The notes under the pieces were generated by a model. That model saw only the letters and a list, made by a program, of their open reading frames with translations. It had not been told where the DNA came from and searched no databases. Of a stretch of DNA of 58,211 bases, positions 1 through 58,211 are shown piece by piece. The DNA is from Octopus bimaculoides (lineage: Eukaryota), in NCBI RefSeq assembly GCF_001194135.2, contig NC_068983.1, forward strand, positions 119,038,935 to 119,097,145, in the 5' to 3' direction. The first letter of the stretch is position 1; each line of letters starts with the position of its first letter. Position numbers and translations under genes: made by a program.

Positions 1-200
1 TGTGTGCAAATATATAAAGAATGGTGGTCATAATTTTGGATCAAACGGGCTTTTGGGAGTGGCTGATAGGTATGTATTTGTGTATGTGTGTGTGTGTATG
101 TATATGATTGCGTGTGCTGCCGTTTTGAATTCCTTTCTGCGACTCGACTGAACTTAAATTGACCCCTGGCTATTAAGGACCCAACCACACACAAACACAA

Positions 201-240
<40 letters not shown>

Positions 241-681
241 AACTGCAGCTATACACCAGATAACGTGGTAAGTCTTATGTTCTGAAATTTAAATTTTGAA
301 TTTATTTTAATTATAAAATTACATCCCAGCTAAAAAACACATCTTTTGGCTTTGGAAAACAAACTTTTCTTTCTCTTTCTATATTTTTTGTTAAGTTAGA
401 ATTTCTCTATTTTGGTCAGGATTTTCCAATTTTCTGTATCAAGCAATAGACAGAAGCATTAAAAGAAACTAAAAACAGAGCCGAACAAAATCAAAAATAT
501 TAATGTTAATCGTAGTGATGGAGAGGAGTAAATATTTTCCTGTTCCTTAATACTAACAAGAGCATAATATGAGAGCGATCTGACTGTTATTTCTAGCAAA
601 TTGAACAAGCACACAGAGAGTACCTCATTGGCTCATTTGTTGATGTGTTTAAGTAAACAAAAACTAAAGGAAAAATAGACA

Positions 682-865
682 CTAGCAAACACACAGATAC
701 ACACACACACACACACATGCATATGTATATACATATGTGTGTGAGTGTGTGTGTTTGTGTGTGTGTTTGCGTGAGTGTGTGTGTGCGTGTGTGTGTGTGT
801 GTGTCTGTGTGTGTAGATATATATATGTGTGTGTGTAGATATATATATGTATGTANNNNNNNNNN

Positions 866-908
<43 letters not shown>
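682..908. repeat. (CA)n/(TG)n/(TA)n compound microsatellite containing a 10-N gap
   Basis: Directly visible dinucleotide arrays. Confidence 0.95.
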
Positions 909-911
<3 letters not shown>

Positions 912-1062
912 GGGCGGAATTATGATATAAGCACGTGCTAAAAGCCCTCATAACTTTTGTATTTTTACGAATTTTTACCAAATGTTTTCGATTCTGTCTT
1001 CAGCATAATGGGAATTGATATGAATATGCAAAAAAGAAAAAAATCTTCCACCCTGTAATTTT

Positions 1063-1148
1063 GTTTTTTTAATTCGTGGTTTTAAAATACGGACAGTCCG
1101 AATCGACCATTCGTTTCTCTTTATAATTTCTAAATAATTTTTAATACT
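1063..1148 (+). repeat. Left arm of ~85-bp inverted repeat pair (partner 3953-4036)
   Basis: TTCGTGGTTTTAAAATACGGACAGTCCGAATC...TTATAATTTCTAAATAATTTTT is the reverse complement, with a few mismatches and a small indel, of 3953-4036. Confidence 0.8.
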
Positions 1149-2080
1149 ATTATGGAAGAAAATCAATTGACGATTTTCACACTTTTTCACATAATCCTGG
1201 ACTTTATATATGAAATGCCAGTGAAGAAAAACGAAGTTGGAAGAGTGATGAGGAAGTTTTGGATACTTGTGATGTAACCGACGGTGTGCCAGTTTTTTAT
1301 GTGTGTATGCGTGTGTATAAAGATATAATTAAAACAATACGTATACACCCACGTATATATACATATATATATACATATATATATANNNNNNNNNNNNNNN
1401 NNNNNNNNNNNNNNNNNNNNNNNNNNNNNNNNNNNNNNNNNNNNNNNNNNNNNNNNNNNNNNNNNNNNNNNNNNNNNNNNNNNNNNNNNNNNNNNNNNNN
1501 NNNNNNNNNNNNNNNNNNNNNNNNNNNNNNNNNNNNNNNNNNNNNNNNNNNNNNNNNNNNNNNNNNNNNNNNNNNNNNNNNNNNNNNNNNNNNNNNNNNN
1601 NNNNNNNNNNNNNNNNNNNNNNNNNNNNNNNNNNNNNNNNNNNNNNNNNNNNNNNNNNNNNNNNNNNNNNNNNNNNNNNNNNNNNNNNNNNNNNNNNNNN
1701 NNNNNNNNNNNNNNNNNNNNNNNNNNNNNNNNNNNNNNNNNNNNNNNNNNNNNNNNNNNNNNNNNNNNNNNNNNNNNNNNNNNNNNNNNNNNNNNNNNNN
1801 NNNNNNNNNNNNNNNNNNNNNNNNNNNNNNNNNNNNNNNNNNNNNNNNNNNNNNNNNNNNNNNNNNNNNNNNNNNNNNNNNNNNNNNNNNNNNNNNNNNN
1901 NNNNNNNNNNNNNNNNNNNNNNNNNNNNNNNNNNNNNNNNNNNNNNNNNNNNNNNNNNNNNNNNNNNNNNNNNNNNNNNTATATATATATATATATTGTT
2001 ATGTCTCAAGCTACTGCTATCTAGCACCTTCGGATGATCTCTACTCAACCGCTACACAACAGCTACTCCACTGCTACTCA

Positions 2081-3641
2081 GCCTTTTCTTTATTCGGCAC
2101 TACGGCCACAACACAGAGGGGGACATTACTAGGACAGACACAACATTACAATGTGGACATAAAATATAAAACGAATGACAATGAGATGTTATATAATGAA
2201 GAAATGAAATGGCTGCATGGGCCCCATTCCCAAGCAGTGCCATTTGAACGTTTATATACACTATTTCTATTTACCATCGTTCACTTTTTCTATTGTTTTT
2301 TTTTTTCTTAATTATCTTATAGTATGTTCAAATTTTACAATTTTTCTCTCCGTCTCCTTGTTTTTTGAATATGTCACAAAATTCCATTTGTTTTTTCCTC
2401 TTCTTAGTTTTTTCTTTTCTTCTTCCACTACTGGTGTCTTTTCCTCTTCAACTCTAAACAATCTCTCCATTTCACCCTCGCACAGTTGCACTCCCGAATC
2501 TTTTTCCTTCGTTGGGACAACCGGCGTCATTAGCACTGTTTCCTCCTTCTGTAAATACACCTTTTCAATTGCATTCTCTATGTCTTTCTCCACCACCTCT
2601 TCGTCTGCCTTCCCTCTGGTCACAGCTTTCTTTTCCACCTCTTCTTTTTTTCTTTTTCTGGTTCTCTGGTGGCGGGCTCGCTCTTCCACTTTTCCTTCTT
2701 TTTCTTTCCACCACCGTGAATCCCTCCTCCGTTGTATTTTCTTCCATCTCCACCTGTACTACTTGGTTCGTGCTCTCCTGCTTCTCTGTCGGTTCTCTCT
2801 GTGGGCATTTCGCCTTCATGTGGCCTACCCTCCACTTTCACTCTCAATCTTAGATCGTCGGGCAGCACTATCTCATCATCGATTCTATTTAAATCTTCCA
2901 CTGTTGCCTGGATAGTGAGCTCAATCCCATATCTCCAGTAATCCATACTTTGTGTTCTTGTGGCCGTCAATATTTTGGCCTCTTCCTTCGTATTGAACAT
3001 TATTGCTGTCATCAGCCATGTTTCTTCTAGCTCTGGGGGTACTTTGCCTACTCTCACTTTGGCCACACGTTTGCCACAGTACGAAGGCAAAAACACCCAC
3101 TCCTCCGATCGTATTGCCTCCGTGGAGTTCTTAATTGCTTCCTCTTCTGTTGCAAAGCGTACCTCCACAGTGGCATACTTTCTTCCTCTTGTTATAAATG
3201 TTGTTTCTCTCCTGATATTTTTCAAGCATTCCTCAATCTCTTCCACTGTCGCGAGATCTATCTTTTTTGTTGCGATGTTCATGGTTTAAATACCACAGTT
3301 CTTTTTCTTACACTGCTTATCAGCTCCGTAGGCGGTGTCAACTTCAACGTGTCTCCGACTTTCGCCAGCAACTTCTCACATTCTTTCATTTTCTTCGGCT
3401 CCACCATAATTTCAATTGTTTCTAGTTTTCCCTCCTCTGTTTCTCTTCTATTTGCGGCTGCATAACTCTGGCCACCCACTGGCACTTTCTCCATTTTCCC
3501 CCAATGGGAAGAGAGAAAAAACAACAATTCACCAACAATCAAACAGCAATAATGAACAACCAATTTTTCAACAACAAATATTCAACGTTGCAATTTACTT
3601 CAAAAAATCTCCGTTATCGACAACTCAACTCAAATTTATCG
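2081..3641 (-). mobile_element. ORF1(gag)-only non-LTR retroelement, copy 1 (HAL1-like)
   Basis: On the minus strand: T-rich 5'UTR, disrupted ORF1, short 3'UTR, AATAAA (2089-2094). Flanked by ACTGCTACTCA (2070-2080) and ACTGCTACCCA (3642-3652), a putative TSD. No RT or endonuclease sequence. Confidence 0.75.
2312..3494 (-). pseudogene. Frameshifted L1/Tx1-type ORF1 (gag-like, RRM-like region, remnant zinc knuckle, Glu/Lys-rich tail)
   Basis: Pieces MEKVPVGGQSYAAA..., ...TFITRGRKYATVEVRF...LPSYCGKRVAKVRV...VEGRP, GHMKAKCP and an acidic/basic tail. Colinear homology with the 22.8-23.8 kb ORF, which has a full CCHC knuckle. Confidence 0.75.
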
Positions 3642-3952
3642 ACTGCTACCCAACACTCCTGCCATGGCCAGACTACCTCTATTTGTATGTCTTGGGAGAT
3701 CCTACTTCTTCGCCTGGGGGCATCGACACAACATATATATATATAAGGATGTATACAAAACTAAATCCGTAAAAATGTCTATATATATATTTGTATGTTT
3801 CTGTATGCATTTATACATGTATATGTATAAGTCTCAGAAGATATTAGAATAATGGAATAAAAGTTAGTCATAATAAGAGTTCTCCCAAAATCTATTTCTT
3901 TAATTTTTAACTACTGTTTCTGGCACACATATTTACGCAATTTTGATTTTGA

Positions 3953-4036
3953 AGTATTTAAAAAATTATTTGGAAATTATAAATAGAAATGATAGATTCG
4001 GACTGTCTGTATTTTAAAACCACGAATCAAAAAAAA
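3953..4036 (-). repeat. Right arm of ~85-bp inverted repeat pair (partner 1063-1148)
   Basis: AAAAATTATTTGGAAATTATAAA...GATTCGGACTGTCTGTATTTTAAAACCACGAAT. Confidence 0.8.
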
Positions 4037-5508
4037 TGTCGTGTGTCAAATTTTTTCTCCAGAAGTTCATGGCTTCATAGGAATAAGCGTGGAAAACTGC
4101 ATCAAGATAACTAATTTTCAGATTTTTTACTTCCATTTTTAAAAAATGCAAATTTTGTGAATGAAACAAACTAGATCCTGAATAACAGGGGGCTGATTTT
4201 GTAAATCAAACTAACTAGATCTAAGTATAGTGAATACCATCCTCCACAATTTGCTACTTATATGAAGTACATATGTATTTCAACAATTTCTATCAAATAC
4301 ATTCTCTTTCTTGAGCATAAAAATCCTCTTCCTGGGTGACAATAACTTATATGTCAGATTGTTGCACAAGTTCTAGCTGTTTTGATAAAGGAAATCGGAA
4401 AGGCTTTAAATGAGTTCATCGTCATTTACGTGTACCAAAGAGCACTCTTTCGATAGGCAATACGTTGATCTCATAAGTGTCGCGTGGTGGAAATAAATGC
4501 AATTACCAAACTTTCAATTCATTATTTCGTTTTTTTTTTTTTGGCATTTCAATTTGTACATCTGTACTTCCGACTGCGCACAAGCGCATATGTTAAATGA
4601 CGTCCTTTACATTTTAATCAATGCTGATATCAAAATAACTAGTATAAAAATATTTTCGGGTGGGGGGTGCATTTGTGACTCCAAGGACCAAAAAGAGGGC
4701 CTTTGACAAAAATGGGTTGAGAACCTTTGATGTAAATGATTGCCAAGCATTAAAAGACAAAAGTACTCTTATGAAGAAACTGATCTTAATTGTGAAGATT
4801 CAGTCATTCAAAACTATGTAGTATGTCCAATTCCATACGGAGCCTTACATAATCTACCGATGTTTTATTTATTTATTTATGTATTTATTTATCTATTTAT
4901 TTTTTTTCTTTTAAATATAAATGCCAACCACTTATGAAATCCATTCGAATATTGCGAAGAGGTTATCAACTGTCTAATCAAATATCTATAGAGGGAATCT
5001 TTTCCCTTGCTTCCGACTAAGAAGCAAAGCCCTTCTCCTCCAGTTAAACACCCTCATCAACAAACTGCCAGTAATAAACAAAATCTTGAGTCTGATCGTA
5101 GATTTAAAAATTGTTTATATCATAGCATTACTTCCTTTTCACTAACCCAGTTATTTCTTATCTTATCTCACAACGAATTTTCTACCTAGAAATTTTCTAT
5201 CTCTGACGCTCAAGTAACCCAAGTAAAAATTCTTGATATAATAATATTCCCAACACAATTATCTCTGCGGTTAAACTGATCATAGAAATGAGACGCGATT
5301 TTGAACTTGTTTACTCGCACTGAAATTAAGTCAAATACTTACGGGAATACTACACTAAGTTTGAAAACGTGTCTAAGTGAACTATATAAACATGTTTCTT
5401 TTCTTTTTTTTTTCACTCTTTTACTCACAAAAAACACATCATTTTTTTGTAGTACGAGAAATGGAAAGCTGTGATAGTCATATTTTTTCAGTAATATTAT
5501 TAACAACA

Positions 5509-5725
5509 AAAGGCGGTGAGCTGGCAGAACCGTTAGCGCATCGGGCAAAATGCTTAGTGACATTTCGTCCGTCTCTACGGTCTGTATTCAAATTCCGCCG
5601 AGTTCCACTTTGGTTTTCATCTTGCGAGGTCGATAAAATAACTACCAGCTTAACACTGAGGTCGATGTAATCGACTTATCCCCTTTCTTCGAAATTGTTG
5701 GCCTTGTACCCCAATTTGGAACCGA
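5509..5725 (+). mobile_element. tRNA-derived SINE, family A
   Basis: AAGGCGGTGAGCTGGCAGAACCGTTAGC head, GTATTCAAATTCC B-box-like motif and GGTCGATGTAATCGACTT body, shared with more than 15 copies or fragments in the window. Confidence 0.85.
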
Positions 5726-6924
5726 TATTATCAGCAACAAGAATATGAAATGAAAATTTTTTGGTCTAGGAAACAAAACCACTTTGCAGTCGTTGGAACT
5801 TGCCTTTGCGTTTTGTTTTTAGAACAAAGTATTTTTGTTCTTAGAATAAGTACTCTACTGTGTACTTGTTTACCCATTTCCATAACCCTTCCATCGTCTC
5901 TACTTTATATCAGACAGCAATCTAATATCTTTTATATGCTAATCCAATTTTCAACCCCACAATCAATTTTGGAAAGCATTACTTGAAAAGCAACATTCTT
6001 CTACCATATTCGTAAAGTTTCTTTAATAAGTGATACCGAAAAATTAATCCATCAAAATATATTACAAATCATTAGTGTACCTCTGTCATACAGTTAAATT
6101 CTTCTCATTCTTCACGTTTGTACATCTTAAGTTTTGAAATACTGGCTAGTTTGGGAATATTTAATCTACGCTTTGTTTGTGTCACTCGGTTAGAGTCGAA
6201 GGAGAAAGATATCAAATGGATATTTTATCTAGATAACTACGTTAATATGTTGCTTGCTAAAAACTGATCAAATAATTATCTACACGCAAAAATAGCGTCG
6301 TGGAGGTATTTTTTGAAAATATCTTTTATATTACATCTACTAAATTCTATAAGCATGCACACTTTGTGTGTAACTTAACCTCTTTAAACAATATAACAAA
6401 CTATGTTAAGAAAAAATACGAAGAGGGATCCCTGTTGCGTCTTCAAGTGAGGTATGAAGCATAAAGTATGTAGGGCGAGGGTAAATGTGAAGTGTAATGA
6501 TTATAGGGTTCACGTGAATATTCATGAAGTAAATGAAGTGAAACAAATTTGTCAGCATTCTCGAAGTAATAGTTTTGGAGATTCACTATATTTATTAACT
6601 AAACACAATTACTTGGGAATAAAATTTGAATCTGCGAACCTGGTATCATTTAATTATCCTTATACTATTCTTATCTTTGGGATAGGTATGAACATAGCAA
6701 CACAATGATTTCTAGCTAACAATCTGGAAGCATTTTAATAAATTAAGTTAATACTTTCAAAAATAACATCGAAATTAATTTTCTTTTAAAAGTGACGATG
6801 GATGTAAATCTAAAATGTTTTCTGTAACCTTTGATATCATTGATTCATAATCTAATTAATATAATTTAACAAACCCTGGTCATAACTGATCTTATATTCA
6901 TATTTGTTATTTTTTACGCTTTGA

Positions 6925-7070
6925 GTTAAAATCCCTGTGAGTTCAACTTTGCCTTTCATCACTTCGGAATCGACAAGACAAAGTTGCTGTAAAATACTGG
7001 GATACTTCTGATCCGTTAACCGTATTCTCTCAAAAAATTGCTGGCCTTGTGCGTAAATCAAAAATAATTA
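6925..7070 (+). mobile_element. Degenerate SINE family A fragment
   Basis: TCAACTTTGCCTTTCATC...AATTGCTGGCCTTGTGC matches the family A body. Confidence 0.6.
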
Positions 7071-7199
7071 TCTACAATGCTAAATGTTTTAGAGAAAGTA
7101 TTAATGTCACATTACGTTTCATTCTCTCTTCCAAAAATATATGCTCTAGGATTCAAATAAAAGAAACCAAAATTTTTCCAATTCTTAACGTTATAGCTG

Positions 7200-7335
7200 A
7201 ACATCACCATCATTATCGCCACCACGACCACAACCACCATCATCATCTTCATCACCCCACCCCACCACCCTCAGCATCATCATCATCACTGCACCCCTAT
7301 CATCATCATCACCACCACCACTACCATCGTCTCGC
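7200..7335. repeat. (CAC/CAT)n degenerate trinucleotide low-complexity tract
   Basis: Directly visible. Confidence 0.85.
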
Positions 7336-7964
7336 TGCACTTCACACACAGTAGACATCATCAGTAGCTTTCTACAACAGTTAAGTGACTTTACAACGTT
7401 GCTGATTTTTAATTATATTCGAGACGAGTTGATGTCACAATTCGTAGAGGCTGCCTTGAAAAGGACGTCTCATATAAATGAAAGTACTGATGGAAAGAGG
7501 CTGGGTTAGTTTAATACAGCTAATATTTTCTTTAAATTCCTCCAGCTTTATTCTAGTAGGTATCATGTTTTCAAGTAGAGGTTCTAGAGTAAAGCGGTGT
7601 TAACGTAAAAATGTTAGGCATGTCGTATAATTCAAAGACGTGAGAGAAATGTGGTGATGAAGAGTGAGAACATGACTAAAAGCATGTGTCAGTACAAACA
7701 AGACTTTGCTGGAATCTAAGAACTGTGATGATATACAAAAATATATAAATAAATTTTCTTAGCAGTAACAAAACAATAGAATAATGAAAAGGATGACACA
7801 GCTGCATGTTTGACTACAGGAATACAGTTTCCCTGATGTTATGGAAAATGATCAAATATATTATTATTATATTTATGAATTTGTTTTGCAAGATTCCTGA
7901 TGTGAAATCGTGTGTTGAGAACGATAGCGATATTGTTATATGTATATATATATATATATATATA

Positions 7965-8135
7965 GTGAGAATGTACAAAAAAAAAACAACAAAAAAACAA
8001 AAGACGAAGAAGGGTGTGTAAACAACAAACAGATGTATTAGTTTAACGCTCGGGAAGTGAGAAAGTCTTTTACGTTTCGAGGCTGCACTCTTCGATAGAA
8101 AGGAACACAGGAATAAACAGGGAGAGAAAATAAAA
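7965..8135 (-). repeat. Dispersed repeat resembling a Penelope-like element terminus (partner 36925-37085)
   Basis: Reverse complement matches 36925-37085 (GAAGAG...CTCGAAACGT...CACTTCCCGAGCGTTAAACTAATACATCTGTTTGTTGTTT). Confidence 0.65.
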
Positions 8136-8157
8136 AAAGGTTTAGTGGCTAGCGATC

Positions 8158-8203
<46 letters not shown>
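8158..8203. repeat. (GATA)n microsatellite
   Basis: Directly visible. Confidence 0.95.
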
Positions 8204-8661
8204 TTTATATATTCATATATTTTAGCAAGCTCACTGGCTAATCGCGACACTAATGTCTGTTCCTGCACTTTTTCTATATATCACTGGCAAGGAGATGAGT
8301 CGCGTTCGAGCGTCCATCATTGACATAGCCAAAGAAGGTCGAAATCACATGATCTGGTGATCTCGGCACTGGAGATGACAGGGATTTAAAAATATAAACA
8401 AGAGTGCATTTTGCACCGAAAACCAATATAAGAGTTTCTCTCATGGTATCTACCACAGTATAGTTTGTTCTAACAGAACATCCACATTTAAATGGGGATA
8501 AATATTTCCCTTAGTATTAATACTGCCTCTGTTGCTAATATATTTTATTAAATGAGTCAGTGCAATCCAAACATAGTAGTAATCTATGTTGGCAAATAAT
8601 AAATATAAACAGTTAGCAAAGAGGAGTAAGCTAGTTTGTCATGAAGAAGAGGTTAAGTCAG

Positions 8662-8695
8662 ACCTATCTTTCTCCTTTAAAGGAGAAAGATAGGT
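8662..8695. repeat. Perfect 34-bp spacerless palindrome
   Basis: ACCTATCTTTCTCCTTT|AAAGGAGAAAGATAGGT. Confidence 0.95.
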
Positions 8696-9624
8696 TGAAG
8701 CGTTGTACAGAAAGTACTGCTGCTCGTTCTACATCTATATTTGATCTGTTGGCTAAGACTATGTAGCACAGAGACCACAAGATGAGAAGAGAACGAAACT
8801 AAACCAAGTTCATCGTAATGTTAAATGCTACCCAGTATGGCTATTAGGCAACTAAATAACTACATTTTCAGGCCGTGTTAGTGTGGATGTCTAAGTGTAT
8901 GTTATTACTTTAATGAGCTGAAAATATTACTGCATTCTGTGATACTACCTAAAGTCTTTGAAAAGTGGAGTATACAATCTATTCTGGAGATATCATGATA
9001 CAGTCGGGGAATAAAAAAAAATTCCAAAAGAAAAGCTTTCTATATGATAGATATTTTTGCCGAAGTAATGAGGGCGAGAGACTGAAATATTTGACCTATG
9101 TAATAAGAAGACCCCGCAATTAATTAGCACGGGTGCTATGCCAAGGTTTCCCGATCTCTAGTCCATGCGGTAGGCCCGTGAACTTTTCAGGCACCTGAAG
9201 ATACAGGATAACCGCACGCACCAGCGGAGGGAAGAGCATTGATCAATGTGGTGTTGGTGGTGGTCCAGTTGGCAGAATAGAATCGGTTATCCAGAGAGGA
9301 ATGTGAGACTAAAGTAATACATTATGATATAGACCAGACATTGGCAACATTTATTTTAGAAGCGAGCTGGGACGCACTATAAAAACGTTGAAGGTAATTT
9401 TTCGTTAGGCGAGCCACTTATGCATGAGAATACATATATAAAACAAAGCAAATTGAAATTGGAGGACAAATTATGTTTAATACTGGATTGAAATTAGGAT
9501 ATATAAGGATTTAAAAGCACTAAACATTGGTGTTGATTGTTGTGCAATCTCAATTAAAACAACATTACTTAATTACACATACACTCACACATACATACAC
9601 AGGCATACATCCACCCCACCATAT

Positions 9625-9642
9625 ACATATATATATATATAT

Positions 9643-9710
<68 letters not shown>

Positions 9711-9711
9711 G
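9625..9711. repeat. (TA)n microsatellite abutting the 3' end of an RTE LINE
   Basis: Directly visible. Confidence 0.9.
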
Positions 9712-10750
9712 TCATGACGAGTAAACTCCAGTCTCGTTGACTAGTGTCCTTTATGCTTCCCTGTCCTCCATAAACGTTGCAACACAGTTTTTTAAGGTTT
9801 GTCTTCTCGCAGCTATTTCACATATGTTCGACAAGGTCTGCTTCTCTTTCTTTTATCATAGTAATAGTTGAAGTACGATTTCATTTTTTCTTCACCAACT
9901 GTGTCCCACAAACTTAAGTCTGCGCTGTTGGATGGTTTCGATTAAATGTTGCTCCCAAGAAACATTCTTAACCTTCCTTAACACCTTGATATATATATTC
10001 CATTTCGTCTGCTTTCTATCACTTTCGTAAATGTCCAGCATCAAGATGCATATATTAATATACTTTCTAAAGTCGTTCTAAAAAACTGTTTCGAGGTCAT
10101 TTGATAGATTTGACTCAGATATTGTGAATATCTTACTAGTTGACATCCTTACCATTTCAATCCTTACTTCATTGTCTCCCTTTGAGCATTTTCTCTACGA
10201 TATCAAAAATATTTGGAGTCAGCACATTTCCGGTTTGCACCCTTTGATGATATGTGTTGTTTTTAGTTGATTGATAATCATAGACTCAGTCTTATCGTCA
10301 TTGACATGTCGTATCTGTTTTGCAACGTCTTCAACTTGTTGAAATAGTAGTGGAGCTTCCTTGATAGTATTAAAAGTAAGAGCTATACTATCTATATGAT
10401 TTGCACCAGCTATAGTCATTGCAGAATGACATCTGTTTTTTGGGATGGGAAACCATTTGGAAGCCAATTTCTTCATATGGTATTGCAAATTGTAAAGGCC
10501 ACAAGGAACAGGAAAGGTGCAAAAGTGTCATCTTGTAATCCCGCCAGGATCTCAAAGAATTCTATATAAACATCAAGTGATAAAATTTAAGTAACAGTAT
10601 CTCTTTGTAGAGAGTCTTTAAGGTGCCAGGCATACCATATGCTCCAAACATCTATATTAGCTGAACGCTTTGCTAAACTCTACAAAGGCTCTGATCTTTT
10701 ACATCGTAAGAATCTATGATAATGTTGATCTTGCAGGACGGAAACCAATT
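9712..10750 (-). mobile_element. Degenerate RTE-clade LINE, 3' portion (RT and C-terminus)
   Basis: Minus-strand translation gives FVEFSKAFS (~FVDFxKAFD), FGAYGMP, AGLQDDTFAPFLF (~GVLQGDTLAPFLF), IDSIAL...HVNDDKTE, KNVSWEQH, RRLKFVGH and MEDREA, with stops and frameshifts. Confidence 0.8.
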
Positions 10751-10854
10751 TGATCGATTTCCGAATGGTTGTGTATAGGAGCGTATTCCGAAAAACCTAC
10801 AAGCATTTTGTTGTAGATTTAAGAATAATAGACAAACTAATGTCTGTATGCATA

Positions 10855-10961
<107 letters not shown>

Positions 10962-11484
10962 AGAGAAATATTGAAGTATATTAAAATAGTTTTATATAAT
11001 TACTCTGCATATTTGCATTCACCACAGACTAAAAAGGAAGGAGACACTAAGCTGTTGCTTGACTTGCTAAAAATATCAGCCAAATTAACCTGAAATAATA
11101 TCCTATCGATTTTTTCTCCTTTCTCTTCTTTTTATTTTATTTTTTAAGGGATTAAAGGAAAAAGATATTGGAGAGTATAGTTACAGATATATTACAGCTA
11201 GTAAAAAAAAATGATAAAGCCTGTGCCAACGCTACAACGTGTTTGATTATTGGGCCCTCTCCGTCAGAGCTGACATAGAGCTAATCTGCAGCAATAACAT
11301 TTTTATGCATATTTATATATTTAGGACATTTTAATTTATATCCGCTTAGCTTAAAAGTGTAAACATGTACTACTCGTATGATACGTTTCGGCATCAATAA
11401 CTACAATTTAAATTTAATCCAATGTAATTATTTAAACTTGACATGTTTTATGAATATTTCTTAGTAAATAAATTCTATTTATTG

Positions 11485-13205
11485 GAGGAGACCGGATCTA
11501 GTTGTTAGATTTTTTTCATTTTTTTGCCTTGGTACCCACATAAATGAACACAGCTGAAGTTTCTTTTCAGATTTAATTAGTCAAACATCTCTATTTATTG
11601 TTATCATCAGCAAAAAAAAACAAAAAAAAACAGAAATTGCATAACATTGATTAGACATGTTCTAATTAATGTGGTAGTCTCAGCAATTTTCCCCGAGTGC
11701 GGGGTACTTTCTGACACTTACTGGGGTACTTTGTTACAACTGTCGATAACTCGGAATTATGTTAACAAACAAGTTTAAAAGGAATACGTCTCCTGCATCT
11801 TGCATCTAGAAAGTATTATTTTAATTAATTAACTGTGCTTTGAACCACCTCATATCCTAACTGTGATACTGAGAGTCCTCATCAGCCAATTTCCCCATTG
11901 TTATATGTGCCATCTAGTCGGAATCGTACTCCATTAACTTCTCACCACACAGATCACACAGAAAGTCCTGTCATCCATCGGCACAGTCAGTCTGTGCCCA
12001 GTCTTCACAGATCATGCATTGCACCCATTCTTCACCTGTAAGGGAGTTGGAATACCAATGTGAGCAGACAAGGCATTTCCAATCGGCGACTTGCTTGCTG
12101 TGAGGCTGGTTCCCTTTGCCTTTACCTGTTTAGCTGACTTACCCTTCCCCTTTGTTACCTTTTCTGTACCAGTTGCTTTCTTTGGTTTGGATTTCCGTTC
12201 GTTTATTTCATCCAATATGCTCTGTTTTACAGGGGTTAGGGTTAGAATGGCTCTTTGGCACCTCTTGCGACTTCCACGACCTCTACCTGTCTTCCTGGGT
12301 GAAGCCTTCCTTAATGGGCGCAACATATCTAGGCTTGTAACAACACCAGCAGGAAAAGGTGTAGGTTGGTCTGTCGGACCGTCCTGTCGTTCATTGACCT
12401 GGTCGCCTGGTTGAACATCTGACTGGACGTCTGGCTGCAAGTTAGGCTGGTTACCTGGCTGCATGCCAGGCTGCATGCCAGGCTGCATGTCAGGATGGTT
12501 GTCTGGCTGCACTTCAGACTGGTTTTCATCTTGTTTTGGAGCAGGTCGGTCCGGGACGTAACAGCTGACGTTCTGTTAACATCTTAAAAGGTTAGTGTAA
12601 GGGATACCGGTAACTTTATATCTAATGAGCCTGAAACCTACCTCGAAATCTTTCGCAACATCCCGTAATGATTTCTTCACATCCGCAACTTTTCTGGCGT
12701 CTCTTTCCATGACATCAGGAGGGGTATCTCCCCTTCTAGTTTTCCTTTTGTAATTTCTAGGCATGGCGTGTTAAACTGAAACAGAGGGGTAAGTTGCTAC
12801 ATGCCTGGGGTAAGTTGATACACTGTAACAATTAACCCCGACCATGGATTTCTGGGGTTACCTCGTACACAGTACTAGCAATCCATGGCATCCAGGACAC
12901 ACCTTCATGTATCGAAGGCAACTTCTAACACTTCCTAATGAGCCACAAACTACTTCAGTAACACCACTTGTGCTTTAGGAGTTAAGGAAATAACTTTGTG
13001 GCAAAATTCCACTTTTGGAGTAAAAAATCGTTTTTTGAGCCATACCTTTCCTAGTGACAGCCCATCAGTGCAATACACATATGCAGTCATGATGCTATGG
13101 AGTTGGCCTTCACGAGGTAGAGAGCCATGTGCCACCTATTTCTTGAAGTTGGAAAAAATGGGCTTATAACAACTTACCCGTGTAACAACTAGACCTGGTC
13201 TCCCC
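11485..13205 (-). mobile_element. Internally deleted pogo-like (Tc1/mariner superfamily) DNA transposon
   Basis: Imperfect TIRs GAGGAGACCGGATCTAGTTGTTA (11485) and TAACAACTAGACCTGGTCTCCCC followed by TA (13205). Repeated GGGGTA(A/C)(G/T)TT motifs. HTH-like and PHD coding remnants but no DDE domain. Confidence 0.75.
11915..12764 (-). pseudogene. Transposase remnant: N-terminal HTH (psq/CENP-B type), YVPDRP linker, QPxx repeats, basic region, PHD finger
   Basis: MPRNYKRKT...KSLRDVAKDFE; CYVPDRP; LRKASPRKTGRGRGSRKR...AILTLTP; after a frameshift DWKCLVC...EEWVQCMICEDWAQTDC...*...CDLC (PHD-like, with one stop and His replaced by Gln). Confidence 0.7.
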
Positions 13206-13549
13206 TACATTTAATCTCTATCCTTGCGAGTTTTGAAAATATACTGTGACTTACAAAAAAGTAATTACGTCAAATTTTATTACAACTTGGGATAATTTTA
13301 GGTGGAGGATCTGAAATCACCAGGAAGACCATAGCTATTAACAAAATTTCTTGTCAATATAACTAATACTGAAATGATCCATAAGAGTGATTGTATTCTC
13401 TGGCAGTATGGAACTCACAAAGTATAATTGTGCATGTACAGGAACGATTTTACGGTTCCTACGCATTTTCGGTTTAATGATTTTTCTGAACTAGGAGTGG
13501 GCACCTGGGTCAACACACTTTAAATTATACAAATATTATCTTTTATCTT

Positions 13550-13959
13550 TTACTTGCTTTAGTCATTAGACTGCGGCCATGCTGGGGCACCACCTTTGGG
13601 AATCTTAGTCGAACTAATCGACCCCAAAACTTATTTTCTTATTAAGTTTGGTAATTATTCTTTGATCACTTTTGACAAAACACTAAGGTACGGGGAACGT
13701 AAACACACCAACACAGGTTCCCAGTGGTGGTGGGGAACAAACACACACACTCACGTACGTAAATACATACATGCATACATGCATACACACGCGCGCGTGC
13801 GCACGCGAATGCACAGATACATACACGACGGGATTCGTTCAGTTTCCTTCAATCAAATCCACTCAGAAGGCTTTGGCTGACCTGAAGCTATAGTAGAAGT
13901 CACTGAACCCCGAGCTATATGGCTGGGAACAAACTTCTAACCACACAGCCACGCCTGCG
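13550..13959 (-). mobile_element. tRNA-derived SINE, family B, with internal CA/TA microsatellite
   Basis: Minus-strand head GCAGGCGTGGCTGTGTGGTTAGAAG...GGGTTCAGT; body AGTCATT-GACTGCGGCCATGCTGG shared with 25890-26254. Confidence 0.8.
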
Positions 13960-14595
13960 GTTCCAAACAAGAAGGTGGTTTCCCTAGCGGTCACCTATCT
14001 AAGTACTAACATGGCTCGACATTGCTTAACTTCAGAGTGTACAGAGGAGAACTAGTGCATTCAACGTGATATGGCCATAAGCCATAATAAAATATTTAAA
14101 TAATTAAATGAAACACAGCTATCTGTATATTCGTATAAATGATACAAATTTATTAATACTGTAATAGACGTTAGTCTGTGCAAAGTACTAGCAAACTAGT
14201 CTGACGGCCGCAGAGATTTGCAGATCCTGCTCGTAAATTAATGAGGATTTTAGAGATACCGGACCATTAATTAGTGTCTGGGAATCGGTGTTATACGTAT
14301 ACTGGTTTCAACACACGGGTTCGTATAAAATTTCTTTCAAAACTATCCAAATACGATAAATGCGTTTTTTAAACTTTATTTACGTACACTTTTCGACAAT
14401 CAGCGCACATTTCAAATAATATGTTATTTATCAGATGACATCTCGACTATAGGGAAACGATAAAGATTAATGAACCGAGAAATTCTAAGAGAACGCGAAA
14501 AGTGAAGTATCTGACATAAGTTTAGTTGGACGTATCGAACTCTTGTTGGAAATCTCTTATTTTGAGAATATTTTGACTCACAGATAAAGACACCT

Positions 14596-14725
14596 ACACT
14601 CGCACGCACACGCACACACACACATACACACACACATACACAAACACATACACACACACGCACACACACACACACGCACACACACACATATACACACACA
14701 CACACACATACACACACACACGCAC
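14596..14725. repeat. (CA)n microsatellite running into an N gap
   Basis: Directly visible. Confidence 0.95.
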
Positions 14726-15638
14726 NNNNNNNNNNNNNNNNNNNNNNNNNNNNNNNNNNNNNNNNNNNNNNNNNNNNNNNNNNNNNNNNNNNNNNNNNNN
14801 NNNNNNNNNNNNNNNNNNNNNNNNNNNNNNNNNNNNNNNNNNNNNNNNNNNNNNNNNNNNNNNNNNNNNNNNNNNNNNNNNNNNNNNNNNNNNNNNNNNN
14901 NNNNNNNNNNNNNNNNNNNNNNNNNNNNNNNNNNNNNNNNNNNNNNNNNNNNNNNNNNNNNNNNNNNNNNNNNNNNNNNNNNNNNNNNNNNNNNNNNNNN
15001 NNNNNNNNNNNNNNNNNNNNNNNNNNNNNNNNNNNNNNNNNNNNNNNNNNNNNNNNNNNNNNNNNNNNNNNNNNNNNNNNNNNNNNNNNNNNNNNNNNNN
15101 NNNNNNNNNNNNNNNNNNNNNNNNNNNNNNNNNNNNNNNNNNNNNNNNNNNNNNNNNNNNNNNNNNNNNNNNNNNNNNNNNNNNNNNNNNNNNNNNNNNN
15201 NNNNNNNNNNNNNNNNNNNNNNNNNNNNNNNNNNNNNNNNNNNNNNNNNNNNNNNNNNNNNNNNNNNNNNNNNNNNNNNNNNNNNNNNNNNNNNNNNNNN
15301 ATATATAAATCACGATTTATTCGCGATCAGTTGTTCAAAAACCGAGGTACTTCTGTATATATGTGTGTGTGTGTGTTTATACACATATACATACATATAT
15401 AAGTACATATATACGTAAATGTGCGCGCGTGTGTGTGGGGAGGTGTAAGTATGTGTATGTGATGACCACACAAGAGATAATGAAAAACCGAGGTGAACCT
15501 GTATCATTAACCCTAAAGGAAAAAATAATTAACCGTTGTTGTAAAATCAGTTTCGTCATATTGAAGATGCAGTATTGATCGAAGAGTTAGGATAGGAATT
15601 TACCATTCCCACTCTGTCGGACATATATTATGACTATC

Positions 15639-15690
<52 letters not shown>
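15639..15690. repeat. (AGT)n microsatellite
   Basis: Directly visible. Confidence 0.95.
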
Positions 15691-16013
15691 ACTCTCTTTT
15701 GAATGCACTTTTATTCCTTGCAACCTGACTCAACTCTCTGGTATCAAAGCAAATAAGAAAACTCTACGTTGTCTTTGTCACAGTTCAATATGGTAGCATA
15801 ATCTCCTCCTTCTCCATCTTCTTCTTCGCCTGTTCCTCTACCTCTCCTCCTCTTCATCCTTCTCCTCCTTATGCACCCCATTGTCTCTCATAAAGGGACG
15901 GACATATTTGTTAACTTAGTTTTATGCCTTATATGTTATACCTGGGGCTAAATAACAGCCCAACGATACGTGAAGTGTATTTGTGATTGCATTTATGAAA
16001 CACGTCCTTCAAT

Positions 16014-16210
16014 GGAGCCACGTGGCTTAGTGGTTAGGGTGTTGGGCTCATGATCAGAAGGATGTGGTTTTGATTCCTGGACCACGTTCCAATTCACACA
16101 GCTGGCAAAACTGAGTAATCTTGCGACGGTCGGGAGTCCCGGAGTAAATGTAAATGCCACGAAAACCGGGAAACTGATATTATGAGTTTATATGACTTGG
16201 GATGGGTCTT
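16014..16210 (+). mobile_element. tRNA-derived SINE, family C
   Basis: A-box TGGCTTAGTGG and B-box-like GGTTTTGATTCC, followed by a non-tRNA body. Confidence 0.65.
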
Positions 16211-16267
16211 TATCCCTTTTTTAAAGTATCCTTGGAAGAGTTTGTAGTGTTTGTCGAAGCACTTGTG

Positions 16268-16304
<37 letters not shown>

Positions 16305-19300
16305 TTTTGATTTCTGGCCGAAGTCATTTCACTTCACTTTCACCACTAATGGCCTGAAGGAATTCTCTTTTTCTATGCCCCGTGAATTTATTGAAATTCT
16401 TCTAAGTAACTTTGATTATGGTTAATGATTAAATCTCTTTTTTTTTTTAAAGAAAGTAATTTGTGAAAAAAATTTCAGAAAATATTTTCCTTTTTGGAAG
16501 GTGGGTGATAATGTTGAAGAAGGGAGACATGCCGCACTACGTAACCTGTTTTGAGAGGAGATATTTAGTCATGTAAATACAGTCCGTCTTGTCTTTTTAC
16601 AGCATAAAATTTCTAGAAATGGAGTAGATAATCTTCTACTTATCCAGGTAGTAAACGTTATAAAATAGCGCACTATCAATTAAATACAGATGTCTTTACT
16701 CTGCCATCAGTTAGCACATCATATTATCTTTGAGTTTGTTTATGTCTGCTATTCATACACAAGGCTGCTTTTCAGAAATTTACCATTTGCATCATGTACA
16801 TAAACATTTAATCGGAGGCAGAAAAAAATCTTAAGAATTAATCCAAGTGCGTAAATTTACCTTATGTAAGGATCTAATCTAAACTCAGCTAAAATTAAGT
16901 GACCATCTCTAGAAAAACAATAAATTTAATCTGTATGAGTAATGTTAGCTTAAATGCATTTGGTGTAAATGTAGATAGTGTAACAACAACATCAACAACA
17001 ACAATAACAACATTAACAACACCAACAGAAATTGTCTCGGTTATTGCTACGTTCTATGTACTGTATTACCTAATATCATGTAGAAGGATTCGCTAATTAT
17101 TGCAGCTTCCTGTTGTTGGCAATATCTGCCCCCCACTCTGTCACAATTAGTATATGTACCTGGATTTACTTGGTGTTCTTTAACTCTAACTTTCACTGTG
17201 TATTTACATTAATATTTTTAGTTCTCACTCCTTCCACTTGTCTTTATCTCTCTCCCTCACACATGCAAACATATGCACGCAATTACATTTAAGCATTCGC
17301 TTATTCCTACAATATATCAGATGTTCGTATTCATTTCCAACATATATTTTCAATCACTAAAACCAAAGACCCGTATAAAATCAGGTGCAATTAAAAATAC
17401 ACAACCAATTATTTTTGTTATTTTTATGTTCAAATTTCAACGAAAAGGTCGGAGCCTCTTGATATCCTTGTGTCAGGAAAACATATACCAATAATAAACT
17501 AAAATCGAAGCAACTAGCAATATATGCGTCTAGAAAACATGCATAAGTATAAATGAATATCATTATTCTAACCAGTTTCTAAGAGTTATAATTTTGGTTG
17601 CAGCCTAGGTACTCCGAGTTGTAATCATATCAATGATTACTATCGTACCCACAGCATAGGTGAAATGAGGAAAGTATAATCAAGATATCCTTCAATTTTG
17701 GGGGTCACGAGTTCTCAGATGAACTTGTATTGGATAGTCTAAGGTATGTCAGATCGCGAGATGATTGAAGTTCGCGCCTATCACAAATTAAGTCGCAACC
17801 ACACTGCGATACATAAAAACTGCATCAAAGATCCAAAATGGATGATAACAGAGCTATTTAATTAATTGCTCGACTAACAACGACCTCAGCGTTTGCAGAT
17901 GTGTCAAATGAAATTCAAAACAGCGCCAGCGAAGATTCGGGATGTAGCAGGCAGTTTCTTATCGATGCTAGAACATGTGGCTCTTGTGAAACCGTTATAG
18001 CAATGAGACGGATACGTCACTCAAAGCTATTATTGGTTACGGTCGAAATACTCACTGAAATTAAACTTTATTCACATCGTTATATTCGTTTGTCATTCAA
18101 ATTAAAACAACTTTGACTCATTTCTCGGTGACTGGATATGTTTTGTACCAGTAATAAAATTAGGAAGATTAAATGATACATTCTTCTTAACGCCCAATGT
18201 CTCATATTGGGGATAAAGGCTGTTACCAAATGTAGAACACCAAACTAAACACTATACATTATTCAGCTTTGTCTCAGTACGATCCCATTTCAAAGAATTA
18301 GATGGAAATTTTTAGTGAAAAGATTCTTTCACATTTTCAAAAGGAATTATTTTAACTTTTCTACTTCAGCAGGAAATATTTTGTTTATTTTGCTAATGCG
18401 ACGCATGTATCATTTCGGTAAATCACAGATTTTATTCTTATGTAGAATGCATAAAGATCTGAGAAACTGATCCTCTTGTATAGAATATCTGGGGATTGGG
18501 GGAACCTAACTTCTCCATCCTTTCTTGTGGAAATGTATGAACCTAACAGTGTAACGTAATGAAATACTCATTAAACATAGAATTGCTTAAAGCTAATCAC
18601 TCCGATTATTCACGTTATTGTGTATAGCCACCTTAACTAGACCATTAACTGAACACAGTACTATGCAATGATGGGATATGAACTGTCGATCTGTTGGTCA
18701 GTAGGCCAGTTTCATATCGGTTTGTCTAGCAGCGCTACTCATAATAAATCTTGATTCTATAGCACGACTTATTTTGTGCCCTGCCTGTCGTTCTCACATA
18801 AAAGTTTTTGACATAAAAATTTCAACACTATGTTCCTCTCAACAAGCACATTATCTCTGTGAGGCTGTGTACAAAGAAGCTATTTCTTATCCAAAACAAG
18901 ATACTATCTTGACCCCCAGAACTTTCTTATCTTTCAAATCCAAGTTAAATTAAGAGTAAATACAAATTTTAAAAAATACCGTTAAAGTATATCTCAACGG
19001 GCGTATCTTTCTTGTAGTCCAATCCTAACGAACAGTCTCCTTTACTTTGCCTAATATATCTTCACCTTACTTATTTACAATGTTAGTTCTACTATAGCCC
19101 TGACGTTAAAAACATGTTAACTATATCGAATATACTCATTCAATAATTCTCTTCTTTGTTCCAAAATATTCTACTTTCACTGTTTTTTACCTTTGGAACC
19201 GAGTAGTTCAGTATGCTCTTTCTCTCCATCACTGTTGTTGATGCCGTGCTAAAAAGAATGATTTATTAAACTTCGTAGAGAAAGAATACATTTCGTAATA

Positions 19301-19448
19301 ATTGAATGCTAAGGGTGTAAGAAATGGATTTAAGACCATTTATTTTTATCCTTAACAAAACTACAAACCAGTAAATGCGATGTTGTACTCTTCCATAAGC
19401 GTGCATACATACAAACAATTTACACACACAGTATACATACAACTTCAC

Positions 19449-19595
19449 ACGATACCAGGAAGACCGCAGGAAAAATAGAGAGACGATTTGGTGATACAGA
19501 ATTCAAAAACCTGAGGTTTAAACTTCACCAGCTGAAACAACAGCTCAAAGCTATATCTGAGCCATCGCAGTTGCTAGAAACTTAGAGTGTGTCAC
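19449..19595 (+). mobile_element. Short fragment of a non-LTR retroelement ORF (tentative)
   Basis: Translates DTRKTAGKIERRFG...RFKLHQLKQQLKAISE, resembling the LxxLKQxLxA helix upstream of RT in some invertebrate non-LTR elements (from recall only). Confidence 0.35.
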
Positions 19596-19928
19596 TCTGG
19601 GGACAGTAGAAGAATCGCATATAACCATAACTCATTTCTCCCTTTACACCTTTGGTCTTGATCGAAGTCTTTTCGAATAGCTTATCATGAAATATTCGTT
19701 TCGCCTTTCTATGCTTCGAGTTCAAATGTCAAATTTGCCTTTCATCCCTTCGAGGCTACACTGTGAATGTATTTCTACTTTCTTTCTCTCTGGAGGAAGT
19801 CGTCTGTAGTGTCAGAAGTAAACAAGGATGGAATCCACAAGATACAATGCCTAAGATATGGCTCATATCACGAGAGGAGTGCCACTATAATTTCATCAGA
19901 AATTGAGGACTTGAAGCGACATATGTGG

Positions 19929-19961
<33 letters not shown>

Positions 19962-20937
19962 ATCCAGAAAATAGTAAAATTAATCAAAATCTTTTATTAG
20001 ATGTTCTCATTTGTTTGGCGTCGTTACAATTTGAAAGAAAGATTTCCAACTAAGAAGTAACGCATTTAGGAAGCGGGTGTTCAAGAAGTTTAATGAATGT
20101 CGGGATTTGTTGTCAAACTATGATCAAGATAATTCTTTAGTAAACCTATAATACCTTTAGGTCTATGCGCTTCCATTCAACAAATATCTAGGAAAATAGT
20201 AATAATATTTACAAAACACAATAAAATTAACTTGAAATACATTATAATTGTGCGAGCGAAACTACGATTCAGAATTGATTACCTGTCAAAACCATTTAAT
20301 AGTTGCTTTTATCGCTCTTGGAATGTATGAACATTTCAAAGTTTCATTCGTTTCCTGTATAAATTTGAGAGCTTATACCTAGTCAAATTAAGTGTACTAG
20401 AGATATTTATAGACTAGATAGTAATTCAGAAGGGTAAATTTTGGTGAGCGAACTACTTCAGCTTAGATGTTTTGATTTGTAATGTTACGTTATTCGATGG
20501 GGGGGGGGGTCATTTCCGCCACCACCGCCAAAGAGCTTCTGTCAATTCTCTTTTATCAAGTCAACATTTTTTTATATCGCACATCGTTAGTTCAAATCAT
20601 TAATATCTACAGGCTGTCGCTAAACTAGGCAAGGCTCATCAATAGTAAGTTGTTTTGTCGACTTCTCAAGTTTCACTTCAACGTCGGAAACTAGACACGA
20701 AGGATTCCTCACTAACTGTCTATATATGTGGTCGACATGTACTTTTATCATGACTTCCAAGATTCATGACCATCTTACTCTGTTATCTACACTAACTTTC
20801 ATTTCATTGGCAAATGTTTTATTTTAAAATGTCTTAGTTTCTTACACTTCAACAATATTACTTCGGGAATTCGTTTTCATTACTCATCTCCCAGTAAGAC
20901 ACAAATGGCAAACTTTACTGGAGTCCTCGGTAACAAC

Positions 20938-20939
<2 letters not shown>

Positions 20940-20972
<33 letters not shown>
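20940..20972. repeat. (ATT)n microsatellite
   Basis: Directly visible. Confidence 0.95.
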
Positions 20973-20973
<1 letters not shown>

Positions 20974-22578
20974 TTATATGTATAAGAAAGCTGAGAAAGT
21001 TTGAGAGATGTATAATATCATACTTCCAGCTTAGACACCTGACACCAAACATGAAGAAATTTTATAAACAGAATTCTTGAAAACACTCTAAAACGAGGAT
21101 ATGGTAACATATTCCCCATTAAGAAGACCATTGCCATTAATAACTCACAGCTCGAACTTCAGATTCGCTACAGTTGCTAGGATTCATACCCTCTAATGCT
21201 ATTTTATAGTGACCACACATCATTGACATAGATAAATGTTACGCTTCTTTATTCTGAATAGTAATGGATCGTACAAGGGAAAGCTGTAACCTTCGTTATA
21301 GTAGTATTTGTATATCTTGTCTCATGTAGCTTCTTTATATACATGCATAAAGATCCAAAAGCAAAGGCCGTCTGAACTTGCAGACAAACTTTCAATCGAC
21401 AAACGCTCAAACGAATTATCCTCTCTGATTCTCTTACGTCTAGCTATGTAGTACTTATTGCACTGAATTAGTAAGCTTTATAGCAACCTTTCCTGAATCC
21501 ACTCATCTCAGGACCTTTCATATCTTTACTGTGTCTTGTTCATACAAATTCAAATCACGTACTAAACAATTTACTTATTATTTCCTTAGAACTACAATAT
21601 ACTAGATTACTAAAATCAATCTAATTTTCAGCCACTTTGAACGCAATGATCTGGGTGAGCCTCATTCCCTAGAAATTCATGTTCTTTTTTGGAATAAGTA
21701 ATAAAAAAAAGTAAAGAGCGGGTAAAAAGTGTTGACACTAACAGATCTTAGTCTATGAGAAAATACGACATCCTCTCGATATTTCTTGTTTCCCCGTCAT
21801 AAATCCCGATGAAATACATAATGACTACTGCAGATACAAATCGTACAGAATCGATTGTGGACGAGTGAACCTACACATAATTTTCCCTCACAGACTCTAT
21901 CGGAACTTATGATCTAAACATTACAGCTTATATATGGTACTACAGTTTCTATACGAACTCAGCAAGAACGGGATTCTAGTATTTCTAAGCTGAAAATTAT
22001 ATGAATTCGTCTATTTCAATTTGTTTTCATTATAATTATGAATTCGTATTACTATTACAACCCTGCTTACATCATGTGAAGCATGTGATGGCTCATATAC
22101 CGTACTAAGTATCATGGTATACTCACTACGTAGGAACATTCCTTCACCAAGTATATATTTTTCCCTAGTATAAGCTATTATACATCAAATAGATGCTTAA
22201 ATATGAATTACCCGCAGGGTGTTATTTAAGTAAGAAGAAAGTAAATGAGTAGATAAATACCATAAACGTAAGCTTGAAGAATAAAATACAATTTGAATTT
22301 CAGCTGAAGCCATTTTCTTCGCCTAAATTTACTTCATTAACGTATTTGAGAAAATAATTTACATCTTGTCTATTCTTAAAAGAAAATGTTTAACTTAGTT
22401 AATTGGTGTGAGTTTGGTAGTTGACAATAACTAGAAGAAGGATTGATCTTTAAGCTTTCACTCTTAGTACATTCCATGATGACTTGAAGCATAAAACATT
22501 GAAAAGATTTCATGTAAAATCCATTTTTTCCATGAATATATTATGTTATAAAAGCAAGGCAGCGAGCTGGCAGGAACG

Positions 22579-24240
22579 CCAGTTCGCTTCCGGTGTTATT
22601 CAAGGTGTACGTGAGTCATTTTGACGGTATTTTCAGAGTGTTAACATCGTTTATTTTTTTAGATACTTCGTTAATTGTTTTTGTGCTGCTTTGCAGCAAT
22701 TTGTTTGTGCTTTCTCTCCTCGTTTGAGGTGAGTTACCTATGAATAGAAAGAACAATTTATTTTATTCAGACTTTAGTAGGTCTGAATTTTCATCGTCAG
22801 AAGGGGGAACTCGTAAGAGCAGTGGAAAGAATGGATGGTCAATTAAAGAAGAAAAGTTTTGCGGAAATGGCGGAAGTTGCGAATAAGGAGGTGGATCTGT
22901 CAATGTTGAAAAGTTACGAGAGGATGGTACACAGAGAAGGGGGCGACGTAAAGTTGCCGCCCACCCGGGAAGTAATAAGATATGCAGGAAAGAACTATTG
23001 TGCACAAAGTATATTCTGTAGGAGATAAGAGAATTGAAATTGTATCAGTGGAGAAAATTGAAAAAGGCCTTGAAGTCAATCTGGCAAAATATAACATATC
23101 TTGCCAGAGGAAGTCGATATGGAATAGCGGAGGCTCACTTTAGAAAGGGAGCAAAGGCAAAGCAACACTCAACAACCCCGTTAAGGGCGGAAAGTGTGGT
23201 CCTCTTACCCACATACCTTGGAAAGAGAGCTTCCAGGTTTAGGGTAGAAGGGATCCCACTCGAAATAGATGTGACTTGGGTAGCGGCGGATATACTTCTA
23301 TGCAACGAAGAGGAAATAGCCGTTCTCCAAGCCACGAAAACAAACAACCAATTGGAAAGGACAAACGTTGGATATAATTATACAAAGTTCAACGGAAAAC
23401 CTAGAAAAAATGGTGGAAACAGTAACAGTTGGAGATGCGATGTTAAGAGTCAGGATGGAGGGCAGAATCCCTCGATGTTTCAAATGTGGCCAAAAGGGGC
23501 ACATTAGAGTGAACTGCCCTTCACCGACTGAGAAAAATCAGGAAGATGTCAGGAAAGAACCAGAAAATGTATAGGAGGAAACACAAATAAACGACGATGA
23601 ACCGTGGAAAATGGTAGAAAAGAAAAACCAGAGGAAAAGAAAGGTCAGACCCCAACTCACACCCACCACACCCACGCCTTCTCAGCCTGACCTTCCCCCT
23701 GCAGACACCAAACCCACCCATTCCCTTCCGACACAAAAACAACAAAAAAAGGCACTGACACACAGGTACCCACAAACTTCCCCTCTCACTGAAAGTTGGT
23801 TTTGCATGTATGTGATTTAGAGGTGCAGATGAACTAATTAACAAAGTAACAAGATGGAAAAACAGTGTTGATTCATGTGGAAAGAAAGACTTTAAGTATG
23901 TTAGTATTGAAGAAACAGAATAATGAAATAGAAACGTATAAAGGTGGGTACAAGTGCTAGAGAGTGAACTATGACATGAAAGGGTTACCGGATGATATAT
24001 AGTATGAAGAAGATATAAAAGAATATGGACTGGATATTTTGGAGGGTACGGAATTTTAAGAAAATAGGAAGTTAGAGAAGCTACTCAGAGGTGGGGCGAG
24101 TTGCTTCATTTTCATTTTTCATTCATGCTTTCATACGCTCTCCTGTGTTTCTCTCTTTTTTTTCCTTCCCCTTGTTTTCTTTCTGCACATGTTTCTGTAT
24201 TGTTCCTTCTATGTTCGCCCCCAGTAGGTAATAAAAAATT
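22579..24240 (+). mobile_element. ORF1(gag)-only non-LTR retroelement, copy 2 (HAL1-like)
   Basis: Flanked by CAGGAACG (22571-22578) and CATGAACG (24241-24248). Contains T-rich 5'UTR, ORF1 with CCHC knuckle, 3'UTR and an AATAAAAAA end. No RT. Confidence 0.85.
22822..23823 (+). pseudogene. Frameshifted L1/Tx1-type ORF1 with CX2CX4HX4C zinc knuckle
   Basis: KSFAEMA; TYLARGSRYGIAEAHF...LPTYLGKRASRFRV; MEGRIPRCFKCGQKGHIRVNCP; Pro/Thr-rich tail; stops and frameshifts. Confidence 0.85.
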
Positions 24241-25889
24241 CATGAACGTTAGCACAGCGGGCGAAATGCTTATCCGTATTTCACCTGTCTTCACGTTCTG
24301 AGTTCAAATTCCGCCGAGTTCGACTTTGTCTTTCATGCTTTCGGGGTCGATAAATTAAGTACCAGTTGCGTACTGAGGTCAATCCAATTGACTGGTCCCC
24401 TCCCTGAAAACTTTCGGGCCTAGTGCCTAGAGTAAAAAAGAATATATATGTTATAAAAGCGACGACGAAGTATAAGTAACCGCAAAAGAACCAAGCCTTG
24501 AACAGATTGATGTCCAAAGAAATATTACCATGTAAGGAATCTCAACAGCTGAGAAGATATAGCGTATAATTCAGCCTCTTTACATTAGTGAGAAAGAATT
24601 CCTTTGTACAAAAATAATGTATTGCAAATTTTAAAATGTTGATAGATATGAATGACAACTAATATTTCAGAAACAGATTAATTTAAAACATATATTCTAA
24701 TTAATGTTGTATGTTGATAATTGATAAATGTTGTAATCAAACAGCAAAAGCTCATAAACTGGGATTAATTCCCGATTCGATTGTGATAAGCAGTGGAGGA
24801 ATTAACTTCAGCCCAAGAAAGGATGACAGTCTACCACAGGTAATAAAATATATGAAGAGCTGCCACTTATTATGAATATCTAGATGCAATGAGATATATA
24901 GCATTCATTGTACTAGCCAAAGGAACAACAAAATATTAAAACAAATCCATAACACATGAGCCGTTAATTTGAATCATTGTGCATCAAACTGATAATTATA
25001 TAAAACATTATTTTTTTGAAGACCAAACATTTTTAACGTTCACTGTAAAGTAATTGCACAGGTATTTCGAGAAACTGCTACGTGTTAAGCTAGATAACGC
25101 TTCGTTTTTTCATCCTTTCAATATAGAATTTCAAGTGTCGTTACATTATCTTATAAAACGAAACATTTGTTTCATTTTCATGTTCTATCTTTTTTTTTCC
25201 CCTACTGAAATAGCTACGAAAAGAATAAGAGGGGAAAAGACATATTCAGTTGATAATCAGTGTTTTAGCTGCAGTGAGATGTAAGAGAAAGTATATTTGG
25301 GGCTCATTAAAAAGAAAAAAAAGCATCGGAATTTTATATCTTTGTTGCTTTTCTTTTTAATTGTGCGAGTTAATCTCAAAGGGCGAACATTTGATGTACT
25401 GAACTTCAGACAACAGATATGTTGAACAGAAAAAACAAAATATTCTTAAAATTTTCCCAATGAATCCAATTAGTAAATAAGTTATCAGTTTCTTATCCAT
25501 CAGCTGAGTTACTGATTACAGACTAAAACAAGGGTTAATTTATTATTTTCAAGAAGCATGTATAGTAAGTCAGGAAGCAACGAATTCTTTACAAAATAAT
25601 TACTCAAATCATTTGTAGAGGAAGGAGTTAAAGCGAAAGATTTTTTATACTGATAGCTGGTTCAGGGAGAAAAAGAACATCTCAAAACAGCAATAGACTT
25701 CCAGTTGGCTGAGTTGTTGGATACCTTCATACAACTTGAAAGTTCGGATTCAGACCTCAAAACTGATATTTTATTGCATGTATGGCAATATCTCTGAACT
25801 GCCAATGGTTCGGTTCATACAGCTGCAAAGAAATAGCTTGGAGAAGTATAGCACTCCGAAGTAAGTTATGGGGGCACGAATATGTTTTA

Positions 25890-26254
25890 TCATTAACCTG
25901 TTTCAGTCATTTGACTGCAGCTTTGCTGGAGCACCGCCTTGAATGAGTTTAGTCGAACAACTCGACTCCAGTATTTGTTTCTTTTAAAAACTCTGGTACT
26001 TATTTTAGCAGTCTTTTTTTCTGAACCGCTCAGTTACTGAAACGTAAACAAACCAACACTGGTTGTCAAGTCGTTGTGGGGAACACACATATATTCGATG
26101 GGTTTCTTTTAGTTTTCATTTACCAAATCGACCCACAAGGCTTTGGTCGACCCGCAGCTATAGTAGAAGACACTTGCCCAGATTCCATGCAATGGAACTG
26201 AACCCAAAACCATGTAGTTAGGGAACAAACTTCTTATCACGTAGCCACGACTCC
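25890..26254 (-). mobile_element. tRNA-derived SINE, family B
   Basis: Colinear with 13550-13959; minus-strand head GGAGTCGTGGCTACGTGATAAGAAG...GGGTTCAGTTCC. Confidence 0.8.
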
Positions 26255-27299
26255 TCATAATCGATGATTTATGTTGACTTCCACTGTTGAGCTCAGAATA
26301 ATGCCACATAACTGTAGCGGTAACAGAAAACCATTTCTCTAGAGCCTTCCTCACATCATTACATCTTCAGTGTTTTTATAAGCACTAAAGATTACGTGAC
26401 ATTAATATGTTTACTTAATAGTATCCGTTAAGTTATTTTAACTTGTAAAGTCTTCAATGCTTTACGTTCGAATTCTCAGAATTCTTAATGTTAGGTAAGT
26501 TCTATTTTTACCTTTTAACTTTAGAAGTAAAATGAGTAGACGTTAAACATATTGTAAGAGTTAAATACTCGTAAATAGTAACGGAAACATCCGGCTTTTA
26601 ATAACAAAACACATAGAAATGCACAACAGTAAACACACTCATTTGAATTTTGAACATCCAAAATATTGGTTTCTTTTTTCATTAGATACAAAGTCTGTAA
26701 TTTAGACAGAAAGTAGAAACAAGATGTGACATTCATGACTTTCCATAGAGTATTGATGGTAAGGATAAAGAGAAATCACTTCAATCGCGAATTGAAGAGG
26801 AGGGTGAATTTCGTTTGCAGAGAATTTACCCTGGTTTAATATCGTTCGTCTCGAGGTACCCTGAGTTAGCGAGAGAGGCTTTGTGTAATTGCTTCACTTG
26901 CGAGAAATAACAATCACGTCTCCATCAAGTCACACTATACCTTCTTAAGAAAGGTAGAACACATGGGACAATGTAATCACTGATATACAAAATGATGGGA
27001 TGATCGTGGCTGGTACACATTTGATCGGAGTTGACTTGGAGATAAACAACAACAACAGCATCAAATGAAACAATGTTTTATTATATTTTGCTCAATAAAT
27101 CCTCCAGTATGTCATTAATATTATTTTATTGATCCTAGAGAAATGCAAGGCAAAACCGATGACAGAAAAATGTTTACTTCCTACGTAGGGAGAGCCGAAT
27201 AAGATACAATAATAAATTTAGTCAGGTCTTATATATTATCGGGGTTTTTTTTTACCATTCTCAGACACCATATATTGGGATAAGCCCATACATTTCGTG

Positions 27300-27450
27300 A
27301 GAGAATCTAGTCGTTTAAATTGACCCTAGTATTTCACTAGTATTTTGTTGATCGAACCCGGAAAAGTAAAAACCAAAGATGATCTCGGTAGAATTTGAAG
27401 CCAGTACGTAAGACCTTAAATATTGCTAGGCATTTTGCCCGCTGCTCTCG
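27300..27450 (-). mobile_element. Degenerate SINE family A
   Basis: Reverse complement resembles the family A head and body. Confidence 0.5.
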
Positions 27451-27720
27451 CAGTGATACTAATCTTTTGGCTCTGTTACTAACTATTGAGAAACTAGCCA
27501 GGGAACCTTTAGAAGCTTACTCAATCTGCTAGAAGTAGCAGCCATAAATCTTTTAAACTACACATTGCCATTTGAGAAAGGGGCACTTCGGATAATAAAA
27601 TCTAGTGCAGTATACCCAGCAAAGATGGGATGGTAACAACTGGAATGTCTCCAATTATAAATCTACCAGACTAGGTGATAAATAACAACTGCTACTAAAT
27701 ATTGATTCCGCAATTCGATA

Positions 27721-29924
27721 GCATTTCATCAGCATTTCGCACGGTTGTTTGGGACGAGTGAAACGTTGAACCATGGGGGGGGGGCCTTAACGGATTTCCT
27801 GGCCGACGGACCGCGACTCTCGGCGAGCGAGGCGAGGCGCTGTGAAGGGTCGATCCCAGCTGCGGAGGTCGAAGAGGTGCTGGCCGAATGCCCACGGGAC
27901 AAGTCGCCGGGGCTGGATGGTCTGCCCTACGAGTTTTACAGTAGTATGCCGGACTTGTTTGGACACTTGCTGGCTTGTGTGTACACGAACTGGCAGCAGA
28001 ATGGGAGAATTCCCAGCTCTGTGAGCCGGGGAGTGGTGACACTGGTCAGAAAAAATCCGAGCAAGGGGAATAATATTAGTAATTTTAGGCCCATAACTCT
28101 ACTGAATGTAGAGTTAAAGATTTTGGCCAAGGTGCTAGCAAAAGGGGTGACGGTTGTCGCGGAGAGACTTGTCGGGAAGGAACAGACTTGTACCATCCCT
28201 GGAAGGTCCATCCAGGACAATCTTCATCTCTTACGCTACACCTTAGACAGGGTGGGTAAAGTTTCCGGTAAAGGTGGGGCACTGGTCTACTTAGACCAGA
28301 GTAAAGCGTTTGACAGGGTTGACCATCGGTACTTGGCGGCAGTCCTTGAGGCGGCGGGGCTGGGCCCAGATTTCCGCGGCTGGATCAAGGTCATTTACGG
28401 TGACATCAAATCCACAGTTCAAGTGAACGGTTACCTGTCGAAGCCGTTCGAGGTCAGGCGTTCAGTTCGTCAAGGGTGTCCCTGTCTCCTCTTCTGTATG
28501 TATTAACTCTTGAGCCATTGCTGCGGAAGTTGGAGAATTTAGGAAGCGCCTCGAATGAAATCGGATGTGGTAAGAGTGTCTCTGCGTACGCAGATGACAT
28601 CACCATCACCGTATCCAATATGAATCAGCTACCTCGTATAGCCGAGGCAATCAGAAGATACGAGACGGTGGCAGGGGCAAAAGTTAACAAGGACAAGTCC
28701 ATTGGTTTGCGGCTCGGCACCTGCAGCAGCAAGCCGATAGCGTCCCGTGTCATTAGGCACTGGTCAGATGGTCCTGTTAAGTTGTTTGGAGTTTCGTTTG
28801 GTCCAGGCTCCCAGACGGAGAAGAATTGGAGTGAGGTGACGAGCAAGGTAGAAACGCTAACACGGATTTGGTCTGGGAGGGCGCCCTCCTTGAAAGGAAG
28901 GGCAGAGATAATACGTTTATTGCGTCGGTTATCACCTACCACCTGACCGTCGTCCCTTGTCTTGATTTGTGGTTAAACAAGCTGGTTCGAATTCTCTTCC
29001 GCTTTTTGTGGAGGGGAAAGCCGCTTGTGAGATGCTCCGTGTGCTGTCAAAAACCGTTAAAGGGTGGCCTAGGGATGCCTTGGTTGCTGATGTGCAAACA
29101 TGCACTAAGACATCGCTGGCTTTACCTGGATTGTGGTCAGGTGTGGAATTCGCTCGCACGGGAGTTCTTCCCACGACCAGCCTCATTGGAGGAATTCAAA
29201 CCCAGTTTTATTAAAAGACCAAAAATAACTGAATATCAAAAGGAATGTTGGCAGGAACTTGCGCTAATCCACAGGGCGGGTAAGGCCGGCGGCGGGAATA
29301 CCACCTCTGCATTTTATAAAGGCGTTGGTAGAGTTCAAAAGTGACGACGTTCTAAGAGAGATGCTGGGGCTCGATGAAAACCAGCTATCCAATGTGTTTC
29401 GGAACACTTTCAGGTCAGGATATTTGGATAATTACCAAAGTTCCCTGACCTGGCATTGTTTCAGGAATGCATTACTCGTTCACGATAAATTGTCTTGGCA
29501 CAGAATTTCAGTGCCACCCTAATGTCCAAGATGTGGGGAAGATAGGGAAACTATCCTAAACGCTCTTGTACAATGCAACCATCTTTCGAAGATGACAATT
29601 TACGTAGAACACGTGTTGTCACATCTGGGAAGAGTACAGCTATCGGCTGAGTCTGTGATTAAGAATGTACCACCCACCGGACTGTCCAAGGAAGGTGAGG
29701 ATTGTTTTCTGTGTACAGTCGCAGTTATGAAAGAGTGTGCATGGAGGACCAGAATGCAAGGTAAGAAGTCAGGGGTCTTCATCTCCGGCCCTGGAATGCT
29801 TTACTACTTCAGTTATCACCTGAAAAGCAAGATAGGGCTGGAGAAGAGGCACCTGTCTAGAAGTATATATGAGAAAAGATGGAAGGATGTACTAAGGAAG
29901 TTGGGAGTGAGTGTCCCTACTTAA
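27721..29924 (+). pseudogene. Frameshifted ORF2 reverse transcriptase (no endonuclease domain present)
   Basis: KSPGLDGLPYEFY, FRPITLLNVELKILAK, DQSKAFDRVDH, SVRQGCP/LSPLLY, AYADDITI, GGLGMP, CPRCGEDRETILNALVQC; several frameshifts and stops. Confidence 0.92.
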
Positions 29925-30151
29925 TCTACCACGAGGGAAAAAAGGATGTAGCTGTTGGACAGTAGACCGACAAGAAAAAATGTAAAAGAAATCTAAATTT
30001 TTAAATCATATAAATCATCTATTTTTAACTTGATATATTTTTGTGTTAAGAAAAAACGGACTGAAAAAAACTCGCTGAGTATTTCTTTTTAATGTTTTGT
30101 ATTGTCCTGTATTGTCCTTCTATATCAGATCTTATTATCATAATAAGGAAA
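27721..30151 (+). mobile_element. 5'-truncated L1/Tx1-type non-LTR retrotransposon (ORF2 RT, zinc-binding region, 3'UTR)
   Basis: GC-rich block; coding homology begins at AFHQHFARLF; 3'UTR ends TGTATTGTCCTTCT...AATAAGGAAA. Confidence 0.9.
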
Positions 30152-30729
30152 TCTCTATTGGAGGGATAGGTTTAAAATTGCATGCTGTCTATGCCTTTCC
30201 CATTAATGTGAAGTGGTTGATTTTAGTTTGGAATCGTAAATTGTTTGAAGTATTTAGATGTTATTCTACCGACGAAAAAAAACCCTGCATTTTAGTAGGA
30301 ATACTTTTTGCTTTAAGAGGTTAACCAGTAGAATTTAATAATGTAAAATTAGATACCATTCATAAGCCACTTGCAAACTTTTTGATAAAGAATGGCAGTG
30401 ATGTTTACTAAAGGTTATCCTTATATGATATCCACCCAGACATCAGTCCAGAAATAACTCAATTTGTCATCTTACACTGATTATCTACACATGTTACTCT
30501 CCAGGAAAAAAAGAAACGTACAAAATTTGAAGTTTTGTAATTGTTTCGTAAATAAACGAATAAACGATTTTTTATATTCAATATTTATTATGGCGGCGAG
30601 CTGGCAGAATCGTTAGCACACCAAGTGAAATACTTACCAGTATTTCGTCAACCGTCACGTTCTCAGCTCAAATTCCGCTTTGCCTTTCATCCTTTCGGGG
30701 TCGATTGTACCAGTTACGCACTGGATAGA

Positions 30730-31826
30730 GGATCTTTGGCCGGCACATTTAAAAAATAATTTTTTGTAACTAAACGCTTTCAAAATTCGTATACTGGTAG
30801 AATTTGTCACATAAAACATCATTTACTCTTGGCGTTTTTGAGGAAATTGTATATTTTCGAAGTTATTTCGTGTTAAATTTGTTGTATTTCGGTAATTTCA
30901 ACCAATCAATGACGTCTATTGAGATGAAAACAATTACTGTTGTTGTTTGTCAACAACTTCCGGCGGTGTATATTTCGTTTGTCACTGTTATTTATGACAT
31001 ATATTTCATCTGTTACGTTTGTATGAATAAACGAGTGTATCTGAAGCATGTTTACTTCATGGCACCACCACAATCGTTCGTGCATTTCTACTGGTTTTAC
31101 TTTGTTTTTTCCTGTTTTTCAGCTACTATTTTTGGAAAGACATTTTTGCCCCTTTCCCCTCCAATTTCTTCATTTTTCACATTTCCCGTAACTCTAACCC
31201 TAAAATCCCAACCCTAAATCTAACCCTAACCCTAACACCCCAACCCTAACCCTAAAACCCCAACCCNNNNNNNNNNCCTAACCCTAACTGTAAAACCCTA
31301 ACCCTACAACCCTAACTCTAAAACCCTATCCCTAACCCTAAAACTCTAACCCTGAGCCTAAAACCCTAACCCTAACTCTAAAACCCGAACCCTAACCCTA
31401 AAACCCCAACCCTAACTCTAAAGCCATAACCCTAACACTAAAACCCCAACTCTAAAACCCTATCCCTAACCCTAAAATCCTAACCCTGACCCTATAACCC
31501 TAACCCTAAAACCCTAAAGCTAAAACCAGTACAAACGCACGAACGATGTCATCAGTAACAGTGACAAACGAAATATACACCGCCGATGGTTGTTGTTGAC
31601 AAACAACGGCAGTAATTTTATTCAGCGGAATACACGTCATTGATTGGTTGAAATTACCGAAATCCGACAACTTTAACACGAAATAACTTTTAAAATATAA
31701 ACTTTTCTCAACACCACTAAGAGTAAAAGATATTTTATATGACACATTCTACCAGTGTCCGAAGTTTGAAAGTGTTTAGTTACAAAAAATTAATTTCTTG
31801 GTGTGCCATTCAAAGGGAAAAGATCC
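30730..31826. mobile_element. GGATC-ended foldback element, copy 1, with telomere-like core
   Basis: GGATCTTT...AAAGATCC ends; ~300-bp inverted arms; internal CCCTAA/CCCTAAAA array. Confidence 0.85.
31190..31525 (-). repeat. Degenerate interstitial telomere-like array (CCCTAA and CCCTAAAA, often as a 14-bp higher-order unit), contains a 10-N gap
   Basis: Directly visible. Confidence 0.9.
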
Positions 31827-33427
31827 GGGATTGGTGTAAACGACTTTATCCCTTTGTCTGTCCTTGTTAGTCCTCTCTGTTCAGCCCCATGTGGGCAATA
31901 AACAAATAAATATTTATTTTCATTGCGAACCATGGAACAAGAAGCTCGCATTGAACCGAAACTGTGACGCAGTTTCTATTCCCAGTTCAAGCCGTTTAAT
32001 TTCATTTACTTCACTAATACTTTTGAGAAAGACATAAACATCAAGATTTTTTCTCATTCCTTTTTTCCTGAAAATATGGGGGAAATGAAACCAATATTTC
32101 ATTTAACTTGTGTGTTGATAGAAACTAAAACACGACAGCCATTAAATATTGGACCAAAATCCGTCGAAGTCGACTTTACTGCTAAATCTTCCCACAATAG
32201 GCATAAGTATGTTACTACTAACATGTGGGCTGATTTAATTGACTATTTATGCCCAATAAATAAAAATAATCTGATCAAGACAGGATCCTTACACGGTCAA
32301 CCAATGCGGAACCTGATCCTCGAAAAGGTAGGTACCAAACTAGTTGCACTAATGAATTTTGTCATGTCCTTGAAGGAATATCAGAAATCCTTAAATGTCG
32401 ACGCTGTAATATTCCTATCGTTAATAGAATAAATACTTCCCTGTTGGTGAATACTGTTAGCAGACGGTACTGATAATTATGCGCCAAGCTGTTTGGGCTT
32501 CTTAAACTCGAGCTTGTTAGTCTTTAGACTCGATTAGCAGTGATTAATAATTATTTCGTTTTTAATTGTTGAGCAAATGATAGACTGCAAGGCACTTTCT
32601 TTTATCAGTTGAATTTCACTTTTTTACACTGCTTTGTAAAGGGCACCCTGCATACCTGTTAAAGCCTCCCCTCCCCCTGGTTCTTACCATATAACAGCAG
32701 TGCATTGTGTTCACGGCAAACTCTCGAGATAATTCTCAAAGGCTTAACATTTTCTTTGCGCCCTAGTTAGAAGAAAGTGCTATATTAAAAATTATTGAAG
32801 TACTAATTTCAGAAAATGGTTAAATTGCTCTTAATTAAAATTACATTGAAAGTACCAACATATAACATGTTTGCTTTGAAAATCATTTCAGAAACACGGA
32901 CTTTTACTAAAGTATATTTTGATCCCTAGTTTAATACTTGGTTTTGTACACACTGAAGATTTCGAATTTTGTTGTAATTTAACAGAACTTACAATCAATT
33001 ACCTTCTCCAAATCTATAAGACGAGATTAATTCAGCATGGCAAACTAAAAAAACTTTTTACCTACGACAATCAAATTCATCCCGGTATTCATATCGACTT
33101 TCATTTTCTTGTGAATTGTTCTGAGATATTACCATGGACACAACACTTTCCATGACATACAAGAACCGGTCACTCGTCGACTGATATATGTCACTTGTTC
33201 ACTTTACACACCATATTTTCTGTAATGTAACTTAAGTCTTTAAATAGAGTTGATAGAAACCTAGTCAATAGAGTACCGGTTAGTTAGCGAAAGCATTTGC
33301 AATTCATCTACTGTTGGCCTGACTGAAGAACTAGTTGTAATTATAACTGTGCTGACCGGTCAGTTTTAATCGGTCCAATCTACAGAAGGAGATGACTGAA
33401 TGATTTTTGGCGATCCACAAATTTAGT

Positions 33428-33856
33428 TCCGATATAATATATTGATTTCAAATTTGGGTACAAGGCCAGCAATTTTGGGGGAGGGGTTAAGTCTATTACA
33501 TCGACCACAGTGCTTAACTGGTACTCATTTTATCGACTCCCGAAAGGATAAAAGGCTAAAGAGACCATGGTAGTATTTGAACTCAGAATTTGAGACGGAA
33601 GAAATGCCGCCAGCCCGCCGCCTTCGTTTCGATATAATATATTAGTTTCAAATTTTGGCACAAGGCCAGCAAGTTCGTGGGAGAAGATAAGTCGATTACA
33701 TCGACCTCAGTACTCTGCTGGTACTTGCTCTATCGACGCCAAAAGGATGAAAGGCAAAGTCGACCTCGGCGGAATTTGAACTCAGGACGTAAAGTCGGAT
33801 GAAATGCCGCTAAGCATTTTGTCCGGCGTGCTAATGATACTGCCAGCTGGCTTCCT
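33428..33856 (-). mobile_element. Two tandem SINE family A copies (33428-33624 and 33628-33856)
   Basis: Both begin on the + strand with TTCGATATAATATATT.(G/A)TTTCAAATTT and match the family A reverse complement. Confidence 0.85.
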
Positions 33857-34249
33857 CCGTTTCTACGTATATGCGTCTTAGGTGGACTGAATGTGAAGTT
33901 TAATCCTTTTAAGAGTACGTTAATGTCATTGTGTAGGTGGTTTATGGTCGTAGCCATCTCAGCAGTGTGCGATGACGTGAAAAGCGCTATTTTTGTTATT
34001 TATAATTTATATATTTTAGGAAGAGGAGATTGAGAGCTCAAACACGATTAGTATAATTCACGATCGCTCTAATATATTATAGGCATACTAGTTGTTTCTT
34101 TATGTTGTGCTAAAAGTACTTTTAGAGTGTTAGTGTCGTTTTTCTTTCCTTACTATGTCTTCTATGGGAACTGGGAATGTTTGAAAAATGTTATAGGTAA
34201 CTTAGTATTTTGAAGGTCTATGTACGTGGTATGTTTATGTTATTGTGTC

Positions 34250-35450
34250 TAACTGTTGGTTGTATTTGATGTTCTCTGGGTGATACTAGTAAGAAGTGAG
34301 ACAGTGGAGTTGATATATGATACTTTTAGTCTATTGTTTGGAAAATGGTTTGTAAGTGGTTGACGTAGATGTAGAGTAGTTTTCCTACTATGTATGATGA
34401 TTGGTAAGAAGAGGTATTCTGATGTCATCCATGTATGGAGATGTTCTGTGCGGGTGAAGAGAAGTAATAGGGAATGTAGGTGAAGGTACATATTCTAGAT
34501 GTGTTGTTGTTGTACTCAACGTAGGCTTGTCGATATGTGAGATAGCTCGCCAGGCAGAATATTATAATGTTTTAAAGAGGTGTTGAATATGGTGTTTATA
34601 GTGAGTAGAGGGCGATTAAGCCGAAAATAGTTGTTAGAATGGTGTGTGAAAGAAAATTTTCGTAGTTTTGAACCCATTGTATATTTTACGTGAGAGGCGT
34701 GAGGTTTCTTACTTGTGTGATAGTCGAATGTAATGGTTTGAATTGATTTGAAAATTGAAAAAGAGGAATTTAGAGGTTGGAAAATTCGAGGTTAAAACTT
34801 TCTATGAATTTTAGATGTGTATGGGAGAGTAATGAACTGTTCTTTCTGATGTTGCTACGTTTGGATTTTGTTAGGTTTTAGGATTGTTATAATTCTCTCT
34901 ACTTTCTTAATATTTAGTCGTGTTGGTATAAGTAATTTAAGATGTGGCGATTTTAATAAACTTATTGTATGCTATGTCTATGATTGTGATTTTAAAGGTT
35001 TTGTATTTCTGTATTACTTTTTTGTTAATGTCTGGTGATTTAAAGGAGTTAACGCATCGTGGATATGTTACAGTCTTGTTTGCGTGGTTCTACTGATTGA
35101 TTTTTGAAAACACTGTGACAATGGAGTTTTATTATTGTTGGAGTGTAGGCTAGTCATTATTTCTCGTTATTGTACCATGTGATGAAATGCAGGCACCATT
35201 AGAACAGTTGTTACAGCTTCTTTGAAGCATTAAGTCGGATACAAGTATTTACTACTTTTCTACTATTCTGTCATCTACATTGTTATTTTCTTGTTTAATT
35301 GCTTGCTGCTAAGTTTTATATGTTTTGAACATACTGCTGACCTGTTGTCTCTACGTTTTAGTGAATATTTTAATTACGGTTGTATTTTTTATGGTTCTGT
35401 CTTCTTTTTAGACATTTCACTTATTTGTTATTTATTTAAACTGCAGTATC
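34250..35450 (-). mobile_element. Highly degenerate Penelope-like element ORF remnant (RT, linker, possible GIY-YIG)
   Basis: Minus-strand pieces GQQYVQ, NVDDRIV, FITLPYTSK...IFQPLN and QAYVEYNNNTSRM appear in the PLE order; strong strand-composition skew; many stops. Confidence 0.4.
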
Positions 35451-36924
35451 TATGTTGGCAATTGTATTGTTAATCTCTAGGAACAGTAGATGCTTCAAGG
35501 TGAAAATGTTACCCCCACTCTCATTTTTTCGTTTTGTTTCGTGAACTGAAACTTCTAACCCTACTCTCCAATTTCTAAGCCCATAAGGGTATTGGGTTGC
35601 ACTCTCTACGATGTTTCAGGTCATCGGAAAACGTATGATTCTAATATCTCCTATTTCCGAAACAATTGTAACAGATTAATAGGGTTCCTTCGACACAACC
35701 TCCCATATGACAGCTCCTGACAAATGAAAATCCATTCAATCTGTTTATCACTAACAATATTAATTTACTTTCACGTTACCTGTAACTGGAAACTCACAGT
35801 AGCAACCAAATGGATCTTCAGTTACCTTGGAATAAATGTAAACTTTGCATGTATTGAGTACACTTTTGTTTGTAACCAAATATATCCCCTCTCAATCGGT
35901 CGGCCACTATCTACGTATTGGGAACATACATCTGAAACTGAAGAAAGATACCCTCATCTATTCCATGAAGAATATCGTAATATCATTTAAGAACCTCACA
36001 CCATGTGCATCATAGTACATAAGGATAAACCAGTACTCAGTGCACTTCAATAAACGAAAAATTCATTGTTCCGGTCGAAAAACACATACCCGTCTGCAAC
36101 CATCGAACATAACTATTTATCAAGGCCCGCAGTGATGGGAAAGAAACAAAAACGGCAGGTAGTTGACAATAGAAGCCACGGTTCGTATCCTGCTTACACG
36201 CCGTTTAGGTATATGGTCGTCTGATACTCACCGACTGAAACACCAGTCGGCAGCCACCTAAATGTCTAGAGTTTTTCTAGGAAGAACACTGCTTGCTTCA
36301 CATGAAAAGAAAACTAGAAAGAGTGACCTAACCAAAATTCTTATTCAATTCCCCTACATAACCAGAATAGATTTCCTTTACAATTACTATGGCTGAGCAA
36401 CCCTGTCTGTTTGCAAAGCGAAATCATGATGTCTAAAAGTGAAATATAAGTTTAACTACTAGCTCTTGAAGTTACTCTCATGCGATCCAGTATATAAATA
36501 TTGGCATTGACCCGTAGTTTGATAGATCAGCGATTCAGCTTTGTCCAGATCTTTCAAGGGGTAAAATACTTTAACTGTTGTAATTATCTCCTTTGCTACT
36601 GTTGTTGACGAAATTATTAGACTTAATAAAATTATTTTCTACGTTCTTACGTTCGTTAAAGGGTTTGGAGCGTCTAGTATATGTAACAATATTTCCCATA
36701 TCAGTAGTGTAAGTATCTAATTTTTAAATTTTGCCGGTTAAAGAGTTTGGAATATTTGAATCCAATGGGAAACGCTCAATGACAAGGGCAAGAGAGTCAG
36801 AGTAACTGGATGTTGTAAACTGGAACAAAAATGTAATATATTTACTGAGCCTTGAGTGAGTTGTTTTCTTTTCCTTCGTTCGTAATATTACCGAGTATAT
36901 CATAACACAAGTACACTTAGCCAT

Positions 36925-37085
36925 GACACATTCTTTATTCTCTCCCTGTTTCTTTCTGTGTTCCTTTCTGTGGAAGAGCGTAGGCTCGAAACGTTTAAGA
37001 CTTTTTCACTTCCCGAGCGTTAAACTAATACATCTGTTTGTTGTTTATACTACGTGTCTTCGTCTTTTGTTTGTTTTTCTTTTTG
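36925..37085 (+). repeat. Dispersed repeat resembling a Penelope-like element terminus (partner 7965-8135)
   Basis: CTGTGGAAGAGCGTAGGCTCGAAACGT...CACTTCCCGAGCGTTAAACTAATACATCTG. Confidence 0.65.
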
Positions 37086-37689
37086 CATAATATTTTTATT
37101 TTGTGCTGTTAAATGTTTTAATTATTTCTGTTTTCCTCGCATACTGTTTTTATCTGTTATCTGGTGCGGTACGGTGGATTAATTTAAGACTTTAGCTTTT
37201 ATTTCAAGCAGGTAGATGCTTGTTGAGCATCATTACGCTTCGTGCAAATTTATAATTCATAGCTACATAATGCTATTGCACCTGCGATCTACCTATGTTA
37301 CTGCTGGTGATATCATCAATTTTAAAATTTATCAATAGATATGAACAGTAGTAACATCTGATTTCAAATCTCAGTGTTTGAATATTTTGCTTATATATAT
37401 ATATATATAGGTTACTGTGTGTGTGAGCGTGCTTATTTATATATACCAAAATTTGCATCATTGGAAGAAGATTAATTTGCTTTTAACCAGAATGCAAACT
37501 GCATTACAATGTTTTTCATTTTTTCAATCATTTCTAAAATACCCCGTGTTTAAAAGGTTTATACTGTGACAATAAAGACAGTCTCTTGCAGAGATAAAAT
37601 GTCTGTAAAAAGAATAATAGACTTTCATTTGAAACAAATGGCATCAAATATGTTCAGATCCTACCATAAACTCAACGTTTCAATAATTT

Positions 37690-38370
37690 ACGTTCGGGGT
37701 CGATAAAATATGTACCAGTTGGACATTGCAATTGATATAATCGATTTACCATCTCCTGGAAATTGCTGGCCTTGTGCCAAAATATGAAACCAATAGTTTA
37801 CCTTTCTCAAAAACATCGATTCATGCCCCACTTAGTCACCATATGGCCTCTGGTTGACTAATCCTTGTCCACTCCAGATGAAACTTTAATTTAGATCCTT
37901 ATCTTTCATGCATTACCAAAAGTAAACTTTAGCATCAATTTGGCATGACTGGTTGTCGAGGCACTCCACTATTGTTTCCTCAGCAAAAAATAAGAATCGC
38001 TAGATTTATTATCTTGAATAAATACGATTATGACAATATATATTCAATATTTTTCTCATTAGTATTATTTTGATATCAATCTGTTAAGTAAAGAAGTGTT
38101 TTTATCACCCATGATGATCTGTTCCAAAAGTGTAAAATGAAGTACAATGGAAGTCTATTTGCTTTATTAATATAGACCACGGACTGGCAGAATCGTTCGC
38201 ACGTCAAATTAAAAAACTGTTCAGCAGTATTTTCTTCATTTTTACACGCTGAGTTCCAATTCCGCTGGAGTTGACTTTGCCATCTCGGGCTCGTGGAAAT
38301 CGGTTGAGCATTGGGGTCGATGTAATCAACTAACCCTTCCCACAATATTACAGGCCTTGTATACCTATAG
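37690..38370 (+). mobile_element. Two SINE family A remnants (37690-37795 and 38175-38370)
   Basis: GGGGTCGATAAAAT/GTACCAG and CTGGCAGAATCGTT...GGGGTCGATGTAATC motifs. Confidence 0.7.
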
Positions 38371-39087
38371 TTAAAAGGATATTTGTGTTATTTAATAGAG
38401 GAATGAAGCAGGCATACTAAATGCTCAGTATTATATATTTTGTTACATCGCTATTTTAAGTTCAATGTATGCTAAAGTCTGTTTCATCCTCCAGTATTTC
38501 TGGGTTAATAATGTACCATATTTATTCGAGAGATTTTTAATATAACCCTATGACATTCCTACCTTGAAATATTTACTACAAATATGACAGAGCTTTCCCA
38601 CTTGTTATTACATCTCTCTTCTTCGTTACTTACCTACACTTGCCTTTCTACGTTTCATGATTCACTAAATTGTCGTGACACCATTTAAGGTAAGGTGACG
38701 TTTCATGCAAAATATGATATGAGCTCATCACATCGACTAACAAAACGTTCAAAGAAATTTAGTATCTGTGTCTTTTATCGACCTCGGTGAGAACTGAACC
38801 CAGAAGTTAGAGGGTGAAACTAAATATTGCTAGACATTTAATCCAGTGTTCCGTTTCCGCAATTCCACCGGCTTTAAATACATTTATTAATATTTGCTGT
38901 GACAGCTGTTTTTATTTAGCTCTGATTAAAATAACTCTGAAATTATACAAAGCCCCATGATTCTATATTTAAATGGTAAATCAGTGCTTTACTGCAGAAT
39001 ACTTTTTAGATATAAATATTTACTGCTTAAGCAAGTGCTGTACAGCAAAGGTTAAGCATCCGGCCATCCGAATCTGTGATGCTGCTT

Positions 39088-39178
39088 CAATCTCTAATTT
39101 GCTACAATCTCTTGTTTGCATGTAATTTGCTACAATCTCTAATTTGCGTGTAATCTCTTGTTTACTACAAATTTGCTA
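39088..39178. repeat. Short minisatellite, ~17-bp unit CAATCTCTAATTTGCTA
   Basis: About five degenerate units visible. Confidence 0.7.
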
Positions 39179-39429
39179 TTTGTGGAAGGCATAAATGCGA
39201 CACGTTTGTGCCACTCTACTGCTTCTAAGAATAAAATTAAAATGTGTATTAATAACTGTAGATTGTGTTGCATTAATAATGGTAAGCATCACGATGTCAT
39301 TTATTTAGTAAACAGTTGTTTATTGTCTGACGAGGCAAAAAGAAAAAAAAACATTTTCATTACTGTGTTTCAGTTGAGGAGGACATAATTTCCGGTGTTG
39401 TATTCACAGAACTGTCAGAGCATTGGACA

Positions 39430-40385
39430 AATGTTACGCAGATCTTCACTTTACCTTTCGTCCTTTCGGTGTCAATAAAGTATGTACCAGTTGAGCACTG
39501 AAGTCGATGTAATTGACTTATCCCCTTCTCCGAAATTGTTGGCCTTGAGCCAAACTTTAAAATCATTATTACATTTATTATTAAGGCAGCGAGCTGACAG
39601 AACCGTTAGCATGCGGACAAAATGCCCAACGACATTTCTTTCAGCTTTACGTTCTAAGTTTAAATTCTACCAAGGTAGACTTTGCCTTTCATCCTTCAGG
39701 ATCGTTAAAATAAGTACCAATCGAGCACTAGGGTCGATGCAATCGACTAGTATTTCAGTCCTTGTGACAATAAAAGAAGCGATTAATAAGAACAGTGGAT
39801 TGACAGAATCGTAAGAGCATCGGATAAAAATGCTTTGCAGTGATTGTTCCGTCCTTTTGCAATCTAAGTTCAAATCCCATCGTGGTTATCTTTACTTTTC
39901 ATTCTTTAATGGTCAATAAATTAAAGTACTGATCAAGTACTGCTCCCTTCTAAAATTCGACACCTTGTGTTTATGTAAGAAATTATTGGTTTCAAATTTT
40001 GGCACAAAGCCAGTAATTTCGGAAGGAGTAAGTCAATTGCATAAACACTAGTGTTCGACTGGTACTTATTTTATTGACCCCGAAAGGATGAAAGGCAAAG
40101 TCAACTCTGACGGAATTTGAATTCAGAAAGTAAAGGCGGACGAAATGCCCAGCGCGGTAACGATTCTGCCGGTTCGCCGCCTTTATGTAAGAAATTAACG
40201 TAATTTTCTTGAGAACAATAGATAAGCAAGATTGTCCAAGCGTTGTAGTAATTGTTCTGGCTCTTAACTTTCCGACGTCAAATTCTGCCGCGGTCAACTT
40301 TGTTTTTCACTCTCCCGGTGTCAAGAAAATAAAGTACCAGTCAAGTACTAGGATTACTGTATCGACTAACTCGCCAAATTATAAA
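39430..40385. mobile_element. Cluster of five SINE family A copies or fragments (four +, one - at ~39985-40185)
   Basis: Repeated head and body motifs at ~39430, 39583, 39790, 39985(-) and 40265. Confidence 0.75.
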
Positions 40386-41604
40386 GTATGATTATTATCA
40401 GTTTCTGAAGAGACAAGTTCATGCCATTTGACAGTATCGTGTGACGCTGGATAGACTACATCAGTGTTTCGTTCAAGTCTCTATCCTCCAAAAATAAAGT
40501 CTTTAAGCTATGTAGCTGTTGAATATAAAACAGTATTAGTAAACTTTTCTCTTTTTGGTTACTGTACATGATAACCAGCCGAAGGAAAACTGATTTGCTC
40601 AAAACAAAACAAAAAAAAAACTAGGTAAATCTCCCTCGAGTCACACCCTACATTCTTAAGAAAGAAAGGGCATGATGGACAACCCAGTCCATGCTATACA
40701 AATAGACTGGAATTCCTTTGATTATAGGTCTGTCCATTTGCAGGTGATCTTGGGCTAAACAACAGCAACATGTAACAAGTGAGAGACACCCTACATGATT
40801 GCTTGACTTGGTAGAAATATCAGCCAAATCTCTCTCAATGCACTTTCCACTGCTTTATAAAGCGTACTGAATAACGTATTTGACAATAAAAACAGCTATA
40901 TTTGAAAAAAACGAGATAATCACGATTAGAACGCTTTGATCATATGCCACTTTTGACTTAGAACGAAATAAAGTCTACTACTAATGACTTACAACGAAAT
41001 GAATGTCCCTTGAGTGAAAATTATATTGACATTAGCAATATATACCTCGTACAACGTTTTCGATCATTAGAAGGGAAAAAAAGCAGGATATTCTGAAGTT
41101 ACGGCTACTTTGTTTTCTCACCAGAACATTAGTGGCGTAAGTAAAGTTAAAATGTTTGAGACGAGAATCGAAACAGGGATCAGACGCATTCTTGTCTGTC
41201 TCCTGTCCAAGCTTGTTCCACCGCGTTCGCCACCTCACCTTGTTTAGGCTTAGCAGCCCTTCCTGTTTGTTTCACTGTCCTATTTTTGTTACCAATTTTG
41301 ACCCTCCGCAAAATCCTAAATTTTATATAATTTGCTTTGGAGGAGCAACTGTTTTGTCGAATGCGTATCTTGTTGTGAATTGCTCGAAATACGGAATAGA
41401 AAAACAGCCGACAACTAATGAAGGATTATTCTTTATGTTGCTTGTCTTGTTTTCCATTTGTTTCTTTCGTTGTTCATGTTCCGTGTATTCATATTTCGTA
41501 TTTCATGTTGTTTACGTTCTGTGACATCTTGTGCCCACATATGCATATGTATATACATATATATGTAAGTATGTACATATATGTATGTATATATGCATAT
41601 ATAT

Positions 41605-41637
41605 TATTTATATTATTATTATTATTATTATTGTTGC

Positions 41638-41697
<60 letters not shown>

Positions 41698-41709
41698 TAN
41701 NNNNNNNNN

Positions 41710-41746
<37 letters not shown>
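41605..41746. repeat. (ATT)n plus (TA)n compound microsatellite with a gap
   Basis: Directly visible. Confidence 0.95.
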
Positions 41747-41748
<2 letters not shown>

Positions 41749-42914
41749 CGAGAAGGAACGAAGAACAACAAAGAAATGTAGTTTCAGCTACCGATGCAAC
41801 ATTACCTAAAATAGATCAACAATGGAATGTTTGCGTGCCTGCTCAACCTCCTCTTCCCTATATCATACCTTATCCTAGTAGAAAATAAGGGGGGAAAAGG
41901 ATAAATCTAAGAAAGTAAAAGCCAAACGCTCGAAGCCGAAATGTTATCAACCTTAGGCCTGTTTCATCGGAGCTGACTTGGGACGAAGCGACCGAAATGA
42001 CAATATTGCAACGTAACCTTTTAAATCTTGACAATATTTATTGCTTTCAAAATGATTGTGTAATTCTAATTTTTGAAATTGCATAAATATTATGATACAA
42101 TTACGCATATTGTATTAAATATATTGAGAATTGATTTTATCGCTTCATATGTGCAAATTTGTACAAATTTGTATACAAAATATATAACTGAATTTGTGTG
42201 CGCGCATGCGCATACATCACCTTTTTGCATGCGCGCACGCTTGTGTGTGTGTGAGAGAGGGAGTTCATATTTCAAGAGATCTGTAAAAGAAATTGAAATT
42301 TGCTCCTTATCCTTAAGCTTCGATTATTTTATCATTGTAAGTTACATCATCTCATCATTCCATTCAGTTTGATATCCCATACAAAAACTGACTATCATTG
42401 AATAAACAAAATATACATGTCAAAGCAAGGTTAATGTTAGCAACCAATTGTTTATAAAAAAAATGTTCAGCTTTGCTTCTGTAAGCATGGAAAGAATTCC
42501 GAATGGCGCCTCGTAGACAGCAGTCGAATGTAAACAGTAAAACACGGCAATATACGTTTATATAATACTGATCTTACTGAAATGAGTGTGTTATTATTGC
42601 TGGTTTCATCATCTTTATCATCGTTATTTTCATCATTATCGTTGTAATGATTATGGATTTTGTAATTAAGAATGACCACCTAAAATTATGAAACTCGATG
42701 TAAATAGAATGTCGTAGTGTTCATACACTACATCTATTTACATAATGAGTGAAACATTCAGCTAAAAACCGATTCGCATATGAATTTCCAGCTGTCATAC
42801 TAACACCATCACTACTAACAACAACTTCAATCACCATCACCACAACGGCAGACCAAAGAAGGAGGCCTCTGAGTGGTTGCTTGACTCGTTAGAAGTAGCA
42901 AATAAATAGCCCTC

Positions 42915-43736
42915 GGATCTTTCTGATTTGGCGGACACCATTTGTTTTCTAACGAAACACTTTCAAACTTGGGATACAGGTAGAATGTGTCATATAAAAC
43001 ATCTTTTTCTCTTAGCCTTGTTAAGAAAAGTTTGTATATTCGAAGTTATTTCATGTTAAAAGTTGTCGTATTTCGGTAATTTCAACCAATCACTGATGTC
43101 TATTGAGGTGAAAACAATTACTGCTGTGGTTTGTCAACAACACGTTGAATAAAATTACTGCCGTTGTTTGTCAACAACAACTATCGGCAGTACTGTTATT
43201 TATGACATCGTCCGTGCGTTTGTACGGGTTTTAGCTTTGGGGTTTTAGGGTTAGGGTTCGGGTTTTAGGGTTAGGGTTATGAGTATTTTTGCTAAATTTG
43301 GTGAAAACTTTGTAGCGGTGTATTGAACAGATTTTCACAAAATTTGGCAAACATACTCATAGCCCTAACCCTAACCCTAACCCTAAATCCCAAACCAGTA
43401 CAAACGCACGAAAGATGTGATAAATAACAATACCGCCGATAGTTGTTGTTGACAGACAACGGCAGTAATTTTATTCAAGGGAAAAGATCCCATTACACCG
43501 CCACAAAGCGTTGTTGACAAACCACAGCAGTAATTGTTTTCACCTCAATAGACGTCAGTGATTGGTTGAAATTACCGAAATACGACAACTTTTAACATGA
43601 AATAACTTTGAATATAAAATTTTTTCTCTGTTCTATAAGACAAAATATACAAGTATACGAAGTTTTAGAGTATTTCGGTAGAAAACACTAAATAAAAACT
43701 AAATAAAATATGGTGTCCGCCAAATCAGAAGGATCC
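42915..43736. mobile_element. GGATC-ended foldback element, copy 2, with head-to-head telomere-like repeats
   Basis: TIR GGATCTTTCTGATTTGGCGGACACCA / TGGTGTCCGCCAAATCAGAAGGATCC; TSD TAGCCCTC / TAGCCCAC; core TTAGGG, hairpin, CCCTAA. Confidence 0.92.
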
Positions 43737-45049
43737 TAGCCCACAAATCACAACCTACTGCTTTATAAAGAAACGACATACTTGATAATGTGATCGTAAA
43801 TAAACACTAGAATGGGATGGTCATTTTTTAAAAACCATTTTAATGTTAGGCCTGCCCAGTCAGAGCTAAAATGGGGCTAAACAGTAACAACATCGTGAAC
43901 ATCAATCACCATAATATCAACATAATGATTACAAGAAATGAGTCCTCCAATCAGAATGAGCTCGTCAGACTTAGTTGAGTTACTCGAATAGAGAAACTGT
44001 GATTGGGAACCGAAATGCCACGCTCCCTAAAGATACTAACTTTATAAAGAACGAATAGACAGATGAGTGTACAAACGTAAAAATAATTAAATCAGTTGTT
44101 CTCAACTTCTTGTTCATCACCTCCTTTGCATATTTCAATGGCGCCTCAGCTGTGCCTCCTACTCTTTTTTTTTTTTTTTTTTTTTTTTAGATAATTGCAT
44201 GGATTAGTTTACCTCCCTAGTTAAATGTTTATGAAAATTACTAAAAGCGAGAGTGTATGAGATTATATTAGACTCCAGCGCTTTATCAGTTATGTTTCTG
44301 CTTACTGATAACATAAGGTTTAACTCATATTCTAACCCCGACAATGATTTTGGTAATGTGTTTAAAATATAAGTATCGCACCTGGTTTAAACATTTTATT
44401 TCTAAGAAAATTCTGTCCTTTCTAAATACCTAGCACCCATCATAGCCGTCTCCCACCCTTGATATATACCGCCCTCTGATGAACTCAGAACGCCCACAAG
44501 GGTGTGCTACCGCCCAAGTCAAAGCACTATGTTAGACAAATGAAACTGAAGCTGACGTTTCTTTCATTGTTGTCTTTTAATTTTTTGTGTATTTTTTTTA
44601 GTGAGGTGGGAGGTGTAATGATGCAGCATTAAGCGGAGAACAGGTTGTATCTTAACTACTGCTTGAAAGATTAGGATATTCTACTGCTGTCGTGGAGTTT
44701 TACTTTAAAGATCTTTAAAAATACCACGACATAGGTGATATGCTCGTACTAATAAATACTATTATAGTAATGTTTACATTAGGCCCTTTAATATGCGGAG
44801 GAAACCTCTTCCAGATAAGAGGAGTTAATATTCATCTAGTATCATATTTAGGAGGTGAGAGAAAGATCAGGATTGACGAAAATGTGTTACAGTATCAAAT
44901 GGAATTAGTATGATGGCATAGGCACTGATAGCAGGGGCAGTGGGCACAAATGCCGAGCGCCGACGAATAAAATTTCGTCGATCAGGCAGACAAACGCTAT
45001 TTTCCTTAGGACATATTGGTAATATACGCATTGCCGCAAATGTATAAGC

Positions 45050-45200
45050 AATATTTATTTCTTTATTGTCTACAGGGGGCTCAACATAGAGGGGACAACT
45101 AAGAACAAAGGGATTAAATCGATTACATCGATCCCAGTGCATAACTGGTACTTATTTAATCGACCCCGAAAAAATGAAAGGCAAAGTCGACCTCGGGCAA
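45050..45200 (-). mobile_element. 5'-truncated SINE family A
   Basis: Reverse complement of the family A body and AAAGAAATAAATAT tail. Confidence 0.8.
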
Positions 45201-45510
45201 ATGTTCAACCAATATTGCCCAGATTAATACGTGCTCGTGTCTTTGTACAAAATCTGGTCAGATTGATTGCACTTGTTCAGCTTAATGTCATCAACTGGCA
45301 TTTGTCTGTCGTGAGCAGAGTTCACTTTCTTTTAAACATTCGGCTCAGGAGTGCGAGCTGAAGATTTTCACTCATTTCTTTCCATCCATCTCGGTGTCCC
45401 TGCAAAAGACCATCAGCAATCCCCATAATCCTTTGTCTAAATAAGAAAATTTCATAAAAACACCTATTAATTAACAAAACAACTGTGTGTGCACGTCCAT
45501 ACAAGCAGGT

Positions 45511-45559
<49 letters not shown>

Positions 45560-46523
45560 ATCACACACACATATATATATATGTTATAGATATTTGTGAC
45601 ATGAATTTCGTGTCCCGCAGTTTATTCGAACAGTAATTAAACAGAGCTTATAATTCTTTAGATTAACTTAAAATTCGAATCAATCACTATAATCTTATAG
45701 AATACCAAATTTACTAAATTCATTTCTCATAAATAAACCTTTTTTAACAAAAGATCTTATTTTGTGTAAATACCTATTTGTCTCGGTGTGTGAGTAAATC
45801 TTGAGAAGCGAATGTTGAAGTCAATTCGAATATATAATTAATTTGACTCCGTCCTTATCGAGTCATTTATCAGTAAATGTGTCTTGTTATTTGTCATTTG
45901 GCAACCCTAACAACAATAATGTGCGTGCGTGCGTGTGTGTGTGTGTGTGTGTGTGTGCGTGTGTGCGTGTGTGTGTGTGTTGTATGTGTACGGTTAATGC
46001 CGTCTGCTGTTACTTCAAGTTTCATGATTGTTCAATCTATTTAACAGTCGTTGTTGGCTTATAATGAAAGACATGTTTTAATCCAAGATAGTGCAGGCAC
46101 TACGCTATTTTATTGCCTAACATAGATCACGTAAGTAACATGAAAAATCGATAATTCACGACTGACAAGTTTTTCGAGAAAGTATATAACACTATATCAT
46201 TCTCAGGATATATTTTCATATACTTCTCATAGGCAAAAATCAACATTTTACTGACATATTAGTTTGGATTTCTAGGTGAAGTTTCTTGATATGTCATACA
46301 TCACAGAGTGAACAGAACACCTCTGTCTTAAGGAAAGTTTGCACTAGATTTGATAGCAGAAATCAACATTCAACTTAAAATTTATATTACTGTTTTATGT
46401 TGAGTATCCTAATAGTCCTTGTGTTGGCTGTAGATCCAGCTAAACTGCAATTCAAAACCCACAGGAAGAGGAATATGATTGAATACTACAAGTTTTTTAC
46501 GATTTATTATTTATTTATATATT

Positions 46524-46745
46524 GAAGGCGGCGTGCTGGCAGAACTGTTTTGCGCACCAGACAACTTGCTTAGTAGCATTTCGTCCGTCTTCGCATTCTG
46601 GGTTCAAATTCGGCCGAGGTCGACTTTGGCTTTCATCCTTTTGGGGTTGATAAAATAATTACTAGCTGAGTACTGGGATCAATGTAATCGACTTATCTCC
46701 CTCCACCAAACTTGTTGACCTTGCGCCAAAATTTGAAACGATAAT
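46524..46745 (+). mobile_element. SINE family A
   Basis: AAGGCGGCGTGCTGGCAGAA head, GGGTTCAAATTC B-box, full body. Confidence 0.85.
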
Positions 46746-47330
46746 TTATTCATATATTTATTGCATGGAGACACAACAGATAGATGTCTTCTCTCGTATT
46801 TAAGATGTGGTCAAATAGTATCATAACATTGCATTTTTCAGTTGCATGTTATTTGACAGAAACTCCGCTATAGCCGGTTCCAAGTCCGGTTGAGAAAGGA
46901 AGAGGGTGGTAGGTGTAGTGTTAGCAGCCTTGCTCTTTCAATTTTGTTCATTGTTACTGAAATGCAAGAAGTATATATATGAAGTTTCTTTTGGTAAGAG
47001 GAGGCAGTCATCAGAGACTGTGTATGAAGCAATGCATCGAAAACCAAGAAGAAGTTATGATGTAGAAGAACTTTCTCTCGACAAGACCAAAAACCAAAAT
47101 ACACAGAAGCTCCACAGAAATTGAAGCACTGACAGGCGGCTATGCTTGGTTACAATTGCAATTTATTGCGAAGGATCAAGACAAATGGAGATCATTTGTT
47201 GGCTCACTATGCTCCGTTTATAGTCAAAGGAGATAATGAATAATAGCTGACTGTAGATTTTTGTCTCACTCAGCACAAACATAGATCTATACATACACAT
47301 ACGTGTATGCGTGTGTTTGACTATTTTACA

Positions 47331-47362
<32 letters not shown>

Positions 47363-49407
47363 CTGGCTGTTACTCTTGATATTTTGTAAACTCGGCTCAT
47401 ACTTTTATGTTATGTCACTTGCAAAAGATTTGTTGGACTAGTTTCTTCTGAAGTAAAAGTGTCATTATTTCCCACTGAACTCCAGAAAAAGTATAACTAT
47501 CAAAGCAAATTATAAGTGGAATATAACATATTATAGTAAGAAAAGCGATAAATTGTTTGTTATTGCGCTTTAGTTTGAAATTGCGTGTAGCTAAATCAAA
47601 ACTAAAAGCAAAGTTATGTTGTGTGTCTATTTTAAGAACAAACCAAAGTTATTTGAAGACGAAGTATAGCAATAGAAATCTTAGGGTGATGTGTGAATGA
47701 GACAATATTATCTTTAAAGTAATAGTCTTTACTAACCTATATTATATACTTTCTTTCCATATGTTGTGCAAATGAGCTCGAAACGTAATTTGTCATGACG
47801 ATTACAAACAACTACTTGCATATGAGTAAGTCATCATTCGTAGGATCAAAGTGTAGAACCATTTTATTTATTGTGACACTAAGTGACAGTACTTAAAGAA
47901 ACTTTCATGGTAACATCACGTATTTCCCTTCAAAATATAAACATCAAATCAAAACAGAGAAGCATCTTAATATACAAGATGCTTCTCTTCTATTTTATTT
48001 TCAGATCAAAGGGGAGCCTATACTTGACTATTCCTACGTTCTAGAATAGAACTATCCATATTTATCACGTTAAAAATGCAAGCACTTCCTGGACAATGTA
48101 ATCTTAGACAAGCTGTGTGACAAAAGAAGAAACGGTATAATCATGTGAGAACGACTTTGAAATAGGTCTCCTGGATCAGAGCTAACTTGAAGTTAAACAA
48201 GAAAACCAAGTAGCATTTGAGCTTTTAACAACAGATTTACTACAATGGTTTATAATTTATGGGACTTAACCCCATAATTACAAATATATTTCCTATATAG
48301 AATTAATTAGTTATTTTTAAGTCTGGCGTCTTGTGTAATTAAAATCAACTACTAAGTATTCTATCAGAGCATAAGTAATGTAGTAGGTTCTACATATTTT
48401 ATATGTTGTAGGGAAGCTTCTAGACATATGACTGTTTAGTATGTTAACCTAGTGTAACACTCTCTAATGACAAGTGTCAAATATAGCAACTTGATGTGGC
48501 GACATAATGGAAATGAAATTGCTGAGAAGATAAAGTGTTGTGTTACCAGCTCGTGTCTTGCTGCTTGTTTCCTCGTGTTTCTCCGCTGTACACTTAACTC
48601 TATGTGCCCCGCAAATGACTTTCTGCTACTATAGCTTGGACCTCTTTCCAAGTTGCCGAAATGCTCCTGTGGTCTAAATATGTGGTCTTATTTCATAAGG
48701 AAACTAAATACATATTATGATTCCATATATCAATGTATCTTAGTTCACCTATCTATTAGGAAAAGGTTTTAGATCTGCTGCTGACATTACTGGACTTAAT
48801 ATCTTCATAGAAAAAACATTCCGAATTTCTAAAACACCAAAATCCGAAAAGCTTCCGATTTAAAACGTTGCAGACGAATGATAATTCAACGTATAAGTTA
48901 TTGTTTAAGCAGCATGTGTAACTAAGTTTCATATTTTGCTAAAACATATATTTAATTTGTTAAAGCGGATGCTTTGCTTCAATACCGTCTTACTGCTCTC
49001 TTTACACTTTATATATGGTAGCTTAGGTTTTAAAAATATTATTTACAACATTGTTTATGAGGTTAAGAGGTTTGTGGGAAATATCCTCTCTGAAGATTGT
49101 ACTAACTGAATGTATATTTTCAATCCAAACAAAATACTAGCAAGACGTTTTAAAAAGGTGGTTAACCAATCGGTACTGGAATATGAAAATGTATTGTTCT
49201 GTATATATCATATCAACGTCTTTTTGGAATATAGTTATCCACTATATCATATATAATATATGATTGGAAGACATAATATTCATAAATTACTCCACTCAAT
49301 ATTCGCCCATTACTTTTATTTTGAAGCAAGATGGACTCATTTAACAGCAATAAAAGCACGATCGAATTTCTAGATGGTCATTCAGTTTGTGAGAAACAGC
49401 TGCCAAG

Positions 49408-49565
49408 CACGGGTGGACTGAGCCGTCGGTCAATCGAGCACTGCCCGAGGGCCTGGAGCTCTGAGGGGCCCGCATTCTACATGTTAACGCTACTTTGATA
49501 TCAATGCTAAGGGGCCCGGTAAACACTTGTGTCTGAGAGCCCTTAATATTCTCAGTCCACCCCTG
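49408..49565. mobile_element. 158-bp hAT-type MITE
   Basis: 15-bp TIR CACGGGTGGACTGAG / CTCAGTCCACCCCTG (14/15) and perfect 8-bp TSD CTGCCAAG (49400-49407 and 49566-49573). Confidence 0.92.
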
Positions 49566-50134
49566 CTGCCAAGTATACCTAATGTACGTCTTAATGTCTG
49601 AAAAGGGTAAGACACATTGGATAAAGTAGTCCAAGACAAAATGGGATATTCACGACTGAAATGCATTTGTACATGGGTCTGTCTGCACGATTAATATAAT
49701 CTGAACCGAAATATCACCAATAACAATATATACATCATGTATGTATGTATGTATGTATGTATGTACGTACATACGTACGTATGCATATATAGATGTATGT
49801 AAATTCATATATATTCATGCAAGCGCGTACACACACACACATATATGCTTACATATCGTATAGTAGAATTCTATTGTTGCATAATTTAAGAATTGGAAGA
49901 TGTTGCTGAGGATGTATAGAACGCATTGATAGAAATATACTTTAACATGACCCAGGAGTGTATAAATAATGTAAATGGCGTTGATGTAGAAACAATAGAT
50001 AAGCCATATCTATGACATATATACATACATCACATTTAAGTACGAAGTTCGCATATTTCTTCTCGACACACCCACAGCAGACGTCACGCTAAAATAAGCC
50101 AATCAGCACTCATTGAATAACTACATTTACACAT

Positions 50135-50137
<3 letters not shown>

Positions 50138-50199
<62 letters not shown>

Positions 50200-50200
50200 T
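50138..50200. repeat. (CT)n(CA)n microsatellite
   Basis: Directly visible. Confidence 0.95.
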
Positions 50201-50343
50201 ATACACATGCATGTGACTAGGTGTACAAGTGTGTGCGCATTCGCGCGCGCACGCGTGTGTGTGATAGGCAGACACAATACGTATGCGCATACATATCAAA
50301 ATATATGCACATATACATAAATACATACACGACTGTATGTGTG

Positions 50344-50387
<44 letters not shown>

Positions 50388-50946
50388 AAATTATAATACA
50401 GGGTATCTAAGAGATACCGCCACGCTGAAAAATAGCAGTCAAAACCTGACTCTAAAGCATATCCACACTACCACACTTGCAACGTAGATGTTATAATACC
50501 ATATCTCGATTTAAGTGTACGTGAAGGTATTTAGAATGCCCAAACTTATTTCTGCACTAATGCTGATCATAGTTTAATCAACAAGCGTAGGAGTGAAGTA
50601 AATGCAGAGATAATAGTAGGGTCATCGGGGCCCCAATTAAGCGGCCCTTCAGAAATTGAACCGTCTGGGAGTTTATGATATGAAATTCATTGTCATTGCG
50701 CCAATTTGGTCGCCAATGCCATGTATTTGGTTTAAAATGCAGTAAGAATTGGGCCGGGGCGGGGCAGGTGGGACCGCAAATAGATGACCCTTTAAAAAAT
50801 AGGCCCCCTTAGGATATTTTCCTGGGATTAGGGGAGTTGCTGGTTCGAGTTTCGTTGTCCTTGCACCAACGGTCTAGGAGGAGTTAACGAACATAAAAAC
50901 GTAACGGACAAAGAAACATCACTCAAATTTATAATATATATCCTAA

Positions 50947-50984
<38 letters not shown>

Positions 50985-50990
<6 letters not shown>

Positions 50991-51270
50991 GTTACGCGTA
51001 TTTCACTTGTGATCGTGAGACCGTGGTTTCGAACACCAGACCTGCTGCACGTTGTTTTCTTGAGCAAAACACTTCATTTCACGTTGCTCCACTCCGCTCA
51101 TCTGTGTATGGGTAACCGTGTGGCAGACTAGCCGTCTCATTAGGGAGAATGTTGGCCTGCTCGCCTAGCCAGCAGCTAATGTCGTTTGGAAATTAAAACG
51201 ACGCAAAGCGCATTGTGACCACCGATATTCAACAGCATTCGATAGTCTAATCAATCACGTGATATATATA
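50985..51270 (+). mobile_element. tRNA-derived SINE, family D, with CORE-like segment
   Basis: TAGTGGTT A-box remnant, GGTTTCGAACACC B-box, CTTGAGCAAAACACTTCA CORE-like motif, microsatellite tail. Confidence 0.6.
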
Positions 51271-53043
51271 TATGTGTGTGGGTGGGGTTGTATGTATGTG
51301 TGTGTGTGAATGAGTGAGTGAGTGCCTGTGTCTGTCCCCCACTAACATTTATAGATTTTGTTTTATTTGACGATTTACTCCAACATATAAAAATCACTTT
51401 TCGCTTTCAGGTGTAAAATCAGCAGTCATGATGTTGCTTTTCATTGAAATCTTCATTTATACCAGCGTTAAAGATTCTAGCGACAATATCCTTGTTGGGA
51501 AAGATCAATATCTACTTTTGAACCTTAAAAATACAGGCGATTATCTTTTGAGTTGGGAAACACTAATATAAACTCCCTGAATATTTTATCAAAAAACCAT
51601 CCGATTTTAAATACTTAGTCATTTTACTTCATGTATTTCGCTTAATGCCCTGCAGAATGGTAAGTACTTCCCATTTCCTCTTTACTTGCTCACTCCCGTC
51701 ACAAGTTTATGTTTATGTTTAAAACATATATGACATCATAAATAAATAGGCAATTATAAATATGTTTAACTGTCTTTCCTTTCCTTATTTTGAGATTTGC
51801 TTTGGTGAAACAAATGGTGTTTATGCCTAATTTAGATCATGGCGGTGGAGACTGCAGCGCTGTTTCCAATCCCAATTCGTACTACTTAACTAATGTCTTT
51901 AGGATGTACGAACGCCTCGAACCTTTCCTATCGTTTCCCTCCTTGTCACAACTGTTAACTTCACGGTTAATTAATAAATCATTATTATTGCTGGTGGTAT
52001 TCTTCTTCTTGTTACTATCACACGTGTTTTCTTTATTCTGTGTTCCTTCATGTCAATTATCTTACGCTTTGCTGAGCTGGCTTGTACTTGCCATGTAACG
52101 AGAGAACAGAAATCAGTCAAGTGAATGACGGAAATGAGAAACTGATAGATGAAGCGAAAAATTGACTAACCTACACAAAACAGAACCAATTTAAAGTTAA
52201 TATTCCGATGGCATAAATACTCTGGAGAAAAATGTATCTGTTTTGATTGTTTTGCTTTCCCCCTCTGGCTCATTGTAGGAATTGCATAGTAAGTACTCAA
52301 GTATCATCCCAGCTGAATTGCTTCGGTGTTTACAAGTTTTCTATCGCTTTAGTCTCATATTATAGAAGTCTCTTGAAAAAACATTATGATTGATTATTTC
52401 GACTTGTAGATAATGTCAGACGAAGGGAAAAAAGATCCCACTAAGTGGGAGAAATCTATACATATACATATGGCAAAATAAAGTAAACTTGGTCCGGAAG
52501 AATATATAAAAGTCTACATTCATGCAGCTGTTTCCACAAACTTATATACAACGATACATTTCAAAATATGATTTTAATTGCATCAGTGTAGTTGATGTGA
52601 TAAGAAAAATTGCTATATTTTATCTCAATTCACAATTTATTTTTTTCTGTTTTTTATTTTTTTTATTTATTAGTTTACAATATAACAGAAGTAGTGGATA
52701 GGAAATTTGGTAAAGCCTAGAGCACGTGCTGAGTTCAAATCGTGCTAAAGTCAACTTTGTCATACAATTTTATGAAGTTGATAAAGTAAATACCACTCTA
52801 GTACTAGGGTTGCTTTAATACACTGTCTCACTCTGCCTTGTGTCAAGGCAAAGAAAAGAATCAATATTAATGAAATATATTTAGCACCTTCTATTGTTAT
52901 TGTCATTGTTGCAGAGTAAACTGTCCCCCTCAGACTTGTAATGACCTCTAGAGATTACACAAAACATGGCATCACTAACAATAATATATCTGATGATTTC
53001 CAGCTCATAAAACTTGTTTTTCTTTTTATAATAAATTACACAT

Positions 53044-53225
53044 AAGGCGGCGAACTAACTGAACCGAACAACGTGCTTAGCGGCATTTCGTCCAAGCTCA
53101 AATTCTGCCGAGCTCGACTTTGCCTTTCATTCTTTTGGGGTCGATAAAATAAGTACCAGTCAAATATTGTGGTCCATATAATCAATTTCCTTCTCCCCCT
53201 CAGTGCCAAAATTTGACACCATTAT
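53044..53225 (+). mobile_element. SINE family A (internally deleted)
   Basis: AAGGCGGCGAACT head; CGACTTTGCCTTTCATTCTTTTGGGGTCGATAAAATAAGTACCAG body. Confidence 0.8.
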
Positions 53226-54405
53226 ATATTAGGTATTAAATCGTGTAGTATATGGAGGATCTTGCTCTAAAGAGGCAGTAAAAACAGGTTTGTTAGAGAA
53301 ATAGCTAAGAATCTGGAGTAGCCAATGTGGATCATTGGCTACCTCAGATTTCATGTTTTTAATTATACCTTGTTTTGAAATTAAGAAGTTAACGTATTTA
53401 GTTCAAGTTTAACGAAAGAATATGTATATAATTTAAACAATAATCCGAACAATGGACATGTAGTGCACACAATGTGTAAATACAGATAAGAATATTAAAA
53501 TGTTTGGTTATAATTCACAGGAAAAAAATATAAAACTTTATACGTTTTAAAGTTTCCTCCTGCTTACGATAGTTATATGGAACTTTAACATTCTATTTGC
53601 TATAAAACAATCAACTTGGACACAATCATCTATCAAACCTTTTTGCTATCAATTAAAATTACTGTGAACTTAATACTTTTTGAATGCCAAATTAATTTTC
53701 GAACAACAAAGTTGATATTTAATAGTGGTATCTTTCTGAATTTGCTTTTATCTTTAAGATAGTCTATGATCATTTCCAAATCAACTAGAATTTCCTGAAA
53801 GCCGTACAGAATGATAAGCGACCTATTCGGTATGTGAACTCCCATGACTCTCTGGAGCTTGCGAATATTACTAATAAACAGTCTGTTATTGCGCAATTAC
53901 CGATGTTAGCTTAAATGAATTATGATAAATGTATAATTGCTTAGAACGCTTCACAGCATGACACACTTAGTCTCATAGAAATACTTGCGATTATAACTCT
54001 AATATTATTCTGCAGCTAGATTAAATTTTAAGTATATGTTTTAAACATACATTGATACTATTGCGTATTAAACTGCTCAGATTCTAAATTCCAGTACTGA
54101 ATTGCATGGTTCAATTCGTTTTGGGGATATGGTTTTTAAGCAAAAAATATGTTTTCACACACTGAACTGTTAGGTATATTGAAATAGTAAAGTATAAGGA
54201 GCAAATAATTCTTAAGTGGGAAGGAATTGTAGAATATTTTATTTATTAGAAGTAGTAGTTTTCGCAATAGGGCTCTGTAATACACAGGCTTGACAGAATA
54301 TTTCCAATTTACAATTGTATTCTTACATTGATTTCTTACATTGGTACCATGTACCATAATGTTGCTTTCTAAAGGAAGAGAATAGTCAGTTGAATGGGAC
54401 TTCAG

Positions 54406-55050
54406 GGATCTAGTTCAAAACGGGGGCACCAGTATTTTCTTAACGAAACACTTTGAAACTTGGGACACTGGTAGAATGTGTCATATAAAACATCTTTTTC
54501 TCTTAGTCTTCTTAAGAAAAATTATAATATTGCAATTTATTTCATGTTAAAGTTGTCGTATTTCTGTAATTTCAACCAATGACTGACGTCCATTCAGCCG
54601 AATACATTAAGTGCTGACTACGTAAACAAACGATTCTCAAACGATTCTGGCGGTGATAAAATTATTATTTCCTTGTCAAAAAATGGCTGAAGCATATTGG
54701 CAGTAGCTAATAAACCTTTCTATTATAGGCACAAGGCCTGGTTTTTTAGGGAAGGAGCAAGTCAATTAGAGTTAGGGTTAGGGNNNNNNNNNNGGAGATT
54801 AAATACGCTTTACACCGCTTAAACTGCCAAAGGAGTAAGTATAAACAGCTGAATATTGGTTGAAATTATTGAATTGGTTGAAATTATCGAAATAAGACAA
54901 TTTTTTACATGAAATTAATTCGAATACAAACATTTTTTTCTGTTCTATAACACAAAATAGATAAGTATACGAAGTTTGAAAGTCTTTCGGTACCAAAAAC
55001 ACTACATAAAACATAAATGAAAACTGGTGCCCCCATTCTGAACTAGATCC
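54406..55050. mobile_element. GGATC-ended foldback element, copy 3
   Basis: TIR GGATCTAGTTCAAAACGGGGGCACCAGT / ACTGGTGCCCCCATTCTGAACTAGATCC; perfect 8-bp TSD GACTTCAG (54398-54405 and 55051-55058); TTAGGG repeats run into an N gap. Confidence 0.92.
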
Positions 55051-55145
55051 GACTTCAGCACACTGTACTTATTGGATTTACTTCAGATTCATGAGAGCTG
55101 AAGTTGTCTATAGCGGGTCAACTCACAACATTAAGGAATCCATTC

Positions 55146-55230
55146 GAAGAAGAAGAAGAAGAAGAAGAAGAAGATGGTGATGATGATGATGATGATGATG
55201 ATCATCATCATCATCATCATCATCGTCATC
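55146..55230. repeat. (GAA)n(GAT)n(CAT)n compound microsatellite; the GAT/CAT part is palindromic
   Basis: Directly visible. Confidence 0.95.
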
Positions 55231-57499
55231 ATACAAAGGAGGAGTGGCGATGATTATCCTGATGTCAGCCCTGAGTTAGCAGATCTATGATCAAAAGTTG
55301 TCCAGCCGGGCTGATAACTTCTCTCGGACAAAATACATTTAGAACTACGTTAGACTACATAATGTAAAGAGCTATATTATCTATTATGCCCTCTTTTGTA
55401 ATTCAGCCGAGTACGGTTTGAAAGGAATTTAGCTATGACTTTTCGCAGATCGGCCATCTACACAAAGACTCTCCGACGAAGGATAAAATAATTTCTATAA
55501 AAGAAAATTAACGAAGTAATGCAGGTTATTTTCTCCAAACTGATTCCACTGTTAGCCGTTCCTTTCGAACAAACTAGCATCAATTTTTTTCATACACAAG
55601 CACACACATACGCACACGCACACACTATCGTTCTATAGAGAATTTCGGTATTAGGTAACATGTCGTTGAGCAAATTGATGTGTGTCTCTTGTCTTGTAAT
55701 GAAGATATTTTGCAAGCGATCAAATAAACGTTCATTGTTGAGTCACCATATCCTTAAAAGTATGCTTTTAATTCTATCCGTAAGAAATGGCTTCAAGAAA
55801 TATCAGATACATTATGCACTCTTCACTTCCTGGCATTTCTGAAGTAGTGCTACAATGACAGCATGCAGCCAGCAATTTGGAAATCTTCCACAAATCCAAA
55901 TGTTATTAATGGTGTCAAACAGCTTCATATACGCAACATCGAACCAGTTGACTTCTCTCAGAAATGTCACCGTTGTGGATTTATATATTTAGCTTTTAAT
56001 CATTCATGTAGAATATTCTGTTCGAATATACTATTATATATCATCTCAATGGAATATCGAAATGTACCATCCTGTTCATAAAAGTTAATTATTATCTCAG
56101 TGTTATGGATTGATAGAATTAAGATTGTGAGGATACTCGCTCGGAGTTGTCTCCCATATATATTTTACCATATATACTATATATTTTATGCCAAAATATA
56201 TTGCCTAATACAGGAATCCTAATATGTTAGTGCTTGCATACTAAATTGTATGTGTTACAGTGCCAGCGTTTCGGCAATCTCCTCAGAATTTCAAATCAGA
56301 CCTTTGTAGATTGTCCTCATTCTGTTGTTTATACCGATGATATTCACCTTATTACAACTTTCTACTGTTTGTGATACCTCAAGTTTATTACACATCAACT
56401 AGACTGTATACTACACTTAGTATTTATTTTGTTCTCCATATATCTCATTGGTATAATCAGGAAGCAGAAAATAGGAGTTTTAAACCTAACTTTGTGTGTA
56501 TGAAAGAATGAGAGAGAGTGGAGAGAAAGAAGGAAGAAAAGAAGGAAGGAAAAGAGAATGAAAAGGCTTAACGCTTTTGTTATCCTAATTTAGCGTTAAA
56601 TCTAACAAAAAGGCATTAGGTTTAAAGATCCTACATTTTATATATGTTTCTATCATATTAATTCTTCTCAGTGAATCATAGACTTCATCGTATTTATTAT
56701 CAAAAGACCCAATAAATATACACTTTACTTCACTACACCATCATTTCTAATTAGATTTTTGATAATCACTACATGAGATATACTAATAGTAACTTAAAAT
56801 TCATTTGCCGGCGGATTGCGGCTCTAGAGCGTATATGGTAAAGCGGAGTCAAGTTATATATTCTCAGATTAAAACATACCAAACTAACAGCATCACAACA
56901 GCGTAATAACAATTGAGATGAATATCTCTGGTCGGACAATCCAAGTAGAACAGTCTACAAAATCTAAGGATTTGATAAAGAATTTAGTTCCAAATTCTGA
57001 GAACATCACTGATTTCGGTACATCTACAGAGACATTTACACAAATCATATGACAGACATCTACACAAATCCAGAGGTTATTGTGACTAAAATGTTGTGTC
57101 TATATCAATCAAGATGATTACACTAGTATGGATATAATGTGTGTGTATGTATGTGTGTGCGCGCGCGCCCTTGTATGCATGTCTGTGCACGTAAGAAAAT
57201 TCGTAAGCTCATTGAAATTAAAGTAGTAACTACGTGATGCTCGATTCAACCTCTTTCGTGTTTGCCAGCAAGGTATCTTACTAACACAATTCGGTTTTTA
57301 CAGTGAACATTTTGAGGAACAATTAAGAATGGTCTGGGAGGTAACCGACTAAATATAACAAACAATTCTACCTAATTTTAAAGAAGAAATTTGGAAGCTC
57401 ATTGTGATATAAATGGTAGCACACTTACTCGGCAAGTAAGACGTAAGTGGGCAGATGCCTGCAGAGATGTATATTTTTCTATCTCAAATTATTGGTTTC

Positions 57500-57700
57500 A
57501 TATGTATTGTTTAGAGCAACAAACGAGAACCACCCAGATTGTTGTAAGAGAGCTACTATACGCAGATGACAGCGTACTAATCGCACATGCGGCAGAGCAC
57601 ATGCAGACACACTGGGTTACGTTTTCCACTGCATCAAAAAATATTTGGCCTGCAGATAAATACCAACATAACACAAATAATATTAGAACCAAACACAATG
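57500..57700 (+). mobile_element. RTE-clade LINE reverse transcriptase fragment
   Basis: VRELLYADDSVLIAH...MQ...FSTAS matches the RTE RT catalytic YADD motif region. Confidence 0.75.
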
Positions 57701-58211
57701 ACAACACAAGAAAAAGTAGCAGAGCTCATTGAATAGTACACACACACGCACACACGTACACTAATTGAGTTGTTACATAAATTCGTTCACTTCTTTACAA
57801 TGTGTTATTTGAATTAACACGGAATATGTTTTTATCGCATTGGCTATGTCAAGATGGGTTTTTTTTGTATTCTTCTTTCCCACTTAGATTGTTAAAATGT
57901 TGTCACAACAGTAATATATCCATTCTGCTGAAATGAAATTTTCAGTAAATTTTCCGTATCCTTGTGCAGCTGAAGATTGCTCTGCATTTTACATTTAATG
58001 TCTTACATTTAATGTAATGCTCGCATTACTTAAATAAATGGAGTGGCATGAAACGTGCGTACTGCAATAACCTTGAAAATCCGTGTTGTTTTTTTTTATT
58101 TATATATATATAAATATATAAACATAATTAAGGGATCAGCAATAGTTGTTTCACCTAATTATTAATTTATTAATAAATTAATAATCCTTTACCCTTTTAT
58201 TTGTAATATAT

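What the first reader, a model, noticed from the sequence alone, without database searches (positions are those of the whole stretch)
2081..30151. Putative two-component system: gag-only retroelements share a 3' tail with an RT-encoding L1/Tx1 element
Three elements end in the same motif with near-identical spacing. RT element (30091-30151): AATGTTTTGTATTGTCCTGTATTGTCCTTCT-N20-AATAAGGAAA. Gag-only copy 1 (minus, ~2084-2150): AATGTTGTGTCTGTCCTAGTAATGTCCCCCTCT-N20-AATAAAGAAA. Gag-only copy 2 (24189-24238): ATGTTTCTGTATTGTTCCTTCT-N19-AATAAAAAA. The rest of their 3'UTRs is not obviously alignable. Established: non-autonomous retroelements often borrow a LINE's RT through a shared 3' end, and HAL1 'half-L1' elements are ORF1-only. 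Inference: these are HAL1-like passengers mobilised in trans by a Tx1/L1-type RT, possibly supplying their own RNA chaperone. I do not recall such a system described in cephalopods.
Basis: partly seen in the sequence, partly recalled or inferred. Interest (0 to 1): 0.85.

Follow-up and report, generated by a model that had tools for sequence, protein, structure and literature searches.

The report
Octopus ORF1-only LINE passengers sharing tail
Two decayed octopus retroelements that encode only the first (gag-like) protein of an L1-type LINE end in the same short tail as RT-encoding LINEs and the abundant octopus SINEs, so they look like an invertebrate counterpart of mammalian "half-L1" elements that borrow another element's reverse transcriptase.

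Summary
The three quoted tails are at the stated coordinates with the stated N20/N20/N19 spacing. RT-gag1 and RT-gag2 tail similarity exceeds dinucleotide shuffles and every AATAAA-anchored control in the window; gag1-gag2 similarity is at chance level. The 14726-15300 gap lies in a microsatellite more than 7 kb from any element.

- Both gag loci are dead copies of two diverged ORF1-only families (33% aa identity).
- The gag1 family is multi-copy in O. bimaculoides and O. sinensis. Every copy has the same ORF1-stop/3'UTR/tail junction and none has ORF2. One 5'-truncated copy has a perfect 15-bp TSD. Ka/Ks is about 0.3.
- gag2 is a discrete 1,665-bp insertion that splits a SINE.
- The ORF1 is homologous to ORF1 of a near full-length L1-group LINE in Argonauta.
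- RT elements from three other loci, and two SINE families in the window, carry the same tail: a short covarying hairpin followed by AATAAAGAAATC.

Trans-mobilisation is inferred, not shown. The window's RT copy is 5'-truncated, frameshifted and has the least canonical tail, so it is a relative of the driver rather than the driver.

I rate this a new member of a known kind (HAL1/HeT-A-like), not found described for cephalopods in the papers searched.

The parts
2083..3738 (-). gag-only element 1 (gag1 family), a decayed copy. The 5' end is at 3738, shared with L002 copy a. If the 13-nt repeat at 3654-3642 is a target-site duplication, the 5' end is at 3641 instead. The 3' end is at ~2083, just after AATAAAGAAAAG.
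   Evidence: ORF1 is split over at least 3 frames; alignment with L001, L002a, L002b and L003 shows the same 5' start as L002a, a 32-bp deletion inside the CCHC knuckle and a ~190-bp deletion of the ORF1 C-terminus; a truncated family member with a TSD fixes the 3' end right after AATAAAGAAAAAC.
2312..3494 (-). ORF1 remnants of gag1: an N-terminal region, an RRM-like core, a damaged CCHC knuckle, a basic region and a truncated C-terminal domain.
   Evidence: tblastn of the family consensus ORF1 gives 73-91% identity in four pieces. Argonauta LINE ORF1 matches at 31% identity, E = 2e-16; in the AlphaFold model, residues 70-155 have pLDDT 75-86 with a beta-alpha-beta-beta-alpha-beta order, and the top PDB matches are RRMs (E about 6e-3).
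2083..2157 (-). 3' tail of gag1: a TGTCTGTCCTAGT..GTCCCCCTCT box, a UGGC-cguagu-GCCG hairpin, then AATAAAGAAAAG.
   Evidence: Scores are 30 against the window RT tail, 33 against the L002 RT tail and 30 against the Argonauta LINE tail, against a control maximum of 24. Predicted hairpin energy is -3.8 kcal/mol.
1996..2082 (-). Extension after the gag1 tail, unexplained. It starts with the 13-nt repeat GCTGAGTAGCAGT, which also occurs in the gag1 5'UTR at 3654-3642.
   Evidence: It is 94-96% identical to L002 16076-16158, which follows the tail of an RT element at the end of a head-to-tail array. It is not part of the retrotransposed unit in the L006 copy.
22579..24243 (+). gag-only element 2 (gag2 family), a decayed full-length copy of 1,665 bp inserted into a SINE with target-site duplication GAACG.
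   Evidence: joining the flanks restores a SINE that aligns end-to-end with three other SINE copies. ORF1 has at least 3 frameshifts and an in-frame stop; 33% aa identity to gag1, E = 1e-21.
22831..24059 (+). ORF1 remnants of gag2, including an intact CCHC knuckle at ~23473-23523 and recognisable C-terminal domain remnants.
   Evidence: Pfam zf-CCHC E = 2.5e-6; tblastn to gag1 consensus, L002c and Argonauta ORF1; three-frame reading.
24189..24243 (+). 3' tail of gag2.
   Evidence: scores are 29 against the window RT tail, 42 against the SINE tail at 45048-45095 and 27 against the Argonauta LINE tail, against a control maximum of 26; the tail covariance model hits 24203-24249 with E = 1.5e-4.
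27700..30153 (+). 5'-truncated, frameshifted copy of an L1-group LINE. It keeps only the RT and C-terminal Cys-motif part of ORF2; there is no endonuclease and no ORF1.
   Evidence: RVT_1 in two frames; four tblastn pieces against Argonauta ORF2, 44-64% identity, starting at RT residue 2, with no APE hit; best relative is an Argonauta protein with RVT_1 + zf-RVT. PDB search gives human L1 ORF2p E = 7e-43 against R2 E = 1e-22.
30091..30153 (+). 3' tail of the RT element: a TGTCCTGTATTGTCCTTCTAT box and terminal AATAAGGAAATC, with no GC hairpin.
   Evidence: 0.0 kcal/mol; not detected at E <= 1.
31869..31916 (+). SINE-type tail carrying the canonical hairpin GCCC-caugu-GGGC followed by AATAAACAAATAAAT.
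   Evidence: 47.7 bits.
45048..45230 (-). SINE copy (core plus canonical tail ...GTCCCCTCTATGTTGAGCCCCCTGTAGACAATAAAGAAATAAAT).
   Evidence: 48.3 bits.
24244..24448 (+). 3' part of the SINE split by gag2; its 5' 23 nt are at 22556-22578. It belongs to the dominant SINE family, whose tail ..UGGC-cuugu-GCCA AAAUUUGAAAC is a diverged form of the same tail. Other copies are at 5510-5731, 33436-33848, 37667-37799, 39434-39748, 39980-40149, 46525-46755 and 53064-53227.

Best explanation
The window holds dead copies of three tiers of one retrotransposon community of octopods.

1. An autonomous L1-group LINE. It has ORF1 (RRM-like region, CCHC knuckle, C-terminal domain) and ORF2 (APE endonuclease, RT, Cys motif). 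Here it is represented only by a 5'-truncated RT fragment.
2. Two diverged families of ORF1-only elements of about 1.6-1.8 kb (5'UTR, complete ORF1, ~200-250-nt 3'UTR) that have precisely lost ORF2.
3. tRNA-headed SINEs.

All three tiers end in one conserved tail: a pyrimidine/G-rich box, a short hairpin whose stem covaries, and a terminal AAUAAAGAAAUC that is sometimes followed by (AUU)n.

Shown: homology of the ORF1s; the fixed ORF2-less architecture in many copies; discrete insertions with target-site duplications and 5' truncation; selective constraint on ORF1; and the shared tail.

For: Tail similarity exceeds controls.

The same tail occurs in RT elements elsewhere:
- L002 (O. bimaculoides; truncated ORF1, then APE, then RT C-terminus).
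- L004.
- L005, a near full-length Argonauta LINE with a 476-aa ORF1 of the same architecture followed by APE and RT.

The tail also occurs in two SINE families in the window.

Hairpin evidence:
- RNAfold predicts a hairpin immediately 5' of the A-box in 7 of 10 families. Family medians compared with 147 control AATAAA sites give Mann-Whitney p = 8e-5.
- On a structure-blind MAFFT alignment, 92.5% of cells pair against 58% in shuffles (0/500 reach it). Three of four pairs change on both sides, and slid controls pair at 17-47%.
- A covariance model built from the tail finds 32 matches in 156 kb.

gag1 family:
- Copies are 74-88% identical at nucleotide level in L001, L002 (two copies), L003 (O. 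sinensis), L006 and L007 (two copies). All have the same junctions and none has ORF2.
- A 144-bp 5'-truncated copy ends at AATAAAGAAAAAC and is flanked by the perfect 15-bp TSD AGTCCTCGATGCATA.
- The majority consensus of 7 copies restores a 397-codon ORF.
- Pairwise Ka/Ks is 0.25-0.66, mostly about 0.3, at Ks 0.14-0.69, including comparisons between species.

gag2:
- The empty site is reconstructed from other SINE copies, with TSD GAACG.
- gag2-like proteins and copies exist in O. bimaculoides.

The RT belongs to the L1 group.
Against: - No experiment or polymorphic insertion shows trans-mobilisation.
- Every copy examined is dead. No intact ORF1-only master copy or intact Octopus ORF2 was recovered.
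- The tail of the window's own RT copy lacks the hairpin, and the tail covariance model does not find it.
- The two gag tails are no more alike than chance (score 15).
- The hairpin has only 4 bp, and its covariation rests on about three or four lineages, so few independent events support it.
- The copy sample is small and was collected through annotated gag proteins, so it is biased. Several loci contain assembly gaps.
- gag2's family architecture rests on two copies, one of them internally deleted.
- Ka/Ks was computed with a simple Nei-Gojobori method on decayed copies.
Confidence: 0.75

Rival explanations
1. The gag-only loci are ordinary dead-on-arrival LINE copies that lost ORF2 by random internal deletion, each independently. 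On this view they never propagated as ORF1-only elements.
For: Internal deletions are common in these copies. The window gag1 has 32-bp and ~190-bp deletions. The L006 gag2-like copy and the L002d RT element are internally deleted.
Against: Seven gag1 copies at six loci in two species share the identical ORF1-stop/3'UTR/tail junction and differ by 12-26%. The architecture was therefore inherited and propagated. A 5'-truncated copy with a TSD carries the gag1-specific 3'UTR. Ka/Ks of about 0.3 among copies shows selection acted after ORF2 was lost.
Confidence: 0.05
2. The shared tail reflects common descent only. On this view the ORF1-only elements kept the ancestral 3' end, which is not what any RT recognises, and their copy number grew mainly by DNA-level tandem or segmental duplication.
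For: Head-to-tail arrays of gag elements occur in L002, L006 and L007. DNA-level amplification could produce such arrays. No functional test of the tail exists.
Against: - Dispersed copies have unrelated flanks and TSDs.
- The tail is the only part conserved between elements whose remaining 3'UTRs are unalignable.
- It is also carried by SINEs that share nothing else with the LINE.
- Its stem covaries.
- Arrays join different families (gag1, L002c, RT element), which duplication does not explain.
Confidence: 0.1
3. The driver of the gag-only families is not the RT lineage seen in the window but another tail-sharing L1-group subfamily, or several. On this view the window's RT copy is only a bystander relative.
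For: The window RT tail lacks the hairpin and is missed by the tail model. gag1's tail scores higher against the L002 RT element (33) than against the window RT (30). gag2's best matches are SINE tails (42).
Against: The window RT tail still exceeds all controls against both gag tails. The copy is old and may simply have decayed. This is a refinement of the main explanation rather than a contradiction of it.
Confidence: 0.45
4. The gag ORFs are domesticated host genes, or fragments of LTR-retrotransposon or retroviral gag, rather than LINE ORF1.
For: NCBI annotates several copies as 'uncharacterized protein LOC...' genes. The CCHC knuckle also gives weak matches to retroviral nucleocapsids.
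Against: - The homologous ORF sits directly upstream of, and overlapping, an APE-RT ORF2 in the Argonauta LINE and in L002d.
- All copies are frameshifted, multi-copy and carry TSDs.
- No LTRs, protease or integrase were found.
Confidence: 0.03

Closest known systems
HAL1 ('half-L1') of mammals
   Same: A non-autonomous LINE derivative that encodes only ORF1p and depends on the parent LINE's ORF2p. HAL1 arose several times during mammalian evolution (PMC5753468, citing Smit 1999 and Bao & Jurka 2010). The octopus elements likewise have 5'UTR, complete ORF1 and the LINE-type 3' end, are multi-copy, and have a constrained ORF1.
   Different: HAL1 derives from vertebrate L1, which has a Type II ORF1p (coiled coil, RRM, CTD; Transposase_22) and a poly(A) end of the relaxed type. 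The octopus elements have an RRM-like region plus a CCHC knuckle (Type I-like). They have a specific hairpin and AAUAAAGAAAUC tail with no poly(A), and belong to a mollusc L1/Tx1-group lineage.
Drosophila HeT-A and other ORF1-only telomeric Jockey-clade elements (with TART/TAHRE)
   Same: ORF1-only (Gag with CCHC) non-LTR elements that depend on the ORF2 of related elements. ORF2 has been lost repeatedly, ORF1-only lineages can found new ORF1-only lineages, and the elements form head-to-tail arrays (PMC13534243). Head-to-tail arrays of gag elements are also seen here in L002, L006 and L007.
   Different: The Drosophila elements are Jockey clade, are specialised for telomeres and serve a host function. 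The octopus arrays lie inside chromosome-scale scaffolds, for example at 51.5 of 94.6 Mb, and dispersed single copies exist.
Stringent-type LINE/SINE pairs with a common 3' tail (e.g. eel UnaL2/UnaSINE1, zebrafish ZfL2; a maize/sorghum L1 lineage with SINE partners)
   Same: The partner elements share only the 3' tail, which contains a stem-loop recognised by the LINE's ORF2 protein (PMC4176376). A plant L1 lineage with a conserved structured 3' end shared with SINEs is also known (PMC3747384). Here the tail, with its covarying hairpin, is shared by LINE, SINEs and gag-only elements.
   Different: The classical passengers are SINEs without coding capacity. Here one passenger class keeps a protein-coding ORF1. 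Recognition of the tail by the octopus ORF2 protein is untested.
Tx1 / L1-Tx1 LINEs (Xenopus Tx1L and relatives)
   Same: L1-group RT and APE with an ORF1 carrying RRM and CCHC domains, described as consistent with the Tx1 clade (PMC5203782). L1-Tx1 elements are annotated in coleoid genomes (PMC8967140). The repeated insertions next to the same 13-nt sequence in two loci recall Tx1 target specificity.
   Different: Most copies here have unrelated flanks, so strict target specificity is not met. No phylogeny against reference Tx1 or L1 sequences could be run.

Membership tests
ORF1-only non-autonomous LINE derivative (HAL1-like, functional class) | Encodes a protein homologous to the ORF1 of an autonomous LINE | tested here: met
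   tblastn of Argonauta full-length LINE ORF1 against gag1 gives E = 2e-16 and against gag2 E = 2e-21. The same ORF type lies upstream of APE-RT in L005 and L002d.
ORF1-only non-autonomous LINE derivative (HAL1-like, functional class) | ORF2 absent, with one fixed junction shared by many dispersed copies | tested here: met
   For gag1, seven copies at six loci share the same junction and none gives an APE or RT hit. For gag2, only the window copy and one internally deleted relative were available, so support for that family is weaker.
ORF1-only non-autonomous LINE derivative (HAL1-like, functional class) | [quoted passage not shown] | tested here: met
   A 15-bp perfect TSD flanks a 144-bp 5'-truncated gag1 copy. 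gag2 splits a SINE with a 5-bp TSD.
ORF1-only non-autonomous LINE derivative (HAL1-like, functional class) | 3' end shared with the autonomous partner | tested here: met
   Tail scores are above all controls against four RT elements. A hairpin plus A-box is common to all. Similarity is limited to about 60 nt.
ORF1-only non-autonomous LINE derivative (HAL1-like, functional class) | ORF1 maintained by selection after loss of ORF2 | tested here: met
   Ka/Ks is 0.25-0.66, mostly about 0.3, among gag1 copies. This is a rough method applied to a small sample.
ORF1-only non-autonomous LINE derivative (HAL1-like, functional class) | Mobilised in trans by the partner's ORF2 protein | not testable with these tools
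   Needs a retrotransposition assay or polymorphic insertions.
HAL1 sensu stricto (Repbase L1 derivative of mammals) | Derived from vertebrate L1 with a Type II ORF1p (Transposase_22) and a poly(A) 3' end | tested here: not met
   Pfam finds only zf-CCHC and no Transposase_22. The elements end in AATAAAGAAAAG or AATAAAAAATTCAT without poly(A).
L1 group of non-LTR retrotransposons (L1/Tx1) | RT most similar to L1 ORF2p, with an APE endonuclease and a C-terminal zf-RVT/Cys motif | tested here: met
   PDB search gives human L1 ORF2p E = 7e-43 against R2 E = 1e-22. Relatives carry RVT_1 + PF13966 and PF03372. APE is present in L005 and L002d. The window copy itself lacks the APE part.
L1 group of non-LTR retrotransposons (L1/Tx1) | Placement within the Tx1 clade or the L1 clade on an RT tree with reference elements | not tested
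   No Repbase or Dfam reference sequences were available.
Tx1 clade | Target-sequence-specific insertion | tested here: inconclusive
   Most insertions have unrelated flanks. However, GTTGAGTAGCAGT follows the tail in the window, in L002 (four times) and in L007, with a looser match in L003.
Type I ORF1p (Khazina & Weichenrieder classification, as summarised in PMC5203782) | At least one RRM plus a CCHC zinc knuckle | tested here: inconclusive
   The CCHC is met (Pfam E = 2.5e-6). The RRM is supported only by a medium-confidence model (mean pLDDT 59; core 75-86) whose best PDB matches are RRMs at E = 6e-3 to 7e-2. No Pfam RRM hit was found.
Stringent-type LINE with tail-sharing passengers | SINEs carry the LINE's 3' tail | tested here: met
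Stringent-type LINE with tail-sharing passengers | Conserved stem-loop in the tail | tested here: met
   The stem is only 4 bp, few independent lineages contribute, and the hairpin is absent from the window RT copy.
Stringent-type LINE with tail-sharing passengers | ORF2 protein binds the tail and requires it for retrotransposition | not testable with these tools
   Needs binding and retrotransposition assays.

The most novel reading that the evidence does not exclude
Octopods may harbour an old, selectively maintained lineage (or several) of ORF1-only L1/Tx1-group elements that has radiated into families as far apart as 33% aa identity. Together with SINEs it would form a three-tier parasitic network on one stringent tail. 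These elements would also build mixed-family head-to-tail arrays, either by end-to-end template jumping of the RT or by re-insertion at a preferred 13-nt site. That would be a non-telomeric, mollusc parallel to the Drosophila HeT-A/TART system, in which the passenger's own ORF1 protein might also serve SINE RNAs.
Probability: 0.3. Interest if true: 0.7.

Novelty: new member of a known kind. Interest (0 to 1): 0.55.

Why it matters
Octopus genomes are about half repeats and are dominated by SINEs. The held literature on active octopus LINEs names only RTE and Dong elements as full-length (PMC9115989).

If an L1/Tx1-group LINE drives both the major SINEs and protein-coding ORF1-only passengers through one structured tail, three things follow:
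- It identifies the likely engine of the SINE expansion.
- It gives a defined RNA motif for testing how an L1-group RT recognises its template, which is an open point in the 'stringent to relaxed' story of L1 evolution.
- It adds an invertebrate case to the few known ORF1-only LINE parasites (HAL1, HeT-A), which helps ask why ORF1 is kept when ORF2 is lost.

It also warns annotators that several 'uncharacterized protein LOC...' gene models in Octopus are fragments of these elements.

Tried and rejected
- **blastn between the three elements.** At E up to 10 and word size 7 it finds nothing, so the tail is too short and diverged for BLAST.
- **First ORF1 profile search.** It was swamped by low-complexity K/E words and gave only 4 hits. 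A core-only profile gave 9.
- **P0001.** It is not on record in any contig.
- **P0128 Logan contigs L008-L010.** These are decayed gag2-like fragments with no recognisable tail.
- **ARAGORN.** It finds no tRNA in the window, so the SINE heads are too diverged to be called.
- **Rfam.** It gives only a 5S rRNA.
- **PDB sequence search with ORF1.** It finds only zinc-knuckle peptides.
- **Hairpin scan with a simple stem finder.** It gave ambiguous alternative stems and was replaced by RNAfold plus controls and pair counting.
- **The 23-tail MAFFT alignment (A3).** It puts gag1 and L002d hairpins out of register. Pair counting was therefore done on a same-register subset (A5) and on the model-fitted alignment (A6).
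- **TSD for the window RT copy.** No convincing one was found.
- **An uninterrupted copy of the sequence that brackets gag1 (5' 99 nt plus extension).** None was found in the 156 kb available.
- **Bao & Jurka 2010.** The paper is not in the library.
- **LTR-element reading.** I considered it because the 13-nt repeat occurs at both ends. I rejected it because the repeat is only 13 nt and there is no PBS, pol or LTR.

Full report
**Observation and the gap**

The window is AT-rich (36% GC) and has six N runs.

The flagged gap at 14726-15300 sits between a (CA)n run and TA-rich microsatellite. It is 11 kb from gag copy 1 and 7 kb from gag copy 2. tblastn with LINE ORF1, APE and RT queries finds only three LINE-related pieces in the whole window, and none is near the gap. 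Continuity across the gap is therefore irrelevant to the finding.

Tail similarity:

| Pair (77-nt tails) | Local score | Dinucleotide shuffles reaching it |
|---|---|---|
| RT-gag1 | 30 | 0.05% |
| RT-gag2 | 29 | 0.35% |
| gag1-gag2 | 15 | 62% (chance level) |

- Against 126 independent AATAAA-anchored windows, the control maximum is 23-26.
- blastn sees no other similarity among the three elements.

In detail: a real but short shared tail.

**What the three elements are**

- **RT element (about 27700-30153).** It has RVT_1 in two frames. It aligns to an Argonauta ORF2 in four frame-shifted pieces starting at RT residue 2, with no endonuclease. It is a 5'-truncated dead copy. Its closest database relative (60% identity) carries RVT_1 plus zf-RVT. 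Against solved structures the family matches human L1 ORF2p at E = 7e-43 and R2 at E = 1e-22, so it belongs to the L1 group. L1-Tx1 elements are already annotated in coleoids (PMC8967140).
- **gag copy 1 (minus strand, 3738->2083).** ORF1 is split over at least three frames, with a 32-bp deletion in the zinc knuckle and a ~190-bp deletion of the ORF1 C-terminus.
- **gag copy 2 (22579-24243).** It has at least three frameshifts and a stop, but keeps an intact CCHC knuckle (Pfam E = 2.5e-6).
- **Relationship.** The two gag proteins are homologous at 33% identity (E = 1e-21), so they represent two old families.

**The gag is the ORF1 of this LINE group**

A near full-length element in Argonauta hians (L005) has a 476-aa ORF1 with the same order of motifs: an N-terminal 'F/Y-A-x-A' motif, an RRM-like core, CCHC, a basic stretch and a C-terminal domain. 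It is directly followed by APE and RT. It matches gag1 and gag2 by tblastn at E = 2e-16 and 2e-21.

In O. bimaculoides locus L002, an internally deleted element has an ORF1 N-terminus, then APE, then the RT C-terminus, then the tail.

A structure model of the window's 220-aa gag1 ORF is only moderately confident (mean pLDDT 59). Its well-predicted core (residues 70-155, pLDDT 75-86) has a beta-alpha-beta-beta-alpha-beta order, and its best PDB matches are RRM domains at E of about 6e-3. This fits a Type I-like ORF1p (PMC5203782) but does not prove it.

**The gag-only architecture is a propagated family trait**

Protein searches found only Octopus proteins, all of them annotated fragments of these elements. 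Their loci gave seven more gag1-family copies:

| Locus | Copies | Species |
|---|---|---|
| L001 | 1 | O. bimaculoides |
| L002 | 2 (a, b) | O. bimaculoides |
| L003 | 1 | O. sinensis |
| L006 | 1 (fragment) | O. bimaculoides |
| L007 | 2 | O. bimaculoides |

- Copies are 74-88% identical to the window copy.
- All have the same ORF1 stop, the same ~230-nt 3'UTR and the same tail. None is followed by APE or RT.
- A 144-bp 5'-truncated copy in L006 ends at AATAAAGAAAAAC and is flanked by a perfect 15-bp duplication, AGTCCTCGATGCATA.
- The majority consensus of seven copies restores a 397-codon ORF.
- Pairwise Ka/Ks is 0.25-0.66, mostly about 0.3, at Ks 0.14-0.69, including between species. Post-insertion decay pushes Ka/Ks towards 1, so this indicates purifying selection on ORF1 in lineages that already lacked ORF2.

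For gag2:
- Removing 22579-24243 and one GAACG rejoins a SINE that aligns end-to-end with three other SINE copies. It is therefore a discrete 1,665-bp insertion.
- gag2-like proteins (P0126-P0128) exist. A diverged, internally deleted copy in L006 has the canonical tail.
- Evidence for this family is thinner than for gag1.

**The tail**

| Element | Tail sequence |
|---|---|
| RT element, L004 | ...GGCC-cttgt-GGCC AATAAAAGAAATC(ATT)n |
| RT element, L005 | ...GGCC-cttgt-GGCT AATAAAGAAATC |
| RT element, L002d | TGTCTGTCCTAGTTCGTCCCCTCTATG..TCCTA-tttat-TAGGA AATAAAAGAAATT |
| SINE copy, window 31869-31916 | GCCC-catgt-GGGC form |
| SINE copy, window 45048-45095 | same form with two stem mismatches, no hairpin predicted |
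| Dominant SINE family, window | ..TGGC-cttgt-GCCA AAATTTGAAAC, a diverged version |

- gag1's tail has TGGC-cgtagt-GCCG, and the L006 gag2-like tail has GCCC-cttct-GGGC.
- RNAfold of the 23 nt before the A-box predicts this hairpin in 7 of 10 families. Family medians are -3.5 to -6.9 kcal/mol, against a median of 0 for 147 control sites (p = 8e-5).
- On a MAFFT alignment made without structure, 92.5% of cells pair against 58% after shuffling (0/500). Three of four pairs change on both sides, and slid registers pair at 17-47%.
- A covariance model of hairpin plus A-box finds 32 matches in 156 kb, 14 of them in the window. 87.9% of cells pair on that fitted alignment.

Caveats:
- The stem is only 4 bp, and few independent lineages contribute to the covariation.
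- The window RT tail has no predicted hairpin and is missed by the model.
- The window gag2 hairpin is weak.

**Mechanism**

The pattern matches stringent-type LINEs, in which ORF2p binds a stem-loop in the 3' tail and passengers that carry the tail are mobilised (PMC4176376). An L1 lineage with a structured tail shared with SINEs is known in plants (PMC3747384).

I therefore infer that an L1-group ORF2 protein mobilises the ORF1-only RNAs and the SINEs in trans through this tail. I also infer that the ORF1-only elements are selected to keep their own ORF1p, presumably for cis coating or chaperoning of their RNA. These two steps are inference.

What is shown:
- the ORF1 homology;
- the fixed ORF2-less architecture;
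- TSDs and 5' truncation;
- constraint on ORF1;
- the shared, covarying tail.

**Comparison with known systems**

- **HAL1.** These elements work like mammalian HAL1 (ORF1-only, dependent on L1; PMC5753468). They are not HAL1, because they lack Transposase_22 and poly(A).
- **Drosophila telomeric elements.** They also resemble the ORF1-only telomeric elements of Drosophila, including the head-to-tail arrays (PMC13534243). However, they belong to the L1 group and lie inside chromosomes.
- **Cephalopod literature.** Papers on octopus LINEs in the library describe RTE and Dong full-length elements and SINE abundance (PMC9115989), and L1-Tx1 as a repeat class (PMC8967140). My searches found no description of ORF1-only elements in cephalopods.

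I rate the finding a new member of a known kind.

**Unexplained**

In four loci the gag1 tail is followed at once by GTTGAGTAGCAGT or a close variant. The same 13 nt lie in the gag1 5'UTR.

- In L002, copies a, b, c (another gag family) and d (the RT element) are joined tail-to-13-mer.
- L007 shows the same junction.
- L006 shows a gag2-like tail followed directly by another gag 5'UTR.
- The 99 nt upstream and the 82 nt downstream of the window's gag1 are 87-96% identical to the sequences that bracket the whole L002 array.

Two explanations fit. One is that elements re-insert at a preferred site, with a 13-bp TSD, inside a ~180-nt host repeat, which would be Tx1-like behaviour. The other is that the RT jumps end-to-end between templates. 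The data at hand, with many assembly gaps, cannot decide between them.

Noticed in passing
window 13962-14082 (-): Full-length match to 5S ribosomal RNA (Rfam RF00001, 53.6 bits, E = 2e-8). It could be a 5S gene, a pseudogene or a 5S-derived repeat, and lies 650 bp from the 14726 gap.
   Followed up: no
window 3654-3642 and 2082-2070 (-); L002 ~9122, ~11008, ~16073; L007 ~7739: A 13-nt sequence, GTTGAGTAGCAGT or close variants, lies in the gag1 5'UTR and again immediately after the tail. In L002 and L007 it marks every tail-to-head junction of arrays that mix different gag families and an RT element. It may be a preferred target with a 13-bp TSD, or the point of RT template jumping.
   Followed up: partly
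window 3738-3640 and 2082-1996 (-); L002 7246-7341 and 16076-16158: The 99 nt before and the ~85 nt after the window's single gag1 copy are 87-96% identical to the sequences that bracket the whole four-element array in L002, although the outer flanks are unrelated. No uninterrupted copy was found in 156 kb.
   Followed up: partly
window 1064-1148 vs 3953-4035; L002 ~7101-7170 vs ~16160-16230: In both loci the gag insertion or array is bracketed by an inverted repeat (86% in the window), and the two inverted repeats are unrelated to each other. This recalls Tx1L sitting inside the DNA transposon Tx1D, but it may be coincidence.
   Followed up: partly
window 42943-43687, with related pieces at 30734-31000, 31476-31815, 54424-54616, 54873-55032: A ~750-bp imperfect palindrome (74% self-complementary), with 77-87% similar fragments elsewhere in the window. 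It looks like a foldback or MITE-like repeat family.
   Followed up: no
window 33436-33848 and 39434-39748: SINE copies lie head-to-tail, with the second head starting right after the first tail's A/T-rich end. gag2's tail is likewise followed directly by SINE sequence, because gag2 split that SINE. This suggests insertion next to existing tails is common for this tail family.
   Followed up: partly
window 22545-22555 and ~24452-24465: The SINE that gag2 interrupted has its own ~13-bp target-site duplication, ATGTTATAAAAGC. This gives a clean nested-insertion order: the SINE inserted first and gag2 second.
   Followed up: yes
L001-L003, L006, L007 (O. bimaculoides GCA_001194135.2, O. sinensis GCA_006345805.1): Several NCBI gene models (LOC106878453, LOC106877848, LOC128249544, LOC106871568, LOC115232245) are fragments of decayed gag-only elements. 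Two of them (LOC106871568 and LOC128249544) do not translate colinearly from their locus, so those models appear to be spliced.
   Followed up: partly
L007 6472-8388: The two adjacent gag1 copies are circularly permuted relative to the family: positions ~896-1831, then the junction, then ~273-898. The copies break at almost the same family position. This could be a unit cut out of a tandem array or an assembly artefact; an N gap lies inside at 7037-7358.
   Followed up: no

Follow-up and report, generated by a model that had tools for sequence, protein, structure and literature searches.

Three related elements in the window

Telomere-like repeats at internal positions of an Octopus bimaculoides contig raise the question of how they came to lie there, whether by additions made separately at each site or as part of something that moved. 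In the stretch analysed (58,211 nucleotides, hereafter the window), the candidate interstitial telomeric sequence (ITS) comprises a perfect (TTAGGG)4 run in copy 2 of a small repeat family and degenerate arrays in copies 1 to 3, with 58 kb of ordinary repeats around them. The copies account for 4.5% of the window bases but hold 33 of its 44 TTAGGG/CCCTAA hexamers and all 13 of its tandem dimers, and the telomere-like cores described in an earlier note on this DNA are present in all three.

Copy 1, 30730..31826, unstranded: 1097 bp in the assembly, interrupted by a gap; two arms, each of the left type
Copy 2, 42915..43736, unstranded: 822 bp, gap-free; near-complete foldback with a left-type and a right-type arm
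Copy 3, 54406..55050, unstranded: 645 bp as assembled; left-type and right-type arms in the same orientation as in copy 2

Self-BLAST of each copy against the window recovered these three intervals only, with E values down to 1e-71, and a profile HMM built from the six arms matched the same six arms and second copies of a 37-bp subrepeat, bearing out the claim of three copies with common arm sequence within 25 kb. The two arms of copy 1 (30753-31000 and 31546-31796) are 85.7% identical over 251 bp by self-BLAST and are both matched by nhmmer, while BLAST aligned copy 3 to copy 2 with 86.3% identity over 183 bp in the left arms and 83.6% over 165 bp in the right arms. Divergence among the copies, which form a family sample of n = 3 from one 58-kb window, is about 15-35%; judged by this divergence they look like fairly old insertions, and current activity is doubtful because the copies differ this much. 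Rfam gave no family match inside the elements.

Target site duplications and the empty site

All three copies are flanked by 8-bp target site duplications (TSDs), and the target sequences are unrelated to one another.

Copy 1 left TSD, 30722..30729, unstranded: TGGATAGA, decayed from GGGATCGA; aligned to the paralogous SINE CACTGGGATCGATGTAATCGA
Copy 1 right TSD, 31827..31834, unstranded: GGGATTGG, decayed from GGGATCGA; same SINE alignment
Copy 2 left TSD, 42907..42914, unstranded: TAGCCCTC
Copy 2 right TSD, 43737..43744, unstranded: TAGCCCAC, 7/8 against the left TAGCCCTC
Copy 3 left TSD, 54398..54405, unstranded: GACTTCAG
Copy 3 right TSD, 55051..55058, unstranded: GACTTCAG, 8/8 match to the left
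Paralogous SINE, 45050..45186, minus strand: empty-site reference for copy 1, with which the joined copy 1 flanks align continuously

Copy 1 was inserted within a SINE, and the paralogous SINE (45186-45050, minus strand) reads CACT-GGGATCGA-TGTAATCGA at the corresponding position. Since the empty site has GGGATCGA, both flanks of copy 1 are decayed copies of one 8-bp target, which explains the degenerate duplication that had been listed beside a perfect one and a second pair; all three were found. A left boundary of copy 1 at 30723, as placed by the MAFFT and nhmmer alignment, was considered and rejected because the right flank resumes the SINE from GGGAT, which requires an 8-bp duplication. 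The TSD boundaries of copies 2 and 3 cannot be shifted. Duplications of fixed length at unrelated targets, together with the paralogous empty site, rule out segmental duplication as the source of the copies.

Termini and arm architecture

Terminal inverted repeats (TIRs), as in class II TIR elements, occur at both ends of the copies, and the GGATC ends previously noticed are seen at all six termini (GGATCT in five, GGATCC in one). A strict terminus pattern recovered five of the six ends and no other site in the window (5 matches against 0.26 expected), the sixth having a shorter spacer. The terminal 28 nt of the two ends are 93% identical in copy 2 and likewise in copy 3, and the two ends of copy 1 (GGATCTTTGGCCGGCACA / GGATCTTTTCCCTTTGAATGGCACA) agree apart from one 7-nt indel.

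The arms are modular. Outermost lies a TIR of about 27 nt, consisting of GGATCT, 8-15 variable bases and GGCACC, followed by a subterminal part (about 200 nt) in which a GGTAATTTCAACCAAT block is invariant. Further in come the 37-bp subrepeat, present once or twice, then a short stretch of inner arm and finally the telomere-like array. In copy 2 the arms take up nearly the whole element, which folds as DNA into a single end-to-end hairpin (-306.5 kcal/mol, against -82.8 +/- 5.9 for shuffled sequences, z = -38), and this long hairpin with modular, tandemly repeated arms is the foldback structure. The symmetric head-to-head layout is complete in this copy only; copy 1 is asymmetric, its left arm having no array, and the centre of copy 3 lies behind a gap.

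Copy 2 centre, 43281..43361, unstranded: 81-bp inverted repeat with a loop of about 13-23 nt and TA on either side (sequence and fold)
Internal copy-1-type terminus GGATCTTTTCCCTT, 43477..43490, minus strand: part of a 31-nt insertion carried by the copy 2 right arm (regular expression and sequence)

The centres of copies 1 and 2 share no homology above the null expectation. A candidate SINE-head fragment in copy 3 was discarded, an 11-mer being in common and nothing significant beyond it (p = 0.14). CCAAT/TGACGT motifs in the elements face inward.

Telomere-like arrays and assembly gaps

The only cephalopod telomere motif determined by experiment is TTAGGG (PMC13218726), and arrays of this type occupy the inner arm ends of the elements.

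Copy 1 array, 31189..31527, minus strand: G-rich strand on minus, running from the right arm towards the centre; degenerate 20-bp unit; gap 31267-31276 inside
Copy 2 left array, 43226..43280, plus strand: G strand on plus; 20-bp unit GGGTTTTAGGGTTAGGGTTC twice, perfect
Copy 2 right array, 43362..43396, minus strand: C strand on plus; perfect run GGGTTAGGGTTAGGGTTAGGG (minus-strand reading) at 43363-43383
Copy 3 left tract, 54740..54783, plus strand: G strand on plus; ends in TTAGGGTTAGGG at the gap

Polarity is the same in all four, the G-rich strand reading 5' to 3' from arm to centre. TRF describes the copy 1 array as a degenerate 20-bp higher-order repeat in a single orientation (65-78% matches; 70-78% for period 20 with 14.5 copies) and the copy 2 left array, at 43240-43278, as period 20 with 100% matches; copy 3 has only two perfect units ahead of its gap. 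Two features recur between copies: the arm-to-array junction ...CGTGCGTTTGTACTGGTTTTAGCTTTAGGGTTTTAGGGTTAGGG, common to three arms (the right one of copy 1 and the two of copy 2), and a 20-bp higher-order unit, TTTTAGGG-TTAGGG-TTCGGG, common to copies 1 and 2 with its TTC variant included. Were the 81-bp TA-flanked palindrome of copy 2 a mini-MITE that inserted later, the arrays of that copy would abut head to head, GGGTTA directly against GCCCTAA, an arrangement that is the exact telomere-fusion form.

Two of the six assembly gaps in the window fall inside the elements, where the hairpin-plus-repeat structure coincides with breaks of this assembly. The C-strand orientation is the same on both sides of gap 31267-31276 in the copy 1 array, which makes the length of that array a lower bound; gap 54784-54793 in copy 3 comes directly after TTAGGGTTAGGG and has two sides that are not continuous; judged from the left arm, the centre and no less than about 110 bp besides are hidden or deleted there. 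A further gap (41700-41709) sits in a TAT/TA microsatellite outside all copies and is irrelevant to them. Because the elements are non-coding, no reading frame is affected by gaps.

Coding capacity and superfamily

With lengths of 0.65-1.1 kb the elements have no capacity to encode a transposase. The sole open reading frame above 110 aa (30804-31217, in the left arm of copy 1) is specific to that copy and found no homologue in a protein search; no frame is common to different copies, and in the commoner arm variants all frames are closed within about 15 codons. Self-BLAST and the HMM detected no arm homology in the window outside the three copies. No transposase or autonomous partner was found that could be linked to the ends. 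Scans of viral contigs and prokaryotic genomes were negative, and two metagenome-contig matches from an exact 22-mer scan agreed in the seed only and were dismissed as chance. The ENA and Logan loci around homologues of a LINE reverse transcriptase (RT) in the window, which belong to other organisms (44-47% GC, LINE 77% identical), contained neither a family copy nor a TTAGGG dimer. The best named relative of this RT is from cuttlefish, and an exact look-up of its reading frame in the window matched no record.

Merlin families have TIRs of 24-462 bp, terminal 5'-GG, TSDs of 8 or 9 bp and, in several cases, internal tandem repeats (PMC8101967), and Merlin, Novosib and Zisupton are, among molluscs, almost restricted to cephalopods (PMC10294476). 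The 5'-GG at all six ends and the 8-bp TSDs of all three copies agree with this description, and on these sequence features Merlin is the likeliest superfamily for the transposase, at about an even chance. The earlier note's Merlin fit stands as far as these two features go, the length of the TSD and the first two bases of the ends being the whole basis of a membership that is still putative. The superfamily is reportedly that of Feschotte (2004). Merlin is abundant in Octopus bimaculoides, with 191 sequences in a genome of about 2.7 Gb, which puts the prior chance of a transposase remnant in this window well under 1%. To classify a non-autonomous element, the Repbase rule asks that positions 1-11 of its termini align to a family already classified (PMC4455052).

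Membership in hAT, P, Novosib or Zisupton has a smaller but appreciable probability, hAT being common in cephalopods and Novosib and Zisupton sharing the cephalopod enrichment of Merlin. All four groups make 8-bp TSDs, and the TSD length would suit hAT. Ends of hAT read YARNG and P ends begin with CA, but the ends here are GGATC, neither YARNG nor CA-initial, and all three targets misfit the hAT nTnnnnAn pattern. No documentation of Novosib or Zisupton termini was found in the accessible literature. Mobilisation by a Mutator-like transposase (Phantom/Foldback-type) is improbable. The foldback/Phantom-type label given earlier suits the architecture, foldback elements being classically built of long inverted arms that are modular and contain tandem repeats, and MULE ends often begin with G, but Mutator TSDs are typically variable and longer, at 9-11 bp, than the exactly 8 bp seen here in 3/3 copies, a weak contrast with n = 3. 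Foldback elements are mostly assigned to Mutator, where Tetris was placed on TSDs of 8-10 bp, although their shape is thought to arise independently in separate superfamilies (PMC4079207).

Origin and spread of the telomere-like tract

The three elements are probably independent, fairly old insertions of one non-autonomous foldback-type class II TIR family with an inherited telomere-like passenger. The earlier proposal of a non-autonomous DNA transposon family dispersing telomeric sequence is upheld to the extent that the insertions are independent, with 8-bp TSDs, 5'-GG ends, foldback structure and a tract inherited with the element. A transposase supplied in trans cut the target with an 8-bp stagger and left the 8-bp duplications seen here; the same enzyme would recognise the GGATC...GGCACC ends. 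The common junction and the common 20-bp unit argue for a single acquisition of the tract, which transposition then multiplied. The tract is thus a passenger, gained before the sampled copies diverged in the form of the TTTTAGGG-TTAGGG-TTCGGG unit beside pure TTAGGG runs. It then travelled with the element while slippage altered its length, which is 35-55 bp in each copy 2 arm but 329 bp or more in copy 1, a lower bound owing to the gap.

That the copies received their tracts separately once inserted, for instance when telomerase healed breaks at fragile hairpin centres, is very unlikely. Palindrome centres are break-prone, healing at the two broken ends would produce just the centreward polarity seen in the G strand, and many short ITSs are documented to stem from insertion by telomerase at double-strand breaks (PMC8537989, PMC6410037). 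Such healing would nevertheless yield differing junctions and pure TTAGGG, whereas the junction is identical in three arms and the odd 20-bp unit with its TTC variant recurs in copies 1 and 2, so that the sequences disfavour it. Still less probable is that the elements are relics of chromosome or telomere fusions or of local duplications, as in the classical account of how ITSs arise, or an assembly artefact. The head-to-head (TTAGGG)n(CCCTAA)n of copy 2 is a telomere-telomere fusion signature and two copies contain assembly gaps, but the ends of all three copies are defined, their 8-bp TSDs differ, their flanks are unrelated, an empty site exists in a paralogous SINE, and copy 2 is gap-free. 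This explanation is refuted for the present copies and survives only for the origin of the ancestral element. There, birth of the family at a chromosome end is conceivable, if decidedly improbable: a single transposon end beside a telomere would have undergone inverted duplication, either by telomere-telomere (sister-chromatid) fusion or when a broken palindrome was healed by telomerase and rejoined, and either route would have given a mobilisable foldback with 'subtelomere plus telomere' in each arm.

Comparison with known systems and implications

The sea urchin TU and Drosophila FB elements are, by description, similar to the octopus family in having modular inverted arms partly made of short tandem repeats, and TU elements have 8-bp TSDs; unlike here, the arm repeats are described as not telomeric, and FB has a 9-bp TSD and is Mutator-allied. 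Ciliate Tel-1/TBE1 and telomere-associated Penelope-like elements are likewise mobile and carry host telomeric repeats that give rise to internal tracts, but the repeats lie at the outer termini or 3' end rather than at the inner arm ends, and the mechanisms differ, being Tc1/mariner-like or based on reverse transcription.

Tetris/DAIBAM of Drosophila virilis resembles the octopus family in several ways (PMC4079207). It too is non-autonomous and its autonomous partner is not known, its long TIRs are modular, being divided into flanking, tandem-repeat and inner domains, its TSDs measure 8-10 bp, and the number of its internal repeats varies and may grow by expansion. The Tetris repeat is a 220-bp unit from its own TIR that seeds a satellite (PMC4079207), whereas the octopus elements are much smaller (0.65-1.1 kb), have a fixed 8-bp TSD and carry a 6/8/20-bp telomere-like unit innermost in the arm. 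Non-autonomous Merlin elements share 5'-GG, the 8-bp TSD, a TIR length within 24-462 bp and internal tandem repeats; here no DDE_Tnp_IS1595 transposase is linked to the ends, and the Merlin survey has neither a near-complete foldback shape nor a passenger repeat equal to the host telomere motif (PMC8101967). Telomerase-inserted ITSs (PMC8537989, PMC6410037) are also short, partly degenerate internal TTAGGG tracts, but each is a scar of repair at one locus and has neither TIRs nor TSDs, whereas here transposition multiplies the tract. Telomerase insertion at a break may have been the route by which the ancestral element obtained its tract.

Spread of ITSs by transposition is listed in a 2019 review as no more than a possibility (PMC6410037). 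The present family offers a clean case at the sequence level: its ends are defined, it has TSDs and an empty site, and the tract is inherited as part of the element. An abundant family would explain much internal TTAGGG in a cephalopod genome. If it was, in addition, born at a telomere, it would be the main ITS source in the genome and a scattered store of telomerase-seeding or ALT-template sites, and on that reading the inward CCAAT/TGACGT motifs could promote transcription that runs into the repeats. Any influence on telomere-protein binding, fragility or chromosome healing is speculation. Internal TTAGGG tracts could in principle also confuse telomere-motif-guided scaffolding and telomere-based assembly checks; scaffolding of the cuttlefish assembly used the TTAGGG option (PMC13218726).

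Copies of the family and their homology

Comparison of each copy with the whole window by BLAST confined homology to three intervals:

30730-31826, copy 1
42915-43736, copy 2
54406-55050, copy 3

Searching with a profile HMM of all six arms (the inverted halves of the copies) returned just those arms (E = 1e-45 to 1e-72) and, in addition, second copies of a 37-bp subrepeat, but no older fragments of the family in the window. Both searches agree with the count of three copies at these intervals made in the earlier note. By BLAST, the inverted arms of copy 1 are 85.7% identical over 251 bp (E = 1e-71), the outer arms of copy 2 are 95-97% identical over 116-122 bp, and arms from different copies match at 84-86% over 170-200 bp. 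Divergence among copies amounts to ~15-35% in the aligned arm columns which, together with the decay of one target site duplication (TSD), points to activity of the family that is old rather than ongoing.

Termini, target sites and an empty site

All six ends start with GGATC, followed by T in five cases (GGATCT) and by C in one (GGATCC). Over the terminal 28 nt, the two ends of copy 2 are 93% identical to each other, as are those of copy 3, versus just 46-61% between copies; what is kept across copies is GGATCT at positions 1-6 and a GGCACC-like motif ~15-20 nt further in. A regular expression combining both motifs found five of the six ends, with no further match in the 58 kb (0.26 matches expected from shuffles), the unmatched one being the left end of copy 1, in which the spacer is shorter.

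The TSDs of copies 3 and 2 read GACTTCAG/GACTTCAG and TAGCCCTC/TAGCCCAC, respectively. In both cases the bases beside the TSD differ, so that the duplication is exactly 8 bp long and the element begins with GGATC. TSDs of 8 bp, one of them degenerate, had also been proposed previously; the degenerate one is that of copy 1, and the reason for it can be read from the host site, which is a SINE. The joined flanks of copy 1 align unbroken to a paralogous SINE copy at 45186-45050(-), with the sequence CACT-GGGATCGA-TGTAATCGA. Given that the left flank ends in CACT-GGATAGA and the right flank starts with GGGATTGG-TGTAAACGA, each flank is a decayed version of one 8-bp target. As judged by this alignment, the paralogous SINE represents the empty site for copy 1 and accounts for its degenerate TSD. 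Insertion of the elements thus occurred via an 8-bp staggered cut. Segmental duplication as the source of the copies is ruled out, since the targets differ and the flanks are unrelated. The SINE is abundant in the window and also forms a tandem dimer at 33426-33810 (period 200 bp, 78% matches), which belongs to the same family as the insertion host of copy 1 and the empty site (45050-45186).

Anatomy of arms and centre

Copy 2 is free of gaps and served as the reference for the anatomy of the family. Folded as single-stranded DNA, it forms one hairpin running from the first to the last base, with a predicted energy of -306.5 kcal/mol versus -82.8 +/- 5.9 kcal/mol for dinucleotide shuffles (z = -38). 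From the outside inwards, the arms consist of a 27-nt terminal repeat, a ~200-nt subterminal arm, a 37-bp subrepeat with the core ATTACTGCYGTKGTTTGTCAACAAC (two per arm in copy 2, one in copy 1), a short inner arm terminating in ...CGTGCGTTTGTACTGGTTTTAGC, and a telomere-like array. The shared arm blocks quoted in the earlier note could be located in the subterminal arm: ACTGGTAGAATGTGTCATATAAAA occurs in the left-type arms and GGTAATTTCAACCAAT in five arms, while the copy 3 right arm has it in the form ATAATTTCAACCAAT. The elements have inverted ends and no coding capacity.

Copies 2 and 3 have right arms with a common indel architecture that is absent from the left arms of both: aligned with each other, these right arms show 12 gap columns, versus 42-57 for either of them against a left-type arm. 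This pattern indicates that the family has distinct left and right arms and that copies 2 and 3 share one orientation. Copy 1 carries a left-type arm on each side and represents a second subfamily. Its left arm contains a 75-nt insertion and has lost the array; ~83 bp of unrelated sequence then precede a single expanded array, joined to the right arm.

Internal features of the copies are as follows:

43281-43361, centre of copy 2: 81-bp inverted repeat, a perfect-looking mini-palindrome with a central loop of ~13-23 nt and TA on each side
30900-30915, AACCAAT(N2-4)TGAYGT block
31634-31649 (-), AACCAAT(N2-4)TGAYGT block
43084-43099, AACCAAT(N2-4)TGAYGT block
43552-43567 (-), AACCAAT(N2-4)TGAYGT block
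54574-54589, AACCAAT(N2-4)TGAYGT block

The centre of copy 2 has no second copy in the window. The AACCAAT(N2-4)TGAYGT block combines a CCAAT box with a CRE-like TGACGT behind it; five of the six arms contain it, always reading inward to the telomere-like array, and it could be a transposase-binding site or an inward-facing promoter. Also, the right arm of copy 2 harbors an internal copy of the copy 1 terminus (GGATCTTTTCCCTT) at 43477-43490 (-), within a 31-nt insertion (~43478-43508) and adjoining the motif GGCGGTGTA, which elsewhere opens the inner arm. This internal terminus may be a nested-insertion relic, the product of a template switch or an alternative end.

Telomere-like tracts

TTAGGG is the only cephalopod telomere motif that has been determined experimentally (PMC13218726). 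The three copies make up 4.5% of the determined bases of the window and hold 33 of its 44 TTAGGG/CCCTAA hexamers and all 13 tandem dimers, in keeping with the TTAGGG-type cores that had been attributed to them. In the four observable arrays the G-rich strand runs 5' to 3' from the arm to the centre, giving copy 2 a head-to-head layout, (TTAGGG)n...(CCCTAA)n. The tracts are impure: the left array of copy 2 contains two perfect copies of GGGTTTTAGGGTTAGGGTTC, its right array four perfect TTAGGG units (run GGGTTAGGGTTAGGGTTAGGG at 43363-43383, minus strand), and the array of copy 1 at least ~14.5 copies of a degenerate 20-bp unit (TRF, 65-78% matches).

At the junction between inner arm and array, copy 1 (right arm) and copy 2 (left arm) share one sequence (...GTGCGTTTGTAC[T/G]GGTTTTAGCTTT[A/G]GGGTTTTAGGGTTAGGG), and that of the copy 2 right arm is close to it. 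Separate addition of a tract at each locus is rejected, since this junction and the 20-bp unit, with its TTC variant, are common to copies 1 and 2; both features indicate that the tract predates the divergence of the sampled copies and was carried by transposition. Ends, TSDs, hairpin and inherited tract together uphold one part of the interpretation in the earlier note, a non-autonomous foldback transposon family bearing telomere-like repeats, to which the empty site of copy 1, the two arm types and the ancestral tract are added here; the other part, a family now spreading with consequences for telomere biology, is conjectural. Just before the TTAGGG run of copy 3 (54728-54772) lies the 11-mer GGCACAAGGCC, otherwise found in the window only at two SINE heads (33657, 37778); similarity to these heads beyond the 11-mer seed is not significant (p = 0.14).

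Two assembly gaps interrupt the elements. That at 31267-31276 lies within the array of copy 1, with the identical repeat in identical orientation on each side; the array is at least 329 bp long, a lower bound, as continuity and phase across the gap cannot be established. The gap in copy 3 (54784-54793) is preceded by ...GAGTTAGGGTTAGGG and followed by GGAGATTAAATACGC..., so that its two sides are not continuous. Judged against the left arm, the right arm restarts ~110 bp short of the array; the centre and any right-hand array are either masked by the gap or deleted. A further gap (41700-41709) occurs in a TAT/TA microsatellite outside the copies, and no reading frames are affected by these gaps. 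The elements hold two of the six gaps in the window versus ~0.27 expected from their 4.5% share of bases, which suggests that the hairpin-plus-repeat structure hampers sequencing and that the family is broken up and under-represented in short-read assemblies.

Mobilization and origin of the tract

Mobilization is presumably by a trans-acting DDE transposase that recognizes the GGATCT...GGCACC ends, and array length presumably changes through replication slippage. The first tract could have arisen when telomerase extended the two ends of a broken palindrome centre, or else through a telomere-telomere fusion. The G-strand polarity is compatible with either route. However, the palindrome of copy 2 does not stop at the arrays but runs on inward into the 81-bp centre, and this speaks against either route in its simplest form. 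This centre could be a continuation of the arms or a Stowaway-like mini-MITE inserted exactly between the arrays; its removal leaves GGGTTA joined directly to GCCCTAA.

Candidate superfamily and comparable elements

In Merlin elements the TIRs measure 24-462 bp, the terminal 5'-GG is conserved and TSDs are 8 or 9 bp long, and several families contain internal tandem repeats, which according to the survey authors Merlin could spread; the 191 Merlin sequences of Octopus bimaculoides are among the highest Bilateria counts cited (PMC8101967). In a mollusc-wide survey Merlin, Novosib and Zisupton are almost confined to cephalopods (PMC10294476). These shared traits, the abundance in octopus and the cephalopod restriction make Merlin the leading candidate superfamily, plausible but unproven; its defining feature would be a DDE_Tnp_IS1595 transposase linked to such ends. 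TSDs of 8 bp are also produced by Novosib, Zisupton, hAT and P elements. Of the Merlin and foldback/Phantom affinities suggested in the earlier note, the foldback structure is borne out and Merlin is plausible (GG ends, 8-bp TSDs). Mutator, to which foldback elements usually belong, is a poor match for three TSDs of exactly 8 bp, albeit with n = 3. The closest described architectural analogue is Tetris of Drosophila virilis, a non-autonomous foldback element without known partner whose TIRs are modular, whose internal tandem repeats vary in number and whose TSDs measure 8-10 bp; its authors point out that one superfamily can evolve foldbacks independently of another (PMC4079207).

The literature searched, on cephalopods or other organisms, yielded no cut-and-paste foldback family whose arms carry telomere-like arrays at their inner ends; the family may already be catalogued in Repbase/Dfam. 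Other transposons are known to bear telomere repeats elsewhere: ciliate Tel-1/TBE1 elements have them at their outer termini, some Penelope-like elements at the 3' end. For conventional interstitial telomeric sequences, a 2019 review names mobile-element transposition merely as a possibility (PMC6410037).

Surrounding sequence

The window is eukaryotic sequence of 36% GC, rich in microsatellites and SINEs, the SINE resembling the abundant tRNA-derived SINE of octopus. It also contains one frameshifted LINE:

27745-29344, + strand, LINE remnant, reverse transcriptase domain (Pfam RVT_1) broken up among frameshifted ORFs

Among named relatives of this reverse transcriptase, that of the cuttlefish Acanthosepion pharaonis ranks first (52% identity); relatives on long ENA contigs and in a cuttlefish show ~50% identity, and those on short Logan/ENA contigs up to 67%. 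The host is inferred to be a cephalopod and probably an octopod. At 13962-14082 (-) a degenerate match covers the full length of 5S rRNA (53.6 bits, gathering score 38) and is directly followed by tRNA/SINE-like sequence (ggcgtggctgtgtggttagaag...gggttcagtg); it may represent a 5S-derived SINE or the fusion of a 5S pseudogene with a SINE. The ORFs at 2620-3282 (-) and 23034-23507 (+), neither with a Pfam match, are homologous (33% over 105 aa, E = 1e-21) and probably represent the first ORF of a retroelement family occurring twice in the window. A further ORF of 166 aa (12012-12512, minus strand), also without a Pfam match, includes five copies of the 24-bp repeat CTGGTTGCCTGGCTGCACGTCAGG (12-bp sub-period) at 12399-12524, which encode an MQPG/MQPD-type peptide repeat at its start.
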